From positions 1 to 52,160 of IMG/VR virus record IMGVR_UViG_3300033153_005795: a stretch of DNA of 52,160 nucleotides. One strand, given 5' to 3'. Of the stretch, positions 1-52,160 are shown piece after piece; position 1 is the stretch's first letter; the number at the start of each line of letters is the position of its first letter. The DNA is from a virus. Taxonomy: Duplodnaviria > Caudoviricetes. The notes beneath the pieces are model-generated. The model worked only from the letters and a program-made list of their open reading frames with translations. It was not told the DNA's origin and made no database searches. The position numbers were made by a program, and so were the translations under genes.

Positions 1-114
1 ACTGTCTCTCAATTTTAGTTCTTTAGCTCCGGCATTATCACCCAGATTCATATAAAGGTGTCCTTTACTGGAAAGGAATACATAACCGGAGCCGCCAGCA
101 ACAAGAGTGGTTGA
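1..114. repeat. Terminal direct repeat, left copy (circular assembly overlap)
   Basis: Bases 1-114 are identical to 52047-52160, and an ORF reads straight through the join. Confidence 0.97.
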
Positions 115-2712
115 GCCACTTCCAGTAAATCTGGTTTCGCCACTGCTGGTAATACTTATACTACCCCAGCTTGTTGATTGGTCATCATAGCCATAAACAT
201 TTATTCCTGCACTATCAGCTTGCTGATTTACTTTTAGCCAACCATTGATATTTGTCTCGGCAGTACTTGTTAGGAAATTAAGACCAGGATAAGCAGGTCC
301 GTTACTTATTGGCGTGGTGTTGTCTTTGAGATTATTTGCGGTACAGAAAGTATTAGTAGTTGTCCCTGTAAATTGAATACCTTTATCAGCACCTTCGACA
401 GAATTGTTTGTAATTATACAATCATTTACATCGGCGACCTCAATGCCTACATCCATATCGCCTGAATTACTTATTACATTATTGGTTATACTGTGATGTC
501 CATCCCCATTTGTGTAACCACGAGTAAGCCAAATGCCATAATGAGTACCGGCAGTAGTTAATTCATTGTGCATAATGTTATTACTAACAATGCAATCCTG
601 CCCCAGTTCGATAGTTATGAAGGTAGAATAATCATCTTGATTAGCACTCCAAATTATATTCTGGACGATATTTAACTTCTTGGAAGCATAACCATATATT
701 CCACACTTCTTATTATACGCTATGTAACAGCCAGAAATATATGCCTGCTCAACGTGTGTAAGGTGAATACCGTGTCCCCCGTTAGTTTCAGGAATACAGT
801 TCCTAAAAATAATGCCCCAGCCATCTTCAAAATAAAAACCATCTTCAGCATTATTATGAGAAAAAACTCTGTCAAACAGCATATCCATCGGAGTGTAACT
901 GCCATAGACGTGAATACCATTTCCAGAGGTATTGTTACTCTTATTGCCATCAAGAAATATATCAGCAACTTTAATAAATGTTGGGTCGCCTTCTGGAAAA
1001 TTAGAAGAATTGTAATCGATTATATCACAATTAGCTCCATTGGCCAGGCGTAATTTAGTCCCACCCTGACTTGTTCCCGTTGAGGCTCCTAAAAGAGTAC
1101 AATGAGGTACTAATGAGATTGTATCTGTAATATCAAATAAGCCGGACGTGAGGTAAATAACTCCTCCTTTGCTCGGTAACGCAGCTATTGCGGCATTTAT
1201 TTGAATATCATCTGCCGCGCCATCACAAACATAATCCGCCTGGTCTTTTTCTGTTTGACTTGCATCGCTTGAAGCAATTACAAAAGTTGCAGTTCGGCCT
1301 GTTGGGGCATCTATGGAATTAAACGTTACGTCATCGGTAGTCGCCAAGTTCTGGTCGCCGTCAAAAGTCGAGATAGTACCGAGACCATCAATCACAGCAC
1401 CATCGGCAGAGACGTCCCGACCGTCAACAGTCTCGTTGGCATTCATTGTTATCGAGCCAGTAAGCTCGACATCGCCGAGATAAGAAGTGTCATCAACATA
1501 CAGACGCCACCATTTGTATGTTGCGTTGCCTAAATTAAAACTTGCTTCTTCAGAGGGTACTAAATCGCACTCGCAACCATAACCTGCTGCATTGTTTACT
1601 GTGAGATACTGGGTTGCATTAAGTTCGTCGCCTGTTATCTTGCCCGTAGTAGTAAGGTCGTGGCCTCCCAAATCTACATTACTGGCAGCGCCAGAATAAG
1701 GAACAAATATAGTCTCCAGTACTTCCAGATTAGTTGGAGCTTCTATGAAAGATAAATAATCAGTCCCGCAGTGTATAGTAATTTCAGGGGCATTCCCAGA
1801 GCCAGAAACATCGGCGTACAATTTCAGTGCTAACCTCGAACCCGACCCCAAGTCGTAATCCTCATCAAGCAATAAAGCAGCAATATAATTGTCTAACGTA
1901 TCAACTTCGCTGCTATACATTGAAGTTCCTATTAGATTTTCAACACCGCCGGTAGTCCTTTCGTATAGCTTGAAATAAATCCTTAAATCTTCTGTTCCCG
2001 ATGTTTTCTCGGCAAATAATACCCCTTCGTGAAGTCCTTTTATCGCCTTGCTCAACTCTACGCCTGTCTCTGTAATCCAGGTTGCTATCAGGTCGTTATC
2101 TGACAAATCGGAAACGACTATCGTATTATCGGCAAAGCCAGGAGCAGAAAGCGTTCCAAGATAATATCCGGTATCTCCATCTATTGAGTCGGTTGTATAA
2201 AACCTAATTCCAAAAGCCGATGCAACTTCATCTACGTATTCCTTATCTATCAATTCGTGAGCGTAAGAAAATGGCGGATGGTCAACAGCAAGTCTTGGCA
2301 TCCCATTTGATATTGTTTGAGGAGTTGTCTGGTCTAACTTCAACAAGGTAGGACTTGTTTCTACGACAGAGTCAAATGTTCCTGTACCCGTAGTGGTAAA
2401 ACCATATGGCCCAATATCTATATTTGAATTGGCATTACTACCGTCTCTCTTGAGAGCATCTATTGTTGTTGCAGTATCGGTGTCTTTGTCGAAATAGTTT
2501 CCGTACGGCTGGACATCTTCGCCGATGACCAATCCCAGTGTAATCCGCTGTGCGGCAGCACTGGTATCGTCAAGTATGGCTCGGCCTGCGGCAGTTATGG
2601 TGGTCTCTGCCCAAGTATGTGCTGCAGTGGTATAGAGCATCTTATCCGCTGCCGTACCCAGAGCAACAATAGAAGCTAAAGAAGCTAAATTAGGAGTCAG
2701 TAGTGCTAACAT
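1..2712 (-). CDS. Tailspike/receptor-binding protein with pectin-lyase-like beta-helix, 5' part (continues at 52046..51612; ~1048 aa total)
   Basis: Translated by hand from ATG at 2712 (MLALLTPNLASL...), open to base 1. Contains YVCDGAADDIQINAAIAALPSKGGVIYL (typical beta-helix cap), followed by N/I/G-rich rungs (DGNKSNNTSGNGIHV, SITNNVIVN, IITNNSVE). Confidence 0.85.
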   Translation of the reverse strand, partial: MLALLTPNLASLASIVALGTAADKMLYTTAAHTWAETTITAAGRAILDDTSAAAQRITLGLVIGEDVQPYGNYFDKDTDTATTIDALKRDGSNANSNIDIGPYGFTTTGTGTFDSVVETSPTLLKLDQTTPQTISNGMPRLAVDHPPFSYAHELIDKEYVDEVASAFGIRFYTTDSIDGDTGYYLGTLSAPGFADNTIVVSDLSDNDLIATWITETGVELSKAIKGLHEGVLFAEKTSGTEDLRIYFKLYERTTGGVENLIGTSMYSSEVDTLDNYIAALLLDEDYDLGSGSRLALKLYADVSGSGNAPEITIHCGTDYLSFIEAPTNLEVLETIFVPYSGAASNVDLGGHDLTTTGKITGDELNATQYLTVNNAAGYGCECDLVPSEEASFNLGNATYKWWRLYVDDTSYLGDVELTGSITMNANETVDGRDVSADGAVIDGLGTISTFDGDQNLATTDDVTFNSIDAPTGRTATFVIASSDASQTEKDQADYVCDGAADDIQINAAIAALPSKGGVIYLTSGLFDITDTISLVPHCTLLGASTGTSQGGTKLRLANGANCDIIDYNSSNFPEGDPTFIKVADIFLDGNKSNNTSGNGIHVYGSYTPMDMLFDRVFSHNNAEDGFYFEDGWGIIFRNCIPETNGGHGIHLTHVEQAYISGCYIAYNKKCGIYGYASKKLNIVQNIIWSANQDDYSTFITIELGQDCIVSNNIMHNELTTAGTHYGIWLTRGYTNGDGHHSITNNVISNSGDMDVGIEVADVNDCIITNNSVEGADKGIQFTGTTTNTFCTANNLKDNTTPISNGPAYPGLNFLTSTAETNINGWLKVNQQADSAGINVYGYDDQSTSWGSISITSSGETRFTGSGSTTLVAGGSGYVFLSSKGHLYMNLGDNAGAKELKLRDS

Positions 2713-2897
2713 CCTTTCAGTCCCTCGATCATTTCGTTAAGTTTCTTCTGTGCTTCTTCCGTCTCCTGCGAAATAAGTAAGCCGAGGCGGGTCAAATCTT
2801 TTTCCACCTCGGCCATGTCGATAAGAATGCGGAGAAGGTGCTGGCGAACTTCCAGCAGATTCCGCCTAACCTCTTCTATATCACCTATAGCATACAT
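2706..2897 (-). CDS. Small coiled-coil hypothetical protein
   Basis: 63-aa ORF with heptad-like L/E/R pattern; its stop overlaps the tailspike start. Confidence 0.65.
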   Translation of the reverse strand: MYAIGDIEEVRRNLLEVRQHLLRILIDMAEVEKDLTRLGLLISQETEEAQKKLNEMIEGLKGC

Positions 2898-2924
2898 CCT
2901 ATTATCCGCCCTGCCCCGCAGATG

Positions 2925-3128
2925 CTACGTTACAATTCTGATAACCAGCATCGAAGAGGCCGCTATAAAAGCAGCTATTATCGCTGCGAAAAGAGACCAT
3001 AGTTGTTTCGTCTGTGCAGTATGTTCGTGAAGGTGATTATTTACCGCCTGTTTTAACCATGCTACGTCTCGGCGGACTTCGAGAAGTATATCATGGTCTG
3101 ACTCACGTTGTTCTGTTCCGTTTGCCAT
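2925..3128 (-). CDS. Small membrane protein (coiled coil plus C-terminal TM helix; holin-like architecture)
   Basis: LWSLFAAIIAAFIAASSMLVI hydrophobic C-terminus; 1-nt overlap with the upstream gene. Confidence 0.6.
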   Translation of the reverse strand: MANGTEQRESDHDILLEVRRDVAWLKQAVNNHLHEHTAQTKQLWSLFAAIIAAFIAASSMLVIRIVT

Positions 3129-3508
3129 TAGTGATGTACTCCATATAACCTGTCAGATAATGCGTTGCCTTGATCCTGCAATTTGTGCAGATGATCACTT
3201 TCAGCATTGCGGAGTTGTCGCCTTATGTCTGATGTGGAGAGAGGAGCCAGCAGTCGCCGCCGCAGTCCTTCTGCGAGATGTCTGTTGAAATTACCCAGAC
3301 TGTATCCCATATTCAGCACATCCACAAACCATCTTTTAGGTTGGTTGAGCCAGAGAGCAATTACGAATGTATGTTCCAGTCTGTGGTAATATGTGAACAG
3401 CCGTTCCTTTAGATAAGGATCGGAGACTTGCCGCTTACACCACGCAAGTATCCCTGATTCAAGGATCCTGTGTTGCCTCGGATCGTAATGACAGGCAAGA
3501 CCAAACAT
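3128..3508 (-). CDS. Hypothetical protein in the head module
   Basis: 126-aa ORF in operon context, with a GGAGG-type SD. Confidence 0.7.
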   Translation of the reverse strand: MFGLACHYDPRQHRILESGILAWCKRQVSDPYLKERLFTYYHRLEHTFVIALWLNQPKRWFVDVLNMGYSLGNFNRHLAEGLRRRLLAPLSTSDIRRQLRNAESDHLHKLQDQGNALSDRLYGVHH

Positions 3509-3523
3509 AAGGCAAACCCTCCA

Positions 3524-4459
3524 TTACGTAGCCGCCGGACAAAGGATACCGGAAACATCTACCGTATCACAGTGGTAACACTCGAACGATTTGCACGAAC
3601 CTGGATCCACGCCAGTCGCCTGTGTCATATCATTCACATAGCAGTTGTAAGCCAGTATTCCAGTACAGGCCGAGATTAGCTCGATTGAATGATCACCTGT
3701 CTGTGTATTCTCCAGATAACAATGCTCAATCAACAGGTTTGTGAGAACTTTGCCGGTTGGATTGTGGATGCAAGCGTTGGCGAAATCACCAATAATCCGG
3801 CAGTTGGAAATCTGTACGTTGTTTTCAACTTCTTCAAGTTCGATGGCTTCGTCTGCTCCGGCATTCGGTGCCAGGAAAGTGCAGTTCTTTATTACCATAT
3901 CATCGGCAGCATTGGCTGCTCCACTCGTCGAAACAGCCAGCGTAGCTTGTTTGGTCGAATTAGCCATCAATACATAACAGTCGCACAGGGTAAAGAAAGC
4001 GGCTCCCACATCAATAGGCATTGCAACCTCATCTATGCCCGTCGCATCAATATAGAAATTTGTAACTGTACAGTTAGCAGCATCTATATCGAATGCTTTG
4101 GCTCCGGTATGCGATAGCGTGAGTGTCGGACGAAGGCTGCCGCTGCCGACGCCGATGATTGTAACGCCCGCAACATCGCAGGTTACAAGAGCCCCACTTG
4201 CAGACTTTGTTTCCGTGTGCCCTGGAGCAACCAGAATTATATCGCCCTGGTTTGCTGTACATTTTCCTATGGCATAATCGACTGTAGCAAACGGCATATC
4301 CCAGGAGTTACCATGCTCTCCGTCATTAGCATCGGTTGCATTGGTCGCACCACTATCAACGAAAAACACGTTGGCATTGCTTAACAGTTTTACCCCCAGG
4401 TTCGACAGGACGGGCATAATATCCCATCCGTACTTGTGAATCAAATCATAAGCTTTCAT
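3524..4459 (-). CDS. Beta-helix virion protein (head fibre/decoration candidate)
   Basis: FFVDSG..GNSWDMPFATVDYAI..GDIILVAPGH is a typical beta-helix N-cap, followed by IKNCTF/ISNCRI rungs; directly downstream of the capsid gene. Confidence 0.7.
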   Translation of the reverse strand: MKAYDLIHKYGWDIMPVLSNLGVKLLSNANVFFVDSGATNATDANDGEHGNSWDMPFATVDYAIGKCTANQGDIILVAPGHTETKSASGALVTCDVAGVTIIGVGSGSLRPTLTLSHTGAKAFDIDAANCTVTNFYIDATGIDEVAMPIDVGAAFFTLCDCYVLMANSTKQATLAVSTSGAANAADDMVIKNCTFLAPNAGADEAIELEEVENNVQISNCRIIGDFANACIHNPTGKVLTNLLIEHCYLENTQTGDHSIELISACTGILAYNCYVNDMTQATGVDPGSCKSFECYHCDTVDVSGILCPAAT

Positions 4460-4500
4460 TTCATTTTACCTCAACTATTACTACCCTAAACTAATTAAAT

Positions 4501-4556
4501 ACCGGGGGCAATGTGTATGAAAGGAGAAGGCAATGATGGCAAGCATTGCCCCCGGT
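4501..4556 (-). terminator. Long-loop hairpin after the capsid gene (terminator or mRNA stabiliser)
   Basis: Perfect 13-bp inverted repeat ACCGGGGGCAATG (4501-4513) / CATTGCCCCCGGT (4544-4556), followed by AT-rich sequence on the minus strand. Confidence 0.6.
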
Positions 4557-4570
4557 TAGCCCTTAAACCA

Positions 4571-6154
4571 TTAAACCATCGTTGCTTCGGTCAAGCCAGT
4601 CAGCTTCACTCCACGTGGATCGACAGGTGCGACCAGTTTGTACTGCCAGAACGGAGCCTGTACGTATGACAGCGGATTACCACTGCTGTCCACGACAGTC
4701 ATAAAGATACCGGTATGCCCTGCTACCGGAGCAAGGAATTCGATTTCTGCACTCACACGACTGTCGGAACCACCGACCCGTGGAGGAACATATCGTTTGA
4801 TATTCCCGCCCTTAAGTTTCAAGCCATACAATCTTCCTGTCAAGCACATTGGGCTGATAACCCACTGGAGATCACGTCCGTTGAAACTATACGTAATCTT
4901 ACTCCAACCGCCGGCTACATCGAGAGCCTTGCCGGTTCTCTCATAGACATAACGGTTGTTGTAAAGACTCGGCTGTTCCAGATACTTCAAACTGATACCC
5001 TGCGTCGAAATAATCGTATCGAGTGATTGACCCGGATAAGCATCCAGATAACCACCGATATAATTATTCATCACAGTTTCGGTGAGTGGGCCGTTGACAG
5101 TTACAACCTGCGACTTGAACTGTGGATAATATGTCAGATCCAGTGCTTCCGCAGCGGCACCTCCGCCCATCAGCTTACCGGAACTCTTTATCCAATCCTC
5201 AAGCCCCCAGCTCATCATAGGACGACCAACACTATTGGCCGTTGTATTTGCCAATACCAGCCAATCATCTGCCGCAGCAGCCTGGCCGTTCTGGAATATG
5301 TCGCCGCTTGAACCCGAACCATAGTTAGGCTTCCCGCCGTCAACGGTATCAGTCGGGGCGAGGGTGATTGTATTGGTCAAATAATCAACCATTACCACCG
5401 TCAACTGTACGTAGTGCTCGGTCGTGTGCTCGTAGTTACGCACATCCGTACCGTCTGTTGCTGTACCGGTTTGAATCTCACCGCTACTGTCTGCTACTAT
5501 ATCGATAACCTGCCCAGGACGGAAGTTGTGGCATCTACCATAATCGGTATCCAGAACAATATCGATATAGTCGGTCAGCGTACCATTCTCGGCAATTGAA
5601 GAAATTCGCCCAAGAACCGTTACATCGTAAGTTCCATCGTTGGCTGTTGCGTGGAAGAAACTGGCAGCTTCTACCAGTGCGTGTAGATTCCCTACTTCCT
5701 TAATATCACGAGCGACCTGCTTGATCTGTGCAGCCTCCAATTTGTCGGTCTGCAACCACACGACAGGAATATTGAAGTTACCCGTGGTCATATGGAGAGT
5801 AAGCTCACGCTTCAGGCTCGAAGTATGAGGTGCACGTTCAGCTTTCGGGAATATAGCCACATCATCGGCAGCAGTTCCCAGCCCAAGCAGACCAGCCTGA
5901 CTACCTGTTATGCTCGTCATAGCAGGGCCAGCAGGATTGGCATTCTGGATCAAACCAGCCAAACCAGTTGAAAACAAGTGAATCACCTTCCAGCCCCGCC
6001 CAATCCCGGCAGCCCCGGTAGTATCCCGTGTTACATCGATACTCGTCGATTGAATCTGACTGTATATCGGAGCGATAGCTGGCAGAGATTCGTTAATGAC
6101 TCTTGGGAGTTCTTCCCGGACAATATTGTCCAGATGTCCCATAGCGTCTGCCAT
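4571..6154 (-). CDS. Major capsid protein (with insertion domain)
   Basis: Position after portal and scaffold; 527 aa; capsid-like C-terminus (VAPVDPRGVKLTGLTE) and MSWGLEDWI segment; central beta-rich insertion. Confidence 0.75.
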   Translation of the reverse strand: MADAMGHLDNIVREELPRVINESLPAIAPIYSQIQSTSIDVTRDTTGAAGIGRGWKVIHLFSTGLAGLIQNANPAGPAMTSITGSQAGLLGLGTAADDVAIFPKAERAPHTSSLKRELTLHMTTGNFNIPVVWLQTDKLEAAQIKQVARDIKEVGNLHALVEAASFFHATANDGTYDVTVLGRISSIAENGTLTDYIDIVLDTDYGRCHNFRPGQVIDIVADSSGEIQTGTATDGTDVRNYEHTTEHYVQLTVVMVDYLTNTITLAPTDTVDGGKPNYGSGSSGDIFQNGQAAAADDWLVLANTTANSVGRPMMSWGLEDWIKSSGKLMGGGAAAEALDLTYYPQFKSQVVTVNGPLTETVMNNYIGGYLDAYPGQSLDTIISTQGISLKYLEQPSLYNNRYVYERTGKALDVAGGWSKITYSFNGRDLQWVISPMCLTGRLYGLKLKGGNIKRYVPPRVGGSDSRVSAEIEFLAPVAGHTGIFMTVVDSSGNPLSYVQAPFWQYKLVAPVDPRGVKLTGLTEATMV

Positions 6155-6184
6155 AATTCAATACCTCGCTTTCCAATTTATCAA

Positions 6185-6209
6185 ATACTAAAATTAAACA
6201 TTTTAGTAT
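6185..6209. promoter_or_regulatory. AT-rich 10-bp inverted repeat just upstream of the capsid start
   Basis: ATACTAAAAT-taaac-ATTTTAGTAT, about 30 nt before the capsid ATG; operator or leader hairpin. Confidence 0.4.
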
Positions 6210-6299
6210 GAAATTAGTATATTCCTACTACCTACATATATGGTCAACGAGGGCTTCCGACTATTCTGAATACCACCGCCACGTTACTTCTCTACTTCT

Positions 6300-7259
6300 T
6301 TACTTCCTTGCTTTACGGAACGCCTGCAATACCTTTTGCTGTACTCTCTGTACTACGTTGTCTTCGTAACCTTCCTCGGTAGATGGTACTCTTTTAATCG
6401 GTTCGTCGGTTTGAACTTCTGCTGGCAACGTACCGGACGGCCCAAGTCCCAATATATTCGGAACGGGTTGCTCGGACGCCCTACTTGGAATACCGAACTT
6501 TTTCAGATCGCTGCGTGTTGCCTGTATAGCATCAGCGATCAGTTCGGGTCCATATTGTTCACCCGCAAGAATAATCCTCCGTTGAACGTCCTCGAACACT
6601 TTTTTCTGTACTACCTCATCAAACCCTGCTGCATCCTTCACTGTCTCCTTCATTTTAGCAATTATATCATCTTTGTCAAGAGCCTCCTTGATTTCCTTCT
6701 TCACAAGAGCAATTGCCGCATCCATCTGGGTCTGCTTGGCCCCAGTCAGAATCTGCTTTACCTCATCAGGCAGGTCATCCATAGTCAATTTCTGCCGCTG
6801 CTGCTGCCCCGCAGAGGGGGTCGAAGCATTCGTCTCTGTTTGTGTGCCTGAATTGGGGTCTTCCTCTTCTTCGAGCCAGGCCGCCAATTCGCCTGCATCG
6901 AGTTTCAGGAGACCTGCCAATTCTGTAATATCTGCCTTGCTGGGGGGATTTGTACTGTCGGAGAGTCTGTCGAACAGCTCCATTGCTCTTGTTCCTCGCT
7001 GTGCCTTTTCTCGAAGGGCGGCTGCTTCCTGGAAGCGTTTATCCGCCCCGGCTGATTTCTGGGCAAGATTGATCAGTTCATCACGGCTTACCACTTTTTC
7101 GATTCCGTCCACTTTGATGGTGTATTCCTCCTCTCCTTTAGGTTTACTTTTGGGTTCATTTTCTGCAGCAGTAGTAGTAGCAGTAGCAGCAGTACCTTTC
7201 GTGTTTTCTGTTGTGCTTGTTGCACCATTTTCGTTTTCTTCGGGTGGCATAATATTCAT
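6300..7259 (-). CDS. Capsid scaffolding protein
   Basis: Acidic, low-complexity N-terminus, YTIKVDGIEKVVSRDELI motif typical of scaffolds, helical remainder; lies between portal and capsid. Confidence 0.8.
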   Translation of the reverse strand: MNIMPPEENENGATSTTENTKGTAATATTTAAENEPKSKPKGEEEYTIKVDGIEKVVSRDELINLAQKSAGADKRFQEAAALREKAQRGTRAMELFDRLSDSTNPPSKADITELAGLLKLDAGELAAWLEEEEDPNSGTQTETNASTPSAGQQQRQKLTMDDLPDEVKQILTGAKQTQMDAAIALVKKEIKEALDKDDIIAKMKETVKDAAGFDEVVQKKVFEDVQRRIILAGEQYGPELIADAIQATRSDLKKFGIPSRASEQPVPNILGLGPSGTLPAEVQTDEPIKRVPSTEEGYEDNVVQRVQQKVLQAFRKARK

Positions 7260-7324
7260 CCTTTCAAATTAAGGGTAAAACATATAGTTCGGAATGGACA
7301 TCCATCCGCTCATCCACTTATTCG

Positions 7325-9367
7325 CTACATCACCGGAGATTCTGTGGGTGCTGTGGGTGCAGTGGGTAATCCTTCCATTTCACTCATCATTTTCATTTGA
7401 TCTAATGTCTGCTGGGCAGATTCTTCAGGAGGAGGCAATTGTTCCGGGTACTGACCCAGACCTGTCATATGTTGTGCACGGTGTTCGGCAAATTTATCAC
7501 GAACTGCCGCAGATGCGGCATAAAACTCCGGGCGGGCCATAAAGGCATCCAGTACCATCAGGTGGACTTCGTGCAGATCACGTTCACTCCATATTACCTG
7601 GCCGGGCACAGTACCATCACCAAACATAACAATATTCTCAAGCATAGCTCGCCGGTAGTTCTGCCATTCCAGATCACTCCCTACCGGCAGATCCAATCCT
7701 CGCTTTCGGGCTTCGATACGATATTCGATTGGAGTAATAATACCGGCTTTCAATGCTTCATTTAATTCCATCTTCTGCTGTTCAGGTGATTTCGGCTCAT
7801 CGGATTTGATGGTGATTTCAATTTCGTCCGGGTGTGGAAGTGCATTTTCAGCCAGTGTAATCGTTCCATCGTTTGCGTTGAACTTGATACCTGCAAGGGT
7901 ATCGTCGAGCATAGTCATATCAATAATCTTATCTTCCTTCCATATCCCCCTGATAAGACCAAGCATAGATTTGTAACAGCCGCTTACCCCAAGAGCTATG
8001 CTCTTTGCAACGGACGAAAGCGGAACACGAGATAGCTCGTACAGCAGTCCGAGTCCCGACGATGAATCCACTCGTCCCGGAGCATCTCCTGCCATCAACT
8101 CGGTAGGCTGATTAGCAATGTCATCCATTATCTTTAGACCCGTCTCCAGTATCTTTGCAGCAAATATTCCCGGACTCACCGGTTTGACCTGCTGTGGGGA
8201 AATAGGCTGGGGGCTTGTCCAGTCCACTTCGTACCGGAGTCGTTTTATTCCATCTGCTCCCCGCTCCGCTTCTGCGGGGATACCGGCAGTAGAAGGTTCC
8301 AGCAGGAAGCCAAACAGATCCCAATCCTGTGCATTCTGGAACATACGACCGATGGTATATTCAAGTTCCGCATTGATTGGAATAAGAGTATCCACATAGC
8401 TCGGAGGATAGAATGCTCCAGTCTGAATATCACCAACTATACGTATCGGGCGATGGATCTTTCGCTGTGAATAATCGGTGCGGTACAGTTGTCGATAGCG
8501 CTCCTCGTTACCCGCAAAGACAATATACTCTGCAAGATAGTCATCCGGTGTCCACGTCCATACTTCTACAAAATTAGTTACTTTTTCGTGAGTTTTGTCG
8601 GTTTTCTTGCCAACTCCTTTTCCTCCAGACGGATAGTTATTGAACGATACAGAGAACGCATTGCTGCCTCCTGGGGAGATACTACCTTGAAATCTGTTGT
8701 GAGCACGAGAAGGTATCTGACCTGTTGCCACTTCGACAGTAGGTATTTCTTTATAGACGGCTGCCTGTCTGCTTGGCGTTATCATAAGATCCTGTACCCA
8801 GGTGAGTGGTACAGTACGAAATCGTATAATCCCACGCACATCGCCAGCAGAAGCAACGTGAGGAGGTATCGGCAGCAATTCCCAGGGCATTACGACTTCG
8901 ATACCCATCGAATCTTCGTCCTCGATCCATACCATCAATCCAGCCATACCATAGATCAGAACAGTTGGCAGCAAATCCTGCAGTAGTTTTCCTACTTTAT
9001 CAGATGGAAACGCAACGTTCAGTGCCGCTTGTGCAATTCCTCTCTTACGCATACCCTGAAGGCTTATTCCTTTCTGCTTCGTTGCAGGAGCCAGATCCAG
9101 AGCCAACAATCGTCCGAGCTGCGTTTGATATTTCGAGAGTATCCTATCCAACTGGAAGTTCAGCACTCCCGACTCGTCCGTATAAGCTACCTGAAGTGAG
9201 CCGGTCTGATAATTTAGATCTGTAAAGTTTCGAGCACCACGCAAATACCAATGAGCAAGCCACCACTTTATCGCCCGTGGAGCTTGCATCTGTCTGCCTG
9301 CGGCTATCAAGTTTGCGATAACCTCCTCCGACTGTCTCTTATCTTTGGGTATAGTCTGTTGATACAT
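7325..9367 (-). CDS. Portal protein (P22/podovirus-type size)
   Basis: 680 aa, downstream of TerL; AGDAPGRVDSSSGL and C-terminal DLHEVHL..H motifs resemble large portals. Confidence 0.8.
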   Translation of the reverse strand: MYQQTIPKDKRQSEEVIANLIAAGRQMQAPRAIKWWLAHWYLRGARNFTDLNYQTGSLQVAYTDESGVLNFQLDRILSKYQTQLGRLLALDLAPATKQKGISLQGMRKRGIAQAALNVAFPSDKVGKLLQDLLPTVLIYGMAGLMVWIEDEDSMGIEVVMPWELLPIPPHVASAGDVRGIIRFRTVPLTWVQDLMITPSRQAAVYKEIPTVEVATGQIPSRAHNRFQGSISPGGSNAFSVSFNNYPSGGKGVGKKTDKTHEKVTNFVEVWTWTPDDYLAEYIVFAGNEERYRQLYRTDYSQRKIHRPIRIVGDIQTGAFYPPSYVDTLIPINAELEYTIGRMFQNAQDWDLFGFLLEPSTAGIPAEAERGADGIKRLRYEVDWTSPQPISPQQVKPVSPGIFAAKILETGLKIMDDIANQPTELMAGDAPGRVDSSSGLGLLYELSRVPLSSVAKSIALGVSGCYKSMLGLIRGIWKEDKIIDMTMLDDTLAGIKFNANDGTITLAENALPHPDEIEITIKSDEPKSPEQQKMELNEALKAGIITPIEYRIEARKRGLDLPVGSDLEWQNYRRAMLENIVMFGDGTVPGQVIWSERDLHEVHLMVLDAFMARPEFYAASAAVRDKFAEHRAQHMTGLGQYPEQLPPPEESAQQTLDQMKMMSEMEGLPTAPTAPTESPVM

Positions 9368-9377
9368 ATTGTAACTC

Positions 9378-9695
9378 CTACAGCCCCTGCTTTATCCTTA
9401 TACCGTGCCCTTTACTCTTCTCTACAGGAGGTACTGGGGGGTTCTTTGGGGTAATTATATTCCGAGGCTGCCGAGCTCTCTGGGCGATACCTGCCAGCCG
9501 GCTGGCAGCCTGCATTCCTCCTCGATCATAAACCTTCATAATACTATCACGTGCCGACAGTTTCTCGACATTACGTACCAGCTCACGTACAGCCCACGCC
9601 AGGCTATAAATGGTCAGCACCATAGAACCCAGTGTAAATACAACAAGAAGCAGCACGGCAGTATTAACCGATAACATTTGGTCTGCTAATATCAT
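9378..9695 (-). CDS. Membrane-anchored hypothetical protein
   Basis: One TM helix (AVLLLVVFTLGSMVLTIYSLAW); start moved to the SD-supported ATG at 9695. Confidence 0.6.
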   Translation of the reverse strand: MILADQMLSVNTAVLLLVVFTLGSMVLTIYSLAWAVRELVRNVEKLSARDSIMKVYDRGGMQAASRLAGIAQRARQPRNIITPKNPPVPPVEKSKGHGIRIKQGL

Positions 9696-11529
9696 AATAG
9701 TGTTTTCCCTTTCTTCTCTGTTCATTGTAGGTTTTTTTGTAGTGTCTGTCAAGTAAAGCCATCCATTCCTCATCTGTTAAACTGTCTAATTCCGCTCCAC
9801 TTACGATTGGCAGTTTGGCTCCAGGAACCGGTGGCTGCCCTTCCTTTATCCGCTGGAGACGACTCTTCTCCTTATTCGGCTCGTGAATGGAATGTACCCC
9901 ACGGCTATGCACGATGTATTGGCTCATAGCAACCGTATCGATCGCATCGTCAAACGGGAGCAGAGCGAGGTCATACGTAAAATCTCTCGTCTGCGAATAG
10001 AGCATAGAAAAAGGCCACTTCTCTGCCAAATGTGCCGGATACTTAATGAGCCCCTGCTGAAAACGAGGCTCAAGCCCCGCAATCCTGGCCTGCTTCGGGC
10101 TGTTTGAAGGATACCGCACGGGTATAACCCGTGGTGCCCAGAGATCAGGATGCTCCTCGACATATGCTTGCATAGCTTCAACGAACCATACCTGCATCGA
10201 TATAGCCTCAATCCCGATTGCCTTTACCATCCACTTACGGGCGAGGTTATAAATCTGCCGTGTCAACACGGATTCCTTCACCCTTCCCATCCACATATCG
10301 AGCACCCACAGCGTATTATGAGTATCAAACCCCATAACTGCCCCGCAGGAATAATCATTGAACTGCCCCAGTCCAACCGCATAATCCACCGCAACAATCC
10401 TGAAGAGCTTCTTTACAAATTCACCGAAGGGTTCTTTCTTTTCTATGTACGAGTCGGTCTCCGCCTGCCTCTTGTACCATATCATAGGAGCCGTACTACG
10501 AAGAGGCTCATTTTGATAATAAGGATCATCCTGCGGGGCGTCAACCGTGTACTCGTTGCGGCGGGGATGAACAACAAAGAGCCGCTCTGTATCGCTGATA
10601 GGATCGTTGAGGTATTCTGCGTTGAACGCAGCATTGCCGATTTCTGCCCTTCGTACTTCCAGCACTTCCTGTGGCCATTTCTCCGGCCACAACACCTTCG
10701 TATGAGAAGGGGTTTTCATATCGTATTCTATAGCTTTGCAAACACGGCGATTCCAATACTCAAACCGGCTGTCCTGCATACAGGTTGCGTGGTAGAGGAA
10801 CGAGCGGCGGTTAATCAGCGTTCCAATCCAGAAAATAGCAGCCCCCTGCTCAAGCATAGGAATAATCTGCCGGAACAAAATCCCCTCGAACTTCTCCAGC
10901 AGCAATTGTTGTGAGGTCTGCGAATCAGAAGATGGATCGTTTTCAGGATCATCGAGAATAAAGAGCTGCGGACGTGCTCCACGCTTCCTGCCCATCACAC
11001 TGAAACCCTGAATTGTAGCACCGTTCTTCAAGTGAAGATGGTGGCGGTTCCAGATTGCATCCCCTCTGCGGGGCTTCATCTCGCCGAAATCTTCCAGGAT
11101 AAGCTCGTTAGTTGTGAACTGCTCCATTATTCTATCGAAGCGAGCCTCTACCAGAGCATCTGTCGAAAGCCCCAGTGCAATCGGAAAGTACGGACGGGTA
11201 AGCGCCAGAAGCAAAGGAATTTCACAGCCAATTACTGTTGACTTCGCAAATCCACGTGGAGCAGCTTCTGCGTTTCTGGCGTAGCGTCCGAGATCTCTAA
11301 CCATTTCGTAGTGTATCGGGGGAGATTCCTGAAAGCCACTCTTATAAAACGCATTCCCCATAGGTACAAGATAAAATCGCCTGAACAGATCCCACGCCTG
11401 CACCAGCTTGTCAGGTGTGCTTTGATCCATCAACACACTCAATCGGGCTTCCTTCTGCCCCGCAGATGTCAGCTCGAAATAGTCTGCAGGCAGCGGAAAA
11501 TTAGGATTGGGGTCCTGGTTCGGTTTCAT
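9664..11529 (-). CDS. terL: Terminase large subunit
   Basis: APRGFAKST Walker A, FILDDPE Walker B, WIGT coupling motif, RNase H-like nuclease residues VAVDYA..NDYS and DDAIDT. Confidence 0.93.
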   Translation of the reverse strand: MKPNQDPNPNFPLPADYFELTSAGQKEARLSVLMDQSTPDKLVQAWDLFRRFYLVPMGNAFYKSGFQESPPIHYEMVRDLGRYARNAEAAPRGFAKSTVIGCEIPLLLALTRPYFPIALGLSTDALVEARFDRIMEQFTTNELILEDFGEMKPRRGDAIWNRHHLHLKNGATIQGFSVMGRKRGARPQLFILDDPENDPSSDSQTSQQLLLEKFEGILFRQIIPMLEQGAAIFWIGTLINRRSFLYHATCMQDSRFEYWNRRVCKAIEYDMKTPSHTKVLWPEKWPQEVLEVRRAEIGNAAFNAEYLNDPISDTERLFVVHPRRNEYTVDAPQDDPYYQNEPLRSTAPMIWYKRQAETDSYIEKKEPFGEFVKKLFRIVAVDYAVGLGQFNDYSCGAVMGFDTHNTLWVLDMWMGRVKESVLTRQIYNLARKWMVKAIGIEAISMQVWFVEAMQAYVEEHPDLWAPRVIPVRYPSNSPKQARIAGLEPRFQQGLIKYPAHLAEKWPFSMLYSQTRDFTYDLALLPFDDAIDTVAMSQYIVHSRGVHSIHEPNKEKSRLQRIKEGQPPVPGAKLPIVSGAELDSLTDEEWMALLDRHYKKTYNEQRRKGKHYYDISRPNVIG

Positions 11530-12019
11530 TGGTTACCTTGTTCTCATGTGCCTGCAAAGCAGGTATTATACGTGGGAGCTGCATAATAACTTCTGCGGTA
11601 GCGAGGGTTGTGGCAAGACCTGCAGTCCACGCAAAGTTCTTGAGGTTCGTATTCATTGTTAATTTCAGAGCCGGCCACGCAGCATTAAGGAATTCGGGGC
11701 TGTACAATACTTTGTGAATCAGCGTGGCTACGTCTATATTCCGTGGTACATTCCAGAGGATCGGGGAGGGCATCGCATGTGGAGCCGCCGCACATAAGTT
11801 CTGAAGGTGGTATAGAACCGTATGTGGGTACCAGTGTACTTTTAGATACTCCTTGAACTCCTCGAATATCGGATCGTTAATCGCCGGAGGTGGAGTTGGG
11901 GGGAGAGGTAGCGATTCCTGGGAGGAGTCCTGCTGTATCGGCTTTGGGCGGTCTGTGCGATGGATCTTCGGACGCTGCTTCTTTTCCTTTTGTGTTTTCG
12001 GGGTTTGGGTCGGAGGCAT
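11501..12019 (-). CDS. Hypothetical protein with Pro-rich N-terminus
   Basis: AAAGGAG SD before the ATG at 12019; overlaps the upstream gene by 143 nt. Confidence 0.65.
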   Translation of the reverse strand: MPPTQTPKTQKEKKQRPKIHRTDRPKPIQQDSSQESLPLPPTPPPAINDPIFEEFKEYLKVHWYPHTVLYHLQNLCAAAPHAMPSPILWNVPRNIDVATLIHKVLYSPEFLNAAWPALKLTMNTNLKNFAWTAGLATTLATAEVIMQLPRIIPALQAHENKVTNETEPGPQS

Positions 12020-12401
12020 TGTTTGTTTCTCCTTTCTGTTTCTTATCACGTTTCTGTTTTGCTTCCAGGGCAGAGGCAATCAAATCAGAGGAGAGAGTCA
12101 AAGTTGTGCCGTCCGCCCCACGAAATGTTCTCGTGGCCTTTACCATAAGGCCCGACGCCTGCATTGTTTCATAAAGTAATTCACGAATATATTTTATTGC
12201 AGAGATCTTGGCAGACAGATTTTCGTTTTGACGGGCAACCGCAATAAGCTCGTCAAGCTCTGTATCTCCAGTCCACTTACGGGTTTTGAGTGCATCAAGC
12301 ATTTCCCCAATATCAGTGAAACTCGCAAGCTGCTGAATATCTGCGGGGCTCAATTGACGCTGGAGTTCGTTAAGCTGTCGTTTTGTCAGATCTGTGGCCA
12401 T
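11877..12401 (-). CDS. Putative terminase small subunit
   Basis: 174-aa helical protein two genes upstream of TerL (SAKISAIKYIREL oligomerisation-like helix); assigned mainly by position. Confidence 0.45.
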   Translation of the reverse strand: MATDLTKRQLNELQRQLSPADIQQLASFTDIGEMLDALKTRKWTGDTELDELIAVARQNENLSAKISAIKYIRELLYETMQASGLMVKATRTFRGADGTTLTLSSDLIASALEAKQKRDKKQKGETNNASDPNPENTKGKEAASEDPSHRPPKADTAGLLPGIATSPPNSTSGD

Positions 12402-12861
12402 TTTTACCTGCGTTTAAGGACTTCGAGACTTCTCGCTTGGCTTCAAGGCGTTTAATGAGATCGGCCACCTTGGCTGCGGGGCCCATATTACGACCTTGAG
12501 CGGCAATCATTTCCATAAGAACAACAGGATCCTCGAATTGTTTCTGGAGATCCTCGTCGAGTTCGACCGGCACATCCTTTTTGCCCACGTTTTTGTGGTA
12601 AGAACCGGGAGCAGCAAAGCCAGGCCCACCAACACGGGTAAGGACATATATGACACGCTCCAGAGCGAATTCGTTGTAATAGGCACGATGGCCGATATAG
12701 ATGAGGGGAACCTTCAAGACCCGACAAAATCTGGTTGCAGCCCATCGTGAAATCTCAAGAATTCGACAGAGACGGTCAAGCTCTGCCAGACGGAAGGATG
12801 GGAATTCGAGCATTCCTCCACGGGATTTCCGCAGATACGTGTCATCCAGTTGTTTAGGCAT
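12370..12861 (-). CDS. Putative DNA-binding protein (HTH/excisionase-like)
   Basis: LDRLCRILEISRWAATRFCRVLKVPLIYIGHRAYY resembles a winged HTH; first gene after the 12894-12922 promoter; SD-supported start. Confidence 0.55.
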   Translation of the reverse strand: MPKQLDDTYLRKSRGGMLEFPSFRLAELDRLCRILEISRWAATRFCRVLKVPLIYIGHRAYYNEFALERVIYVLTRVGGPGFAAPGSYHKNVGKKDVPVELDEDLQKQFEDPVVLMEMIAAQGRNMGPAAKVADLIKRLEAKREVSKSLNAGKNGHRSDKTTA

Positions 12862-12893
12862 AATAGTCTCCTTTCTGTTTCGCATATAGTATT

Positions 12894-12922
12894 AGTATAG
12901 TGGAAACGAAGGAAGATGTCAA
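12894..12922 (-). promoter_or_regulatory. Sigma70-type promoter for the packaging/head operon
   Basis: TTGACA-N17-TATACT on the minus strand. Confidence 0.8.
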
Positions 12923-12926
12923 GTGG

Positions 12927-13652
12927 CTACGAGGGACTAACCCAATACCACGCAACGAAATTTCCGTGCTCATCGTGTTCCGCTTCACTCTTGATTCCGA
13001 GGATAGACTTGGCCCGCTGCAGAATTGGATAGGAAAAATGGGTTTCCTTCCACGCATTGCGTATTTCGGCTGCAGGAGCTCTGCCGCCTACTTTCTCCAT
13101 CTTTTCCTTGAGCCATTCGCAGGCAGCAGAAGTCATAGAGGGTCTGCCAGGCTGGGAGGAATTCTCGGTATCATCTTCGACGGGCGGGGCAGAAGGCGTT
13201 TCCCAGTGCCACACGGGAAGCTTTGCGAAGTGCTCCGGGATATATTCGGTCATTATGGTGTGGCGAGCGCTGGCGAGATTGAGTATTCGCTTGGCTCTTC
13301 GCAATCTATTCCAACTGATACCTCGTTCTGCAGCGGCCACCCTGATTACTCCAATGGGAATAATTGGCCCGTATTCAGACATATAAAGGGCTAACCATTT
13401 AACGGTAGTGGTAAGAGTTCTGGGGCAGACATCGAGGAGGCTATTGTTGCGGTGTGTGAGAGGAGGTTCCTCACCTGGAACACAAGCATAAACAGGACAA
13501 TCAGGCGTACCAGTACCGTTTTGATTGGTACAGCACGCAACGACAGTTTTGCTGGATGGATAGTAGAAAGCTTTGGCATAACAGCACTTGAGGCATATAG
13601 GGTTACTATCATTGATCACTACAGCATAAGGGTAGGCTTTAGCTTGGCTCAT
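12927..13652 (-). CDS. Cys-rich domain plus tandem winged-helix protein
   Basis: CLKCC..CC..DCPVYAC N-terminus; two repeats of WL...I..A......L.RAK.IL; AAAGGAG SD before ATG 13652. Confidence 0.7.
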   Translation of the reverse strand: MSQAKAYPYAVVINDSNPICLKCCYAKAFYYPSSKTVVACCTNQNGTGTPDCPVYACVPGEEPPLTHRNNSLLDVCPRTLTTTVKWLALYMSEYGPIIPIGVIRVAAAERGISWNRLRRAKRILNLASARHTIMTEYIPEHFAKLPVWHWETPSAPPVEDDTENSSQPGRPSMTSAACEWLKEKMEKVGGRAPAAEIRNAWKETHFSYPILQRAKSILGIKSEAEHDEHGNFVAWYWVSPS

Positions 13653-14062
13653 TGGAAATCTCCTTTCTTCCCGAAAAATAAGGCATAAAATAAAGTTTAT
13701 ACACACAAACGTAATCGTAGTGTGCCCCGCAGAGAGTTACTACGTTCGGGAAGGAAATTTGTTCAACCAGTTATAATTTCACCCTTCTACCGTGCACCTC
13801 GAAAGAAAACGGGGATTTGAGGCCGTTAGAGCAGAATCGAAATTAGGGTACTATACAATAAGTTGGTTAAAAAAGTTATCCTGTCATATTAGGGTATTAT
13901 GACATAATAAATAAATTAACCAATATCGAGACAATAGTACCCTCCTTTTGATGTGGGATAACAGGGGCAAAAAGGGCGATTTTTCAAAAAGAGCAATTTG
14001 CACACTGTTACTTACGTTACACTGGTTGGGAGGGAATATGAGTTAGAGGAAATTTAGACAGA

Positions 14063-14076
14063 AATTTTCACTCGCT
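14063..14076. repeat. AATTTTCACTCGCT box, copy 1 of 3
   Basis: Exact match at 15069-15082 and 21212-21225. Confidence 0.85.
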
Positions 14077-14348
14077 GGAATTTTGAGGGGTATTAAACGA
14101 CGTTGGGTCTTTGGTTATTATCGGCGAAGCCGACAAAGGGGGTCTTTAATATCTACGATGTCCTCTATCCAGTAGGTCTGTTTCGCAGAGTTCAGGACAA
14201 AACGGATACAATATGGATAGTGGATAGAATACGTCGGGTTCGGCGTTTTGGATATACCTGCTCTTGAATAGGTAAAAGGAATTGAATGTCTTGTTTTATG
14301 GAGTTTTGGATAGTGACAGTCCAGAATGTCCTGAATAGGATACGGGGA

Positions 14349-14375
14349 CAAAAAAAACCCCGACATCTGCGGGGC
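14349..14375 (-). terminator. Rho-independent terminator
   Basis: Minus strand GCCCCG-cagatgt-CGGGGT running into a T8 tract. Confidence 0.8.
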
Positions 14376-14420
14376 AAAAAAGAGTGATGGACGGTCGGAC
14401 GGTTAACGGTTAACTGGGTT

Positions 14421-14867
14421 TTACAACAAATACGCTTCACACATTTGCTTTGTCAAAGTTTGACCACCGGTCGATTTGCCAGAGCCGGTGAACGCTGGGA
14501 CGATTGATGCTTTGACATTGCACTTGCCGGCCACAGCTGGATTTGAGTTCACCGCCTGCCAACGGGCGACGTGTTCAACAAAAACCGGTGCGTCAAGTGG
14601 AAACGGCATATTGCCACGAAGGGCAACGTCTTTGGAGTCAATCATATCGATGATGGTGCGGCAAACTTCTTCCGGGTCGACGTCGAGAGCTTCAGCAAGC
14701 CACAAAACGAATACCAGCGGATACTTAAAGCCATCCGGCTGACGTCTCCAGTGAAGTAAAATACGGCCACGTGCCTTTACGTGCTTAAGTACTTGTTCCT
14801 TGATTAGGTCAATCTTATCGGCCACTTCATCGGGTTTGGTGGTTTGGTCGGTTTGTTTGTTACTCAT
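14421..14867 (-). CDS. Hypothetical protein in a self-contained (moron-like) cassette
   Basis: 148 aa from the SD-supported ATG (GAAAGGA); has its own promoter and terminator; possible wHTH (LAEALDVDPEEVCRTIIDM). Confidence 0.75.
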   Translation of the reverse strand: MSNKQTDQTTKPDEVADKIDLIKEQVLKHVKARGRILLHWRRQPDGFKYPLVFVLWLAEALDVDPEEVCRTIIDMIDSKDVALRGNMPFPLDAPVFVEHVARWQAVNSNPAVAGKCNVKASIVPAFTGSGKSTGGQTLTKQMCEAYLL

Positions 14868-14931
14868 TGTCTTATTCCTTTCAAGAAGTCCGACCGTCCA
14901 TCCTCTCTTCACTTGTCAAATAACATTTACA

Positions 14932-14959
14932 ATTATACTCTTGGCTAAATCCTTGTCAA
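14932..14959 (-). promoter_or_regulatory. Consensus sigma70 promoter with UP element
   Basis: TTGACA-N16-TATAAT, preceded by A-tracts at about 14963-14990 on the minus strand. Confidence 0.85.
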
Positions 14960-15068
14960 TACTTTTTTTATATTTTTTTTAATTTTTTTTCGTACCTTGT
15001 AGGTGTGTATATTTTAGACGTGCTATATCCTATGCCCCCCCTTATTTCGGCTTGTCCCCTATCCCAGT

Positions 15069-15084
15069 AATTTTCACTCGCTAT
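15069..15084. repeat. AATTTTCACTCGCT(AT) box, copy 2 of 3
   Basis: 16-bp identity with 21212-21227. Confidence 0.85.
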
Positions 15085-15140
15085 CCCCCTTCCCCTTACC
15101 CTCCCCTTCCCTGTTTATATCTCCTCTCCCCCCTTTTTAT

Positions 15141-15359
15141 TTATCCATTCTTGTTCTGTATTCTTGTCTCCAGCTCTTCTATCTTTTTCCTGTTCGCCTC
15201 TATCTGGTTATCCCTCTGGTCTCTTTTCTCAAGTAATGCCAGGTACTTACTTCCCACTAACCATCCTACCGTTATGCTGCCTACCAGCATCCCCATCACA
15301 AACTCCATATCCGTTCCCGTTATAAATTCCATCTTTCCTATCTCCTTTCTTTCCCCCAT
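15141..15359 (-). CDS. Small single-TM plus coiled-coil protein
   Basis: FVMGMLVGSITVGWLVG TM segment, then a charged helix; start uncertain. Confidence 0.55.
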   Translation of the reverse strand: MGERKEIGKMEFITGTDMEFVMGMLVGSITVGWLVGSKYLALLEKRDQRDNQIEANRKKIEELETRIQNKNG

Positions 15360-15481
15360 AGGTATCTCCCCTCCCCTGGTACCTTAATTTCCGTTTCTTG
15401 TATTATCCCAATACCAAGGTCGGGGAGCTACCTACTTACCTTCACCTACTGCCCGTAGGTGCTCAATTGTCTTATGCCTTA

Positions 15482-15688
15482 CTACCCATACCAATCTTCC
15501 TTTATACACTCTCCCAACTCAATTCCTCTCCCCTCCCCGTAGTGAGGTATATCCCCATTCACTGTTATCCTGCCATTCTGGGATAGCCTAACTACTATGT
15601 AGTCCTCTACATACAACATAATAGGCCCATCCTTACCCGCCTGCTTTACCCTTACACGTACCTTTGGTTGTGCTATCTTTTCAGTCAT
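15482..15688 (-). CDS. Small beta-rich protein, paralog family A
   Basis: Shares a G.I.L.V....L..[DN]G......IP pattern with neighbours and with 36492..36707; AAGGA SD. Confidence 0.7.
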   Translation of the reverse strand: MTEKIAQPKVRVRVKQAGKDGPIMLYVEDYIVVRLSQNGRITVNGDIPHYGEGRGIELGECIKEDWYG

Positions 15689-15713
15689 TCCTTATCTCCT
15701 TTCTATCTCATAA

Positions 15714-15917
15714 TCACACCAATTCAACCCGTCCATACTTATCTGTCTTCAAACCGGCATTATTCTTCTCTGGTATGTACATCTGTAATCTTATCCTACC
15801 GTCCTTCCGAAGGGTAAGTGTCTTATACTTCCCTACCCACAGTTCGATACACCCATCAACCTTTTCTACCAATCTCACAGGAACACCATCCCCTGGATAC
15901 ACTACATACTTATTCAT
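15714..15917 (-). CDS. Small beta-rich protein, paralog family A
   Basis: Closest to 36492..36707 (M.KYVV..., IP..N..GL..D..GR). Confidence 0.75.
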   Translation of the reverse strand: MNKYVVYPGDGVPVRLVEKVDGCIELWVGKYKTLTLRKDGRIRLQMYIPEKNNAGLKTDKYGRVELV

Positions 15918-15936
15918 TTCCTGTTTCCTTTCTATT

Positions 15937-16128
15937 CTATACCTTTATACTACTACCTCGTGGTATGTACTTATTCAATACCACTCTATTGTCATATCGG
16001 AGACTAAACACTTCATACTCTTCACCCTCGTATAACTCTATCCTATCACTGTCAGCCTTCAGTTCTATCTTCCCTGCTATACCATTCCCGTCCGGTGAGG
16101 GCATATAATATACATTATGTACAAGCAT
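15937..16128 (-). CDS. Small beta-rich protein, paralog family A (divergent)
   Basis: IEL...LR.D.R....YIP pattern shared with 15714..15917. Confidence 0.65.
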   Translation of the reverse strand: MLVHNVYYMPSPDGNGIAGKIELKADSDRIELYEGEEYEVFSLRYDNRVVLNKYIPRGSSIKV

Positions 16129-16284
16129 CTCTTATCTCCTATCTTATACCTTACAATGGTAGCCCCAGCGGGTAGGACACCCTTTCCCTGTCTCTCGTCC
16201 TCTTCTCTACTATGCCCCTCTGCCGTTATCTGGGGCTACCTACTACAGACCTCCCTGTCTGACCTCCTTGTCCTACTTATCCTT

Positions 16285-16494
16285 CTATGCTCTCAATCCC
16301 TTATACTTCAACCGCCACTTCTTTCCCTTCTTTCCTGTTACCTGCTCAAACTCTCTACCGTACTGGTCAACCAACATCCCATCATCCATTATCTTGAGCC
16401 GTAGTCCGCCCATTCTTACTGCTGCCTCCCTCTCCCTCTTTACCTCTCTCTTCCTCTTTTCCCTTACCACCGTCTCATAACCATACCCGCCCAT
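16285..16494 (-). CDS. Small basic hypothetical protein
   Basis: AAAGGAG SD; 69-aa ORF. Confidence 0.55.
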   Translation of the reverse strand: MGGYGYETVVREKRKREVKREREAAVRMGGLRLKIMDDGMLVDQYGREFEQVTGKKGKKWRLKYKGLRA

Positions 16495-16515
16495 CGTACT
16501 ATCTCCTTTCTTATT

Positions 16516-16719
16516 TTATAGGGCTGCTTCTGCTATAAACCTACCCCTATCAAAGTTAGGGTTTTCCTGTTCACACCACTCCATTATATCTTCCCCGATG
16601 CTCTCTATAACCATCCTACCCGTCAGCCTCTCCATCTCTACCCTCTCACCATTCTTGTATAATATCTCCGCCAACTTATTGAAGTGCTTCCTTGTCAACC
16701 CTGCCATTCTATCCCTCAC
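16516..16719 (-). CDS. Small helical phage protein (TRKHF...NPNFDR.RF type)
   Basis: Pattern recurrent in small phage proteins; similar to 34405..34611. Confidence 0.7.
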   Translation of the reverse strand: MRDRMAGLTRKHFNKLAEILYKNGERVEMERLTGRMVIESIGEDIMEWCEQENPNFDRGRFIAEAAL

Positions 16720-17062
16720 CCCCTTCCTCTTTCCTACTCTCTGTGGAATATGGGTGTATATGTCCCTCTACATCAAAGAATGCCGATACCTTTGTCTCTA
16801 CTGTCTCTTTTATATCCTTTGCCAGCTCATCCACCTCTCTCATTATAGTCTCCCTGACGTCTTCCTTATCCTCCTTGTCATATTTCTCAAGCCTATCTTC
16901 TACCTTCTGGAGGAGGTTCCTACCCCATATTCCTATGGCCTCTATCCCCCATCCATCCTCTCTCAATCCCACAAACTCCTCATAGGTCATCTCCTCTGGA
17001 GTTATACCCCATTCCCTCTCCGCCACCTCATACTCTTTTCTATACTGCTCTTCCTTATCCAT
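16709..17062 (-). CDS. Acidic protein sharing a motif with the JAB C-terminus
   Basis: SD-supported ATG at 17062; E/D-rich; contains YEEFVGLREDGWGIEAIGIWG. Confidence 0.75.
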   Translation of the reverse strand: MDKEEQYRKEYEVAEREWGITPEEMTYEEFVGLREDGWGIEAIGIWGRNLLQKVEDRLEKYDKEDKEDVRETIMREVDELAKDIKETVETKVSAFFDVEGHIHPYSTESRKEEGGEG

Positions 17063-17087
17063 TGTACTATCTCCTTTCGTTTTACCT

Positions 17088-17861
17088 TTATTCCACCTCA
17101 TTCTCAAATACCGCCGTACCATATGACCCTAATAGGTCAACGTGTATCTCTACCGGTAGCTCAAATCCTTTATTCCTTCTCATCCACGTCATATACTTCG
17201 CTACCATTAACCCCGATGCCACGTATGCACTGTATATGGTCATCCTTGTAGTACAACTCCCTTGCCTGGCCTCTTCATCCGGAAACCAATTCTCCTCCCA
17301 CCATCTCTTTGCCTTCTTACTATTCATAGGCACACAGAATAACCTCATCACTTCCCCCTCTACCCTTATATCCATAAACAACTTCGTCTCCCATCTTGCT
17401 GCCAACTCATATATCTCTTTCCTCGCCCTCATACTATCCACACAACAGAACACCACATCCATACATATATCTATCCACCTCTCATCATCATCTCCTGGCA
17501 GGTTCTCCTGTATCATCTCAAGCCCTATACCTTCCCCCCTTAACCACTTCCTACAATCCCTACCGGTTACCTCCACCTTACTGCTACCAATATCCTGCGG
17601 GGCATACATCTGTGCCCCTACATTCACATCCTCTACTACATCGGGGTCAATCAGTACCAACCGTCGTACTCCCATACACGCCAACTGCAGGGCTACCTGC
17701 CTCCCTATTGCCCCTACCCCTGCTATCACTACCTGATACCTTCCCAGTTGCCTCTCTGTTACCAACCCACTCTGCCTTTCTCTCCATCTATTCATACTCT
17801 GCTTTACTACTCTATACCTCTCATCTGCCCTATCGTCCACATCCCTAACCGTATCCATCAT
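17088..17861 (-). CDS. E1-like ThiF/MoeB-family adenylyltransferase
   Basis: RQSGL arginine, GVGAIG nucleotide loop, IDPDVVEDVN, CVDSMRAR, candidate catalytic Cys in QGSCTT; ATGA-coupled to the JAB gene. Confidence 0.92.
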   Translation of the reverse strand: MMDTVRDVDDRADERYRVVKQSMNRWRERQSGLVTERQLGRYQVVIAGVGAIGRQVALQLACMGVRRLVLIDPDVVEDVNVGAQMYAPQDIGSSKVEVTGRDCRKWLRGEGIGLEMIQENLPGDDDERWIDICMDVVFCCVDSMRARKEIYELAARWETKLFMDIRVEGEVMRLFCVPMNSKKAKRWWEENWFPDEEARQGSCTTRMTIYSAYVASGLMVAKYMTWMRRNKGFELPVEIHVDLLGSYGTAVFENEVE

Positions 17862-18838
17862 TTTACTGCTCCTTTCTTTTCCTTCTTACTTCTCTTTTTC
17901 TTCCTGTTTCCTCTTCTCGTTTTACTACCCCTCCCACTTGTATAGGAAGCCATACTGCTATCCCCCTTTAGCTCCCTCTCGACTTCCTCTATATCCTTCC
18001 TTGTGCATCCAAATAGAGCTGTTCCCCACGTCCTTATTTCCTCTGCTGTCCATCCTAACTTCCTCAATGACCTAAACTCCTCCCACGATATATCCAGATA
18101 CGACTCATCCCCCAACTCATCCCCTTCCTCCCTAAACCACGGATACTTTAGCCTACTATATTCATCCCACATATCCCCCGTGGAACACTGTGTTCCCTGT
18201 GCCCCCTCTCCTCCTAATGAGGGTAGATAATCCCTCTTACCTGTGCTATCATCCCACCACCTCTGGCTCTGGGCTGGTACTATTGCCTGTGCTTTCTGTA
18301 CCTCTATATTCCTGGCTACCTCTTCTGCCCATTCCTTATGCCTGCTGCCTTCAAACTCCATCTCCCAGTCAACCACCGTATCCAGCTCTATTGTTACCCT
18401 GTGTTCCCCAAATAACTTATAGCTTAATTCCGTGGTTATATCGTCCCCTTCTCCTATTACCATCATTATTGCCCAGTCCCCTTTACCGAATATCTCCTCG
18501 AACGTCCGCCTATCTACCCCACTTGGGGTACTCTTCATTCCAGGGTGGGTATGTATCCATATCCTCATACACTCCAGCGGCTCCTTACCCGCTACTATCA
18601 TCTCATCGAAATACCTTGCTACATCATCATCATCCAACTCTACTGTTACCCTACTTACCTTCTGCTTTACTGTTACAAAGTCCACTATACTCAATACATC
18701 CTCCGGACTCTTACTTATCCCAAACCCACTAAACTCATTGCCATCCGCCTTACTACTTATGTACCTTATCTTTGCCATTACATACGGACTCATCCTTACT
18801 ACCAGCTCATCTGCCTTCACTTTCTTGTCCTTTGCCAT
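17858..18838 (-). CDS. JAB/MPN (JAMM) metallopeptidase, deubiquitinase-like
   Basis: E(FSGFG)...WIHTHPGMKSTPSGVD gives a complete E-HxH-x7-S-x2-D JAMM motif. Confidence 0.92.
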   Translation of the reverse strand: MAKDKKVKADELVVRMSPYVMAKIRYISSKADGNEFSGFGISKSPEDVLSIVDFVTVKQKVSRVTVELDDDDVARYFDEMIVAGKEPLECMRIWIHTHPGMKSTPSGVDRRTFEEIFGKGDWAIMMVIGEGDDITTELSYKLFGEHRVTIELDTVVDWEMEFEGSRHKEWAEEVARNIEVQKAQAIVPAQSQRWWDDSTGKRDYLPSLGGEGAQGTQCSTGDMWDEYSRLKYPWFREEGDELGDESYLDISWEEFRSLRKLGWTAEEIRTWGTALFGCTRKDIEEVERELKGDSSMASYTSGRGSKTRRGNRKKKRSKKEKKGAVK

Positions 18839-18865
18839 ACTACACACTCCTTTCTTGTACCTCTT

Positions 18866-20140
18866 TTATTGAGGTATAGCTACATACTGCCCTTGTTCAG
18901 TTTCCTTTTCTGCCTCTCTACAGTATCCACATATCTGCTGTCCGTCCTCCCAGTCTTCAGGCCACATCCATACCTTCCCGCACCTCGTACATAGTACCGC
19001 CTCCTCAAGACACTCTTTACATACCCTTATATCCATCCTCCCTGGAACGCTTACTTTCCTCTCGTTATAGAGGCATCTCACACGATGCCACCTACATACC
19101 TCCCTGCCACACCTAAAGCACTTACGTATAATCCCATTATTCTCCAGATAATCCTTCGCACATCTGCTACATATCCTATCCTTCTCCCACTCCTCTATTT
19201 TATCTTCTCCCGCCTTCTCACTACATATTACACACCTCGATGTTATTGCCTCTCCTTTGGTCGTACTACATCCCCCCTGGATATGTACCAACCTACCGCA
19301 CAGCGCACATCTCTCCAGTTCACTATCCTCTATCCATTCCTTACATATACAGCACCTATGGTGGTCTGTTTGCCCTCTATTCGCTGCTATCTCTGCCATT
19401 GACCTGTATGGTGCACTTCCCAAGTCATACGTCCCCAGCACTGCCTTTATTACTTCTAATATTGCTATTATATCCCCCTCCCTCTTCGCCCTCCACGCTA
19501 TTCTGTCCCCGCCACTTCCCAGGCATATTCTTCTCCAGTATCCCGCCATACCTGCACTCAAGTATGGGTGTGCCTCCTGTCCACTCTCTGATGCTGTCTC
19601 CTCCCACACCAACACCCCCATCTCTTTGTTCATCCTTACCTTAAACGGCCCAAACTCCAACTCCAACCCTTTACATTCCAACCTTACCTTTGGTAGATAT
19701 ACTATCAGTTCCTCCTGTACTTTGCCTCTCCCAACACTGAACTTCACTATCTCTGCTCCCTCTGTCTCATTCTCCAGATATGCTATGGCATCCCTTACCC
19801 CTCTCGGTATCCCTCCCTCCTCTTCCAGTCGTTTCTTCTCTCTTTTCTTTATTGCATACAACCCATCAACCTTCCGCCTCTGGAATTCTATCATATCTTC
19901 TATCAACCTACTCGACCTACTACGCATAGATATGGCTAACTGTCTTAATTCCGCCATTCGCCACCTGCCCTTTAACCACGTCCCATTCCATATACATTCC
20001 TCTGCATCCCCCACCAGTTCATCCATCCGCTCTACATCCCTCGCTACCCTCTCTAACCGTTCCATCACCTCCGGTACCTCCCCTTCTCTCCTTCCGGTAT
20101 TCCTTACTAACCAGTCAACAACTCTATCCTGTATATCCAT
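18866..20140 (-). CDS. Prokaryotic E2-like domain fused to N-terminal helices and a C-terminal multi-CxxC zinc-finger region
   Basis: AHPYL..RRICLGSG..VLGTYDLGSAPY fits the HP...C E2 signature; about 9 CxxC-type pairs in the last ~160 aa. Confidence 0.75.
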   Translation of the reverse strand: MDIQDRVVDWLVRNTGRREGEVPEVMERLERVARDVERMDELVGDAEECIWNGTWLKGRWRMAELRQLAISMRSRSSRLIEDMIEFQRRKVDGLYAIKKREKKRLEEEGGIPRGVRDAIAYLENETEGAEIVKFSVGRGKVQEELIVYLPKVRLECKGLELEFGPFKVRMNKEMGVLVWEETASESGQEAHPYLSAGMAGYWRRICLGSGGDRIAWRAKREGDIIAILEVIKAVLGTYDLGSAPYRSMAEIAANRGQTDHHRCCICKEWIEDSELERCALCGRLVHIQGGCSTTKGEAITSRCVICSEKAGEDKIEEWEKDRICSRCAKDYLENNGIIRKCFRCGREVCRWHRVRCLYNERKVSVPGRMDIRVCKECLEEAVLCTRCGKVWMWPEDWEDGQQICGYCREAEKETEQGQYVAIPQ

Positions 20141-20174
20141 CGTATTCCCCTTTCTTCTTCTTTCCTTATACCCT

Positions 20175-20203
20175 GGGGGTGAGGTCTAACCTACCCCACC
20201 CCC
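20175..20203 (-). other. GC-rich stem-loop between the Ubl and E2 genes
   Basis: Minus-strand GGGGGUGGGGU-agguuag-ACCUCACCCCC (11 bp with one G-U pair); no U-tract. Confidence 0.55.
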
Positions 20204-20230
20204 TGTCGTACCTACCTACTAACCGTCAAC

Positions 20231-20500
20231 CTATCCGCCTATCAGGAGATAGCCCTTGGCCCCTGTTATCTTTACTGGGGTTATTGATATTCTATCCCCA
20301 TCCCGTAGGATTGTCCCTTTACCGGTAGCCATATCTACCTTTACACCGTTCAGGAGTACCTTATACTCCGCTGGGTCTCCAAATCCCTCTTCTGCTGCAA
20401 ATACTTCACCGATGGTAGTCCCCTCTGCTATCTGTACCTCTTTATTAAACCCTCCATCGGTATGCCAACACGACAAACTTATTGTACCATTCATAGCCAT
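20231..20500 (-). CDS. Ubiquitin-like beta-grasp protein (ThiS/MoaD-like)
   Basis: 89 aa from the SD-supported ATG; EGTTIGEVF, VLLNG, ILRDGDRISITP beta-grasp signatures; ends KITGAKGYLLIGG. Confidence 0.9.
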   Translation of the reverse strand: MAMNGTISLSCWHTDGGFNKEVQIAEGTTIGEVFAAEEGFGDPAEYKVLLNGVKVDMATGKGTILRDGDRISITPVKITGAKGYLLIGG

Positions 20501-20562
20501 CTTCTTTACTCCTTTCATTTTCTCTTCTACTTTCTTTACCTTATTTACCACTTACCACTCTC

Positions 20563-20853
20563 TCATACACCCTCTACTGTCAAGCCCTGTTCCTGTGCCA
20601 GTACCTTCAACTGTATCCTATGCCTTCTTCTTACCGGTGTCATCTCTTCTGGCCCAATCTCCAATAACCTCACTACCTTATCCCTGTTGTTACCCTCTAT
20701 CCTGGCTATCGGTACTCCATAGCTCTCCAGTACCCCGTGCCTTGCTACTAACGGGGCAGGTGCCCCTATATCCTGCCCTTTTAGGAACCCTATCAATACC
20801 TCCAGCACGGTCTCCCTTACTCCTGGGGCTTCTGCTTCTATCCGCACATACAT
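20563..20853 (-). CDS. Hypothetical protein, first gene of the Ubl operon
   Basis: GGAGG SD before ATG 20853; immediately downstream of the 20990-21017 promoter. Confidence 0.65.
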   Translation of the reverse strand: MYVRIEAEAPGVRETVLEVLIGFLKGQDIGAPAPLVARHGVLESYGVPIARIEGNNRDKVVRLLEIGPEEMTPVRRRHRIQLKVLAQEQGLTVEGV

Positions 20854-20914
20854 ACCTCCTTTCTTCCCTCTCCCTCTGGTTACCATTACCCATCCCCTCT
20901 CCCTATCCTTCTAA

Positions 20915-20954
20915 TACGCTCGCACGCACGCTCGCACGCTCGCACGCACGCACG
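20915..20954. repeat. CGCA/CGCT tetranucleotide microsatellite
   Basis: acgctcgcacgcacgctcgcacgctcgcacgcacgcacg. Confidence 0.85.
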
Positions 20955-20989
20955 TCCGCTTTATAAGAGGATGCCCGTCTGCTGCTGCT

Positions 20990-21017
20990 ATTATACGATG
21001 ACTCCGGCGAATGTTAA
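20990..21017 (-). promoter_or_regulatory. Sigma70-type promoter of the skewed early module
   Basis: TTAACA-N16-TATAAT with T-tracts upstream. Confidence 0.7.
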
Positions 21018-21074
21018 ACAAAAAACCTGAAAAATCTGAAGATAGCAAGATAATGCAAAAAAACAGCAAGAAAG

Positions 21075-21192
21075 TTATAACCCTATAAGGTTATAAGGTT
21101 GTAAGGTTATAAGATTGTAGTGCCGCAGGGCTACAACCCTACATCCCTATAACCCCGTAACCCTATAACCTTATACCCCTACAACCCTATAG
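21075..21192. repeat. Inverted array of degenerate 8-bp repeats (YTAYAACC)
   Basis: Left arm GGTTATAA GGTTGTAA GGTTATAA GATTGTAG, spacer TGCCGCAGGG, right arm CTACAACC CTACATCC CTATAACC CCGTAACC CTATAACC TTATACCC CTACAACC. Confidence 0.85.
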
Positions 21193-21211
21193 AATTTAGA
21201 TCTTACTCATA

Positions 21212-21227
21212 AATTTTCACTCGCTAT
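21212..21227. repeat. AATTTTCACTCGCT(AT) box, copy 3 of 3
   Basis: Exact match to 15069-15084. Confidence 0.85.
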
Positions 21228-21438
21228 GAGATAGACTTTGCCCCGCAGATGTGTCCCTGAATTTCTTTTCCCCTATAAGTTTTGTGATGCGTTTTAGTTC
21301 TGTTGCCCATTTGAATTTGCCGCACCTTTGGCAAACCTCCCCCACCATCATATATTGCTGTTCGTTTTCTTCAAAATAAACTTCTTCCCATTTGTGGCCG
21401 AGAAACTTACAGATTATTTTCTTTATCTCCATCTTCAT
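21217..21438 (-). CDS. Small DUF1660-like protein
   Basis: ICKFLGHKW...CQRCG motif; ATGA overlap with the helicase stop. Confidence 0.6.
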   Translation of the reverse strand: MKMEIKKIICKFLGHKWEEVYFEENEQQYMMVGEVCQRCGKFKWATELKRITKLIGEKKFRDTSAGQSLSHSE

Positions 21439-22508
21439 TCTCCTTTCAATCTCCACATCCATAGTACTTTGTTGCCTACGATTACTGCATACCTTTCCAC
21501 GTTCAGATCCTGGGCTGCACGTTTCAAGGTTCTCTCTGCAATTCTCTTTTGTTTTGCTGCGTCTATGGTTTCCTGGACTGGCTGGGGTTTGCTCCGCAGA
21601 AATTCCTTCAGCCATTTCCTTGCACTCTCTTGTTTTGTCTGGGTAGGTACGAGATAATCTGCAAATACCTCATCTGCTGTTTTCTTCACTCGTGTCGGCT
21701 CAAATGCACAGATACTCGCAATGGTCGGACCGTCTTTTGTTTCCACCTTTTTTCGTTTCAACGAGTATGCCAGGCCGTCTGGTTTTTCTGCTACATTTAT
21801 CTTTGCCGGTAGCAATAACCTGCGTCCTTCCATCTCCGTATCTTCTACTACCAGCCACACCGCCCTGGCTGCTGCAGTAAATCCGACCGATCCGAGCATT
21901 CTGAAAATTGCCAGCTTGGACATGTCTTTATTCAGGTGTGAAATTCCCACGATTGCAAGTTCGTATTTGGTTGCCAGCTTCACGAGAGGGGCCAGAAACG
22001 TTCTTACTTCGATGTTTCTGTTTTCATCTTTCCCACCCATATATGCAGCCACCGGGTCTATCATTATCAAACGCACCGGTGGGCCTTTCTCCGCCTGCCC
22101 TTTCACCGCCATCTCCAGCAGTTCACTGAAACCTTTAAGGGAGAAAATATCGATCTCCGTTTCTCCCCCACCTTCTTCCTCTCTTTTCACTATCTTTGCG
22201 GCAGTCATAAATAGGATGTTCTTCATCTCTGCACCACCAGCCAATAGCTTTGTTACAAGGGTGTGTTTAAGACTATCCTCTGCAGTCAAGATTAAAGCTG
22301 CTCCAACCTGCGGGGCAAAATCACAATCCGGCCACTTTCTTCCCTTGCTTACCTGTGTAGCCATAAACAATCCGAGATGCGTTTTTCCTGCCCCCGGATT
22401 TCCTGCCAGCATTGTCAATTCACCAAGAGGTACACGCTCCGGCCAAAGCCACTTTATTTTCTCTGGTGTTATTTCGTCTCCACGAATAAGAACTGGTTTG
22501 ATCTGCAT
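21435..22508 (-). CDS. AAA_25 / RepA-like (RecA-fold) replicative helicase with C-terminal winged helix
   Basis: IKWLWPERVPLGELTMLAGNPGAGKT Walker A, LTAED, IMIDP Walker B, ISHLNK, GSVGFTAAARAV. Confidence 0.88.
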   Translation of the reverse strand: MQIKPVLIRGDEITPEKIKWLWPERVPLGELTMLAGNPGAGKTHLGLFMATQVSKGRKWPDCDFAPQVGAALILTAEDSLKHTLVTKLLAGGAEMKNILFMTAAKIVKREEEGGGETEIDIFSLKGFSELLEMAVKGQAEKGPPVRLIMIDPVAAYMGGKDENRNIEVRTFLAPLVKLATKYELAIVGISHLNKDMSKLAIFRMLGSVGFTAAARAVWLVVEDTEMEGRRLLLPAKINVAEKPDGLAYSLKRKKVETKDGPTIASICAFEPTRVKKTADEVFADYLVPTQTKQESARKWLKEFLRSKPQPVQETIDAAKQKRIAERTLKRAAQDLNVERYAVIVGNKVLWMWRLKGE

Positions 22509-22526
22509 CCATCGGACTCCCTTATA

Positions 22527-23246
22527 CTATATCGACCCTCTTTTTGCATAACCACTTACTTCCTTCCAGAGTGCCCGCAGCGTGTACACATCTTCCAGAT
22601 TGTGGAGATCCCCTATGTAATCGATCCCTTCCTGTATTCCTGCCAGGGCTTTCAACCACATGTCTATATTGATAGGATGTTCTTTACACGGGATACCTAT
22701 CAGCCGTGCAGCATCAGCCATCCTGTTGTGCGAGAGCTTTAGCTTTCCCGATATGATGTCATACACGTCCACCACTTTCTTACTGTTAGCCCGTGGGAAC
22801 GTCTTTATCTTATGAGCATATGCTCGTGTACGCAGGAAGGGAATATCGTGCCGCTGATACCGTCCCCCTTTATCTCTCCCGTAGTACACACATATTACGT
22901 TGTACGGTTTTACGTCCTCACAGAACTGTTCTATCAGTCGCTTATCTCTATGGTATTTGTCCGGCTGCTTAATCTCTCTTGGACGTATCTTCCGTACTGT
23001 TCCTTTCTTGTTCTCAAGATCACACCACGCATAGCTTATGACAATCCCCCAGTTTGCATCGAGTGAACCCGCCGTCTCAATATCCAGGAACATAATTCTC
23101 TCTTCGATGCCTGTCTCTTTCAGGAAACATCCGAAATGACTAACATATCTATGCCCGTGCTTATGACATCTATGATCTCGCAGCCATAGCATATCTTCCC
23201 CTGTTGCTTCGTAGATGCTGGTGATTACAGGTTTTCGCTCTTTCAT
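22527..23246 (-). CDS. RNase H-like (DnaQ/YprB-type) 3'-5' exonuclease
   Basis: FLDIET, HDIPFL, HNLEDV acidic motifs; N-terminal CHKHGH..H..C metal site. Confidence 0.8.
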   Translation of the reverse strand: MKERKPVITSIYEATGEDMLWLRDHRCHKHGHRYVSHFGCFLKETGIEERIMFLDIETAGSLDANWGIVISYAWCDLENKKGTVRKIRPREIKQPDKYHRDKRLIEQFCEDVKPYNVICVYYGRDKGGRYQRHDIPFLRTRAYAHKIKTFPRANSKKVVDVYDIISGKLKLSHNRMADAARLIGIPCKEHPINIDMWLKALAGIQEGIDYIGDLHNLEDVYTLRALWKEVSGYAKRGSI

Positions 23247-23247
23247 T

Positions 23248-23784
23248 TTATCCTACTATCCTTCCTACCCTTTCTGCAAGGTTTTCAAAGAATATTTTAT
23301 ACGCCCGTGCCTTAACATATTGCACAGGAAATACCTGCTGGATATACAATCCTATCCCACTTACGCTGCTGCGTATTTCCTTTGTAATTGTATCCAGAGG
23401 ACACGGTTCAGAATGATGCTTTACGTATTCCCCTACTACCTTGGCAGCGTGGCTTACCAGCAGTTCCTCATAATCTTCTGCCTCAAAGATAGCCTTCTGG
23501 ATATTCTGGATCCAGTATTGAACTGCCCAGAGGGATTCTACCACAGAGCCATCCGTTCCCTCGCACGACAATTCGAGCACGATTATCTTCGGTTTGACGA
23601 TAAGCTTCTCAAAGCTCTGGAATAGCGGCCAGTAGCAATGCCATCCTGGTTTGCACACTGCAACCCATTCCTTTACCCAGGGAAACGCATTTACTCTGAC
23701 TGCCTGTTCGTGAGGCGATACAATTACGAATTGAGGTACAAACTGGAACAACCAGTCGAATATCTTATTTAACCATTCAAACAT
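23248..23784 (-). CDS. SPFH/Band-7 family protein
   Basis: FVPQFVIVSPHEQAVR..KPGWHCYWPL N-terminus typical of SPFH domains. Confidence 0.7.
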   Translation of the reverse strand: MFEWLNKIFDWLFQFVPQFVIVSPHEQAVRVNAFPWVKEWVAVCKPGWHCYWPLFQSFEKLIVKPKIIVLELSCEGTDGSVVESLWAVQYWIQNIQKAIFEAEDYEELLVSHAAKVVGEYVKHHSEPCPLDTITKEIRSSVSGIGLYIQQVFPVQYVKARAYKIFFENLAERVGRIVG

Positions 23785-24190
23785 TGTTTCCTTCTTTCTC
23801 TTGCCTCAAGAAAAATCCGAGGTGTGTCTTTCTCATAGCATATCTTTCGTATATCAAAGCCATAAGCAGCGGGCCCAGATAATTACGTACGTCCCTTGTT
23901 TTCTCCCGCCACATTGCAATAGGATGAGATTTTCCTTCTCGCAAATCCACTATCATTTGCCGCAACGACTCCAGTTGTTTTGTTACGAAATTCCAAAGGA
24001 CTTCCTCTGGTGTTTCTGCTGTTGAGATGCCTATTGCCCCTTTGAAATTACGCAGCCTGTCCCCTTCCTCACCGCTTCCCCCGTATTCGATTCCTTTTAC
24101 TTCCAGGCTGTCAACCATATCGTCTATCTCTTGTTTCACTATTTCCTTAAATTCTTCCTGCGTCATTTTAATGCTCCTTTCACGCCCCAT
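23777..24190 (-). CDS. All-alpha nucleotide-modification-associated / NTP-pyrophosphatase-like protein
   Basis: KGIEYG..DRLRNFK..EK.RDVRNY pattern; true start probably MTQEEF. Confidence 0.5.
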   Translation of the reverse strand: MGRERSIKMTQEEFKEIVKQEIDDMVDSLEVKGIEYGGSGEEGDRLRNFKGAIGISTAETPEEVLWNFVTKQLESLRQMIVDLREGKSHPIAMWREKTRDVRNYLGPLLMALIYERYAMRKTHLGFFLRQEKEGNNV

Positions 24191-24549
24191 CTCATAATAT
24201 CTTCGTATTCCGCTATCCGCTTGCCCTGCTTCTCAAAGACTCTTCGCTCTTCTCTACAGCCTTTCGACCTCTCCCACCCCGGAGCCAGAATAATTCCATC
24301 GAAGTCTGTTCTTTCTATGACCTCCATATCGAGATCGTACCACAGCTTATGTTCGTGCCTTGCCAGAAACTCCGGTGTAGCCCTATGGATAGGATGCGTA
24401 TGAGAGATGGGCGAAAACACATTATACCCTGCCAGTAGAAGCTGCCCTGCACGGTAACAGGCAAGCCGGAAGTTAGCTGCTTCTCCTTCCGGTACATATC
24501 GCTCCCCATCCGTACAGGTATAAGGGTGTGCAAAATAATAAAACTTCAT
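24163..24549 (-). CDS. DUF1937/DUF4406-like nucleoside deoxyribosyltransferase-fold protein
   Basis: YFAHPY, FSPISHTHP, DGIILAPGWERSKGCREE. Confidence 0.75.
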   Translation of the reverse strand: MKFYYFAHPYTCTDGERYVPEGEAANFRLACYRAGQLLLAGYNVFSPISHTHPIHRATPEFLARHEHKLWYDLDMEVIERTDFDGIILAPGWERSKGCREERRVFEKQGKRIAEYEDIMRWGVKGALK

Positions 24550-24704
24550 CTCTTCAACCCTTCAATTTGCTTTCGTTTTTTCTTTTCTTTTATAACCAAT
24601 TTACGTACCCGTTTAGAAATACGGTCGGCATTCTGCAGGCCGTAATTGCAAATCAACATCTCGACCAGATGACTACTCCGGACGTTCACTTCCGCTTCTT
24701 TCAT
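24546..24704 (-). CDS. Small basic hypothetical protein (52 aa, below the ORF-track cutoff)
   Basis: Hand translation MKEAEVNVRSSHLVEMLIC...IEGLKR; fills the gap and its stop overlaps the next ATG. Confidence 0.45.
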   Translation of the reverse strand: MKEAEVNVRSSHLVEMLICNYGLQNADRISKRVRKLVIKEKKKRKQIEGLKR

Positions 24705-25182
24705 ACATTTCATCTAACAATTTCTCCCGTGTCAATGCAGGTATATCTACCAAAAAGTATGGCTCGCTTTCTTTTCCGTTTGCCCACCAATAGGCCGCTC
24801 CTGTTGTTCGCCACGGCCCCGCAAATTCGGGACTCTTTGGGTTCCACATCTTCGAGGGAATATACAGGCGACACCCGTGCCCCGCAGGATAACATCTCAC
24901 GGTTCCCAGCCACGTAACGTACCCTTTCCCTTTGACCCGTATGTTATTTAGGTCCAATGCAATTCCAAGAAGGTTTTTTATGTAGCCAGGGGTGGCAATG
25001 GTAACTACCATATGTTGGTGAACCCCGATGAATTGCTGGGGGTTCAGGTCTTTGCTGACGTTTGGGACGAAGATATTGTCGAGATTAACATATCGTCCTG
25101 TGATTATCCTGCGGTTGTCTTTGTATGGACGGTGCGGATATATTACTACCGGAAGCATAAACTTATGTATAAATGGTTTCAT
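24673..25182 (-). CDS. Hypothetical protein
   Basis: 169-aa ORF with AAGGGAG SD. Confidence 0.7.
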   Translation of the reverse strand: MKPFIHKFMLPVVIYPHRPYKDNRRIITGRYVNLDNIFVPNVSKDLNPQQFIGVHQHMVVTIATPGYIKNLLGIALDLNNIRVKGKGYVTWLGTVRCYPAGHGCRLYIPSKMWNPKSPEFAGPWRTTGAAYWWANGKESEPYFLVDIPALTREKLLDEMYERSGSERPE

Positions 25183-25205
25183 TTTAGTCTCCCTTATTCG
25201 ATAAT

Positions 25206-25246
25206 GGGACGGCGGGGTTGTGAGCTCGGTTCCTGCCCGCCGCCCC
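25206..25246 (-). terminator. Long-loop GC stem after the SSB gene
   Basis: Minus-strand GGGGCGGCGGG ... CCCGCCGUCCC (one G-U pair). Confidence 0.5.
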
Positions 25247-25276
25247 TGTCGGAGGTGGGTATGTAAGGGATAAGGA

Positions 25277-25738
25277 TTAGCTTTCAGATTCCTTATCGGT
25301 GTTTTCTTCCGTATCCAGGACTCTCTCGATGAAGCTGTTCTTATAGCTCTGTTTGTGTTTTTTGCTATAAACCTCTTCGACCCTTACCTGGGCAACCGTC
25401 CCACCTGTGTTTGAGAGGATCTCATCAGCTTCCCGTAGGTTCTTGGCCGGGGTACCTGTCAATGCTTCGGTTGCAGCTTTGAGGAAACCGAATGCCTTGC
25501 TGGTGTAATAACCAACCATAAAGACACGATCCTTGAACGTCCCTTCCTCAATAATCTGTCCGTTCAACCGCCACCACATCAGCTGTGAGCCATCATCCTG
25601 GGTAGAGACACCTTTGTCCGGGGTTAGCAGCAGCACAAGATAATCCCCTTCGGGCGGCATCCATCTACTGTATGCCTCGGCTGCCATATAATCATTGTTG
25701 TACTCATCCAGCAACTTTTCAAACATTACATCGCTCAT
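25277..25738 (-). CDS. ssDNA-binding protein (DUF669-like)
   Basis: PPEGDY motif, OB-fold-like beta pattern, acidic tail; coupled to the Sak4-like gene. Confidence 0.7.
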   Translation of the reverse strand: MSDVMFEKLLDEYNNDYMAAEAYSRWMPPEGDYLVLLLTPDKGVSTQDDGSQLMWWRLNGQIIEEGTFKDRVFMVGYYTSKAFGFLKAATEALTGTPAKNLREADEILSNTGGTVAQVRVEEVYSKKHKQSYKNSFIERVLDTEENTDKESES

Positions 25739-26619
25739 TCTAATTCTCCTTTTCTTGCTTTTTCTACGGCCTTATTATATTCACCGCTAAACTTGTCCCA
25801 CCCACCGATGAGCGGGATCTCTATCTTTGTAGGCATCGCAGGCACTCCCCGTGCTTTCCCTACTCCACTACCCGGAACAGCACGGCTATCCAGGATCCAG
25901 TGCCTTATTATTTTGAGTCCGTTCTTCTTTGGTTTAACAATCTCTTTTCCTCTTACAACAATCGTTTCTGTCTCTTGTTCCGTTTTCTCAAGCATATAAA
26001 TAGTAACATAGAAATCGCTGTTGCGGACAATCTGTGCTGCCAGGGAAGGAAAGATAATTGGCTTCGGTCTTGTCATTTCCTGTCCGGTGCATGGATCGGT
26101 GATAGTTTCCGTAGTCAAATGCCCGATAACAGTCCAGGCGTATCCCGCCATATAAAGACCATACAGATGACTCCAACACCTCGTCTTAAGCAGGTTCCAC
26201 CCCTTCCCTTTACTTCCGTACTCACTAATATCCTCTACGTTATGTTCCAGAGCGAGCTGGTCTGCTATCAAACTCGTCCATTCATCCCCTGTGTCTATGT
26301 TCACTCTCGTAAAACGACGCTTCTTCGCTCCGTTTCCATCTTCCATCAGCTTCTTGAGTATATGCTCGTAATGCTCATATCCCTGTATTGTAACCCGTGC
26401 ACCTCTTCCACCAGGGATAGCATCTGCACCTCCTTCAAAGTCAAGGGTAAGGGAATTGGGAATACTCAAAACAAAAGTAGTTTTCCCTTCCCCCTCTGGT
26501 CCTACTACAAACAACCTCAACTTTTCGGGTGGCCTTGGAGCATAACCGCTTGTAATACCCAACGCTTCGTAATCTACCGGTACATCCATAGGTTTTGTAT
26601 CCACAACCATATTATCCAT
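25735..26619 (-). CDS. Sak4-like AAA_24 ATPase / annealase
   Basis: VVGPEGEGKTTF, LDFEGG, NIDT, YGSKGKGW, VIGH. Confidence 0.85.
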   Translation of the reverse strand: MDNMVVDTKPMDVPVDYEALGITSGYAPRPPEKLRLFVVGPEGEGKTTFVLSIPNSLTLDFEGGADAIPGGRGARVTIQGYEHYEHILKKLMEDGNGAKKRRFTRVNIDTGDEWTSLIADQLALEHNVEDISEYGSKGKGWNLLKTRCWSHLYGLYMAGYAWTVIGHLTTETITDPCTGQEMTRPKPIIFPSLAAQIVRNSDFYVTIYMLEKTEQETETIVVRGKEIVKPKKNGLKIIRHWILDSRAVPGSGVGKARGVPAMPTKIEIPLIGGWDKFSGEYNKAVEKARKGELE

Positions 26620-26643
26620 CTTGTCTGCTCCTTTCTTTCGTTC

Positions 26644-27027
26644 CTATTTCTTATCTGCAAATAAGTGCAGCAGCAGGACAACCACGAGCCACGGCAATGC
26701 CGCCTGCAACCCTGCAATCACACCATACTGTTTGAATGTCATCGTGAAAGTGTATGTCAGCAGTGCTGCCAGCACCGGATAGTCAATCTTCTTCGGCCAC
26801 AATCTTTGTATCCACTGGCTTATCGTCTGCCGCCTTCTGATAACAAGATACAAATCAATAACTCCCGCAGCAATCAATGCTCCGTATGCCAATCCCGTCT
26901 CGGCCATCCACGTCAGCACCAACGCTACCACCAGCAACCCTGCCCCAATCTTCGTTCCGGAAGCTTCAACCACATGCCCTACCTTTTTAATCCATTCACT
27001 CTTCATTTTAGCCCTTTCCGTTTCCAT
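26644..27027 (-). CDS. Multi-pass membrane protein (holin candidate)
   Basis: About 4 hydrophobic helices. Confidence 0.6.
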   Translation of the reverse strand: METERAKMKSEWIKKVGHVVEASGTKIGAGLLVVALVLTWMAETGLAYGALIAAGVIDLYLVIRRRQTISQWIQRLWPKKIDYPVLAALLTYTFTMTFKQYGVIAGLQAALPWLVVVLLLHLFADKK

Positions 27028-27502
27028 TCTGATTTCGTTCTTTCTGGTATTCTACTGCTTTCCATACCAATACAGCAATAGTAACCACAATCATACCAAG
27101 TACACAATACTCCGCATATCTCGTAACTGTTATCAACAGAAACAATCCGCCTATACTCGCTGCTGGTATCACCCATCCATACCTTGACCGTGTAAATCCC
27201 CAGAAAACCAATCCCCCCACAAACATCACAAACATAGCAGAATACAAAAACGCACTCTGGGTCTGAATGGCAGCCAACCGGCCTTGTGCTGTCCTCATAT
27301 TCTCTGCTGCCTGCTTGGCCAGGGTATCAGCAGCTTTACCTGTGGCACTAATAACAGGAACAACAGGAGCATCGTTGGGATCACACTTGTTGCCAGCGAC
27401 GCCCCACCGCTGGATATTCAGCTTGCTTTCCTGTTCACAACCCGCTACTGTCGCCAGTACCCACACCATCGTCAGTATCCACAGTACCCTCATCATTTTC
27501 AT
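27008..27502 (-). CDS. Lipoprotein with C-terminal TM helices
   Basis: Signal peptide ending LATVAG-C lipobox; three TM segments near the C-terminus. Confidence 0.65.
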   Translation of the reverse strand: MKMMRVLWILTMVWVLATVAGCEQESKLNIQRWGVAGNKCDPNDAPVVPVISATGKAADTLAKQAAENMRTAQGRLAAIQTQSAFLYSAMFVMFVGGLVFWGFTRSRYGWVIPAASIGGLFLLITVTRYAEYCVLGMIVVTIAVLVWKAVEYQKERNQNGNGKG

Positions 27503-28496
27503 TTACCTCCAGTATGTCAAACTCCCGCTCTATTATACTCGGCCATCCCCTCATATCACTAACACACAAATCATAATAAGGACATACCCTATTATACTCT
27601 TTACAGTACGATCTCGTAATATCTCTCTCGAAAGTCTCCGGTATCATCGGTTGTAGCAGATAGTCGTCTATTCTTTGCAGAGCAGCTCGAAGTTCCAGAG
27701 GGTATATCGGCTCGGTAAAGACTATCCCTTTTGCAATCATTGCCAGGTCCTCTTGTCCATCATACCACTGCTCCACTCGTTTTAGGTAGCGATTAAACCC
27801 TTCTTTATCTTTGGTAGTAGGGCAATACTTAATAGTAGGTGTACGGCATATATCGAGGATGATGCCCCGCAGCTTGCCTTTCTTATATGACTCTTCATTC
27901 TCTTTCAGCCAGAGATCCGTAATCAATCTATAGAATCTGCAGGCTGTTGACCACGCATATCCAGTCAGTACCAAATTCAAGCTCTGTGCGGTAGTCTTTA
28001 TGTCCCGGATCCAGTATTCTCCGGTACTCTTATTGCGTACCAGTCTATCCAGGCGTCCTTTCCATATATGTCTCTTCGGTGTGTCCCGATGCCTTACCTT
28101 GATTGTCAGTTCGCACGCCACGGTTTCCAGGTCATCAGGCTGCTTGAATTTATGCCAGAATATCTCGGCCATTACAAGTGCTTTATGAAATAAATCCGAC
28201 AAATCTTGGGCAGTCCGGGTCAGGTCTCCCGTCAGATCTTCCCCTTTTCGTATTCGCTCCATCAATACCTTCTGTTCTTCGGCAACTTCTTTCCTCACAG
28301 TTTCCACTTCTGCGGGGCCAAGTTCCAGTAGCCGATGAAACAATTTTCCTACTCTTGGGCTGGGAGCATAAGGACTAATCTTGGGAACCAGTCCCCATCT
28401 ATACCTGTACAGAAAACGCCTCTGACATCGCAATCCACAGTTGATCATCGAGGGACTGATTGGTGCATTTATATCCTTTAGCTCTTCAAGTTTCAT
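27435..28496 (-). CDS. PD-(D/E)XK Cas4/RecB-like exonuclease
   Basis: SPS..RCQRRF, GKLFH, GRLDRL, IRDIKT, C-terminal C..CPYYDLC. Confidence 0.85.
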   Translation of the reverse strand: MKLEELKDINAPISPSMINCGLRCQRRFLYRYRWGLVPKISPYAPSPRVGKLFHRLLELGPAEVETVRKEVAEEQKVLMERIRKGEDLTGDLTRTAQDLSDLFHKALVMAEIFWHKFKQPDDLETVACELTIKVRHRDTPKRHIWKGRLDRLVRNKSTGEYWIRDIKTTAQSLNLVLTGYAWSTACRFYRLITDLWLKENEESYKKGKLRGIILDICRTPTIKYCPTTKDKEGFNRYLKRVEQWYDGQEDLAMIAKGIVFTEPIYPLELRAALQRIDDYLLQPMIPETFERDITRSYCKEYNRVCPYYDLCVSDMRGWPSIIEREFDILEVNENDEGTVDTDDGVGTGDSSGL

Positions 28497-28514
28497 TCCG
28501 CCGTATCTCCTTTC

Positions 28515-28835
28515 TTATTCTGTTATCCACGCCTTCCGGGGACGAAAGAGGATATAAGGTTCGAGATTAAGAGCGTCCAGCAACCCAACCAACTGACTCA
28601 ACCTCAAATCGTTCGATAGCACTTGCTGTCGTGTCTCCGACTCTGTAAAGCCTAACCTCTCGGCCAGTGCCGCAAATGTTATACCATCTTCTTCCATCAG
28701 ACTACGTATATCATTGGCGAGCCTAACTCGCATCCTTTCATAAGCTGCTTCCTTCTGCCTCTCCCGCAAAACCGCCGCCGTAGTTACTGTCGGTGTGTCT
28801 ATCAAAGTACCCCGCATCCGGTTCTTCTTGTCCAT
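28515..28835 (-). CDS. XRE/Cro-like HTH regulator
   Basis: IRSLMEEDGITFAALAERLGFTES..LRLSQLVGLLDAL; GGAG SD before ATG 28835. Confidence 0.75.
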   Translation of the reverse strand: MDKKNRMRGTLIDTPTVTTAAVLRERQKEAAYERMRVRLANDIRSLMEEDGITFAALAERLGFTESETRQQVLSNDLRLSQLVGLLDALNLEPYILFRPRKAWITE

Positions 28836-29067
28836 TGTCTCCATCCTTTCCATCTCTAATCCCAACATCAAAATGTATTGTAGTCCGACCCCTTTTAGCC
28901 CTCGCTGCTGCAACAACTTCGCTCATTTTGGCATGCAGGTTTCTGTCCACGATCACTTCCGCATTGTCCGCAAATAGAAACCCCTCTTCCGACAAATCTC
29001 GTGTATCAGGGATTATTACAATCGGTATGCCATCCTTTGCCTCTTTCATACTCTTCCTTCCTTTCAT
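28738..29067 (-). CDS. Hypothetical protein
   Basis: ORF after the 29122-29151 stem; its tail overlaps the HTH gene. Confidence 0.55.
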   Translation of the reverse strand: MKGRKSMKEAKDGIPIVIIPDTRDLSEEGFLFADNAEVIVDRNLHAKMSEVVAAARAKRGRTTIHFDVGIRDGKDGDNGQEEPDAGYFDRHTDSNYGGGFAGEAEGSSL

Positions 29068-29121
29068 CTTGAGTTAATGATTTCCTTATAACCAATACCC
29101 ACCTTTAGAAATACAGAGATA

Positions 29122-29151
29122 AGGGGCGGCGAAACAGGTTCAACCGCCCCT
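29122..29151 (-). terminator. GC stem-loop in intergenic region
   Basis: Minus-strand AGGGGCGGU ... GCCGCCCCU. Confidence 0.45.
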
Positions 29152-29224
29152 AATCTGCGGGGCACATAGTATGTTACGAACAGAAGAGGAATTTGTTCGC
29201 TATTCGCTAATTTATTTTTTTTAT

Positions 29225-30244
29225 TTACGCACCATCCGTAAAACCAAACAGGATGAGCGTAAATCCACCGTCGGTTTCCAGAATATTTACAGGATTATTA
29301 CGTCCCATCTTGATGGCGTGCGGGAAAAGAACTCCCAGGCCATCGAATACACCACTCGTTGTAAGCACTCCACACGAGATCTTATCTATCATTGGCAGGG
29401 TATGAGGATCAATCGGGATCCCATCATCCACCCAGTTGATATTTGCAAGAGTCGCATCTAATGTACCCCCCGAATCATAAGCGGTGCTGCCGGTTCCTTC
29501 ATCCAATTGCCACAGCATCTCTGCAGAATAGTCTTTATCTTTGGAACCTATACCATTTGCATAGTAGGCAGCTACTCCCGATGCCGACATAGCGGTCCCC
29601 TTCAATACACGAAGAACACTAATATACTGCACTCGTGCGGCGATACCCGTCATAGTCAAATCGCTCCCAGTACCTCCTCCATTCACGTTGCCGGTAACAG
29701 CAGTAGGATCAGCAGAACTATCAACTATTGCATCAATATACAATTTCATACCAGTGCTGACATCTCTATCAACCGTCAGACATATGAAGTGCCAGTTACC
29801 ATCTACCACAGATCTGCTGCCTGTAACCGATGCAGTATGGGTCCCATCCCCAATCGTCGCCTTGATAGTCCCGCTGGATGTAAGTTCTATCACGTACTTA
29901 TCGCTTCCATCTGCTTTCGATAATAGTCCCGACATCGCAGCAACCGCACCAGAATACCATTTGAACCAGAACGAAAGACTAAAATCGCCCGTTCCAAAAC
30001 GTGTATTCGCCGCACTATCTGGAATCGTGATGACTGCATTAGTTCCATAAAGCTGTACACAGCTGCGGCGGATTAGATTGAACCCGTCTCCATCAGCCCC
30101 GCCACTTAAGATAAATCCCGTTATGTAATGACTCAAAGCCGGACCCGGTGCAGCAAGCAGCTCTGTTTTACCAGCACTTCCTCCGTTCAAATGACTTATC
30201 GGCCAGTTATTCCCCGGCTTAATCGGACGTACTTCTTGTGCCAT
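29225..30244 (-). CDS. LamG/concanavalin-like domain protein (probable virion accessory)
   Basis: GDFSLSFWFK, DGNWHFICLTVDR, KLYID, WQLDEGTGSTAYDS. Confidence 0.85.
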   Translation of the reverse strand: MAQEVRPIKPGNNWPISHLNGGSAGKTELLAAPGPALSHYITGFILSGGADGDGFNLIRRSCVQLYGTNAVITIPDSAANTRFGTGDFSLSFWFKWYSGAVAAMSGLLSKADGSDKYVIELTSSGTIKATIGDGTHTASVTGSRSVVDGNWHFICLTVDRDVSTGMKLYIDAIVDSSADPTAVTGNVNGGGTGSDLTMTGIAARVQYISVLRVLKGTAMSASGVAAYYANGIGSKDKDYSAEMLWQLDEGTGSTAYDSGGTLDATLANINWVDDGIPIDPHTLPMIDKISCGVLTTSGVFDGLGVLFPHAIKMGRNNPVNILETDGGFTLILFGFTDGA

Positions 30245-30250
30245 TTTCCT

Positions 30251-30460
30251 CTATCCTTTCTTTTTACGCCTCAACTTACCGAGCGTTTGAGCCAGTACGG
30301 CCTGTCGTTTTGTCTGGATGGATGCCCCGCTTCCTTTAGCCAATACCGACTTGGCATAAGTTGCCACACTTTTACCGGCAGCTTTAGCTTTCTTTCTAAA
30401 TGCCCCTTTATGTTTAATCGCTTTTGCGATCCACTTTCCCTTTCTCTTCTTCTTTGCCAT
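30251..30460 (-). CDS. Small highly basic protein (DNA-condensing candidate)
   Basis: KWIAKAIKHKGAF..AVLAQTL; K/R-rich with no acidic residues. Confidence 0.7.
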   Translation of the reverse strand: MAKKKRKGKWIAKAIKHKGAFRKKAKAAGKSVATYAKSVLAKGSGASIQTKRQAVLAQTLGKLRRKKKG

Positions 30461-30651
30461 TATTTTCCTCTTCGCCCCTTTATTGTTTTACCTACTACGG
30501 CGTTCTTCTTACGTCTCTGAAAACACCCCATTACAAGAGCATAATACCTGTCATCATTCTCGTCTAAATCCGGATGTGATTTGCTGACAGACGCCTTACA
30601 TTCCTTCCAGCGTTCTTCATCTTTTGCGGTTTTGACAACATTAGCAGGCAT
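30460..30651 (-). CDS. Small helical protein (ChaB-like pattern)
   Basis: MP....DEERWKECK...YYALVMGCF; family assignment tentative. Confidence 0.55.
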   Translation of the reverse strand: MPANVVKTAKDEERWKECKASVSKSHPDLDENDDRYYALVMGCFQRRKKNAVVGKTIKGRRGK

Positions 30652-30685
30652 TTTCTACTCATCCATCTACTGTTCATACAGCATT

Positions 30686-31294
30686 CTAACTATCATAATC
30701 ATACATTAGGTCGGGCATTATGTCAAGAGTAGGCTGTATTGCATAGGCCAGCATCAGATGTATCAGTACCGTTCCTGTCTTACGACGAGTGGAAGGAGAT
30801 CTCGATCTCCACGGCAGCCACAATACCCCGAACCTATACTTCGCCAGCACCAGCGACAGGGCAGCTATTATTCGTTCGGGTTCCTTTACCATTTTGTTCC
30901 GGCTGCAGAGTTCGCTGGGAGACGCCTCAATCAGAATATATGGATGTTCACAGGCCGATAATCGCCTAAATGCCCTTGCCTGCCGTACCGAATCAATAGG
31001 ATCAAGCAGGTTCTTCAGGAGCTCAAACTGGCTTGCTTTCCTCTCGACAACACAGCAGTCGGGATATTCAGCCAGCCGGTAGTCTCCGTAGTCCAGTTTT
31101 ATCTTCTGCGTCTTAACCTTAATCGCCAGGGTACGACGCAGTGTCCTTTCGGGGTGAGGAATTTTGATAGTCGATGGGAACAATACAGGATACTGTTCCC
31201 GACTATCAATCTCCACAATAACTTCCTGCGGAATCTTATATCTACTGTATATTTCCGGGACTGCTGGGGTAGCTGGCATATATTGTCTCCTCAT
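30686..31294 (-). CDS. ERCC4/XPF-type nuclease (resolvase candidate)
   Basis: IDSREQ, LDYGDY, VVERKAS motifs. Confidence 0.85.
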   Translation of the reverse strand: MRRQYMPATPAVPEIYSRYKIPQEVIVEIDSREQYPVLFPSTIKIPHPERTLRRTLAIKVKTQKIKLDYGDYRLAEYPDCCVVERKASQFELLKNLLDPIDSVRQARAFRRLSACEHPYILIEASPSELCSRNKMVKEPERIIAALSLVLAKYRFGVLWLPWRSRSPSTRRKTGTVLIHLMLAYAIQPTLDIMPDLMYDYDS

Positions 31295-33851
31295 ATTCTA
31301 TTGGAATTGTTCTTCCTGTCCATTCTTCTATTACTGCTAACAGTGGTGGACGCCGCAACGTTTTATCTACTAACACACGTACCTCGTCTATCTCCTCGGT
31401 AGGTATATCAAGCAGCAATGAGTCATAAGTATTAGATACCATCTTGGTACTCCATCGTCGTCTCTTAATGCCCCGCAGAATCTCGAACTGTGCACTCTGG
31501 AATAACTGTGCACTCAACGTTTGAATAGGGAAATTACATATCTCGTTTAGATATGTATCTGTTCCCCTACCTGTCGCAAATGTCCTGCTCCAGCCGGTGG
31601 GCAATTCCATATAACCTTTCTGTCGCACATCCTCGATTAGTCTATCCTGCCATTCTCTAAAGTGGTGGTGCAGGGAATACCACCTGTCGATTGTAGCTCG
31701 GCAGAATCGAAGGTCCAATTCTATCCCGACCTTGTTGCGGGCAGTTTCCTGGTATTTTCTGGGGCCGCCCCGATAGAGAACCAGGAAGTTCAGAGTTTTC
31801 AGCAGATGTCTTTCCCGTGAATTCTTAATGTCCGGACGTGTCAGGTCGAGATCCGGGAAGATAATCGGGGCATCCTGCAGGTGTAAATCTAATCCCTTCT
31901 CGTATGCCTCCATCAATAAAGGATCCCCGGACTGTAAAGCTGCCATCCGCAATTCAATCTGGGAAAGATCAAAACCAGCGAGGATTCCTCGTTTATGCCG
32001 TGTAGTAAGGCAACCCATAATTTGTTTCGGAAACGTAGGTATAGACGGTTTCTGTGCACTAAACCTACCCTGAATTGTACCACCCCCCTTTTCTTCGCTG
32101 CTTGCTCCTCGTGAATGATAACCAGGCATCGGATACCACGTAGGATGGGCAAAGGAAACACGACCGTCTTTGTACGTTAATCCTTTTCGTTTATCCGTCA
32201 AGAGAGGAGTTGTAAAACTATCTACAAGCTTGCTTGCCGCCCGATGCTCCTGTAACTTTTCGAGCTGCAATCTGCGGGGCCCAGCAGGTAACTTATCAAG
32301 AAGCAATGCTATGTTCTCCTTTTTTATAGCAATCTCTTTTGTTTTCCGTGTGAACATAACCCGCTTATCATTAAGCAGACCACATTCTTCCAGGGATTCC
32401 CCGATGAAGTTTCGTAGTGATTTACTGGATCCTTCTCCCTGTGCAATAATTCCTTCCCTCTCCAGCTCTGAAAAGATAGCTTCTCTTTTTTCTGTAAGCT
32501 GTGTATGCAGGGCCGTAAGCCTTTCTGTATCAAACGCAACCCCGTCCTGTTCGAGCTGGAAGGTATCCCAGATGATGGCATTCCGAAGATCTGCACACTC
32601 TTTTGTCAGCTTAAAACTATCTTCCCCATACCTCTCCTTGATTCGTGCCCAACATTCTTCATACAGCACGAGAGTAGCAGCAGAATCGAGGCAGTTATAA
32701 TAATTCTCCTCCGGATCCCACGCACTCTTTGCTCTTCCGAGTATATCTTTCACTCCGTTGTAATCTGCGATACCAAACAAGGTTGCTCTTTCTTTCAGTC
32801 CCTGCTCCGGTTGCTGTTCATATAACAGAAATCCTACCAGCAACGTATCGTCAACCCGCAGGCGTAAGGGATTTATCCAGTAGAAAAGTTCCTTGTCGGC
32901 GGCGGCCTGATATAACAAATCGTATTTCAAGTTCTGACCGATAAGAAGCCGCTTGTTTGTAGAAATCAGACGGAACCACTCACGGATTCGCTCACGATGT
33001 ACACCATTTTTGAAAACGTATAGTGGTGTTTTGATGTCGCCTTTTTCATCTCGATAGGCAAACGCAACTGTAACAACCTGATCTTCATATTCTACACCAT
33101 CTACAATCTTCGATTTAATTGGAACAAAAACCGTCTGTTCTTTTCCGGCGAGAATACCATAAGTCTCTATATCGACTGCGGTTACGTCAGGACACGTAGT
33201 CGGCAGTTTCGCTCCTACCTCTGGTATTACCATTAGTGCATTGGGTATGAATTCGCCCCGCAGATAGCGGCTGACTAAATCGAAATGGGCCTGCACTGCT
33301 CTTACAAGTGCAGGTTTTCTGCTCGGATGTAAGATTGCAGGATGATAAGTGAAGAAGCAAGCCTTCACATCTATGCCCGGATCTGTTGCTTTGCAGCCCT
33401 GGTATCGGAAGGCTTCCTTGAGGCTCGAAAATCCCTCTATACTATAGGCGGCAGGAAGTCCACACGCCAGGATAATGATCTCTTCGTATTCCTTTCGCAG
33501 CCGTTTTATATCTTCTATCAGGTGTTTATGGCACGCCTTAATCTGGCTATTCCGTGGCTTGCTGCCCTGTGGAACAACACACCGGCAGGTGTTGGTTAAA
33601 TAGATGTCTGCATATTCCGCAAAACCTATGTTGTCGAGGAATTTCTCCAGTAGCTTACCGGCATATCCAATCCAGATCTTTCCCTGTCTATCCTCGTTTT
33701 TACCTGGAGATTGTCCTACTACCAGCAGGGCTTTTTTCTTTCCGGTAACTGCGTACGGTCTTGTTGGAAGCCCCGGATGCTCGGCAGCCTCGTGCAGCGG
33801 ACAATCCGTACAATTTGTACAATCGACAAATTCAATCATTCGATTCTCCAT
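31242..33851 (-). CDS. polA: Family A DNA polymerase with N-terminal uracil-DNA-glycosylase-like domain
   Basis: UDG family-4-like (CTDCPL, VGQSPG, TN..RC, YHPA); 3'-5' exo (DIET, NLKYD, YNCLD); motif A DLSQIELR; motif B KTLNFLVLY; motif C TYDS. Confidence 0.92.
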   Translation of the reverse strand: MENRMIEFVDCTNCTDCPLHEAAEHPGLPTRPYAVTGKKKALLVVGQSPGKNEDRQGKIWIGYAGKLLEKFLDNIGFAEYADIYLTNTCRCVVPQGSKPRNSQIKACHKHLIEDIKRLRKEYEEIIILACGLPAAYSIEGFSSLKEAFRYQGCKATDPGIDVKACFFTYHPAILHPSRKPALVRAVQAHFDLVSRYLRGEFIPNALMVIPEVGAKLPTTCPDVTAVDIETYGILAGKEQTVFVPIKSKIVDGVEYEDQVVTVAFAYRDEKGDIKTPLYVFKNGVHRERIREWFRLISTNKRLLIGQNLKYDLLYQAAADKELFYWINPLRLRVDDTLLVGFLLYEQQPEQGLKERATLFGIADYNGVKDILGRAKSAWDPEENYYNCLDSAATLVLYEECWARIKERYGEDSFKLTKECADLRNAIIWDTFQLEQDGVAFDTERLTALHTQLTEKREAIFSELEREGIIAQGEGSSKSLRNFIGESLEECGLLNDKRVMFTRKTKEIAIKKENIALLLDKLPAGPRRLQLEKLQEHRAASKLVDSFTTPLLTDKRKGLTYKDGRVSFAHPTWYPMPGYHSRGASSEEKGGGTIQGRFSAQKPSIPTFPKQIMGCLTTRHKRGILAGFDLSQIELRMAALQSGDPLLMEAYEKGLDLHLQDAPIIFPDLDLTRPDIKNSRERHLLKTLNFLVLYRGGPRKYQETARNKVGIELDLRFCRATIDRWYSLHHHFREWQDRLIEDVRQKGYMELPTGWSRTFATGRGTDTYLNEICNFPIQTLSAQLFQSAQFEILRGIKRRRWSTKMVSNTYDSLLLDIPTEEIDEVRVLVDKTLRRPPLLAVIEEWTGRTIPIEYEETIYASYPSSPGNIQ

Positions 33852-34398
33852 TCTCTAATCTAATATCGCTCTCTACTTCGTTGCCCCACACATCCCAACC
33901 TTCTGCCTTTTCTCTTGCAAAGAGTTCTATACGAGGCAAATCACCAACGAGCTGGACTATTCTATCTCTAACCTCCGCCGGCTTCTGACTATGCCTTTCT
34001 CGTGGAGATACTACAATCTCCCTCACACTTCTGTTTATCCGTTTAGGAGAACCTTTTGTAGCCAGGAGAACGAACTCTGTATTCTTCCTTGTCCAGTAGC
34101 CCAATCCACAGAAAAAACCTTTACCCGATGGGTTTTGCTTTACCCACACAAAGCCATCCGTTTTATACTCGAAACCCCACGCTTCGATAACCTGCAAGGC
34201 TTCTTTAAGTTTGGGCCAGGTTGCCCATAAAAATAAGATGCAATCCTTATCGGCAATCTCCCTGACTGGCAGCGAGCAAATATCTCCCAGCTCCATGGTC
34301 GGATAATACTGATCAGAACTTCTACCAGAACCAGTACCATAACACCACACCCGATATTTCCAAGGCGGGTCAGCATAGATTATTTGGTATTTCTTCAT
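33832..34398 (-). CDS. MT-A70 family adenine methyltransferase
   Basis: IIYADPPW, LFLWAT, WGFEYK, HSQKP, IELFAR, WDVWGNE. Confidence 0.93.
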   Translation of the reverse strand: MKKYQIIYADPPWKYRVWCYGTGSGRSSDQYYPTMELGDICSLPVREIADKDCILFLWATWPKLKEALQVIEAWGFEYKTDGFVWVKQNPSGKGFFCGLGYWTRKNTEFVLLATKGSPKRINRSVREIVVSPRERHSQKPAEVRDRIVQLVGDLPRIELFAREKAEGWDVWGNEVESDIRLENGESND

Positions 34399-34404
34399 AT
34401 TCGA

Positions 34405-34611
34405 CTACCAGCTTGTAAATCCACAGGCCCGCAGAAAATCATTTCGCTTGAAACCTACGATATTCCCCTCGGCATTATCTGCAATATCTTCTGATATGTA
34501 GTCCAGCGTAAGGTTCACAGGCATAAAGTCCTCTGCACATCGTACGGTTTCGGTGCGGGCTTTTTTAATAATCACCGCAACCTGATTCAGAATCTCTAAT
34601 TCAATATTCAT
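34405..34611 (-). CDS. Small helical phage protein
   Basis: ISEDI..F.R.DFLRACG, similar to 16516..16719. Confidence 0.6.
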   Translation of the reverse strand: MNIELEILNQVAVIIKKARTETVRCAEDFMPVNLTLDYISEDIADNAEGNIVGFKRNDFLRACGFTSW

Positions 34612-34620
34612 TGTCGGCTC

Positions 34621-35013
34621 CTATTCCTTCAAGTGTTCTATTACTCCATATTTATCGGGTTTGCCCCATTTGCGTTTCAAGTTTATTTTGTGCTTCTTCT
34701 TGACTTCTTCAAATAAATCGTATCCGCATTCATGGGCGTGTTGAAATAACAATATCAAACAATCTGCTGCCTCCTCTGGATTACCCGAATCTCCAAGTTC
34801 GTATGCTTCCTTAATCAAATGATTTACAAGCCCCCTCACAGATTGAGACTTCCCGAACACCCTGTTCCCCCATTCCCCTATCTGTCGTTGTAGAGTCGCT
34901 ATCTCTTTAAGTTTCCTATTCTCGGCTAAAAGCTGCTCAACATCTTCCCATCTGCACCAGTAGCCATCAGGACTTTCCGACTCATAATCATCAAAAATAT
35001 CATATCGTTTCAT
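34621..35013 (-). CDS. MazG-like / DUF550 dNTP pyrophosphohydrolase
   Basis: W..RVFG..HLIKEAYEL..EEAADCLILL..KHKINLKRKW. Confidence 0.8.
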   Translation of the reverse strand: MKRYDIFDDYESESPDGYWCRWEDVEQLLAENRKLKEIATLQRQIGEWGNRVFGKSQSVRGLVNHLIKEAYELGDSGNPEEAADCLILLFQHAHECGYDLFEEVKKKHKINLKRKWGKPDKYGVIEHLKE

Positions 35014-35051
35014 CTCTATCCTTTAACAAATCTTTTCTTTAATTTACTAAC

Positions 35052-35447
35052 TTATTCATCCATTAACAATTCAGGGTTTTCGTAAATGTTCCCAATAACT
35101 CTCATTTCTTGCACGGCTGGGAGTTCCGTGATTAAATCATCACTACGCAGATAGTAACCACAGGTAAGGGGGTCTTCTACTACTATGCATTTGTAACCTA
35201 CTGCATCTTCTACTATATCACCATTAAATACTTCCTGGCCACCCTTATCATTTAAGCCAGTATAAAACATTATGACTATCTTCTTGTATTCGTTTTCTGC
35301 ATTGGAATTGAGGTAACCCGTTGGATTGTAAGTCATAACTTTTCCGGTCTGCGTAAGTAGGAACCAATCTTCAGTTCCACACATTGTTTTATACTCTTTG
35401 CCTTCAAGCTCATATTCAACCCAAACTCTAAATTTTATCGGTTTCAT
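35052..35447 (-). CDS. YopX family protein
   Basis: IKFRVW, YTGLNDKGGQEVFNGDIV, VIGNIYENPELL. Confidence 0.9.
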   Translation of the reverse strand: MKPIKFRVWVEYELEGKEYKTMCGTEDWFLLTQTGKVMTYNPTGYLNSNAENEYKKIVIMFYTGLNDKGGQEVFNGDIVEDAVGYKCIVVEDPLTCGYYLRSDDLITELPAVQEMRVIGNIYENPELLMDE

Positions 35448-36013
35448 TTTCTATCCTTTCGCAAATCTTTTTGGATGCTCTTGAGAGCGTCTAATGCTTT
35501 TTTATAACGCTTAATACATTTTTTGTGATGAGAGATACCTCCTGCTGTTTGTTCAATAATCGACATTGATATTTTTCCCTCCGCTGGTTCCTCTATGTAA
35601 TCAATCCACTTAACGTGGCTATTGATTGATTGCTCAAGTACGTTTTTGATTACCCAAACTGCCTTTGTCTTCGGTACGAATTCTTTATCTATACTCGCAG
35701 CACTTATTTCTTTGTTTCCTTTCTCATTCTCAACTTTTTCGTAAGTTTTTTCAAATATATCCGGCTTGCAAGGATAAAATTCTCCTTCTACTCCACGAAT
35801 TATCCAATCACCTTTGTTTGCGAGGTGGTTTCCCTCAAGAGTAGATATTACTAAATCTTCAGCTTCAAAGTTGGATTGACACATACGTGGTCCTGTATCC
35901 TCTGAATGCCAGCGCCTTGCCCAAGCAAAAATTTCTTCAAAGTTGCTGCCATTAAATTGAATTGCGTCAATCACGATTGGTTTTTTTCTGTATTTACCCA
36001 CTTTCTTGTTCAT
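35444..36013 (-). CDS. Conserved phage protein (YRKKP...TLEG...GEFYPCKPDIF family)
   Basis: Characteristic N-terminal domain plus helical extension. Confidence 0.8.
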   Translation of the reverse strand: MNKKVGKYRKKPIVIDAIQFNGSNFEEIFAWARRWHSEDTGPRMCQSNFEAEDLVISTLEGNHLANKGDWIIRGVEGEFYPCKPDIFEKTYEKVENEKGNKEISAASIDKEFVPKTKAVWVIKNVLEQSINSHVKWIDYIEEPAEGKISMSIIEQTAGGISHHKKCIKRYKKALDALKSIQKDLRKDRK

Positions 36014-36483
36014 TTCTTTCTACTCCATTTATTACATAGTTTCAAATGGCCTTTGTATGCAGCCAGCGGGTCGTTATAGCCAAGAAAGTCAAGTTCTTGG
36101 CTATTTGCAATCCTGTAAGGACAAACTGGACAAAGGTTTTTAGGCATCTTTTCGGCTTTGAAAACCATCGTCTCATATTTTCTGCCCCCTCTGATGTCTT
36201 CAAATCCAAAGCGTTCAAAATACGCATCATCAAAAGCACCTCCAGCCAAGCACTTATTTTCCTCCCACCATTTAGGGTCAAAGTTTTTTGCGTGGCTTTC
36301 ACGAGCAGGTCGGTCTGACCACAACTCGCCAATAGTAGATACTATGTACTTGCCTACATATGTAGATAAAACATATTGACAGCGGCTGGCGAGTATGTAA
36401 TGAGCCGGATGAGGCATCCAAATCCATCTATCCCTTTTCATTTCTATCCTTTCACAAATCTTTCCCTTAATTAAACCTAACAC
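36010..36483 (-). CDS. Hypothetical phage protein
   Basis: YIVSTIG..YETMVF..A.KGH pattern; start probably MKRDRW. Confidence 0.7.
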   Translation of the reverse strand: MLGLIKGKICERIEMKRDRWIWMPHPAHYILASRCQYVLSTYVGKYIVSTIGELWSDRPARESHAKNFDPKWWEENKCLAGGAFDDAYFERFGFEDIRGGRKYETMVFKAEKMPKNLCPVCPYRIANSQELDFLGYNDPLAAYKGHLKLCNKWSRKK

Positions 36484-36491
36484 ACTGCCTA

Positions 36492-36707
36492 CTAATCTCC
36501 CATCTTAATCCGGCCTACTATATCTACTTGCAGACCCATTCGGTTGTCTTTTGGTATGCCTTCGGTTAGCTCTCCAGTGCCGTCGGGATGGAGTTTGAAT
36601 ATAGTCTCATTTCCTACCCGAAATGAAATATAACCAAACTCATTCCCTTCTAACCACACTGGTATTACTGGTTCTTCTACTTCGTTTGAGACTACGTATT
36701 TAGTCAT
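36492..36707 (-). CDS. Small beta-rich protein, paralog family A
   Basis: Aligns by eye with 15714..15917. Confidence 0.75.
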   Translation of the reverse strand: MTKYVVSNEVEEPVIPVWLEGNEFGYISFRVGNETIFKLHPDGTGELTEGIPKDNRMGLQVDIVGRIKMGD

Positions 36708-36724
36708 TTTCTTGTCTCCTTAAT

Positions 36725-37153
36725 TCATTCACTTTTCAATTTTCCCAAGACGTCCATAATTTCTCTTTCCAGGCGCTTTTTATTTAATTCCAGCAACTTT
36801 TGATAGAACTCGAAGGGCTTAACCTCGAAGTTATACGTTTTGTTGTGGCAATCAAATCTTCGAGACACTAACTTGCCTGGGCAACTTGAGCATTCGCCTT
36901 GCCACGCAAATCCATTTCTGGTTTCTTTCCATTCATCTCCGTTTCTTTTATCATACTCACAAAAGAAGCAATAATGTCTGGGAGACTCTCTTCCTGTATC
37001 TATTCCATGTTCTTCAAGCCACTCACGCCGAAGCCCCATAACGCTTTTTCCGCTTTTTAAGTGCTGTATTACATATCTCTCTTGTGTCAAAGTAAGTTCC
37101 CAAGCATCATCCAGCGTCAGACGCTCGGCCATTTCTCGGTATCTCTTGTTCAT
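36725..37153 (-). CDS. Cys-rich hypothetical protein
   Basis: CFFCEY..CSSCP..C. Confidence 0.7.
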   Translation of the reverse strand: MNKRYREMAERLTLDDAWELTLTQERYVIQHLKSGKSVMGLRREWLEEHGIDTGRESPRHYCFFCEYDKRNGDEWKETRNGFAWQGECSSCPGKLVSRRFDCHNKTYNFEVKPFEFYQKLLELNKKRLEREIMDVLGKLKSE

Positions 37154-37175
37154 TTTTATCTTCTTTCTCTAATTA

Positions 37176-37439
37176 TCAAAACTCCGAGTTTAATTCCATA
37201 ATCTCTATTGCACCGATGGATGATTTCTTTATTATAAAAGCCATCTTGTTGCTATCATAATCATTCAATCTTCCTTTTATTTGAACATAATTAAGCACCA
37301 CGTTTTCAAAATCCTCCATCGCTTTGTAAGCATCTTCCTTGCGTGCAATCGTGCTCAATGCTATATTGAAATCATCCGAGAAAAACGATACCTTCACCTT
37401 ATCTTCTTTCATTTCTATACCCCTACAATTACCATACAA
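37176..37439 (-). CDS. Hypothetical protein
   Basis: First gene of the second small-gene block; start probably MKEDKV. Confidence 0.55.
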   Translation of the reverse strand: MYGNCRGIEMKEDKVKVSFFSDDFNIALSTIARKEDAYKAMEDFENVVLNYVQIKGRLNDYDSNKMAFIIKKSSIGAIEIMELNSEF

Positions 37440-37514
37440 AAATACGTATTCCTACGCCCGTATGGTAAATACTACGCTGTTCAGGGAGAAATGTTCAGAA
37501 AAAAATAAATTATT

Positions 37515-40500
37515 CTACTGCCATTGTCCTTCTGCGGGGCCAGGGGCAGCAAACATTTGTGCATATTGATCCAGCAGCCCAACTGGTTGTTTCTCCAGAT
37601 CCTCGAAGATTCTGGCCATCATTGCTTCTCCTGCTACCCGCTCGAACAGCGGACGGTAGGCTTTTGGAAAACCACGCATAATACGGTGCAGTCTGCTTAT
37701 TTCCATACGATTATGGATTGCGGTAATATCACTTTTCTTTACCTGAAGAGGAGCAAGTTCGGGGTAGGCTTTCTTGAAATCCTCCTGTACACGTTGTGCC
37801 CTGGGTAAGTCATTCTTCGACAGAGCATCGAGGTACTCCCTCCGGTAGCGGCGGACCTTCTCCCGCTGCTTCAGAAGCCATTCGGCTGCAGCCCACTCCG
37901 AAGATTGAGCAACGGGGTTCAGCCCACTTGCCCGCATAAAAAGCTCAAACGGACTATACGTACCAACCAATGCTCTCTCCCTGTTATAGACGGGAATACG
38001 CCCATCCTCCGTGCGGTTCTGATAATCAGCATACCGAGGAGCCAGCGTACGATATAGTCTTCTTATACCAAGCCCCCCAGGTACCAGCAGAGGCCACGCT
38101 GTCTGTAGATATTTCGGCTCCCCACTATGTACAGCCGCAAGGAGAGATCCTGCAGTTCCTATGACCGGCGGAACGAAAGGGGAAGGATAAAAAGGAGCTT
38201 CCGGATAAACCGGGGCCGGCAGTGCCCCGAACAATAACTGCTGGCTAATATCCATTCCCAGCATATTCTTGACTGCATAGTAAGCCGCTGTGGAACCCAT
38301 TAGTGCCCGTGCTATTGTACCCCAATGCAATTTATTCGGGTCTGCTCCCCATCGTAGAGAACTATGGAGAAAACCCAAAAACCTCAACGGAAAGTGCATA
38401 AACTGTCTGAACGGAACAGGCAGGTTCAGCAGCATTCGTGGCATATTCAAAGGGCCGCCAGGAAATTGCGTCATACCAACCATTACTCTTCCAAGCTGTC
38501 CTGCCATAGCAGGTTTTATCCCGTCTGCCAATGCAGTCGCCCGTGTACCATAAAAACTTAACAGCCAGTTAAACGATTCGGTTGCTACAAAAGGAGTCAT
38601 CATTACCCGCTTTATTTTCTCCCACATACTGCCTACTGCTACTATTGCAGGATGTCCGGTTTGCATTATATCGCCATGTGTCATTTGCTCTATAAAGTGC
38701 CCGGCGTCTTTCATTTCCTTCACGAGTTCAGGAAAGGCCAGCTTAAAAGCCTTTGCGTGCCCCACTCCTTTTGTTAGATACGAGAAATATTTCAGAAGCC
38801 GTGGATTCTTCGGTCCCAATAATTCTTCAAATCCAAGCTTCATACCTCTCAATCCTATCACGTTTGCAGTAGTAATCCATGTCTGCCCTAAATTCTTGAT
38901 AGATGGAGAAAGATTAGGCATTCCGAGTGTTGATAGATAAAACCAATGGGCAATCCGTGAACCTATAGTTTCGAGATTAAAAGCGCCGGGCGACTCGGCA
39001 AAGTAGTCCAGCAACATCTTATGTGTGGTCGGCGGCAACAACTTCTTCAACATCGGATGATCACGAAGCCACGTAAAGATGCGGTACTTCTGTTCCCCAA
39101 ATGCAACCGAATGTTCAAATCCTACCCGTGTTCTTATGCCCCGCAGAAGAGGTAGCAAATTATCCATTAAATACCTGGTCTGCCACGCAGGAAGAGGGCC
39201 GGCTCCCCTGATTGTCTTCATAATCTCTGTTCCTTTGCCTGTCATATGCCACGCAAAAGTAGGAGCAACTGCGTGTAGATAGCGGGGAAGTACTTTATAT
39301 GGATCCATTAGATATTCTGGTGGTAATGCAAAATGGTCAGCAATTGTATTAAGCTCGGCCAGCATTGCTTCCGCCCCCCGACCGGAGGCATCCTTCAACA
39401 GGTGGAACATATTTCTGAACAGAGTATTTGCGGCATCTCTTTTCCCCAGGCGGATTGTCATATCCATATTCCACGGGGGATTATTCATCATTTCTCCTAC
39501 GTCTTTGACGAACTTATCCACGTTACCAGCCGCCGCCTTCCATCTCTCACCAATCCCACGGGCGAACATAGCCCTTCGTTTTCCAAGCCATCTATTCAGT
39601 AGAGGCATAAAGTCAGGATGCAGATCACCAGCTTCCTCAAGCATTCGTAGCTCTTTCATCGCAGGCATTCCTCCCCAGGTACGTACCCGGAGAGGCCGGC
39701 CTACTGCGTACTCCACTGTTCTGTCAACCCAGTCAGCATACGATTGTGGACTTGAAGCAACAGATGCTCTTTGTGCCAATCGTTCATATCTATTGAAATA
39801 TGTACCGTGCGGGAAATAATTCTTGATACGCTGTCCTATCTCCCATCCCTTCAGTTTAAGTGCATTTCGTAATTTGCTTGCTTTCATCCATACTTCTTTA
39901 GGAAAAGAATCTGCTATACTATCCAGCCATTTTCCCATCCTCCCCGATAGCTTTATAGCAGCAGGGCTCATTTTCCTCTGTAGCCCAGGGGCTATTGGTC
40001 CCATTGCTTTCAATTCAGCCGCAAATTCAGGGTCGGAACTCAATAACCTCCAGAGTGGAGACTTCGTCGTGTTCCATCCTTCTCTTAAAGCGGCAGCTCG
40101 TAGTCTTTCAAGTCTCGGTAGCCTGCCTGCCTCTCTAAACATCCGATCTAATTTAACCACATACTTCGCTTCATAGTCAGCCAGAGTTCCTACGTACTCC
40201 GCCAACTTCTTTATCAATCCAGGAACATTCCGAAGATTTGTAAATGCCGAATGGATATACGACGAGTACGGTCCCATCGCCTTCACAGCCCCTGACGTGC
40301 CTTCATAAAGGGCTTGCAGTGGTTTAACCCCCACAAGAGGAAAACCCTTCATCAATCCAGGGATCCCGAAAGCCATTATAGCCCCTATGATGAAGACCGG
40401 ATTTGTCGTAACATCCACTATCGTCTTCAGGAAGGGGTTCTTTCTACCCTTCAGCAGGGCAGAACGAAACGTCTGCATTTCTGTTGGTGTAAGTGTCTGG

Positions 40501-40634
40501 GGAGCGAGCAGAGATCGTGTTGCGGCATCGATGTCTCCTCGTAGTAAAAGATTAGAAAGGGCAAGTTGTGGTCTGTCATATAGCGTGAGAGGAAAATCGA
40601 TTCCGGCAATACCGTACGGAATCTTCTCATCCAT
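37515..40634 (-). CDS. Large internal virion (ejection) protein
   Basis: 1039 aa, helical, basic; last and largest of the internal-protein cluster, as in podoviruses. Confidence 0.65.
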   Translation of the reverse strand: MDEKIPYGIAGIDFPLTLYDRPQLALSNLLLRGDIDAATRSLLAPQTLTPTEMQTFRSALLKGRKNPFLKTIVDVTTNPVFIIGAIMAFGIPGLMKGFPLVGVKPLQALYEGTSGAVKAMGPYSSYIHSAFTNLRNVPGLIKKLAEYVGTLADYEAKYVVKLDRMFREAGRLPRLERLRAAALREGWNTTKSPLWRLLSSDPEFAAELKAMGPIAPGLQRKMSPAAIKLSGRMGKWLDSIADSFPKEVWMKASKLRNALKLKGWEIGQRIKNYFPHGTYFNRYERLAQRASVASSPQSYADWVDRTVEYAVGRPLRVRTWGGMPAMKELRMLEEAGDLHPDFMPLLNRWLGKRRAMFARGIGERWKAAAGNVDKFVKDVGEMMNNPPWNMDMTIRLGKRDAANTLFRNMFHLLKDASGRGAEAMLAELNTIADHFALPPEYLMDPYKVLPRYLHAVAPTFAWHMTGKGTEIMKTIRGAGPLPAWQTRYLMDNLLPLLRGIRTRVGFEHSVAFGEQKYRIFTWLRDHPMLKKLLPPTTHKMLLDYFAESPGAFNLETIGSRIAHWFYLSTLGMPNLSPSIKNLGQTWITTANVIGLRGMKLGFEELLGPKNPRLLKYFSYLTKGVGHAKAFKLAFPELVKEMKDAGHFIEQMTHGDIMQTGHPAIVAVGSMWEKIKRVMMTPFVATESFNWLLSFYGTRATALADGIKPAMAGQLGRVMVGMTQFPGGPLNMPRMLLNLPVPFRQFMHFPLRFLGFLHSSLRWGADPNKLHWGTIARALMGSTAAYYAVKNMLGMDISQQLLFGALPAPVYPEAPFYPSPFVPPVIGTAGSLLAAVHSGEPKYLQTAWPLLVPGGLGIRRLYRTLAPRYADYQNRTEDGRIPVYNRERALVGTYSPFELFMRASGLNPVAQSSEWAAAEWLLKQREKVRRYRREYLDALSKNDLPRAQRVQEDFKKAYPELAPLQVKKSDITAIHNRMEISRLHRIMRGFPKAYRPLFERVAGEAMMARIFEDLEKQPVGLLDQYAQMFAAPGPAEGQWQ

Positions 40635-40647
40635 ATCGATCAGTCTC

Positions 40648-41040
40648 CTATATCAACTCCTCACCACGTGCCAACGCCGGGCCTGTGGTTCCAAGCAGTT
40701 GATTGATAAGCCCCTGCCTTGTCATCTGTTCTTCTCTCTGCGTACTGGTCAGCATCATTTGTGCCATCAGATCCTCCGGTGTCATCTTTCCCATAGCTTC
40801 CGTCTGTACACCTGTTGTGGCCTTCGCTCGTGCTGCTCCGTGTGCAGCCTGATACGCAAGGTATAACGCAATCAGAGGCAACCCAACTTTTGCTGCTCTG
40901 CTTCCGAAAAAGCTTTTTATGCCTCCTATGCCTGTTGTGGTTTTGACTCTGCTCACTGTTGCCTTCACTTGTTGTGTTCTCCTGGCTGCTCTGGCTGCTC
41001 TGGCTTTAGCGGCTGCTCTTCTTTGTGCTTCTGTTGACAT
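40648..41040 (-). CDS. Small internal virion/pilot-like protein
   Basis: A/R-rich N-terminus and a hydrophobic segment. Confidence 0.55.
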   Translation of the reverse strand: MSTEAQRRAAAKARAARAARRTQQVKATVSRVKTTTGIGGIKSFFGSRAAKVGLPLIALYLAYQAAHGAARAKATTGVQTEAMGKMTPEDLMAQMMLTSTQREEQMTRQGLINQLLGTTGPALARGEELI

Positions 41041-41051
41041 TTATACCTCCT

Positions 41052-41468
41052 TTATCTCCTCAACATCCCGACCAGCGATGTAGATGGCCCCGCAGAAGAG
41101 GGCAAAAATACCTGACGACGCTGTTGCATAAGCGAATTGACAAGACTTGTCATCATTGCATCACGAGCTACTTTTGATTGCGTTAGTAGATTTAGCAGGT
41201 TCATTCTGCGTGCTTCGCTCCGCTCTGTAGTACGAGATTTCAACATCTGCTCCAGCATCTTATCTGCACGAGCCCTCGATTCCTTTGTCATCATTCGCAT
41301 TGCTTCAAATTGTTTCTGCTGCAGACCTAATTTTGCACGCTCTAATGAGAGCTGTGCTTTTTCTCCTGCCGGCAGAAACCATTCACCGAGCGGCAACCGT
41401 TCTATAATCTGCGGGGCACCAAAAAGGATAGCCCCCCACAACAACGCATCGTCTATACCTAATGCCAT
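41052..41468 (-). CDS. Small ejection-protein candidate
   Basis: MALGIDDALLWGA hydrophobic start followed by a Q/M-rich helix. Confidence 0.55.
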   Translation of the reverse strand: MALGIDDALLWGAILFGAPQIIERLPLGEWFLPAGEKAQLSLERAKLGLQQKQFEAMRMMTKESRARADKMLEQMLKSRTTERSEARRMNLLNLLTQSKVARDAMMTSLVNSLMQQRRQVFLPSSAGPSTSLVGMLRR

Positions 41469-41485
41469 TTTCTTTTACTCTCCTT

Positions 41486-42844
41486 TTACTCTTCGCCAAA
41501 TATACTGTACAATCCCTGGTTGTGCTGCTGGAGGAACTTCTGTACACCAGGCGACTCGTTTTCCATTTTACTATCAGGAATAATCCCGAAAACTTTACGG
41601 GTATTCATAAGATCATCAAGGATAGCATCCCAGCCGTCTTCTCCCCCACCCATAGCCTGGGCAAGAGCGTTCCATTCTGCCTGTGGTGTTACCCCATCCG
41701 CAACATTGATGGCGTGTCCCACGAGACTGCCAACCGTTTCGCCGGTTTCCGCTCCCTTCCGGCGAATAGGCAGCGTGCTATTTTTCAGCTTATCCAGCGT
41801 ATTCTCCATTTTTATCAGCTGCTGTACCCCATAGTTCAATGCCTTGGTTTTCATCCCCTCCGAAGTAGGCATCGTTATCTTTTTTCGGGGAGGCACAAGC
41901 GGAATCAACGCTGCTTTCTCAAAACCAAGAGCACTTAATAGTCTTTCCCTGACTCCGGTACGTGGAAGAATACGAGTCTCCTCTTGAGGTTTGCCTTCCA
42001 GTTCTGTCAGCTCTTCCTGTGCTTTCGTTTTAAGCGCTTCTATAATAGCTTTTGCTTTAAGAATATCGCCGGAAGAAACACGCCCTTCTGCCACATGTCT
42101 TTGAAGGGCTGCCTCATCTGTTATCAATTTCATTGTTAAAGGCAACTGCATACGTGAAGCAGCGTCATTGAATGCTTTTTCCAGTTCATCTCCCCATACT
42201 TGTCCTTTGAATAGGTTCAGATGCTCAAAAGAAGCACGTGCATTTTCTTCTGCTCTCTTCTGCATAACTTGTGCCTGTTCTGCTTCCTTGCCGCTATCTA
42301 TAAGAGCGGTCTTTATTTTCTCGGTGGCAGTCTGCCCTTTCCTTAATCGCCGGAGCTGCTTTATACCGTAAGTCATTGTATCGTGAGCTATCTGTGCTTC
42401 TACTAACTGTCGTGCACGTTCGAGAGCTTGTCTGTTCTGTTCAATTTCGTTCACCCGCTGCCAGTCCTTTGTTGACTGTGCATCGTTATATTCTCTTTCC
42501 AGACGTGCCTGCTCTGCCTGAAAAGCCTGGTTGCTTTCCTGCAATTTTTCCCGAAGTGCTCTGTCCTCTCTGCTGGCTCTTTCTCGCTCGGCCAGTGCTC
42601 TATCCATCGCTTCTGTCTGCATCGCTGCAATCTTCTCTCGTGATTCAGTACCCATTCGTGTAGTTGCGAGCTGTGTTGCCGATCCAAGCCTCGCCATTTC
42701 CGCCTCGTGTTGACGCTGTATAGCCGCACGCATCGCTTCTGCCATACGATTATGCCTTTCAGCCAACCTTCCAGCCACTGCCGGTTGCGGACTGACACCC
42801 CTTACAATATTACTTTTCGCCTGTCCTGCTCCTGTTATTGCCAT
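41486..42844 (-). CDS. Coiled-coil internal virion protein
   Basis: A/Q/E/R-rich helical 452 aa. Confidence 0.6.
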   Translation of the reverse strand: MAITGAGQAKSNIVRGVSPQPAVAGRLAERHNRMAEAMRAAIQRQHEAEMARLGSATQLATTRMGTESREKIAAMQTEAMDRALAERERASREDRALREKLQESNQAFQAEQARLEREYNDAQSTKDWQRVNEIEQNRQALERARQLVEAQIAHDTMTYGIKQLRRLRKGQTATEKIKTALIDSGKEAEQAQVMQKRAEENARASFEHLNLFKGQVWGDELEKAFNDAASRMQLPLTMKLITDEAALQRHVAEGRVSSGDILKAKAIIEALKTKAQEELTELEGKPQEETRILPRTGVRERLLSALGFEKAALIPLVPPRKKITMPTSEGMKTKALNYGVQQLIKMENTLDKLKNSTLPIRRKGAETGETVGSLVGHAINVADGVTPQAEWNALAQAMGGGEDGWDAILDDLMNTRKVFGIIPDSKMENESPGVQKFLQQHNQGLYSIFGEE

Positions 42845-42856
42845 ATGCCGCCACTC

Positions 42857-44050
42857 CTACGGAAATAAAAGATCCGAAATCGCTGTCATCAATGGAGCAA
42901 CATCCACCTTGAACGAAGGTGCTTCCTCCATTGCAACTGCCAGATTCTCCAATGCTGTCCCCTTCAATTGCTCCGCCGCCAGATTAAATTGTGCTAATTG
43001 CAACGAATATTGCTGGGCTGCCTGTGCCATATACCGCATAGTTTCTACGTGCTGCTGTTCCTGGAAGCTGGTGTACATATCTGCCTTCCATTGAGCTTCC
43101 GTAGTCGCATTCATATATGCCAGGTTCTGCTGTTCCGCCAGTTTCCGGTACGCCCCCACAATCCCGCTCTGGGCCGCTGCAAGAGCCTGTTGTTTCTGTG
43201 CCCGTATCTGCCGGAATTCAGCACTATCCACACCATATCTTTCTGCTGTCTGCCGCTCCGCTGCCCCCAGTGTTCCTGCAACCGCATACGCCGCTGCCTG
43301 GAGATCGTGAGCTTTTGCAAAATCCCGTCCCTCTGCAATAGACCGATTCACTTCATCCAGCCGCTGTAGTGTGGCTAATCCTCGCTGCCGAGACTCCTTT
43401 ACATATTCATCGGCCTTATCCACCGCTGCCTGCCACGCCGCCGAAGCATTACCGTATTGTTCAGCCGCCTGTGCTTGGGCCTCCTCCACACCCCTTAATC
43501 GCTGTTCCGTGGTTGCCCCTCTCAACCGCATCGCTTCTGCAGCCGTTTCGGCCTGCCGCTCCATCGCCTCCCGCTCACTCTGATAATCCCTAATCAAAGC
43601 CTGGTATATCCCTTCCTCTGCTCCGGATGGCCCTTGTGGTCTGGTACCAAATACCTGGTAGCGTTCACCGCCCGGACCCTGCAAACGACCCGACATCCCC
43701 TGGGCGAATGCCTGCTGTGTCCAGGAGGGTAAGCTGGCCAACCACAGATCCCGCAAGCTCCTCGGCAGCTCCACATTACCTTCCGGGGTTACTCTTGGAG
43801 TAGTTCCTGTACTTATTTGCCTTGGGCGTATGTATTCTGCCCAATCCCACGTTGGATTCAGAGCAGCCGTAGTGTGCCACCAAGAAGGTAAATAATGTCT
43901 CACCTGCATTGTGCCAGGCTGTGCGGTTGCTGTTACTCTGGGGCCGCCGACTGTGCCTATTCTCGAAGCCGTCTGCTGGACTGCTCGTTGAAGAGCTTCG
44001 TAATCTATTCCACCCTGTGGATTAAGAAAAGTATTTGCTGATATAGCCAT
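42857..44050 (-). CDS. Ala/Gln-rich internal virion (DNA transfer) protein
   Basis: Long A/Q helices; follows the nozzle gene. Confidence 0.6.
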   Translation of the reverse strand: MAISANTFLNPQGGIDYEALQRAVQQTASRIGTVGGPRVTATAQPGTMQVRHYLPSWWHTTAALNPTWDWAEYIRPRQISTGTTPRVTPEGNVELPRSLRDLWLASLPSWTQQAFAQGMSGRLQGPGGERYQVFGTRPQGPSGAEEGIYQALIRDYQSEREAMERQAETAAEAMRLRGATTEQRLRGVEEAQAQAAEQYGNASAAWQAAVDKADEYVKESRQRGLATLQRLDEVNRSIAEGRDFAKAHDLQAAAYAVAGTLGAAERQTAERYGVDSAEFRQIRAQKQQALAAAQSGIVGAYRKLAEQQNLAYMNATTEAQWKADMYTSFQEQQHVETMRYMAQAAQQYSLQLAQFNLAAEQLKGTALENLAVAMEEAPSFKVDVAPLMTAISDLLFP

Positions 44051-44085
44051 AATCGATATACCTACCTATCTGCCACCTATTCATC

Positions 44086-44114
44086 AAAATATCAGATTTC
44101 TCGTTATCTGTCAA
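44086..44114 (-). promoter_or_regulatory. Possible sigma70-type promoter for the ejection-protein cluster
   Basis: TTGACA-N17-TATTTT (weak -10) in the intergenic gap. Confidence 0.4.
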
Positions 44115-44125
44115 GTTAAACTGGA

Positions 44126-46777
44126 TTAAACCGCATTTCTACTGCTCGACATCGTTACTCCAACCTCTACATTCGTTAATTCAAACGAAACCCCACAGGA
44201 AATCTGCTCAATATATGGTTCTACTTTTATTCCGTCCACCGATATGTAGCCCCAGGAATCTGCGGGGTTTTCGTCTATGTCAACAGTATCTGTTGCGTTT
44301 GTCCCACTTTCTACGGACGAACCCCCGTTCCTGTATGCCCCAACCCGCCAGAAATCGTTGACATTATTTGTAAATCCACTGGTCTTCTGAACTTCTATTC
44401 CGACCGACGTTACCAGCGTTCTACGAAATTCATCCTGCGGGGCATCAGGATCACGAATCGGCCACAACCGAACCCCAACCGGAACAGGACTGATTGCATA
44501 AGTATCCCCTACAGCAATGGAGTTTGGGAAACCAGACACAAAACTAATCGTATGTGCCCCAACATCCACATTGCTTATTTCCCGTGCCAACCCTGCATTA
44601 TCACCTCCGGTCATATACACAAGAGTTCCTACCATATCTGCGTGAAAGGTAGCATTACTATCCACAAGCGTGCTTCCGGCGGAAGTCGCAGTTCCATTCA
44701 GGGTATATGAACTATCCAATCCCCACATCGTACCGCTGCCACTTTCATCCAGATCCGGTGAAACAATCAGCCCCGTTGCAGTTATAAAGTATCCTCTTGT
44801 TTTCTTTCCATCCGATATATCCGGCCCTTGGGTGCAGGCCACAAAGTTTGCCCCTTTCAACATATTTACCACGTGGCTGCTGTGCCAGATTATCAACACC
44901 TCGTTTGCAGAAGGATTGAGAAAGAAAGAAGCATTCAATCCCGCATCGTAGCAGCTCCACACATCATCCAAGTCTGATACCCAGTCATCACTCAACAGCC
45001 TGTCCGCCGTGCTTACCTGGCCCATATTACCATCGCTTGCATTCAGCATTACGAGCGTGCTGCCAACAATCATAAACAGACTGTTGCCTACTGCGTGTGC
45101 TGCTTGCTTCCCCGTCAGCCCTCTTCCACGGTGCAGCTCCTGGTATTGTATAGGTTTGCCACGTGCTGATTTATACGCATACAGCACCGAATTCGTTTTC
45201 AAAACAAACAGCGAATCACCCGCCGGAACCAAGCGAATTGCTCTCCCCTCTTCGTTTGTACCACGGCGTCTATTATATGTCGAAAAGTATTCAGCAGATA
45301 TATGCTCCGCACTACTATGCAGAATATCGTATGGATTACTGGAGCTTTGGGCATCCGCCATAAACGTAAGCCCCTGATACCTGCATATCGTACCGGACTG
45401 TGGAGGGGCTGTAACAATATCCCTTTCCGCATCGTACATCGTTTGGAACGGCAGTGCATCATCGGGTATCTTTCCAAGGCTGACCTGCAGGCTATCCCAC
45501 GCCCCGGATGTAGCCCAATTACCCGTCTCCGAGATTTCCTGCTCCAGGAACAATAGTGCTCCTGTTTGCCCCAATGCTCCTGAACCAATATCGATAGACC
45601 TGAATACCTGCACGGTATCGAACAGTGCATCGAAATCAGCATACGCCTTATCCGCCACTACCGCCGTATTATCAGGAAAATCCAGCACAACTTTGCATTG
45701 CTCCTCTGGATCCTCTGTTGCTTCGCCTCCTCCTGTCAACGTGCTACCACTGACCGAGATGTCATCGGTATTACTTCCTGTCTCCGACTTACTGATACCA
45801 TACGCATTTGCATCAGAACCACGTGCCTTCGCCTCCAGCAACACGGATGCCGTCTGTGCTTTCGCTGTTACATCCGCCTGACTATCTCCGTTAATAGCAT
45901 CAGCGAGAGCTTGTGCGTGTTCCAGTATCGTAGTAAGTCCCGTTATATTGATAGCTACATCACCTGTGATACTCGAATCATTATCCGCTTCATATACCCG
46001 CCCATTGATAGTAATCGTATCTCCATCCACGAACAGCCCACTATCTCCGCCAGCCGAATTGAAATAAACACTTCCAGTTGCCTTGGTCGTTTTCATTATA
46101 TCCATATACACCGTCAGGACGCTGCTCATAGCACTGTATATTCCCCTCTTCGAGTCGTAGAACCTCCACGCTACCTGGAATACACCGTTGCCCCGCAGAT
46201 GGTAATCCGTATCCGTAGATTGCACACCATTATCCTGCAGTGCTCCAAGTTCTGCAGTAAAAGCACCTGGGCCCATATTAACCGCCTGAAGGGCGCTGCC
46301 GTCCCAGTACACAGTTTTTGGGGATTTACCTTCGATACATACGAACAGATAGCCACGATCCGTCTCACAGTCCATCTCTACAGTATTCGTGATTCCAGAT
46401 GTACCGCCTGTCCAGAGTGTTTTTTGTGCCCACGTGCCCCCGTTATCCAGGGTGTAAATCAAATCAACCTGTTCGTTGTCGTTATCGTCGTCGCTATCCC
46501 ACCGCACCACAAAGCCCCGATAGAAGCTCGATGTGCCCCGTTTCTGGAATACTACGTGTTTCACGAACGACGGCCCATCATAGGCATCTATATCTCCTAT
46601 GACCGTGTCGAGGTCGAGTACCTCCTTCATTCCATAGAACTTATGCAGGCAGTTCATAAACCGGCCATCACATCCCCAGACATCTCCCATAGTACCTGCG
46701 GGGCACTGGGTCGATGGAACTGATTTATTCATAATCGGCCCACGAATTGCGTACGATATGTAATCTCTACTTTGCAT
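44126..46777 (-). CDS. Tail nozzle / tubular-B-like protein with inserted domains
   Basis: 883 aa, beta-rich propeller-like repeats, C-terminal FELTNVEV strand; position before the ejection genes. Confidence 0.65.
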   Translation of the reverse strand: MQSRDYISYAIRGPIMNKSVPSTQCPAGTMGDVWGCDGRFMNCLHKFYGMKEVLDLDTVIGDIDAYDGPSFVKHVVFQKRGTSSFYRGFVVRWDSDDDNDNEQVDLIYTLDNGGTWAQKTLWTGGTSGITNTVEMDCETDRGYLFVCIEGKSPKTVYWDGSALQAVNMGPGAFTAELGALQDNGVQSTDTDYHLRGNGVFQVAWRFYDSKRGIYSAMSSVLTVYMDIMKTTKATGSVYFNSAGGDSGLFVDGDTITINGRVYEADNDSSITGDVAINITGLTTILEHAQALADAINGDSQADVTAKAQTASVLLEAKARGSDANAYGISKSETGSNTDDISVSGSTLTGGGEATEDPEEQCKVVLDFPDNTAVVADKAYADFDALFDTVQVFRSIDIGSGALGQTGALLFLEQEISETGNWATSGAWDSLQVSLGKIPDDALPFQTMYDAERDIVTAPPQSGTICRYQGLTFMADAQSSSNPYDILHSSAEHISAEYFSTYNRRRGTNEEGRAIRLVPAGDSLFVLKTNSVLYAYKSARGKPIQYQELHRGRGLTGKQAAHAVGNSLFMIVGSTLVMLNASDGNMGQVSTADRLLSDDWVSDLDDVWSCYDAGLNASFFLNPSANEVLIIWHSSHVVNMLKGANFVACTQGPDISDGKKTRGYFITATGLIVSPDLDESGSGTMWGLDSSYTLNGTATSAGSTLVDSNATFHADMVGTLVYMTGGDNAGLAREISNVDVGAHTISFVSGFPNSIAVGDTYAISPVPVGVRLWPIRDPDAPQDEFRRTLVTSVGIEVQKTSGFTNNVNDFWRVGAYRNGGSSVESGTNATDTVDIDENPADSWGYISVDGIKVEPYIEQISCGVSFELTNVEVGVTMSSSRNAV

Positions 46778-47066
46778 TGTTCACTTTATCCTCCAGAGCT
46801 GCTAACCTATCCTGTATGTCCTGCCATTCGGCTGCTGAAATCGAGACAGGTGGCGGTGGCAGTTGTGCTTTTCTGGCTGCTATTTCATCCGCCGAACGAT
46901 TTACAATCTTTTTTTCTACAATCTTCTGCGTAACATCGTTTGCCCTGCCTACCTTAACTTCTTCGTCCTCGCTGGTTACCTGAAGCTGCAGATCTGACGG
47001 CGGACATACTCCTGTCCTCAATATCTTCCCTGTAACCTTATTATAGAGAATATAAGGTACCGTCAT
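46767..47066 (-). CDS. Tail fibre-associated small protein
   Basis: YILYNKVTGKILRTG N-terminus and a short C-terminal coiled coil; follows the fibre gene. Confidence 0.6.
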   Translation of the reverse strand: MTVPYILYNKVTGKILRTGVCPPSDLQLQVTSEDEEVKVGRANDVTQKIVEKKIVNRSADEIAARKAQLPPPPVSISAAEWQDIQDRLAALEDKVNNAK

Positions 47067-49426
47067 TATTTCTTAATCTCCATTGCCGACAAAAACCTAT
47101 CCTGAACAGCTATACCACTAAAAGCATCCCCCGCTTTTGCTTGTAGATAATAAGTAGTAGCCCCTGATGAAGTCGGTAGAGAAATCATCACTCTGTTTCC
47201 TGTGCCGCTATCTGCAACTGCAATATAACCAGGAAGTTCTGTACTATAAATAACATCTGTCCAACTATTATCTGCCGGGGTAGTCTGCAGTTCCCAATCT
47301 ATACCATTTGCAGAGGTCATAACACGTTGTCCGGTTCCGCTCTCGGCTACTGCTACAAATTTCCCGCCTCCGTACGTTATAGAAGTCCAATTGTAAGCGG
47401 CTGCGGGTGTACGAAGAGTCCAAGTATAACCATTAGGTGAAGTCATAACACAGCCATCCCCTACTGCTACAAACAATCCTGCCCCATAGGCGACATCTCT
47501 CCAGTTATTGTCTGCCGCCGAATCTCCTAAATACCAATCTATACCATTATAAGAATACGCAACACGATGACCAGATTCACCATGACCTACAGCGAGAAAT
47601 TTATTGTAGCCATAGGTTATCCCGTTCCAATAAGAACCTCCTGTATCCCTTAATGTCCACGTAATACCATCTGAAGAAGTTATAACGTCGTCAACAGCAG
47701 TATGTACCTCTCGTATTGCTACAAATTTACCTTTACCATAGGCAATTGCCCGAACATAATTATATCCTATTGAATAGCTTGTCCAGTTAATACCGTCAGT
47801 AGAAACCATCGAACGGTTATCTGATACCGCAACAAATTTGCTGGCTCCATCCCCATATACAACATCAAGCCAGCCATAATTGGGTATGCTCGTACGAATT
47901 GTCCAGGTTTCTCCGTCTGGAGAAGTCATAACACGATTGCCAGATCCAGTATTAGCCACAGCTACAAATAATCCTGCTCCGTAAGCAATTGCCTGCCAAT
48001 CATTATCCGCAGCACTATTCTGAAGTGTCCAGTCAATACCAAATTCACCGCTGTCAATATAATGAAAAGCAAAAAATTGATTAGCCGGTGCATAGTGGCT
48101 ATCTGGATAGTCCCAGATGACATCACTATTTTCTGTCCCATTCCTTGTTAATCTGACATAGTGAGCATAGACAAGAGGAAATAGACCAAAATCCAATTTA
48201 ACAGGACTACCACTCAATGTTATTGTAAGACTTTGTACTGTGGTCCAGAAAAATTCGTAGGTACCAATACTATCCCCTGTATATGCACTGATCAAACTTG
48301 TTGTGGCATTATCAGCGATTTTAGTTGTGCCGACTTCGAGCTCACCTATTGTAGCACTTGTGATTGCTGCATCTGCAATAATCGCCGATGCTGCCGTGAT
48401 GGTTCCCGTAGCCATTTCGTTGGCGGTAATCGTGGCTGCTGCAATCTCGTTGGCTGTAATCGTATTCGCCGCAATCTGGTCAGCAGTAATAGAATGTGTA
48501 TAAATCCTCCCTCCATCTATAAAAGTAAGATCATTGGTATGGCTCCAATCGGAAAGAACCGTTGAGCCAGCAATCAAGATCTTACCTGCTTCCACCAGCG
48601 TTGTTGCGTGTGCATTGATACCATTGGTTATTGTATCAGCATCAGTGGCATCGGCTACGACAATACGACCCGTGGTGCCATCCAGTCCTGCTACAGCTAT
48701 CTTCAGGGCCGTTATAGCATCATCCTCAATATCTCCGGTGGCCGCATTGCGTGGAGTCGCACTCGCACCTGCCGAGAAATCGGACTTGTTAGCCAGATGA
48801 TCAACTGCTTTCACCCAGTAATACTGTACCTGACTACCTGTAAGATTACCATCCACAAACACGTTAGTCATCGCAATAGCAATACGAGTAGCTGTTCCAC
48901 TATCGTTAATTGTATTCCTATAGACCTCGTAATGATCGAGGTCGGTTTCCGTGTTAGCATTCCAGTCCAGCCTGTTATATTGAATTCCCCCTGTTGCTGT
49001 CAGTCCCGTGGGTGCAGCAGGAGTTTCCCCATCATCCAGTAGCCTTCCAGGAACTCCTATACCGCTGGTAATAGTAGTCAAAGATGGTCCTATTCCCGCT
49101 GGCCCAGGAGGTCCCGGTGGCCCAGGAGGCCCAATCAATCCCTCGAAATAATAGTTATAGGTGTTCTGCTGCCCCGCAGATAGCGTGGACATAACCGATG
49201 AAAGAAGCTGGCTTTCCTTGCTCGGAGCCTCGATTGATACCCCGTAGTTCTCTGGCATTATCGTTTGGTAGTTACGTGTAAGACTGCTGTTGCCCCACGG
49301 TATAATCATACCACGGGCGTCGATAGTAGTACTTTTGTCGATTGCAGGCAGAAACTCTCCTTGCAATACAGGGGCCGGAACTCCTATATCTCCATCACTT
49401 CTGGCATCTGTAAATACATCGGCCAT
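47066..49426 (-). CDS. Tail fibre: collagen-like stretch, FN3 domain, ITA..I repeats, beta-propeller
   Basis: GPPGPPGPPGPAG; PAAPTGLTA..LDW..YWVKAVD; ITADQIAANTITANEI; about 6 W..I.YG.G.FVAV..MTS.DG..WT blades. Confidence 0.85.
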   Translation of the reverse strand: MADVFTDARSDGDIGVPAPVLQGEFLPAIDKSTTIDARGMIIPWGNSSLTRNYQTIMPENYGVSIEAPSKESQLLSSVMSTLSAGQQNTYNYYFEGLIGPPGPPGPPGPAGIGPSLTTITSGIGVPGRLLDDGETPAAPTGLTATGGIQYNRLDWNANTETDLDHYEVYRNTINDSGTATRIAIAMTNVFVDGNLTGSQVQYYWVKAVDHLANKSDFSAGASATPRNAATGDIEDDAITALKIAVAGLDGTTGRIVVADATDADTITNGINAHATTLVEAGKILIAGSTVLSDWSHTNDLTFIDGGRIYTHSITADQIAANTITANEIAAATITANEMATGTITAASAIIADAAITSATIGELEVGTTKIADNATTSLISAYTGDSIGTYEFFWTTVQSLTITLSGSPVKLDFGLFPLVYAHYVRLTRNGTENSDVIWDYPDSHYAPANQFFAFHYIDSGEFGIDWTLQNSAADNDWQAIAYGAGLFVAVANTGSGNRVMTSPDGETWTIRTSIPNYGWLDVVYGDGASKFVAVSDNRSMVSTDGINWTSYSIGYNYVRAIAYGKGKFVAIREVHTAVDDVITSSDGITWTLRDTGGSYWNGITYGYNKFLAVGHGESGHRVAYSYNGIDWYLGDSAADNNWRDVAYGAGLFVAVGDGCVMTSPNGYTWTLRTPAAAYNWTSITYGGGKFVAVAESGTGQRVMTSANGIDWELQTTPADNSWTDVIYSTELPGYIAVADSGTGNRVMISLPTSSGATTYYLQAKAGDAFSGIAVQDRFLSAMEIKK

Positions 49427-49431
49427 TTTAT

Positions 49432-50379
49432 CTACCTACCTATCCTTCTGTACCGGCGGTTGTCGTAGTTATCCCCGGCGGTTTTAGGTGCATTTTGCAA
49501 AACCGAATAATATGCGTTTAATCGCAGATTTCGTAATTGATTTCGATATACTTTCAGGATGGAATTAGCTCTTCGTGTGTTCCCCTCGATACTTGCAATA
49601 GTATAGGCAGTATAGAGGGAAACTATAGTATCCAATCCTTTGTTGATTGCAGGGGCTATCTCGTAATATATCGAACCATCGTCGGTTGTAGGAACCGGAT
49701 CCAGTGCAACATCCAGTGTGGCTACACGGGTAGAAACATCGTATGCACTGATAGTCCGTTCCTGGATATAGTTGCCCGTAACGGTCGAGCCATCCACGTC
49801 TATTATTCTAAATATCGAACCCACGTAACCGCTAACGTGTGTATCCAGCGTGCCCGCATTAGGAGATGCCCCAAACGTAACTTCATCACCACCCGAATTT
49901 ATTGTGCAGGTTCCTTCGTGAAGGCGTGCTGTACCGGATGGGATATATTCGACCACAATCTCCGTACCTGTGGGCAGTGAATCGTCGGTCTGTGTATGCA
50001 GCGTATGACCTTCAACCCATACAAATCGCCCGTACGGATTGAAACGGCTCCTGGAATCATAGAAACACTTGGTACCCTGGGAGGTTTCCTGATAAATAGC
50101 ATAGATAGAACCAATCGTGTGAGGCAGTGCATATTGATGCGTACCGCTGGCAATGGTTACGGTTATCCTGCCCACTACAGGCGTTTTAGTATTACGATTT
50201 ATTTCTGCCAAAATCAGTGCATACGAACTCTCCAGCAGATCAATCACAACCGAATCTGTATATTTTGCGTTGATTGACGGTTCATCCACAGCCGTCCGGG
50301 CCAAAGCTATCGCCCGTGTCAGAAAACTATTATCGTAGCTCATATCTCTATTATATCCTCCTGTACCGCCGTACGTCAA
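49432..50379 (-). CDS. Tail adaptor / tubular-A-like protein, paralog 2
   Basis: Highly similar to the C-terminal ~300 aa of 50351..51604; start probably MSYDNSF. Confidence 0.6.
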   Translation of the reverse strand: MTYGGTGGYNRDMSYDNSFLTRAIALARTAVDEPSINAKYTDSVVIDLLESSYALILAEINRNTKTPVVGRITVTIASGTHQYALPHTIGSIYAIYQETSQGTKCFYDSRSRFNPYGRFVWVEGHTLHTQTDDSLPTGTEIVVEYIPSGTARLHEGTCTINSGGDEVTFGASPNAGTLDTHVSGYVGSIFRIIDVDGSTVTGNYIQERTISAYDVSTRVATLDVALDPVPTTDDGSIYYEIAPAINKGLDTIVSLYTAYTIASIEGNTRRANSILKVYRNQLRNLRLNAYYSVLQNAPKTAGDNYDNRRYRRIGR

Positions 50380-51604
50380 AGTTATCGGGACTTACCTGCG
50401 GGGCACTTTGCAATAACGAGTAATAGCCGGATAGCCGCAGATTACGTAGCTGATCACGGTAGATATTCGAGAGGGCCTTCGCTTTTTCTGCGTTTCCTTC
50501 GATACTTACTATTACGTATGCTGCGTAGGTTGCTATCGTTTCGTCCAACCCTTTCCAGATAGAGGGTGCTACCTCATACATAATATGCCCCCCGCTTCCA
50601 GCTGCGGGGACAGGATCCAATGCTACGTCCAGTGTAGCTATACGGGTGGTTCTGTCGTATGCTGTAATGGTTCTTTCCTGGATATAGTCGCCGACCGCTC
50701 CCGTACCTGTAACTTTGAGAATTCGCAATACACAACCTGCGTATGCGTTTTCGTGAGTATCAAGTGTGCCTGCATTCGGAGTAGTTGCAAATGTTACTTC
50801 GTTACCGTCTGAATTGACCGAGCACGTTCCATTGTGGAGGCGTGCAGTTCCCGCTGGTATGTACTCAATGGTCAGTACGAGCCCGGCTGGCAGTACGTTC
50901 ACATTCTGAATATGAAGCGTACTGCCCTCTATCCACACGTACCTTCCCAGCGGGTTGAAGCGGCTGCGTGGGTTATAGATAAGCCGTGCTCCTTCGGATG
51001 TATGCTTATAGATTGCATAGACTGCCCCAATATGATATGGTAGAACATATGTCATATCACTACTCGTAATTGTCAGGTTCGTTCGTCCTACAACAGGTGT
51101 CTTTGTGTTGCGGTTTATCTCGCCGATTATTACAGGATATGCCCTCTCCAGTTCCCCGATTATATCTGCATCCGTATATTTTACATTGATAGCGGGCTCA
51201 TCCGTATTCGACCTGACTGCCGCAATGGCACGTGTCAGGAAACTTTCTGCGTAGTTACTGGCTTGTTGAGCAGCAGGTGCAACATAGCTGCCTTCCCATA
51301 TTACAGTACCATCAGCTATCATACCATCACTATCGGCAGGGTTAGCCCCATTCTGTACGAATGCTACCACGATATACGTCCCCGCCGTCGTAATGTTACC
51401 GTCTGCATCAAAATCCCCTGTATAATGACCGCTGCCGGATCCGACTTCCGTCAGAGCAACATCATAATCGTCGGCATCGTGGCCGCCGGTTCCCCAGTCC
51501 TCAAAAGCCGAACCATCACTCAATGCCGCCTGCCCGCTCGAATTAAACCGCACGGCATACAGCGTTACTCCCGATTTATAATTTACGTGTATTTCGTTTG
51601 CCAT
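50351..51604 (-). CDS. Tail adaptor / tubular-A-like protein, paralog 1 with extra N-terminal beta domain
   Basis: SFLTRAI..DEP.IN.KYTD..EINRNTKTPVVGR shared with the neighbouring gene. Confidence 0.6.
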   Translation of the reverse strand: MANEIHVNYKSGVTLYAVRFNSSGQAALSDGSAFEDWGTGGHDADDYDVALTEVGSGSGHYTGDFDADGNITTAGTYIVVAFVQNGANPADSDGMIADGTVIWEGSYVAPAAQQASNYAESFLTRAIAAVRSNTDEPAINVKYTDADIIGELERAYPVIIGEINRNTKTPVVGRTNLTITSSDMTYVLPYHIGAVYAIYKHTSEGARLIYNPRSRFNPLGRYVWIEGSTLHIQNVNVLPAGLVLTIEYIPAGTARLHNGTCSVNSDGNEVTFATTPNAGTLDTHENAYAGCVLRILKVTGTGAVGDYIQERTITAYDRTTRIATLDVALDPVPAAGSGGHIMYEVAPSIWKGLDETIATYAAYVIVSIEGNAEKAKALSNIYRDQLRNLRLSGYYSLLQSAPQVSPDNFDVRRYRRI

Positions 51605-51611
51605 TGTTCTT

Positions 51612-52160
51612 TTATGGTGGCCCTGCCATTAAGCCAAGATTAACTAAAGCATCTCTTATTGCCTCTACTTCTGCTTTTGTTGGTGGGTCTGATATTGATA
51701 CATACGACTGTTGTGTAACAGGGGTTTTACCAAAAAAGCCAGCTTTTGAACCATCGTGATTAAGGTCGCCCAAACTAACATCATTGCTATTGTTGTCCTG
51801 GAAGTTTATTGTGCTGCCGCCTCTAAAATAGATACCACCGCCAGTGCTAAAGAGCATATTTTTGTTATCGCTCACTGAAGCTACAAAAGTACCGCTACTG
51901 TTTATGGCAAATTCACCATTTATGGCCGACATATCATCATAACCATAAATTCTAAAACCAACCGAGTCTGCAGTCTGCTTTACTTGTAATGTCCCTTTTA
52001 TTTGTGCATCACCATTACTATTTACTGTAAAGACTTCTGTACTATCACTGTCTCTCAATTTTAGTTCTTTAGCTCCGGCATTATCACCCAGATTCATATA
52101 AAGGTGTCCTTTACTGGAAAGGAATACATAACCGGAGCCGCCAGCAACAAGAGTGGTTGA
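51612..52160 (-). CDS. Tailspike, 3' part (continuation of 1..2712)
   Basis: In frame across the join; C-terminal AGFFGKTPVTQQ..IRDALVNLGL cap. Confidence 0.85.
   Translation of the reverse strand, partial: STTLVAGGSGYVFLSSKGHLYMNLGDNAGAKELKLRDSDSTEVFTVNSNGDAQIKGTLQVKQTADSVGFRIYGYDDMSAINGEFAINSSGTFVASVSDNKNMLFSTGGGIYFRGGSTINFQDNNSNDVSLGDLNHDGSKAGFFGKTPVTQQSYVSISDPPTKAEVEAIRDALVNLGLMAGPP
52047..52160. repeat. Terminal direct repeat, right copy
   Basis: Identical to 1-114. Confidence 0.97.

What the first reader, a model, noticed from the sequence alone, without database searches (positions are those of the whole stretch)
2913..50404. Genome-wide over-represented 9-mer GCCCCGCAG (at least 29 exact copies, both strands)
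Seen by eye. Plus strand: 2913, 6806, 10340, 11457, 13724, 21240, 24879, 27864, 31470, 33255, 39138, 41087, 46190, 49171. Minus strand: 10531, 11066, 12341, 12474, 14367, 17595, 22308, 28310, 29155, 32272, 37532, 41409, 44435, 46696, 50396. Near matches at 8272, 44260, 50602. About 0.4 copies are expected at equal base frequencies. The next base is a purine in 27 of 29. It falls in different reading frames (SAG, CGA, LRG, APQ, PRR, PAD) and in intergenic DNA, so it is not codon-driven. Many copies form convergent pairs 0.2-1.2 kb apart (10340/10531, 27864/28310, 41087/41409, 46190/46696). It is sparse in the two small-gene blocks. Inference: a DNA-level signal such as a priming or nicking site (no primase gene is visible), a Chi/uptake-like host signal, or a binding or methylation site for a phage protein.
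Basis: partly seen in the sequence, partly recalled or inferred. Interest (0 to 1): 0.85.

Follow-up and report, generated by a model that had tools for sequence, protein, structure and literature searches.

The report
Paired dispersed DNA word in phages
A whole group of uncultivated phages keeps one short, one-directional DNA word about every 1-2 kb on both strands, evenly spaced and mostly in facing pairs; each lineage has its own spelling, and what reads the word is still unknown.

Summary
GCCCCGCAG occurs 29 times (14+/15-) in this complete 52-kb phage genome, against 0.3 expected. A codon-preserving shuffle leaves 0.7 of the 24 coding copies.

Comparison widened the finding to a clade trait. 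Twelve near-complete relatives lack this word, but each has its own 9-10-mer at 26-57 copies. These include CCTCCGCAG (the commonest), CCTCAGCAG, CCTCTGCAG, CCCCTGCAA and CCCCGACAG.

- **Conservation:** among same-spelling relatives with about 70% nucleotide identity, 58-71% of coding sites are kept exactly, against 8-10% of all 9-mers.
- **In-place change:** one PolA site is orthologous across three spellings.
- **Arrangement:** copies are balanced between strands and evenly spaced per strand. A word is followed closely by its complement (median 487 bp, against 1394 bp for the reverse order).

The MT-A70 gene (4 of 14 genomes) and the helicase winged helix do not track the word. No primase was found. 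No sampled Pseudomonadota genome is enriched (401 and 251 tested). The host is unknown.

My best guess (0.3) is strand-start (priming or loading) signals for replication. The rivals are nick sites, a Chi-like signal and an uptake-like host word. Earlier notes of this scan list similar words in other phages, two of them with the same CCGCAG core.

The parts
2913..2921 (+). word copy, intergenic (upstream of the tailspike gene start at 2712)
6806..6814 (+). word copy in the 319-aa head-module gene, antisense to the gene
10340..10348 (+). word copy in TerL; left member of a facing pair with 10531 (191 bp)
10531..10539 (-). word copy in TerL; right member of the pair
11066..11074 (-). word copy in TerL (KPRR, where relatives have KPPR)
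11457..11465 (+). word copy in TerL, N-terminal part
12341..12349 (-). word copy in a small ORF upstream of TerL
12474..12482 (-). word copy in the 171-aa ORF (followed by C, one of two copies without a purine next)
13724..13732 (+). word copy at the edge of the largest non-coding region
14367..14375 (-). word copy forming the 5' arm of a terminator-like hairpin followed by a T run
17595..17603 (-). word copy in the ThiF/E1 gene; the only copy in the 14.4-21.2 kb block
21240..21248 (+). word copy, intergenic, 50 bp from the origin-like inverted repeat array
22308..22316 (-). word copy in the RepA-type helicase gene
24879..24887 (+). word copy in the 169-aa ORF
27864..27872 (+). word copy in the PD-(D/E)XK nuclease gene; pair with 28310 (446 bp)
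28310..28318 (-). word copy in the PD-(D/E)XK nuclease gene
29155..29163 (-). word copy, intergenic; its first 5 bases pair with GGGGC 8 nt downstream
31470..31478 (+). word copy in PolA. It is orthologous to the local words of G402 and G410 at the same alignment column, so the spelling changed in place
32272..32280 (-). word copy in PolA; pair with 31470 (802 bp)
33255..33263 (+). word copy in PolA (UDG-proximal part)
37532..37540 (-). word copy at the 3' end of the 1039-aa gene
39138..39146 (+). word copy in the 1039-aa gene
41087..41095 (+). word copy in the 138-aa gene; pair with 41409 (322 bp)
41409..41417 (-). word copy in the 138-aa gene
44435..44443 (-). word copy in the 883-aa gene
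46190..46198 (+). word copy in the 883-aa gene; pair with 46696 (506 bp)
46696..46704 (-). word copy in the 883-aa gene
49171..49179 (+). word copy in the 786-aa gene; pair with 50396 (1225 bp)
50396..50404 (-). word copy in the 417-aa gene
21075..21192 (.). possibly related: an inverted array of 8-bp repeats (origin-like) whose centre, GTGCCGCAGGGC, resembles the word with two C missing
   Evidence: resemblance only, function not tested

Best explanation
The word is a cis-acting signal that is read on one strand in one direction and belongs to the phage lineage. I think it most likely marks where synthesis of a new DNA strand starts, that is, where a primer is laid down or a replication protein is loaded.

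Each strand needs such a start every 2-3.5 kb, which is Okazaki-fragment scale. That would explain why both strands carry equal numbers at even spacing. A word followed closely by its complement would then act as a two-way start unit, one start per strand.

Shown here: selection at the DNA level, clade-wide spellings, conservation of position, strand balance, even spacing per strand, and facing pairs. Inferred: that the process is replication, and that the event is priming or loading.
For: - **Selection on the DNA itself:** 29 copies against 0.32 expected. The codon-preserving shuffle gives about 0.7 coding copies against 24 observed. One-mismatch forms are near chance.
- **Clade trait with lineage spellings:** each of the 12 whole relatives has its own 9-10-mer at 26-57 copies, counting the 8-base core for G402. 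Most partial relatives also have a word of their own. The window's word occurs 0-3 times in 16 relatives.
- **The word does not follow base composition:** the same spelling CCTCCGCAG occurs in phages of 40% to 55% G+C.
- **Purifying selection on position:** exact conservation in 10/15, 11/19, 14/20, 12/19, 15/21 and 17/26 coding sites between same-spelling genomes, against 7.5-10.5% of all 9-mers.
- **Spelling changed in place:** one PolA site is orthologous in the window, G402 and G410, each with its own spelling.
- **Arrangement:** strands are balanced in every genome. Per-strand spacing has a lower CV than random in 24 of 24 strand series of the 12 CCYCNGCAG-type genomes, with P<0.05 in 19 of 24. 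Per-strand intervals are about 1.8-3.7 kb.
- **Facing pairs:** the distance from a word to the next complement is shorter than the reverse in 12 of 12 such genomes. In 9 less-redundant genomes, 0 of 5000 circular shifts reach the observed value.
- **No recognisable primase:** none was found in the window or in 14 clade genomes, although PolA, helicase, SSB-like, Sak4-like and nuclease genes are present.
- **Precedent:** plasmid RSF1010 uses two oppositely oriented priming signals on complementary strands with a RepA-type helicase, and replicates in leading-strand mode only (passages read, PMC8567376). The window's helicase is of that Pfam family (PF13481).
Against: - No protein that could read 9-12 bases was identified.
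- The core proteins shared by all 13 genomes are structural proteins plus PolA.
- No primase or RepB'-type enzyme was found (0 of 14).
- Most known primases read three bases (PMC8567376).
- The helicase family is swapped within the clade without a change of word type. Its winged helix does not follow the spelling.
- In the window the minus strand has a 12.2-kb gap without a copy.
- Priming alone does not predict that the two strands' series should be in phase as facing pairs.
I did not check that note.
- No read data could be obtained, so nothing physical (5' ends, nicks, modification) was seen.
Confidence: 0.3

Rival explanations
1. The words are sites of programmed single-strand nicks in the phage DNA, made by an unidentified phage nickase, as in tf-type Pseudomonas phages and T5. 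Here they would fall on both strands. The 3' ends could also serve as starts for the strand-displacing PolA.
For: A 9-base asymmetric word tied to nicks, and enriched in 61 related Pseudomonas phages, is in print (WACTRTGAC in Rembedalsseter; TACTRTGMC in tf; passages read in PMC11780129). The length, the sharpness and the clade-specific conservation match. No primase was found, so nick-primed synthesis would fill a gap.
Against: In the published case all copies lie on one strand and crowd towards one end of the genome. Here the strands are balanced and evenly spaced. No conserved candidate nickase was found: HNH and Endonuclease VII genes are not clade-wide. Facing nicks only 23-100 bp apart would risk double-strand breaks.
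Confidence: 0.2
2. The word is a polar signal read by a host enzyme that travels along DNA (a Chi-like site for a RecBCD/AddAB-type helicase-nuclease, or a stop signal for another defence motor). The phages accumulated it in both directions to protect a circularly permuted genome whose ends can lie anywhere.
For: Phages that pile up the host's Chi far above chance are documented: LLS has 23 sites, and MD8 has 32 sites that form its commonest octamer (passages read in PMC12315714). Even spacing in each orientation is what protection from any end would need. Spellings could follow different hosts.
Against: Published Chi-rich phages lack a recombination module, carry Chi almost only in one orientation and have it clustered at one end. 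This clade encodes a Sak4-like annealing protein, a PD-(D/E)XK nuclease and an ERCC4 nuclease and has both orientations. The Chi sequences quoted in that paper are octamers, whereas this word spans 9-12 bases. The same spelling is kept in phages of 40-55% G+C. No enrichment was seen in 401 or 251 sampled Pseudomonadota genomes. That covers one phylum only.
Confidence: 0.15
3. The word is a binding site on double-stranded DNA for an unidentified phage protein with a genome-wide task (compaction, silencing, packaging or segregation). Two bound molecules would communicate along the DNA when they face each other.
For: A sharp 9-12-bp word with co-evolving spellings is typical of protein-DNA recognition. 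A dependence on orientation over 0.1-1 kb is what one-dimensional communication along DNA would produce (my inference).
Against: No clade-wide DNA-binding protein was found. 80% of copies lie inside genes, in both orientations relative to transcription, unlike operator or stoperator arrays. There is no consistent clustering at the terminase genes.
Confidence: 0.14
4. The word is a host-genome word of the uptake-sequence type (USS/DUS-like), shared between a naturally transformable host lineage and its phages. The spellings would be host dialects.
For: The similarities are: density near 1 per kb; both strands equal; presence in all reading frames; dialects differing by 1-3 bases; and some close inverted pairs that form terminator-like hairpins (window 14367; G406 and G404).
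Against: The spelling follows phage phylogeny, and one spelling spans 40-55% G+C. The phase coupling of the two strands is not a known property of uptake sequences (my recollection). No enriched genome was found among those sampled. A lytic-type phage gains nothing obvious from uptake.
Confidence: 0.08
5. The word is the target of a sequence-specific DNA modification (for example N6-adenine methylation of the single A next to the last base) that the phage needs on its own DNA.
For: The second-to-last base is A in all seven spellings listed, G414's 12-mer aside. The window encodes an MT-A70 methyltransferase next to PolA. Some relatives encode an N6_N4 methyltransferase with a large insert.
Against: MT-A70 is present in 4 of 14 genomes, and the N6_N4 family in 4 of 13. 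No methyltransferase is clade-wide. The 188-aa MT-A70 has no room for a domain that reads 9-12 bases (my inference). Modification alone does not explain the even spacing or the facing pairs.
Confidence: 0.08

Closest known systems
Nick-associated word of tf / Rembedalsseter-type Pseudomonas phages (WACTRTGAC; PMC11780129, passages read; PMC3517423, search listing only)
   Same: A sharp, asymmetric 9-base word. It is far above chance, lies inside genes, is conserved across a whole phage group with little nucleotide similarity, and its function is unknown.
   Different: In that case there are 13 copies, all on one strand and crowded towards one end, with physical nicks shown. Here there are 26-57 copies on both strands, evenly spaced and in facing pairs, with many lineage spellings, and no physical data.
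ssiA/ssiB priming signals of IncQ plasmid RSF1010 with RepA helicase and RepB' primase (PMC8567376, passages read)
   Same: Long sequence-specific start signals on complementary strands in opposite orientation. A RepA-family helicase is also present in the window. Replication needs no classical lagging-strand primase.
   Different: The plasmid has one pair of 40-nt hairpin signals, read by RepB'. Here there are 10-25 pairs of a 9-12-nt word with no general hairpin. RepB' is absent (0 of 14), and the RepA-type helicase is present in only 6 of 13 genomes.
Chi-rich lambdoid phages (LLS, MD8; PMC12315714, passages read)
   Same: A polar host-type word accumulated by a phage to about 1 per 1.9 kb, becoming its commonest oligomer.
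   Different: In those phages the word is the host's 8-mer, in one orientation, clustered at one end, and the phages lack recombination genes. Here the word is longer, sits in both orientations, is evenly spread, and recombination genes are present. No enriched genome was found among those sampled.
DNA uptake sequences of Pasteurellaceae and Neisseriaceae and their dialects (PMC7371117, search listing only; otherwise recalled)
   Same: Density, strand balance, occurrence in all frames, dialects, and some inverted pairs that act as terminators.
   Different: Those are words of bacterial chromosomes driven by uptake bias. Here the carriers are phages, the spelling follows phage phylogeny, and the strand series are phase-coupled.
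Dispersed words noted earlier in this scan in other phages (e1-3420152, e1-3295781: YCCGCAGRYGA-type; e1-3287679: TGGGGCAG alternating strands)
   Same: Phage-private, evenly spaced 8-12-mers. Two of them share the CCGCAG core, and one alternates between strands.
   Different: They are on other, Bacillus-type phages, and two of them sit on one strand only. These are unchecked AI notes, and I could not compare the genomes.

Membership tests
Nick-associated phage words (tf/Rembedalsseter type) | An asymmetric word of about 9 nt enriched across a phage clade | tested here: met
Nick-associated phage words (tf/Rembedalsseter type) | Copies on one strand only | tested here: not met
   14+/15- in the window; strands balanced in all 13 genomes
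Nick-associated phage words (tf/Rembedalsseter type) | A physical single-strand break at each word | not testable with these tools
   no sequencing run could be listed
Chi sites accumulated by phages | The word is the host's own recombination hotspot and is abundant in the host chromosome | tested here: inconclusive
Chi sites accumulated by phages | Strong bias to one orientation and clustering near one end | tested here: not met
   compared
Chi sites accumulated by phages | The phage lacks its own recombination module | tested here: not met
   Sak4-like protein, PD-(D/E)XK and ERCC4 nucleases
Uptake sequences (USS/DUS) | About 1 copy per kb throughout the host chromosome | tested here: inconclusive
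   as above
Uptake sequences (USS/DUS) | Both strands equal; some inverted pairs serve as terminators | tested here: met
IncQ-type paired priming signals | A RepB'-type primase | tested here: not met
   PF16793 found in 0 of 14 genomes at E<=1
IncQ-type paired priming signals | A RepA-type helicase | tested here: inconclusive
   PF13481 in the window, but the helicase family is present in only 6 of 13 genomes
IncQ-type paired priming signals | Signals on complementary strands in opposite orientation | tested here: met
IncQ-type paired priming signals | 40-nt hairpin signals, one pair per replicon | tested here: not met
   9-12-nt word without a second half-site; tens of copies
Methyltransferase or restriction-modification target | A cognate methyltransferase in every genome that carries the word | tested here: not met
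   MT-A70 in 4 of 14; N6_N4 family in 4 of 13
Operator/stoperator arrays of temperate phages | Sites mainly intergenic and oriented with transcription | tested here: not met
   24 of 29 copies are coding, 13 on the sense and 11 on the antisense strand of the gene; 104 of 504 intergenic across the clade

The most novel reading that the evidence does not exclude
These phages replicate without a conventional primase. Each facing pair of words is a small two-way start unit, and an unrecognised sequence-specific initiator (phage or host) starts one strand at each word. The 52-kb genome would then be copied from 10-25 dispersed start units, largely in leading-strand mode. The initiator and its roughly 30-57 sites drift together, producing lineage spellings much as uptake-sequence dialects or restriction specificities diverge.
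Probability: 0.18. Interest if true: 0.9.

Novelty: new variant of a known kind. Interest (0 to 1): 0.78.

Why it matters
Dispersed sequence signals in phage genomes are known in only a few forms: Chi, nick words and operators.

This case adds a well-controlled example with four properties I did not find described together in the papers I searched:
- lineage-specific spellings of one word family across a clade that spans 40-62% G+C;
- strong conservation of site position;
- even spacing on each strand;
- a consistent word-then-complement pairing.

The pairing implies a reader that works directionally along DNA.

If it is a host enzyme, the word would identify the host and reveal a new Chi-like or uptake-like system in uncultivated bacteria. 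Either way the words are a simple signature for recognising this phage group in metagenomes.

Tried and rejected
- **Codon or amino-acid artefact:** rejected by the synonymous shuffle.
- **A 9-bp (3-codon) insertion element:** rejected. The word overlies aligned, conserved residues in TerL.
- **MT-A70 as reader:** rejected; present in 4 of 14 genomes.
- **Helicase winged helix or the 2x winged-helix protein as reader:** not supported. The stand-alone protein has no detectable counterpart in L002 or L004. The helicase family is replaced in 6 of 13 genomes. Winged-helix similarity follows the helicase family, not the spelling.
- **PolA/UDG as reader:** the columns shared only by same-spelling genomes are spread along PolA and are similarly frequent in portal and tail proteins, so they reflect phylogeny.
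- **pac-like clustering at terS/TerL:** seen in the window (8 copies within about 4 kb) but not consistent across the clade.
- **Second half-site or bipartite motif:** none within +/-14 nt.
- **Prim-pol hidden next to the helicase:** phrog_10729 matches cover only its helicase half, in 5 of 14 genomes. RepB' primase: 0 of 14.
- **Close cultured relatives:** none. Megablast against phage records found no match (one search's best TerL identity was 26%).
- **PolA relatives by single-protein patterns:** none found.
- **tRNA genes as a host clue:** none.
- **Sequencing runs:** none was listed, so read laying could not be used.
- **Host search:** the single genome-contig scan returned only a 26%-identical terminase in an Alcaligenaceae MAG. 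That genome has 131 copies in 6.9 Mb against 295 for the control. Phylum-level counts were possible only for that genome's phylum.
- **Host clue from the E1 gene:** homologues of the ThiF/E1 protein that carry an organism name are mostly from Planctomycetota (Gimesia, Phycisphaerae) and one Verrucomicrobiota, at 37-43% identity.
- **Protein Atlas:** it gave only viral clusters for PolA, and 'large polyvalent protein' neighbours for the 1039-aa protein.
- **Not used:** Structure prediction, fold search and complex prediction.
- **Supplements:** supplementary files of the papers were not opened. Those of PMC12315714 and PMC11780129 may hold per-phage motif tables that bear on the comparison.

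Full report
**1. The observation.** The window is a complete virus record of 52,160 bp with a 114-bp terminal repeat. That repeat lies inside the tailspike reading frame, so the ends are probably an assembly break in a circular or permuted genome.
Dinucleotide shuffles give 0.32 on average.
- It contains the commonest 7-mer of the genome. Nearly every occurrence of its sub-words lies within a full copy.
- The 14 one-mismatch forms are close to chance (43 matches at up to one mismatch, against 8.15 expected).
- Flanks add a weak t before the word and [a/g][a/t] after it.
- Almost all genes lie on the minus strand. 24 copies are inside genes, 13 on the sense and 11 on the antisense strand of the gene, in all three frames. 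5 are intergenic, and two of these form part of hairpins.
- Shuffling synonymous codons within each gene removes the coding copies: mean 0.7 against 24 observed. A third-order Markov model gives 0.7.
- The word is not an inserted element. In the terminase it is written over aligned, conserved residues.

**2. What the phage is.** It carries the following recognisable genes:

| Function | Coordinates | Calls |
|---|---|---|
| Large terminase | 9664-11529 | 9 |
| Portal and head/tail genes | several | 4, 21, 73 (named from gene order and homology; no family match) |
| RepA-type helicase with a C-terminal winged helix | 21435-22508 | 10, 38 |
| Sak4-like annealing protein | 25735-26619 | 10, 84 |
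| PD-(D/E)XK nuclease | 27435-28496 | 10 |
| ERCC4 nuclease | 30686-31294 | 17 |
| MT-A70 methyltransferase | 33832-34398 | 18 |
| Nucleotide pyrophosphohydrolases | 34621-35013, 35444-36013 | 18, 38 |
| ThiS-E2-JAB-ThiF module | about 17.1-20.6 kb | 10, 18 |

No primase was found in any ORF scanned. There is no close cultured relative.

**3. Relatives each have their own spelling.** Terminase searches returned 10, then 39 metagenome loci and 73 viral loci.
- None of the first ten carries the window's word. Sixteen near-complete relatives carry it 0-3 times.
- Yet the top over-represented 8-9-mer of most relatives with at least 40% terminase identity is a related word.
- In 12 genomes fetched whole the counts are:

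| Spelling | Genome(s) and copies |
|---|---|
| CCTCCGCAG | 30, 40, 35, 57, 36, 36 (G403, G404, G405, G406, G409, G411) |
| CCTCAGCAG | 54, 48 (G407, G410) |
| CCTCTGCA(G) | 26 (16 with the final G) (G402) |
| CCCCTGCAA | 29 (G408) |
| CCCCGACAG | 52 (G413, 62% G+C) |
| ACTCCGGGCTCC, a 12-mer | about 30 (G414) |

- Partial contigs add further forms.
- The common shape is a C-rich block followed by G-C/A-A-G/A and then a purine.
- The spelling CCTCCGCAG occurs in phages from 40% to 55% G+C.
- Spellings follow the phage phylogeny. The window's nearest genome is G402, at 59% terminase identity.

**4. Selection on position.** Between same-spelling genomes that are only about 70% identical in aligned coding DNA, 58-71% of the word sites are kept exactly. 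The background for any 9-base window is 7.5-10.5%. At about 64% identity the figures are 7/16 and 9/17 against 3-4%.

Between different spellings most sites have turned over: 0-3 coincident sites against about 0.1 expected. The PolA site at window 31470 is an exception. There the window, G402 and G410 each have their own spelling in the same column and orientation. So the spelling can change in place, and the words are homologous base by base.

**5. Arrangement.**
- Strands are balanced in all genomes.
- On each strand the copies are more evenly spaced than random. CV is 0.45-0.83, against about 0.9 for random placement. It is below the random mean in 24 of 24 strand series of the 12 genomes with this word family, and P<0.05 in 19 of 24. 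In the window the plus strand is even (CV 0.47, P=0.003) and the minus strand is not (CV 0.83, with one 12.2-kb gap).
- Strands alternate more often than chance in most genomes.
- The two series are in phase. The distance from a word to the next complement downstream is shorter than the reverse in 12 of 12 genomes. Pooled neighbour medians are 487 bp against 1394 bp. In nine less-redundant genomes, 0 of 5000 circular shifts of one strand's sites reach the observed value. Below 100 bp there are 11 facing pairs and 0 of the opposite order.
- This order does not change when the sequence is reverse-complemented, so it owes nothing to gene direction.
- In the window alone the effect is marginal (P=0.05-0.07).
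- A few very close pairs are hairpins. Two have T runs, like terminators.
- G414's 12-mer shows the opposite order, but I chose its orientation arbitrarily.
- Copies are mildly enriched outside genes: 104 of 504 against 63 expected.

**6. Who reads it?**
- Proteins found in all 13 genomes by BLAST clustering are TerL, portal, three other structural or large proteins, a 126-aa protein and PolA. Near-core proteins are the Sak4-like protein, an SSB-like protein, and the PD-(D/E)XK and ERCC4 nucleases.
- MT-A70 is in 4 of 14 genomes.
- The RepA-type helicase is in 6 of 13. Another six have an unrelated P-loop protein (GPPGSGKT) in its place. G403 and G404 share a spelling but differ in helicase type.
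- Winged-helix similarity does not follow the spelling.
- Columns shared only by same-spelling genomes are not concentrated in any one protein or domain.
- Prim-pol and RepB' primase models find nothing.
- I therefore cannot name a reader. It may be a fast-evolving phage protein that my clustering splits, a domain of a large conserved protein, or a host enzyme.

**7. Host word or phage word?** The host is unknown.
- The only bacterial genome reached (an Alcaligenaceae MAG, through a 26%-identical terminase) is not enriched.
- Among 401 genomes drawn evenly from its phylum, the densest has 204 copies of the window's word in 2.7 Mb. That is about 0.08 per kb, against 0.56 per kb in the phage.
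- Among 251 such genomes, the majority word peaks near 0.05 per kb, against 0.6-1.1 per kb in the phages.
- Other phyla could not be reached.
- Named homologues of the phage's E1 enzyme are mostly planctomycete, which is a weak host clue.
- Against a host word: one spelling spans a wide G+C range, and the spelling follows phage phylogeny.
- For a host word: the overall likeness to uptake-sequence dialects.

**8. Comparison with what is known.**
- **Nick-associated words of tf-type Pseudomonas phages** match in length, sharpness and clade conservation. They are on one strand and clustered.
- **Chi-rich lambdoid phages** show that phages can accumulate a host polar signal. Those phages lack recombination genes and carry the signal in one orientation near one end.
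- **RSF1010** shows that long, oppositely oriented priming signals on complementary strands can replace lagging-strand priming, together with a RepA-type helicase. It has a single hairpin pair and a RepB' primase, which is absent here.
- **Searches of the paper library** for evenly distributed, over-represented motifs on both strands of phage genomes returned nothing comparable. That covers only the open-access papers held.
- **Earlier notes of this scan** list similar words in other phages, two with the same CCGCAG core. They are unchecked and I used them only as leads.

**9. Verdict.** It grows into a clade-wide, positionally conserved, strand-symmetric, evenly spaced and pairwise-oriented word family with lineage spellings.

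The mechanism is not shown. I put strand-start (priming or loading) signals first at 0.3, because of the Okazaki-scale even spacing per strand, the lack of a primase and the RSF1010 precedent. The others follow: nick sites 0.2, a host polar signal 0.15, a binding-site array 0.14, an uptake-like host word 0.08 and a modification target 0.08.

Noticed in passing
window 16000-20000: Extreme strand composition: GC skew of -0.54 to -0.58 over the ThiS/E2/JAB/ThiF (ubiquitin-like conjugation) module, against about -0.1 to -0.3 elsewhere. This block holds only one copy of the word. Named homologues of the E1 enzyme are mostly from Planctomycetota (Gimesia, Phycisphaerae), at 37-43% identity.
   Followed up: partly
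window 21075-21192: An origin-like inverted array of about 8-bp repeats (TATAAGGT / ACCCTATA types) beside the 3' end of the helicase gene. Its centre, GTGCCGCAGGGC, resembles the dispersed word. A full copy lies 50 bp away, at 21240.
   Followed up: partly
window 20920-20960: A low-complexity CGCA/CGCTCGCA tract just before the origin-like array.
   Followed up: no
window 31242-33851 and relatives: [quoted passage not shown] The motif that reads GEAPG in G402, G407, G410 and G413 reads GQSPG in the window, so glycosylase activity may differ within the clade.
   Followed up: partly
G402, G403, G407, G408, G410, G414 (e.g. L123:2142-3413): A 390-423-aa P-loop protein (GPPGSGKT) with no Pfam or PHROG match replaces the RepA-type helicase in six of the 13 genomes. 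This looks like a non-orthologous swap of the replicative helicase.
   Followed up: partly
window 25277-25738 and relatives (e.g. L141:11992-12555): A 153-aa protein family that ends in an acidic tail. In G409 and G406 the tail includes a DIPF tip like that of bacterial SSB. It is probably the phage's single-strand-binding protein.
   Followed up: no
G414 (L152-L154): This more distant relative carries a 12-mer, ACTCCGGGCTCC, about 30 times. It lacks the even spacing, and its pair order is the opposite (or its orientation is reversed).
   Followed up: partly
window 34621-36013 and 24163-24549: A cluster of nucleotide-pool genes: a dATP/dGTP pyrophosphohydrolase (PF04447), a MazG-like pyrophosphohydrolase and DUF1937. 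Several relatives add a dNMP phosphatase. This hints at an altered nucleotide pool or DNA base chemistry.
   Followed up: no
window 1-114 and 52047-52160: The 114-bp terminal repeat lies inside the tailspike reading frame (1-2712 continuing at 51612-52160). The record's ends are therefore probably not the physical ends of the DNA.
   Followed up: partly
L002:2850-2890: In a relative, one word copy sits exactly in the 17-bp spacer of a sigma-70-like promoter (TTGACT ... TAAAAT) in front of a small gene.
   Followed up: no

Follow-up and report, generated by a model that had tools for sequence, protein, structure and literature searches.

Does the C-terminal tail of a phage-encoded JAB peptidase share a small module with the acidic protein that is encoded just beyond the neighboring E1 gene, and if so, what might a free copy of this module do beside the tethered one? 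The question is posed by the virus record IMGVR_UViG_3300033153_005795, whose 52,160 nucleotides, referred to as the window below, make up the complete record of a virus, terminal repeats included. Terminase and DnaB-like genes are found in the same 52-kb phage genome.

The operon and the gene behind E1

By its gene content and order, Ubl / E2 (Cys-rich) / JAB / E1, the phage operon is Bil-like. As deduced from the open reading frames of the window, its four genes are co-directional and follow the Bil order:

20231..20551, minus strand: Ubl, ThiS/MoaD-like (Pfam ThiS, E 1.3e-5)
18866..20140, minus strand: E2-like protein with a Cys-rich C-terminal half (alignment of 17 homologues)
17858..18847, minus strand: JAB/JAMM peptidase (Prok-JAB, E 2.4e-5), catalytic core at residues 1-190
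17088..17861, minus strand: E1-like adenylyltransferase, 257 residues with one ThiF domain (Pfam ThiF, E 3.6e-22)

The Ubl displays the conserved family end ..P.K..GA, followed by a 9-residue extension ending in GG, as seen in an alignment of 12 viral homologues. In the E2-like protein the HP..C signature is kept, with His191, Pro192, Cys206 and Gly208 invariant in 17 aligned sequences. No UBC-fold match was obtained for this protein in Pfam, PADLOC or PDB sequences, Pfam returning nothing at all, and its Cys-rich part yields weak RING/LIM-type matches in the PDB (best E 0.0012). The JAMM motif (E, HxH, S, D) of the peptidase is intact, with Glu38, His99, His101, Ser109 and Asp112 invariant in alignments of 20 and 36 homologues; residues are numbered from the GTG codon at 18847, the start chosen by the gene callers being located 3 residues further in. 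The AF2 model of the JAB core reaches pLDDT values above 90, and its best Foldseek matches are Rpn11 and archaeal JAMM proteins (E 3.5e-9 and weaker). The stop codon of JAB is overlapped by the start of E1, for which further matches exist in NCBIfam and PADLOC, the PADLOC BilD model matching weakly (E 1.1e-4). An assignment of E1 to the PRTRC family was discarded: TIGR03736 scores 36.3 bits, far below its cut-off of 144.75, and other PRTRC families are absent from the NCBIfam matches.

According to the preprint by Chambers et al. (10.1101/2023.09.26.559546), bacterial Bil operons have the constant order bilA-bilB-bilC-bilD, the E. aridi peptidase trims Ubl residues past the conserved glycine, and E. 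aridi BilD is composed of an inactive domain, an active domain and a Cys domain. Compared with these operons, the phage system corresponds in the order Ubl-E2-JAB-E1, in the intact JAMM motif and in the presence of Ubl residues past the conserved glycine, whereas its E1 consists of a single ThiF domain of 257 residues and E. aridi BilD is multidomain. It further differs in being phage-encoded rather than part of a bacterial defence island, and in the Cys-rich extension of its E2. Neither a C-terminal module on JAB nor an acidic fifth gene was found in the literature covered by our searches; the supplements of the Bil papers possibly list phage homologues.

In contigs of uncultured viruses, Ubl conjugation operons carried by phages are widespread: one pattern scan yielded 23 related viral Ubl loci, including several from contigs of 170-190 kb, and these 23 loci served as the comparison set. 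JAB is present in all 23, E1 follows it directly in 22 (the locus in L003 ends at JAB), an ORF with the HP motif lies between Ubl and JAB in 22, and an upstream Ubl match is seen in 18. Zero matches were obtained against GenBank phages by blastn with the operon and by tblastn with the acidic protein (E<=1) or JAB (E<=0.001), and an IMG/VR scan with JAB as the single protein gave zero pattern matches.

Behind E1 the following elements are located:

17064..17077, minus strand: ribosome-binding element AAAGGAGATAGTAC ahead of the acidic gene
16709..17062, minus strand: gene of the orphan acidic protein, 117 residues, pI 4.5, net charge -17
16516..16719, minus strand: gene of 67 codons after the acidic gene, homologous to 9882-10070 of the sister phage L002 (phmmer E 1.5e-4)

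The acidic gene has the same orientation as the operon, starts (position 17062) 25 nt past the stop codon of E1 and possesses a strong ribosome-binding site of its own, AAAGGAG, 8 nt upstream, by which the assigned start is supported; it is therefore probably co-expressed with the operon. A query of public sequencing runs for 16500-20600 returned zero entries, RNA included. The 14-nt element AAAGGAGATAGTAC recurs as a second exact copy at 16496-16509, before a gene starting at 16494, and the flank downstream of the acidic gene contains a run of small tandem-duplicated genes (E 2e-7). Both the tandem gene copies and the duplicated ribosome-binding element point to active local duplication. Searches of PHROGs, NCBIfam and PADLOC with the acidic protein returned chance-level matches only (E at least 0.0087), and in the ESM Atlas its feature scores are 0.77, with structure matches below the bar set by the Atlas.

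Similarity between the JAB tail and the acidic protein

Beyond the JAB core, a disordered acidic linker of approximately 60 residues is predicted, which leads to the first of three segments relevant here:

17954..18097, minus strand: C-terminal module of JAB, residues 251-298 (BLASTP, alignment, AF2)
17861..17959, minus strand: basic tail of JAB, residues 297-329, net charge +13, predicted to be disordered
16853..16996, minus strand: second, free-standing module copy, residues 23-70 of the acidic protein

An earlier note had pointed out 26 ungapped residues, 12 of them identical, between the JAB tail and the acidic protein, and this match is reproduced exactly (18014-18091 in JAB, 16913-16990 in the acidic gene, both on the minus strand). 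The relationship between the two segments is likewise supported by BLASTP, by shuffling and by a profile built from the tail only. Comparison of JAB with the acidic protein by BLASTP gives 16 identities and 25 positives over 45 positions without gaps, with an E-value of 9e-6 for the pair. The Smith-Waterman score of 75 was reached by 2 of 5000 shuffled versions of the acidic protein (Gumbel p 3.7e-4) and by none of 5000 shuffles of JAB residues 190-329 (Gumbel p 6e-5); since the charged composition raises random scores, shuffling gives a weaker significance than the BLAST E-value. As a more independent test, an HMM made from the JAB tails of the window and of L002 was run against all stop-to-stop frames of the window with 40 or more residues (638 in total); the acidic ORF was its sole non-self match (E 2.3e-5), the runner-up frame being at E 0.98. 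This result is driven by the window JAB tail, since with the L002 tail by itself the acidic ORF is at E 7.2. A regular expression run over all six frames detects two copies of the module in the whole window, one in JAB and one in the acidic gene.

As judged from alignment and predicted models, the module is a shared small helical unit of about 45 residues, with three helices predicted in JAB (255-263, 268-279 and 283-293; pLDDT 58-74). The acidic protein is predicted by AF2 to be all-helical at low confidence; its module appears as a helix, a loop and a long helix (pLDDT 61-72), the third helix not being separated from the second, and a Foldseek search of the PDB with this low-confidence model has a best E-value of 4.8. 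In the two separately predicted models the first two helices occupy equivalent positions, namely 255-263 and 268-279 in JAB versus 27-35 and 40-60 in the acidic protein.

A third copy is provided by the JAB of L002 (residues 259-306), the only one of 48 JAB homologues besides that of the window to carry the module (E 3.1e-29 with a profile including L002; next best E 0.32); its tail alone matches the window JAB at E 0.0085. Residues common to the three copies are mostly of core type (Leu, Gly, Ile, Gly, Leu) together with aromatics, which argues for a common fold but does not point to a common binding surface. That two Trp, two Gly and the hydrophobic pattern have been kept suggests maintenance of the fold.

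Two wider patterns were considered and dropped. A general rule by which JAB tails are mirrored in a neighboring gene was examined in 22 loci (L005 was left out, its HxH motif not being found by the regular expression), and 2 of these gave weak matches, one of 12 residues at E 0.031 and one (E 0.001) in which the matched ORF lies antisense to E1; the window match is not equalled by either. Strings resembling [RK]-x-x-G-Y-D, noticed by eye in several jumbo-phage JAB tails, are not detected by the module profile.

Distribution, origin and putative role of the free copy

Homologues of the acidic protein are absent from all 23 related viral loci and from the whole 51.7-kb record of L002. A word-indexed search of a library of 5.8 billion proteins gave 8 candidates, of which the acidic protein itself is the only real match; a metagenome scan with it gave 194 pattern matches, 0 of them confirmed. 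With the module profile, 1.84 billion representatives yielded at E<=0.001 the three source proteins and five repeat proteins, and nothing else. The identical acidic protein sequence is present on 4 contigs, and the arrangement occurs in one phage only. In L002 the slot downstream of E1 is filled by three unrelated genes, and the 67-codon gene marks the far edge of this variable slot by virtue of its L002 homologue. On these sequence comparisons, the acidic gene belongs to the accessory genes specific to this lineage; the slot that it occupies is variable and is flanked by E1 on one side and by a conserved gene on the downstream side. The earlier proposal of a fifth component of the operon is at variance with this distribution over the 23 loci, the L002 record and both libraries: without a homologue anywhere, the acidic gene is an accessory gene and not a conserved fifth component.

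The reading that we prefer, and to which we attach an even chance, comprises a shared module, an acidic gene originating from a duplicated JAB 3' end, and a free copy that modulates the peptidase. The acidic gene would derive from a partial duplication of this 3' end in the present phage lineage. Nucleotide identity between the two module copies amounts to only 74 of 144 positions, which makes a duplication, if there was one, an old event; alternatively, domain shuffling could have produced the similarity. The free copy shares 16 of 48 residues with the JAB of its own genome and 9 of 48 with that of L002, a difference which is not significant (Fisher p 0.16).

In functional terms, the tethered module may be a docking or targeting element of the deubiquitinase-like JAMM peptidase, and the free copy could modulate the enzyme as a decoy on the same docking site. 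The acidic protein may thereby compete with JAB for the same partner, as suggested in the earlier note. By an alternative route, the free copy would pair with the module and the basic tail of the peptidase itself, the charges of the JAB tail (+13) and the acidic protein (-17) being opposite. Either way, conjugation of the Ubl and its removal would come to a different balance. L002 has neither the basic JAB tail (net charge -3 there) nor the acidic gene, a pattern that rests on two genomes.

A precedent for such pairing is offered by MPN proteins (Rpn8-Rpn11, CSN5-CSN6, BRCC36-Abraxas), whose C-terminal helices pair with similar helices of the partner. By analogy, the match of the JAB core to Rpn11 and the pairing of helices would agree with the logic proposed for the phage tail and the free module; the candidate phage partner differs in that the acidic protein is devoid of an MPN domain.

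Alternatively, the two copies could share their ancestry without sharing a function, the acidic gene being a fast-evolving accessory gene that is derived from, or resembles, the JAB tail and plays no role in the Ubl pathway. We regard this as unlikely. It would fit an orphan gene whose linkage to the operon is not conserved over the 23 loci, the different content of the slot in L002, the small duplicated genes that run downstream, and a conservation between copies which mainly concerns core residues. It is opposed by the tight, co-oriented position behind E1 with a strong ribosome-binding site, by a similarity well above chance within this genome, and by the preserved two Trp, two Gly and hydrophobic pattern.

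A more specific version of the preferred modulation by the free copy would make the acidic protein the built-in antagonist by which the phage displaces or neutralizes its own deubiquitinase, module binding to module and acidic helix to basic tail, so that, at a chosen stage of infection, the Ubl conjugates made by E1 and E2 of the phage would last. This scenario is improbable to a similar degree. If true, a viral Ubl system would have a decoy regulator to which it is genetically linked and which is built from a hitherto undescribed domain family. If the tethered module is a targeting element, it and its free copy would be two small baits, suited to expression, with which the partner might be pulled down and the docking site or the substrate of the pathway identified. 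The general importance of the shared module is modest, since by the sequence comparisons above it is a feature of one lineage and its function is putative.

Candidate folds of the module

According to a further explanation, which we consider quite unlikely, the module is a degenerate three-helix HTH of the resolvase/IS30 type; module and basic tail would jointly hold the peptidase on nucleic acid, and the acidic protein would be a copy that does not bind or that antagonizes. Three of the five non-self profile matches among the 1.84 billion proteins (P0030-P0032) carry tandem HTH_7, HTH_23, HTH_38, HTH_31 or DUF433 repeats. Alignment of the module with these repeats by hhalign gives probabilities of 70-94%, the aligned stretch running through the F-G-x-T turn and requiring a 4-residue insertion, but the targets were picked post hoc by the same module profile. 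Moreover, these database matches are sums of many weak repeats: the 67.8 bits of P0029 are built up by 22 identical stretches, which contribute about 1 bit apiece. P0033 belongs to the LRR proteins. For JAB 246-300, DUF433 and HTH_38/HTH_23 clusters are among the structure neighbours given by the ESM Atlas (TM 0.48-0.49), yet these fall below the bar set by the Atlas; a feature search of the Atlas with JAB 246-300 provided no usable match.

At the residue level, the pattern L-[RK]-x-x-G-aromatic-[ST]-x-x-E-I and the F-G-x-T turn can be aligned to the tandem repeats, whereas the phage module stands apart by its 4-residue insertion and by a third helix that is acidic, and Pfam models remain unmatched: neither HTH_38 (PF13936) nor HTH_7 (PF02796) finds a match in the phage at E<=10, and scanning the tails with Pfam reveals none either. 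The recognition helix of HTH domains is basic or polar, unlike the third helix of the module, which is acidic in all three copies. The net charge of +13 of the JAB tail would suit contact with nucleic acid, but the basic tail is missing from the JAB of L002.

Least probable, and in our view very unlikely, is the proposal that the module is a UBA-like helix-loop-helix binding the Ubl of the operon, by which the JAB tail would capture substrate and the acidic protein act as a free Ubl reader. The UBA loop between helices 1 and 2 has the sequence hydrophobic-Gly-aromatic (M/L-G-F/Y), and UBA domains are frequent on eukaryotic deubiquitinases such as USP5. The phage module resembles them as a small helical unit, predicted by AF2 to contain three helices in JAB, that is tethered to a tag-removing enzyme and has a Gly-aromatic loop; in the window JAB copy, L-x-x-L-G-W followed by T-x-E-E recalls the UBA loop. 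The designation as UBA-like, which goes back to the earlier note, found no backing in the Pfam, PDB-sequence and loop-residue comparisons. Pfam UBA (PF00627) has 0 matches in the six frames of the phage at E<=0.01 and also at E<=10; UBA, CUE and their relatives are absent when both tails, and that of L002 as well, are scanned with Pfam-A at E<=10; and a profile search of PDB sequences has a best E-value of 0.17 with no UBA among the matches. Structural neighbours tell the same, as the UBA family does not occur among the 10 listed in the ESM Atlas for JAB 246-300. The phage module thus differs from UBA domains in giving neither a profile nor a structure-neighbour match and in the variable hydrophobic position of its loop: Gly-aromatic is kept in the three copies (GW, GW and GF), but the preceding residue is Leu, Asp and Arg, respectively. 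Complex prediction of the acidic protein against the Ubl and full-length JAB (score 0.01, mark 0.32) was run without controls and says nothing either way. The leads on the fold, though weak, favor a three-helix unit of the resolvase/IS30 type over UBA.

The acidic gene and the module it shares with the JAB peptidase

The acidic gene is the last of five genes arranged on the minus strand in the order Ubl, 424-aa protein, JAB, E1 and acidic ORF:

20231-20551, minus strand, Ubl, ThiS-like (Pfam E 1.3e-5)
18866-20140, minus strand, E2-like protein of 424 aa (no Pfam match)
17858-18847, minus strand, JAB peptidase, Prok-JAB (E 2.4e-5)
17088-17861, minus strand, E1, ThiF-type (E 3.6e-22)
16709-17062, minus strand, acidic gene

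Its start is most likely the ATG at 17062, which is preceded by AAAGGAG at a distance of 8 nt and by the E1 stop at 25 nt, and the encoded protein comprises 117 aa with a pI of 4.5 and a net charge of -17. An identical 14-nt ribosome-binding element, AAAGGAGATAGTAC, precedes the acidic gene (17064-17077, minus strand) and the gene starting at 16494 (16496-16509, minus strand); with up to 2 mismatches allowed it has three matches, a count of at least three being also reached in 3 of 100 shuffles.

The C-terminal tail of the JAB (aa 251-298) and the acidic protein (aa 23-70) have a segment of about 45 residues in common, of which the window contains two copies only. The motif match claimed in the earlier note is borne out, as both aligned 26-mers (18014-18091 and 16913-16990, minus strand) are exact as quoted and identical at 12 of 26 residues. 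BLASTP aligns the JAB tail and the acidic protein without gaps at 16/45 identities (E 9e-6). Because both sequences are rich in charged residues, shuffle controls were run, and the Smith-Waterman score of 75 was reached by 2 of 5000 shuffles of the acidic protein and by none of 5000 shuffles of the JAB tail. An HMM built from two JAB tails alone, those of the window and of its sister phage L002, was run against 638 six-frame frames of the window and ranked the acidic ORF first after the JAB itself (E 2.3e-5; next frame E 0.98). The L002 tail alone does not pick up the acidic ORF (E 7.2), hence the detection signal stems from the window's own JAB. The similarity between the JAB tail and the acidic protein is real.

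In an AF2 model based on an alignment of 36 rows, the JAB has a core (aa 1-190) with a pLDDT above 90. Structurally, this core comes closest to Rpn11 and archaeal JAMM enzymes; the catalytic residues (E38, H99, H101, S109 and D112) are invariant. Disordered residues (aa 198-253) lead to three predicted helices (255-263, 268-279 and 283-293, pLDDT 58-74), which are followed by a disordered tail. For the acidic protein, a model from the single sequence is of low quality (pLDDT 62.7) but has helices at 27-35 and 40-60, where the first two JAB-tail helices would fall. Helices at equivalent places make the common unit a small helical module, which according to the models would be carried on a flexible linker in the JAB and be free-standing in the acidic protein. 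The residues kept in all three copies (window JAB, L002 JAB and acidic protein) are mostly of the core type, so that the data show a common fold, not a common binding surface.

Some weak leads point to an HTH-type three-helix unit (HTH_7, HTH_23, HTH_38, HTH_31, DUF433). A search of 1.84 billion representatives with a module profile of three rows retrieved the three source proteins and five repeat proteins, three of the latter consisting of tandem HTH_7, HTH_23, HTH_38, HTH_31 or DUF433 repeats. With hhalign, the module aligns to these repeats at 70-94% probability, through an F-G-x-T turn and with a 4-residue insertion, and DUF433 and HTH_38 clusters are among the structure neighbours that the ESM Atlas gives for JAB 246-300. 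However, these are leads only, because the library matches are sums of weak repeats (the 67.8 bits of P0029 come from 22 stretches of about 1 bit each), the hhalign targets were picked by the same module profile, the Atlas rows fall under the Atlas's own bar, and the Pfam HTH_38 and HTH_7 models have no match in the phage. Furthermore, P0033, another of the five repeat proteins, is an LRR protein, and the third helix of the module is acidic in all three copies, against a DNA-recognition helix. UBA domains have a conserved Met or Leu immediately ahead of the Gly-aromatic pair in their loop. The UBA-like label originally attached to the module is unsupported: the corresponding residue is L, D and R across the three copies, the phage has no match to Pfam UBA at E ≤ 10, no UBA-type family comes up when the tails are scanned against Pfam, and PDB sequences give nothing below E 0.17.

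Distribution and origin of the acidic gene

When IMG/VR was scanned with a profile of the JAB alignment, 23 loci were retrieved. E1 directly follows the JAB in 22 of them (the L003 locus stops at the JAB), a Ubl match is found upstream in 18, and both an HP-motif ORF and a Cys-rich ORF with at least two CxxC motifs lie between Ubl and JAB in 22 each; by this gene content the four-gene core is conserved. The acidic protein has a match in 0 of the 23 viral loci, and its proposed place as a fifth component of the operon is therefore plausible as that of an accessory but not of a conserved component. With the module profile, the L002 JAB (aa 259-306) is the only match, both over all ORFs of the 23 loci (the next one has E 2) and over 48 JAB homologues (the next one has E 0.32). 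No other locus has a neighbouring gene that mirrors the tail of its JAB: of 22 loci tested for this, two gave weak matches, neither convincing. In a word-indexed 5.8-billion library the acidic protein matches itself alone, and GenBank phages contain no match to the JAB or to the acidic protein.

Strongly basic, K/R-rich C-terminal tails are present as well in the JAB homologues L017 and P0014. In many of the shorter homologues, the C-terminus is an acidic stretch that contains one Trp. Loci L006, L007, L018 and L023 (contigs of 57-192 kb, three of 179-192 kb) harbor JAB ORFs of 630-683 aa with tails of 360-410 aa, and roughly 6 kb upstream of the operon they have a second E1-like ORF.

The small genes flanking the operon are also common to the window and L002. 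The whole L002 record (51.7 kb, 97% complete) contains the module once, within the JAB, and lacks the acidic gene; between its E1 and its homologue of the 67-aa gene that lies downstream in the window, the slot is occupied by three different genes: a Ubl-like ORF of 69 aa, a basic one of 146 aa and an acidic one of 160 aa. The first of these (L002 8702-8911, directly after E1) is a second ThiS-like ORF with a phmmer E of 0.0036 to the window Ubl, and its last residue is not Gly.

From the sequences, the acidic-gene module fits a lineage-specific partial duplicate of the JAB 3' end in a variable slot. It is identical to the JAB module of its own genome at 16/48 positions and to that of L002 at 9/48, a contrast which alone is not significant (p 0.16); the orthologous JAB modules of window and L002 have 15/48 identities. 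Just downstream (15482-16128, minus strand) lie three small tandem paralogues of 63-68 aa, with 38% and 33% identity to the first one and a BLASTP E of 2e-7 for one pair; a fourth gene, at 16285-16494, aligns poorly. The tandem paralogues, the repeated 14-nt element, the absence from L002 and the identity contrast together fit a partial JAB duplication, and the nucleotide identity of just 74/144 indicates that this event was not recent.

A possible role of the free module

In deubiquitinases, targeting or docking elements usually take the form of a small module held by a flexible tether, and the tethered JAB module would be such an element of the peptidase. The free copy might then act as a decoy competing for the site of the JAB module, or it might pair with the tethered copy. 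The charges after the module are opposite, with a net +13 at the end of the JAB tail (aa 297-329) versus an acidic helix and tail in the free protein, and L002 has neither a basic tail (net -3) nor the acidic gene; based on these two genomes, the opposite charges would support some direct or competitive relation between JAB and acidic protein. We infer the function of the acidic gene from its sequence and give about an even chance to the reading as a whole, namely that the module is shared, that the acidic gene is a lineage-specific duplicate and that it modulates the peptidase. Any particular partner for the module is distinctly less probable.

The operon in its phage and in comparison with Bil

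With 52,160 bp and direct terminal repeats, the window is a complete virus record, and its phage genes encode, among others, a terminase large subunit, a DnaB/AAA_25 helicase-like protein and a protein with an RNase H fold. Strand composition is extreme across 14001-22000: the + strand GC skew reaches -0.58 at 16-18 kb and -0.54 at 18-20 kb, compared with values between about -0.03 and -0.27 for the majority of 2-kb windows elsewhere. The Ubl operon thus has an unusually purine-rich coding (minus) strand.

The operon has the gene order Ubl-E2-JAB-E1 given for bacterial Bil operons in the preprint by Chambers et al. (10.1101/2023.09.26.559546). It differs from Bil in being phage-encoded, in its E1, which is a single short ThiF domain, in the Cys-rich extension of its E2 and in that its profile matches to Bil are weak. 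Compared with the PRTRC cassette, the E1 alone has a match, to the PRTRC ThiF model and with a score well short of the cut-off of that model. Neither a C-terminal JAB module nor an acidic fifth gene occurs in the available passages of the Bil literature, supplements aside.

In the E2-like protein, H191, P192, C206 and G208 are invariant (A5 alignment, 17 sequences), and the C-terminal half is Cys-rich, with weak profile matches to PDB zinc fingers of the RING2, MSL2, LIM and TRIM kinds (E 0.0012 at best) that are likely inflated by Cys bias. Judged by these features, the protein may be an E2 joined to an E3-like zinc domain.

The conserved Ubl terminus ..P.K..G-A is positioned at or within a few residues of the end in 12 viral homologues. 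The window Ubl continues for 9 residues past the conserved G-A (C-terminus at 20231-20260), the last two being GG, so either the JAB trims at the conserved Gly or the terminal GG is used; trimming at the conserved Gly is described for E. aridi BilA.

What the first reader, a model, noticed from the sequence alone, without database searches (positions are those of the whole stretch)
17088..20500. Phage-encoded complete ubiquitin-like conjugation operon (Ubl - E2/ZnF - JAB - E1)
Seen: four adjacent co-oriented genes carrying a beta-grasp Ubl, an HP..C E2-like domain, an intact JAMM motif and a ThiF-type E1 (GxGxxG, candidate catalytic Cys GSCT, no CxxC zinc pairs). JAB and E1 are ATGA-coupled, and the operon lies near the start of a sigma70-driven module. 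Known: Ubl/E1/E2/JAB operons occur in bacteria, and E1-E2-JAB machinery acts in antiphage defence (CBASS Cap2/Cap3, Bil). From memory, the TPxKIxGA-type Ubl with this gene order resembles operons of Planctomycetota. No sulfur-transfer partner genes (thiG, moaE, cysM) are present. Inference: a virus with no integrase carries its own protein-tagging pathway and expresses it early, to remodel host proteins, counter host Ubl-based defence, or exclude competing phages.
Basis: partly seen in the sequence, partly recalled or inferred. Interest (0 to 1): 0.95.

Follow-up and report, generated by a model that had tools for sequence, protein, structure and literature searches.

The report
Phage-borne ubiquitin-like tagging gene cassette
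A complete 52-kb phage genome carries four adjacent genes that look like a self-contained ubiquitin-style protein-tagging kit (tag, carrier enzyme, trimming protease, activating enzyme), and a sister version sits unnoticed in cultured phages such as the gut phage crAss001.

Summary
On the minus strand lie a ThiS-type Ubl, a 424-aa protein, an intact JAMM peptidase and a 257-aa ThiF-type E1. JAB and E1 overlap by ATGA. The window is a complete virus record with terminal repeats; no integrase or sulfur-transfer partner was found.

The 424-aa protein matches no family library. Its E2 call rests on four things: an HP-x13-C-x-G motif invariant in six relatives, a matching secondary-structure order, and two weak but concordant fold pointers (low-confidence AF2 model to E2/UFC1/UEV chains, Z at most 3.6; ESM Atlas model to UEV, TM 0.5). 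A C-terminal array of eight CxxC knuckles follows.

The Ubl's ThiS-equivalent glycine (Gly97) is followed by nine residues. Relatives carry 5 to about 130 residues there, so JAB processing is implied.

The order E2-like, JAB, E1 recurs in eight other phage loci, including cultured crAss001 (gp79-76) and FpV4, always beside replication genes and annotated only as "ThiF" or "metalloprotease". My literature searches found no description.

Best reading (0.6): a phage-run Ubl conjugation cascade, a new variant of the Bil and Caldiarchaeum kinds. Targets, timing and role are untested. The surrounding 12-gene module is strikingly cytosine-poor, which is unexplained.

The parts
20990..21017 (-). sigma70-like promoter consensus (TTAACA-16-TATAAT, 11 of 12) upstream of the module
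   Evidence: This is a consensus match only; the number of sites in the region does not exceed the shuffles.
21078..21192 (.). iteron-like arrays of 8-nt repeats in inverted orientation (arms 21086-21130 and 21137-21181), just upstream of the promoter-like site
20563..20886 (-). orf107, first gene of the cytosine-poor module, no known family
   Evidence: no hits
20231..20500 (-). pro-Ubl of 89 aa from the ATG at 20500 (the ORF is open up to 20551). It is a ThiS-type beta-grasp. The predicted mature C-terminus is Gly97 (codon 20261-20263, numbering of the 106-aa ORF), followed by a 9-residue tail.
   Evidence: Pfam ThiS 1.3e-5, 26.1 bits. The Shine-Dalgarno box is seen. The tail and motif are aligned with relatives.
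19844..20140 (-). 424-aa protein, residues 1-99: long helical hairpin
   Evidence: AF2 secondary structure. Only generic helical-hairpin matches, Z up to 8.7.
19355..19843 (-). 424-aa protein, residues 100-262: E2/UEV-like alpha/beta core. It holds the FGPF motif, His191-Pro192 (His codon 19568-19570) and the candidate catalytic Cys206 (codon 19523-19525).
   Evidence: Motif and invariant residues. Secondary-structure order. Weak fold matches to E2, UFC1 and UEV chains.
18911..19354 (-). 424-aa protein, residues 263-410: cysteine-rich array of eight CxxC-type knuckles, which predicts four or more zinc sites. It is a possible built-in E3 or substrate adaptor.
   Evidence: Cys positions. The array is shared with P0002, L029 and L034. 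The only outside hint is a TRIM5 RING domain at E 0.04 and LIM/FYVE-type rows in the Atlas.
17858..18847 (-). JAB/MPN+ metallopeptidase (JAMM H99-x-H101-x7-S109-xx-D112) with a 180-aa C-terminal extension
   Evidence: Pfam Prok-JAB 2.4e-5. 11 PADLOC JAB-type models match. Best solved relative is the Caldiarchaeum Rpn11-like protein 6fjv, E 5e-6. Motif.
17088..17861 (-). minimal ThiF-type E1 (257 aa) with GxGxxG, invariant K95, D142, R147 and crossover-loop Cys203 (codon 17253-17255). It is ATGA-coupled to JAB.
   Evidence: Pfam ThiF 3.6e-22. Profile against PDB finds PaaA, TcdA, ThiF and UBA5 at 1e-11 to 1e-10. Invariant columns in 7 E1s. Overlap.
16709..17122 (-). orf137, which shares a roughly 30-residue motif (xEEFxxLRxxGW...WG) with the C-terminal extension of JAB
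15141..16719 (-). six small ORFs (63-72 aa) that complete the cytosine-poor module; three of them (15482-16128) are paralogues

Best explanation
This is a phage-encoded ubiquitin-like conjugation cascade.

Proposed steps:
1. The Ubl is made as a precursor.
2. The JAB peptidase cuts after Gly97 and removes the 9-residue tail.
3. The minimal ThiF-type E1, probably a homodimer, adenylates Gly97. It may hold the Ubl as a thioester on Cys203.
4. The Ubl passes to Cys206 of the 424-aa protein, whose central domain is an E2/UEV-type fold.
5. The Ubl then goes to lysines of target proteins. The protein's own C-terminal zinc-finger array and N-terminal helical hairpin choose these targets, so it would act as an E2 with a built-in adaptor.
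6. JAB can also reverse the tag.

The cassette travels with phage replication genes. I therefore expect it to act inside the infected cell during the replication phase, on host or phage proteins.

Shown: gene content, motifs, conservation, and the precursor form of the Ubl. Inferred: every chemical step, the E2 fold, the targets and the timing.
For: All four parts are present:
- The JAMM motif is intact, as is the HP...C-x-G motif.

E2-like protein:
- G164, P165, H191, C206 and G208 are invariant in 6 of 6 relatives.
- The predicted order helix, 5 strands, HP..C stretch (modelled with two short strands), 3 helices fits a UBC fold.
- In the search without Foldseek, 10 of the 50 listed rows are E2 enzymes. 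These make up 10 of the 13 alignments of 80 residues or more, at Z 2.9-3.6.
- In the second look, 17 of the 44 listed rows are UFC1, Ube2w, TSG101-UEV or a CBASS E2.
- The independent ESM Atlas model gives UEV domains at TM 0.49-0.50 over residues 111-260.

E1:
- R29, the GxGxxG glycines, D72, K95, D142, R147 and Cys203 are invariant in 7 of 7.

Ubl:
- Gly97 falls where ThiS ends. This is my count from the Pfam alignment.
- The motif P-x-K-(I/V/L)-x-G is kept in relatives, while 5, 9, 13 or about 130 further residues follow. That is the precursor form that BilC trims in Type II Bil (passages of 10.1101/2023.09.26.559546).

JAB:
- Its nearest solved relative is the Caldiarchaeum Rpn11-like protein (6fjv/6fju, E 5e-6). 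By an abstract seen in a search listing (PMC6043591), that enzyme processes a Ub precursor.

Synteny and context:
- E2-like, JAB, E1 stand in this order in 9 of 9 loci that hold all three: the window, L002, L003, L018, L019, L029, L034, crAss001 and FpV4.
- No sulfur-transfer partner was found in the 57 ORFs scanned.
Against: - The E2 fold is not established. The AF2 models have pLDDT 43.7 and 47.9, and the HP..C stretch is the least confident part.
- Foldseek found nothing at E <= 0.001. All VIA Z-scores are under 4, which the tool itself calls possibly a common arrangement.
- No E2 family in Pfam, NCBIfam, PADLOC or PHROGs matches this protein or 9 relatives.
- Profile-profile comparison does not link the window's E2-like group to the crAss-type group (probability 4.7%) or to the cellular HPN group (probability 0.3%).
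- The E1 lacks the arginine of the canonical N-x-x-R-Q motif. It has N-V-G-A-Q, and the arginine is absent in 7 of 7 relatives.
- The Ubl is nearer to sulfur carriers (ThiS) than to ubiquitin by sequence.
- There is no expression, cleavage, thioester or conjugate data.
Confidence: 0.6

Rival explanations
1. The chemistry is the same, but the cassette is cargo for phage-against-phage exclusion. It would work like Bil: the phage tags structural proteins of competing phages, or guards the infected cell, and does not serve its own replication programme.
For: - The gene order is that of BilABCD, which tags a phage tail protein (passages of 10.1101/2024.11.21.623966; abstract of 10.1101/2023.09.04.556158).
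- PADLOC JAB and E1-E2 models match the JAB and E1, and BilD matches weakly at 1.1e-4.
Against: - No lysogeny genes were found in the 57 ORFs scanned, so there is no long-lived host to protect.
- The cassette keeps a fixed place among replication genes in unrelated lytic-type phages. That looks like a core function, not mobile cargo.
- PADLOC has no match to the Ubl or the E2-like protein.
Confidence: 0.12
2. The 424-aa protein is not an E2. The Ubl is activated by E1 and then acts without an E2 relay. It could be joined directly to a partner, as MccB/PaaA-type enzymes and SAMP/UbaA-type systems do (my recollection for the latter). Or it could serve as a cleavable chaperone domain, as proposed for lambda tail-assembly protein I with the JAB of protein K. 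In either case the 424-aa zinc-finger protein would be a target, scaffold or DNA-binding partner.
For: - The best solved matches of the E1 profile are PaaA (1.3e-11), TcdA, ThiF and MccB, which work without an E2.
- No E2 family matches by sequence.
- In crAss-type relatives the Ubl carries a roughly 130-residue C-terminal domain. This is the lambda TAPI layout described by Iyer et al. 2006 (passages of PMC1779556).
Against: - The invariant His...Cys-x-Gly motif in 6 of 6 relatives is hard to explain for a mere scaffold.
- Two independent models both lead to E2/UEV chains.
- An E2-like gene always stands between the Ubl and JAB genes.
Confidence: 0.18
3. It is a sulfur-carrier system. E1 adenylates the ThiS-like protein, which becomes a thiocarboxylate. 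That donates sulfur for a cofactor, a tRNA or a DNA modification made by the phage. JAB would release the carrier from a precursor or adduct, as Mec+ does with CysO (my recollection).
For: - The Ubl's only family matches are ThiS and MoaD.
- E1's best NCBIfam rows are ThiF and MoeB models.
- The genome also carries DNA-modification and nucleotide-pool genes: MT-A70 and a dATP/dGTP pyrophosphohydrolase.
Against: - No ThiG, MoaE, rhodanese, cysteine desulfurase or PALP enzyme was found in the 57 ORFs scanned.
- E1 lacks a rhodanese domain and scores far below every ThiF/MoeB cut-off (60.5 against 275 bits).
- The carrier's glycine is capped by a tail.
- An E2-like gene is conserved in the cassette.
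Confidence: 0.08

Closest known systems
Type I / Type II BilABCD (Bacterial ISG15-like) anti-phage operons (10.1101/2023.09.26.559546 and 10.1101/2023.09.04.556158; operon types 6d/6c of Iyer et al. 2006, PMC1779556)
   Same: - Four separate genes stand in the same order: Ubl, E2, JAB peptidase, E1.
- The Ubl has a conserved glycine followed by a short non-conserved tail, which in Type II Bil the JAB enzyme removes (passages).
- The JAB and E1 match PADLOC models weakly.
   Different: - E1 here is a single 257-aa adenylation domain. It has no inactive domain, no helical Cys insertion and no four-cysteine zinc site.
- The E2-like protein keeps a His before the Cys and has no His within about 50 residues after it. 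BilB lacks the former and has the latter.
- The E2-like protein carries a fused zinc-finger array.
- PADLOC has no match to the Ubl or the E2-like protein.
- The cassette is encoded by phages, not by bacterial defence islands.
Eukaryote-like Ub operon of 'Candidatus Caldiarchaeum subterraneum' (Ub, E1-like, E2-like, small RING finger protein, Rpn11-like; PMC5654768, PMC6043591, PMC3082918: abstracts in search listings only)
   Same: - The JAB's best solved relative is the Rpn11-like protein 6fjv/6fju (E 5e-6).
- The E2-like protein keeps an HP-type histidine before the cysteine.
- A zinc-finger element accompanies the E2.
- The tag is made as a precursor.
   Different: - The tag is ThiS-like by sequence, not ubiquitin family.
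- The E2-like domain is not recognised by any Pfam family, even at E <= 10.
- The zinc fingers are fused to the E2-like protein, and they are not shown to be a RING (TRIM5 RING at E 0.04 only).
- The E1 is minimal.
Unnamed cassette of Crassvirales and Flavobacterium phages: crAss001 gp79-gp76 (MH675552.1) and FpV4 gp53-gp50 (NC_041872.1), annotated as hypothetical / metalloprotease / 'thiamine biosynthesis protein ThiF'
   Same: - Same order, and the same place among primase, UDG, exonuclease and resolvase genes.
- E1 is 23-29% identical, with the shared D-P-D-V-V-E-D / N-x-G-x-Q signature and the invariant Cys.
- The Ubl keeps the P-x-K-K-I-x-x-G motif.
- The middle protein has an H-S-H ... 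C-x-G motif.
   Different: - The E2-like proteins cannot be linked by sequence or profile.
- The crAss type has no zinc-finger array.
- Its Ubl carries a C-terminal domain of about 130 residues in place of a 9-residue tail.
Lambda/T1 tail-assembly Ubl (protein I) with the JAB-NlpC protein K (Iyer et al. 2006, PMC1779556, passages)
   Same: A phage-encoded ThiS/MoaD-like beta-grasp with a conserved C-terminal glycine and a downstream extension, next to a JAB peptidase.
   Different: That pair has no E1 and no E2-like gene and sits in the tail module. This cassette has both and sits in the replication module.
ThiS-ThiF / MoaD-MoeB sulfur-carrier pairs and the PRTRC cassette (NCBIfam TIGR03736)
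   Same: Beta-grasp carrier plus ThiF-fold adenylating enzyme; JAB is present in PRTRC-type cassettes (my recollection for the latter).
   Different: - All ThiF, MoeB and PRTRC_ThiF models score far under their cut-offs (60.5 against 275, 40.2 against 266, 36.3 against 144.75 bits).
- No sulfur-transfer partners are present.
- No PRTRC A or C match for the other proteins.

Membership tests
ThiF/MoeB/E1 adenylating enzymes (Pfam PF00899) | Rossmann-type adenylation domain above the family cut-off, with GxGxxG, the ATP/Mg ligands and the crossover-loop Cys | tested here: met
   79.1 bits against a cut-off of 28.1. G48/G50/G53, D72, K95, D142, R147 and C203 are invariant in 7 of 7. Exception: the Arg of N-x-x-R-Q is replaced (N-V-G-A-Q) in the whole group.
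JAMM/MPN+ metallopeptidases | E ... H-x-H-x7-S-xx-D zinc site | tested here: met
   H99-x-H101-x7-S109-xx-D112, with Glu38 upstream aligned to the Glu of 6fjv. Pfam Prok-JAB scores 24.6 bits, just under the cut-off of 25.
ThiS/MoaD-type beta-grasp Ubl | family profile match with a C-terminal glycine at the end of the beta-grasp | tested here: met
   Pfam ThiS 26.1 bits against a cut-off of 22.5, profile positions 12-71 of 76. Gly97 falls at profile end by my count, and nine more residues follow.
UBC/E2 (and UEV) fold | alpha/beta UBC fold | tested here: inconclusive
   The models have pLDDT 43.7 and 47.9. E2, UFC1 and UEV chains dominate the long alignments, but only at Z 2.0-3.6. The Atlas model gives UEV at TM 0.49-0.50. 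Foldseek finds nothing at E <= 0.001.
UBC/E2 (and UEV) fold | catalytic Cys about 8-15 residues after an HPN-type His | tested here: met
   H191-P192-Y193 ... C206, with His and Cys invariant in 6 of 6. Its position in the fold could not be checked because that stretch has low confidence.
UBC/E2 (and UEV) fold | recognised by a curated E2 profile (UQ_con, Prok-E2_A..E, PADLOC E2) | tested here: not met
   No E2 family for the protein, for its core alone at E <= 10, or for 9 relatives.
UBC/E2 (and UEV) fold | forms a thioester with the Ubl | not testable with these tools
   Needs biochemistry.
BilABCD (Type I/II) | operon of Ubl, E2, JAB and E1 as separate genes | tested here: met
   same order as BilA-D.
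BilABCD (Type I/II) | multidomain E1 (inactive plus active adenylation domains, Cys-bearing helical insertion, four-Cys zinc site) | tested here: not met
   257 aa, one adenylation domain, no CxxC. The PADLOC BilD model matches only positions 209-319 of 453, at E 1.1e-4.
BilABCD (Type I/II) | E2 without the classical His before the Cys and with a conserved His after it | tested here: not met
   His191 precedes Cys206 and is invariant. The next His is at 260. The feature is as stated.
BilABCD (Type I/II) | Ubl with a conserved Gly followed by up to nine residues | tested here: met
   Gly97 plus 9 residues. Cleavage itself is untested.
Caldiarchaeum-type Ub operon | ubiquitin-family tag, UQ_con E2 and a separate small RING finger protein | tested here: not met
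   The tag matches ThiS only. There is no UQ_con match. The zinc fingers are fused, and the RING likeness is only E 0.04.
Caldiarchaeum-type Ub operon | Rpn11-like JAB | tested here: met
   6fjv E 5e-6 and 6fju E 9.9e-6 are the two best solved matches.
PRTRC cassette | PRTRC_ThiF (TIGR03736) and PRTRC proteins A and C above cut-off | tested here: not met
   36.3 bits against 144.75. No PRTRC model for the Ubl or the 424-aa protein.

The most novel reading that the evidence does not exclude
Tailed phages of several unrelated lineages, including the abundant gut Crassvirales, run their own ubiquitin-like conjugation cascade during the replication phase and tag host or phage proteins. In the window's lineage the E2 is fused to a RING-like zinc-finger array, so one polypeptide would be both E2 and E3. 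On this reading, virus-encoded ubiquitin-type tagging is not confined to viruses of eukaryotes, and cultured phages (crAss001, FpV4) offer a direct way to find its targets.
Probability: 0.45. Interest if true: 0.9.

Novelty: new variant of a known kind. Interest (0 to 1): 0.78.

Why it matters
Ubiquitin-like conjugation in prokaryotes has so far been shown as a bacterial weapon against phages (Type II CBASS, Bil; Bub still has no assigned role). A complete cascade carried by the phages themselves would put the same chemistry on the other side of the conflict. It would also open the question of what a phage tags, and why.

The cassette is hidden in plain sight in cultured, medically and ecologically prominent phages. 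crAss001 gp76-79 are annotated 'ThiF', 'metalloprotease' and 'hypothetical'; FpV4 gp50-53 are similar. The question is therefore directly testable.

The E2-like family is invisible to the four profile libraries searched. It would add a new branch, with a minimal 257-aa E1, to the picture of how E1-E2 relays evolved.

Tried and rejected
Homology searches for the 424-aa protein:
- The word-indexed search found only the protein itself.
- The exhaustive phmmer search of 1.84 billion representatives gave 4 hits at E <= 0.001. One is the query's own record (P0001). Two are real (P0002, P0004). One is a spurious repeat protein (P0003).
- A profile search added only L003's protein.
- The A2 profile against PDB gave nothing. 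The A9 profile gave only TRIM5 RING at E 0.04 and ribosomal zinc ribbons.

Family and profile comparisons:
- Pfam on three separate pieces at E <= 10 gave nothing relevant.
- hhalign of A2 against A4 and of A5 against A8 showed no relation.

Structure:
- Foldseek against PDB and BFVD with the core model found nothing at E <= 0.001.
- VIA with the full-length model returned only helical hairpins for residues 10-112.
- Complex prediction (E1 x2 + Ubl 18-97 + E2-like core) gave no verdict.

Sequencing runs: none was listed for 13500-22500 and no RNA holder was listed. Read-level checks of assembly and expression could not be made.

Locus searches that led nowhere:
- With P0002 and P0004 it found no viral locus.
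- With the neighbouring helicase it found one weak locus only, so no close relative of this phage was available to ask whether the module is core or accessory.

Host: not determined. There are no tRNAs, and the terminase is at most 26% identical to any catalogued phage.

Literature:
- Searches found no paper describing a phage-borne Ubl-E2-JAB-E1 cassette. Searches were swamped by unrelated words.
- The main texts of PMC6235969, PMC7886860 and PMC8375218 contain none of the terms searched in each (ThiF in all three; also thiamine, metalloprotease, ubiquitin, MPN, JAB or gp76-79, depending on the paper). Their supplements were not read.
- Yutin et al. 2018 was not held.

Considered and dropped:
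- Membership in PRTRC, Bil, Bub or Cap2/Cap3 (see Membership tests).
- Mis-assembled host DNA. This is unlikely: the strand is continuous, genes overlap, the record has terminal repeats, and the protein is seen on 4 contigs. Reads could not be used to test it.

Full report
**What the window is.** The 52,160-base window is a whole virus record with direct terminal repeats, rated 100% complete.
- All long ORFs lie on the minus strand.
- PHROGs finds a large terminase (2.1e-60), a family-A DNA polymerase (6e-55), a primase/helicase-type ATPase, a Sak4-like annealing protein, a PD-(D/E)XK exonuclease and tail-fibre proteins.
- Among 57 ORFs scanned with Pfam and 29 with PHROGs, none matched an integrase, a resolvase or a sulfur-transfer enzyme (ThiG, MoaE, PALP, rhodanese, desulfurase).
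- The terminase is at most 26% identical to any of 126 matching catalogued phages. There are no tRNA genes. The host is unknown.

Ubl (20231-20551; the likely start is the ATG at 20500, behind an AAGGAG box):
- It matches Pfam ThiS at 26.1 bits (cut-off 22.5).

JAB (17858-18847):
- It has an intact JAMM site, H99-x-H101-x7-S109-xx-D112.
- It scores 24.6 bits on Prok-JAB (cut-off 25).
- It matches 11 PADLOC JAB-type models.
- Its two best solved relatives are the Caldiarchaeum Rpn11-like proteins 6fjv and 6fju (5e-6 and 9.9e-6).

E1 (17088-17861, 257 aa):
- It matches ThiF at 79.1 bits.
- A profile of it with two relatives finds PaaA, TcdA, ThiF, UBA5, UBA7 and MccB at 1e-11 to 5e-10.
- It has no CxxC pair among its seven cysteines.
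- JAB and E1 overlap by ATGA.

**The E1 looks active, with one oddity.** In an alignment of seven E1s from this cassette family, these columns are invariant: R29, G48, G50, G53, D72, D74, N80, Q84, K95, D142, R147, D164, R166, C203, T208 and Y210.
- That set covers the nucleotide loop, the lysine and aspartate that ThiF/MoeB enzymes use, and the crossover-loop cysteine. Assigning these roles is my knowledge of ThiF/MoeB, not a tool result.
- The arginine of the usual N-x-x-R-Q motif is replaced in all seven (N-V-G-A-Q in the window), as the alignments to PaaA and TcdA show.
- All ThiF, MoeB and PRTRC_ThiF models of NCBIfam score far below their cut-offs.

**The Ubl is a precursor.**
- Counting from the Pfam alignment (profile 12-71 of 76 on residues 33-92), the position where ThiS ends falls on Gly97. 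The terminal Gly-Gly at 105-106 is not that position.
- The stretch I-T-P-V-K-I-T-G97 is followed by nine residues.
- Relatives keep the motif and the glycine but differ after it. L029 has I-T-P-T-K-V-E-G plus 13 residues. L003 has five residues. L002, L018, L019 and crAss001 gp79 have about 130 residues.
- This is the pattern described for Type II Bil, where a conserved glycine is followed by up to nine residues that the JAB enzyme BilC removes (passages of 10.1101/2023.09.26.559546).
- It gives the JAB gene an obvious first job.

**The 424-aa protein: sequence.** This is the crux.
- No model in Pfam, PHROGs, PADLOC or NCBIfam matches it. The same holds for its three pieces at E <= 10.
- It is nearly an orphan. 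The word-indexed search found only itself.
- An exhaustive phmmer search of 1.84 billion representatives gave two real relatives, P0002 (5.7e-5) and P0004 (7.2e-4), plus one spurious repeat protein.
- Neighbourhoods of E1 relatives supplied three more: L003, L029 and L034.
- In the six-sequence alignment, five residues of the core (100-262) are invariant: G164, P165, H191, C206 and G208.
- They form F-G-P-F ... H-P-(H/Y) ... (I/V)-C-(L/F/M)-G. From my knowledge of E2 enzymes this echoes the Y-P-x-x-P-P ... H-P-N ... I-C-L run of classical E2s.

**The 424-aa protein: structure.**
- AlphaFold gave poor models with these shallow alignments: pLDDT 43.7 for the whole protein and 47.9 for the core.
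- Both models give the order helix, five strands, then the HP..C stretch (modelled with two short strands), then three helices.
- Foldseek found nothing at E <= 0.001.
- The Foldseek-independent search of 48,161 chains gave a top Z of only 3.6. Yet 10 of the 50 listed rows are E2 enzymes by title: UFC1, Pex4p twice, UBE2R2, UbcH10, UbcH5c twice, E2S, UBC12 and Ubc3. These are 10 of the 13 rows that align 80 residues or more. An eleventh, 7kzp_L, I take from memory to be the E2-like domain of FANCL. The other rows are 30-66-residue helix matches.
- The second look at Foldseek's candidates gave 17 UBC-fold rows of 44 listed: ten UFC1, one Ube2w, five TSG101-UEV and one CBASS E2, at Z 2.0-3.5.
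- Independently, the ESM Atlas's own model of this protein (pLDDT 0.62) has two kinds of structural neighbours for residues 100-262. Three are unnamed bacterial or viral clusters at TM 0.64-0.66. Then come three UEV-domain clusters at TM 0.49-0.50 over 121-125 residues.
- Each pointer is weak and the tools warn against such scores. They agree, and nothing else covers the domain.
- I put the UBC/UEV fold at roughly three in four. I cannot say whether Cys206 sits in the active-site position, because that stretch is the least confident.

**Flanking domains.**
- Residues 1-99 are a long helical hairpin with generic matches only.
- Residues 263-410 hold eight CxxC-type knuckles. P0002, L029 and L034 share the array, and P0004 mostly lacks it.
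- The first eight ligands follow a two-zinc pattern: C-x2-C-x11-C-x2-C-x4-H-x4-C-x11-C-x2-C. This is my reading of the positions.
- The only outside hints are a TRIM5 RING domain at E 0.04 and LIM/FYVE-type rows at TM under 0.45.
- A built-in E3 or adaptor role is therefore a hypothesis.

**Conservation: the wider family.**
- E1 relatives carrying the D-P-D-V-V-E-D / N-x-G-x-Q signature were found in 10 viral loci on 10 contigs, two of which had already turned up. They were also found in 13 cellular loci, and in 190 metagenomic stretches of which 80 were kept.
- Among those 80, 40 E1 ORFs also carry a JAMM motif, which marks a different, fused family. In 14 a separate JAMM ORF stands directly upstream.

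**Conservation: the window's own type.**
- L029 has Ubl, E2-like (HPHV..VCLG plus a Cys-rich tail), JAB and E1, with the E1 41% identical.
- L034 has the E2-like gene, JAB and E1 on a short contig.
- L028 and L030 have JAB and E1 at a contig edge.
- L003 has the E2-like gene, JAB and E1, with the Ubl downstream.
- In L028 the cassette is followed by a primase, the same exonuclease family as in the window, a Holliday-junction resolvase and a DNA polymerase.

**Conservation: a sister type in cultured phages.**
- The sister type consists of a Ubl with a long extension, a roughly 370-490-aa protein with H-S-H ... C-x-G, JAB and E1. It occurs in L002, L018 and L019.
- tblastn of the window's E1 matched 83 of 50,697 catalogued phage records: 29 Bacteroides crAss-like, 29 Flavobacterium, 13 uncultured, 4 Xanthomonas and others.
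- In crAss001 the cassette is gp79-gp76. It lies between the primase and the UDG, resolvase and exonuclease genes and is annotated hypothetical, hypothetical, 'metalloprotease domain' and 'ThiF'.
- In FpV4 it is gp53-gp50.
- In Xanthomonas jumbo phage PhiXhv-12 an 892-aa protein with H-P-H ... C-L-G stands directly upstream of the ThiF gene.
- The two E2-like groups cannot be linked by profile comparison. Their kinship rests on position, size and motif only.

**Comparison with known systems.**
- The gene order is that of BilABCD. But the E1 is a single small domain without the zinc site, the E2-like protein has the classical upstream His and lacks Bil's downstream His, and PADLOC sees neither the Ubl nor the E2-like protein. 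It is not a Bil member.
- The JAB points to the Caldiarchaeum-type operon, which also has an HPN-type E2 and a RING partner. There, however, the tag is true ubiquitin family and the E2 is recognisable.
- It is not PRTRC.
- The lambda tail-assembly Ubl/JAB pair has no E1 or E2 and sits in the tail module.
- I file the cassette as a new variant of the prokaryotic Ubl-conjugation kind, carried by phages.

**Literature.**
- Searches found no description of such a phage cassette. Two further searches were swamped by unrelated words.
- The nearest item is a preprint on Asgard viruses that encode E1-like proteins only (10.1101/2021.07.29.454249, passages).
- The main texts of three crAss papers contain none of the terms I searched. 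I did not read their supplements, and one key paper was not held.
- Subscription journals are largely outside the library, so 'not in print' is not established.

**Mechanism and odds.**
- I commit to a conjugation cascade at 0.6: JAB trimming at Gly97, adenylation by E1, thioester on Cys206 of the E2-like protein, transfer to lysines of targets chosen by the zinc-finger array, and reversal by JAB.
- Because the cassette keeps company with replication genes in unrelated phages, I expect it to act in the replication phase on host or phage proteins. That, and any early timing, is inference.
- The only promoter evidence is a consensus site at 21017-20990. The region's site count does not exceed the shuffles.
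- The rivals are an E2-independent use of the activated or cleaved Ubl (0.18), Bil-like exclusion cargo (0.12) and a sulfur carrier (0.08).
- The complex prediction gave no verdict, and no sequencing run could be listed.

**An unexplained extra: the cytosine-poor module.**
- The cassette lies in a 12-gene block (about 15.0-20.9 kb) whose coding strand has only about 10% cytosine at all three codon positions. The rest of the genome has 19, 24 and 19%.
- Within the block, Arg is coded by AGR in 138 of 160 codons, against 250 of 624 elsewhere. Ser is coded by AGY in 52 of 71, against 312 of 671. Purines make up 62-75%.
- The edges are sharp and coincide with promoter-like sites at 21017-20990 and 14959-14932.
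- Homologous cassettes in L002, L003, L018, L019 and L023 show no such local shift.
- Upstream lie 8-nt iteron-like inverted arrays (21078-21192) and an ACGCNCGC repeat in the presumed leader (20916-20963).
- I have no explanation. A chimeric join could not be tested with reads.

Noticed in passing
window 15000-20900 (minus-strand genes 15141-20886): The twelve-gene module has about 10% cytosine on the coding strand at all three codon positions, against 19/24/19% in the rest of the genome. Arg is coded by AGR 86% of the time against 40%, and purines make up 62-75%. The edges are sharp and fall at promoter-like sites. Homologous cassettes elsewhere do not show this. Unexplained.
   Followed up: partly
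window 21078-21192 and 20916-20963: Iteron-like arrays of 8-nt repeats (TAAGGTTA / TAACCCTA type) form 45-nt inverted arms upstream of the promoter-like site. An ACGCNCGC repeat of period 8 lies between that site and orf107. This may be an origin or an operator.
   Followed up: partly
window 15482-15688, 15714-15917, 15937-16128 (minus strand): Three tandem small paralogues (63-68 aa, 25-34% identical, shared L-x-x-D/N-G/N-R-I/V ... Y-I-P motif) with no family match lie downstream of the cassette in the same module.
   Followed up: partly
window 17858-18847 (JAB residues ~255-290) and 16709-17122 (orf137 residues ~47-80): The C-terminal extension of JAB and the protein after E1 share a roughly 30-residue motif (W/Y-E-E-F-x-x-L-R-x-x-G-W ... 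W-G). No other frame of the window has it. It may be a common docking module.
   Followed up: partly
L002 3608-3961, 4511-4780, 5139-5993: In this 166-kb crAss-like contig the JAB gene appears split between the H-x-H and S-x-x-D halves by an insert. The insert holds an ORF with a LAGLIDADG-like Y-F-D-G-D-G motif (intein or homing endonuclease). This was read by eye only.
   Followed up: no
window 31242-33851, 33832-34398, 34621-35013: The DNA polymerase A carries an N-terminal uracil-DNA-glycosylase-superfamily domain. It is followed by an MT-A70 methyltransferase and a dATP/dGTP pyrophosphohydrolase (PF04447), which hints at a modified or curated nucleotide pool.
   Followed up: no
L035-L107 (metagenome loci): 40 of 80 E1 relatives are fused to a JAMM domain in one ORF. 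They are usually preceded by several small ORFs and often followed by a protein of about 510-580 aa. This is a different, apparently widespread cassette.
   Followed up: no
L109 1777-4455 (Xanthomonas phage PhiXhv-12): An 892-aa protein with H-P-H ... C-L-G at residue 650 stands directly upstream of the ThiF gene of a 228-kb jumbo phage. No JAMM motif was seen in the five neighbouring ORFs checked.
   Followed up: partly
L004, L005, L006, L008 (Ignavibacteria / Bacteroidetes genomes): These cellular loci carry a small protein ending R-F-N-V-A-A, an H-P-N ... C-x-G protein, E1 and JAB. In L005 and L006 they are preceded by two or three small paralogues ending (P-)D/S-Y-F-L-x-E-L-x-L-V; L008 starts at its E1, so nothing upstream is held. 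None matched a Pfam E2 family.
   Followed up: no
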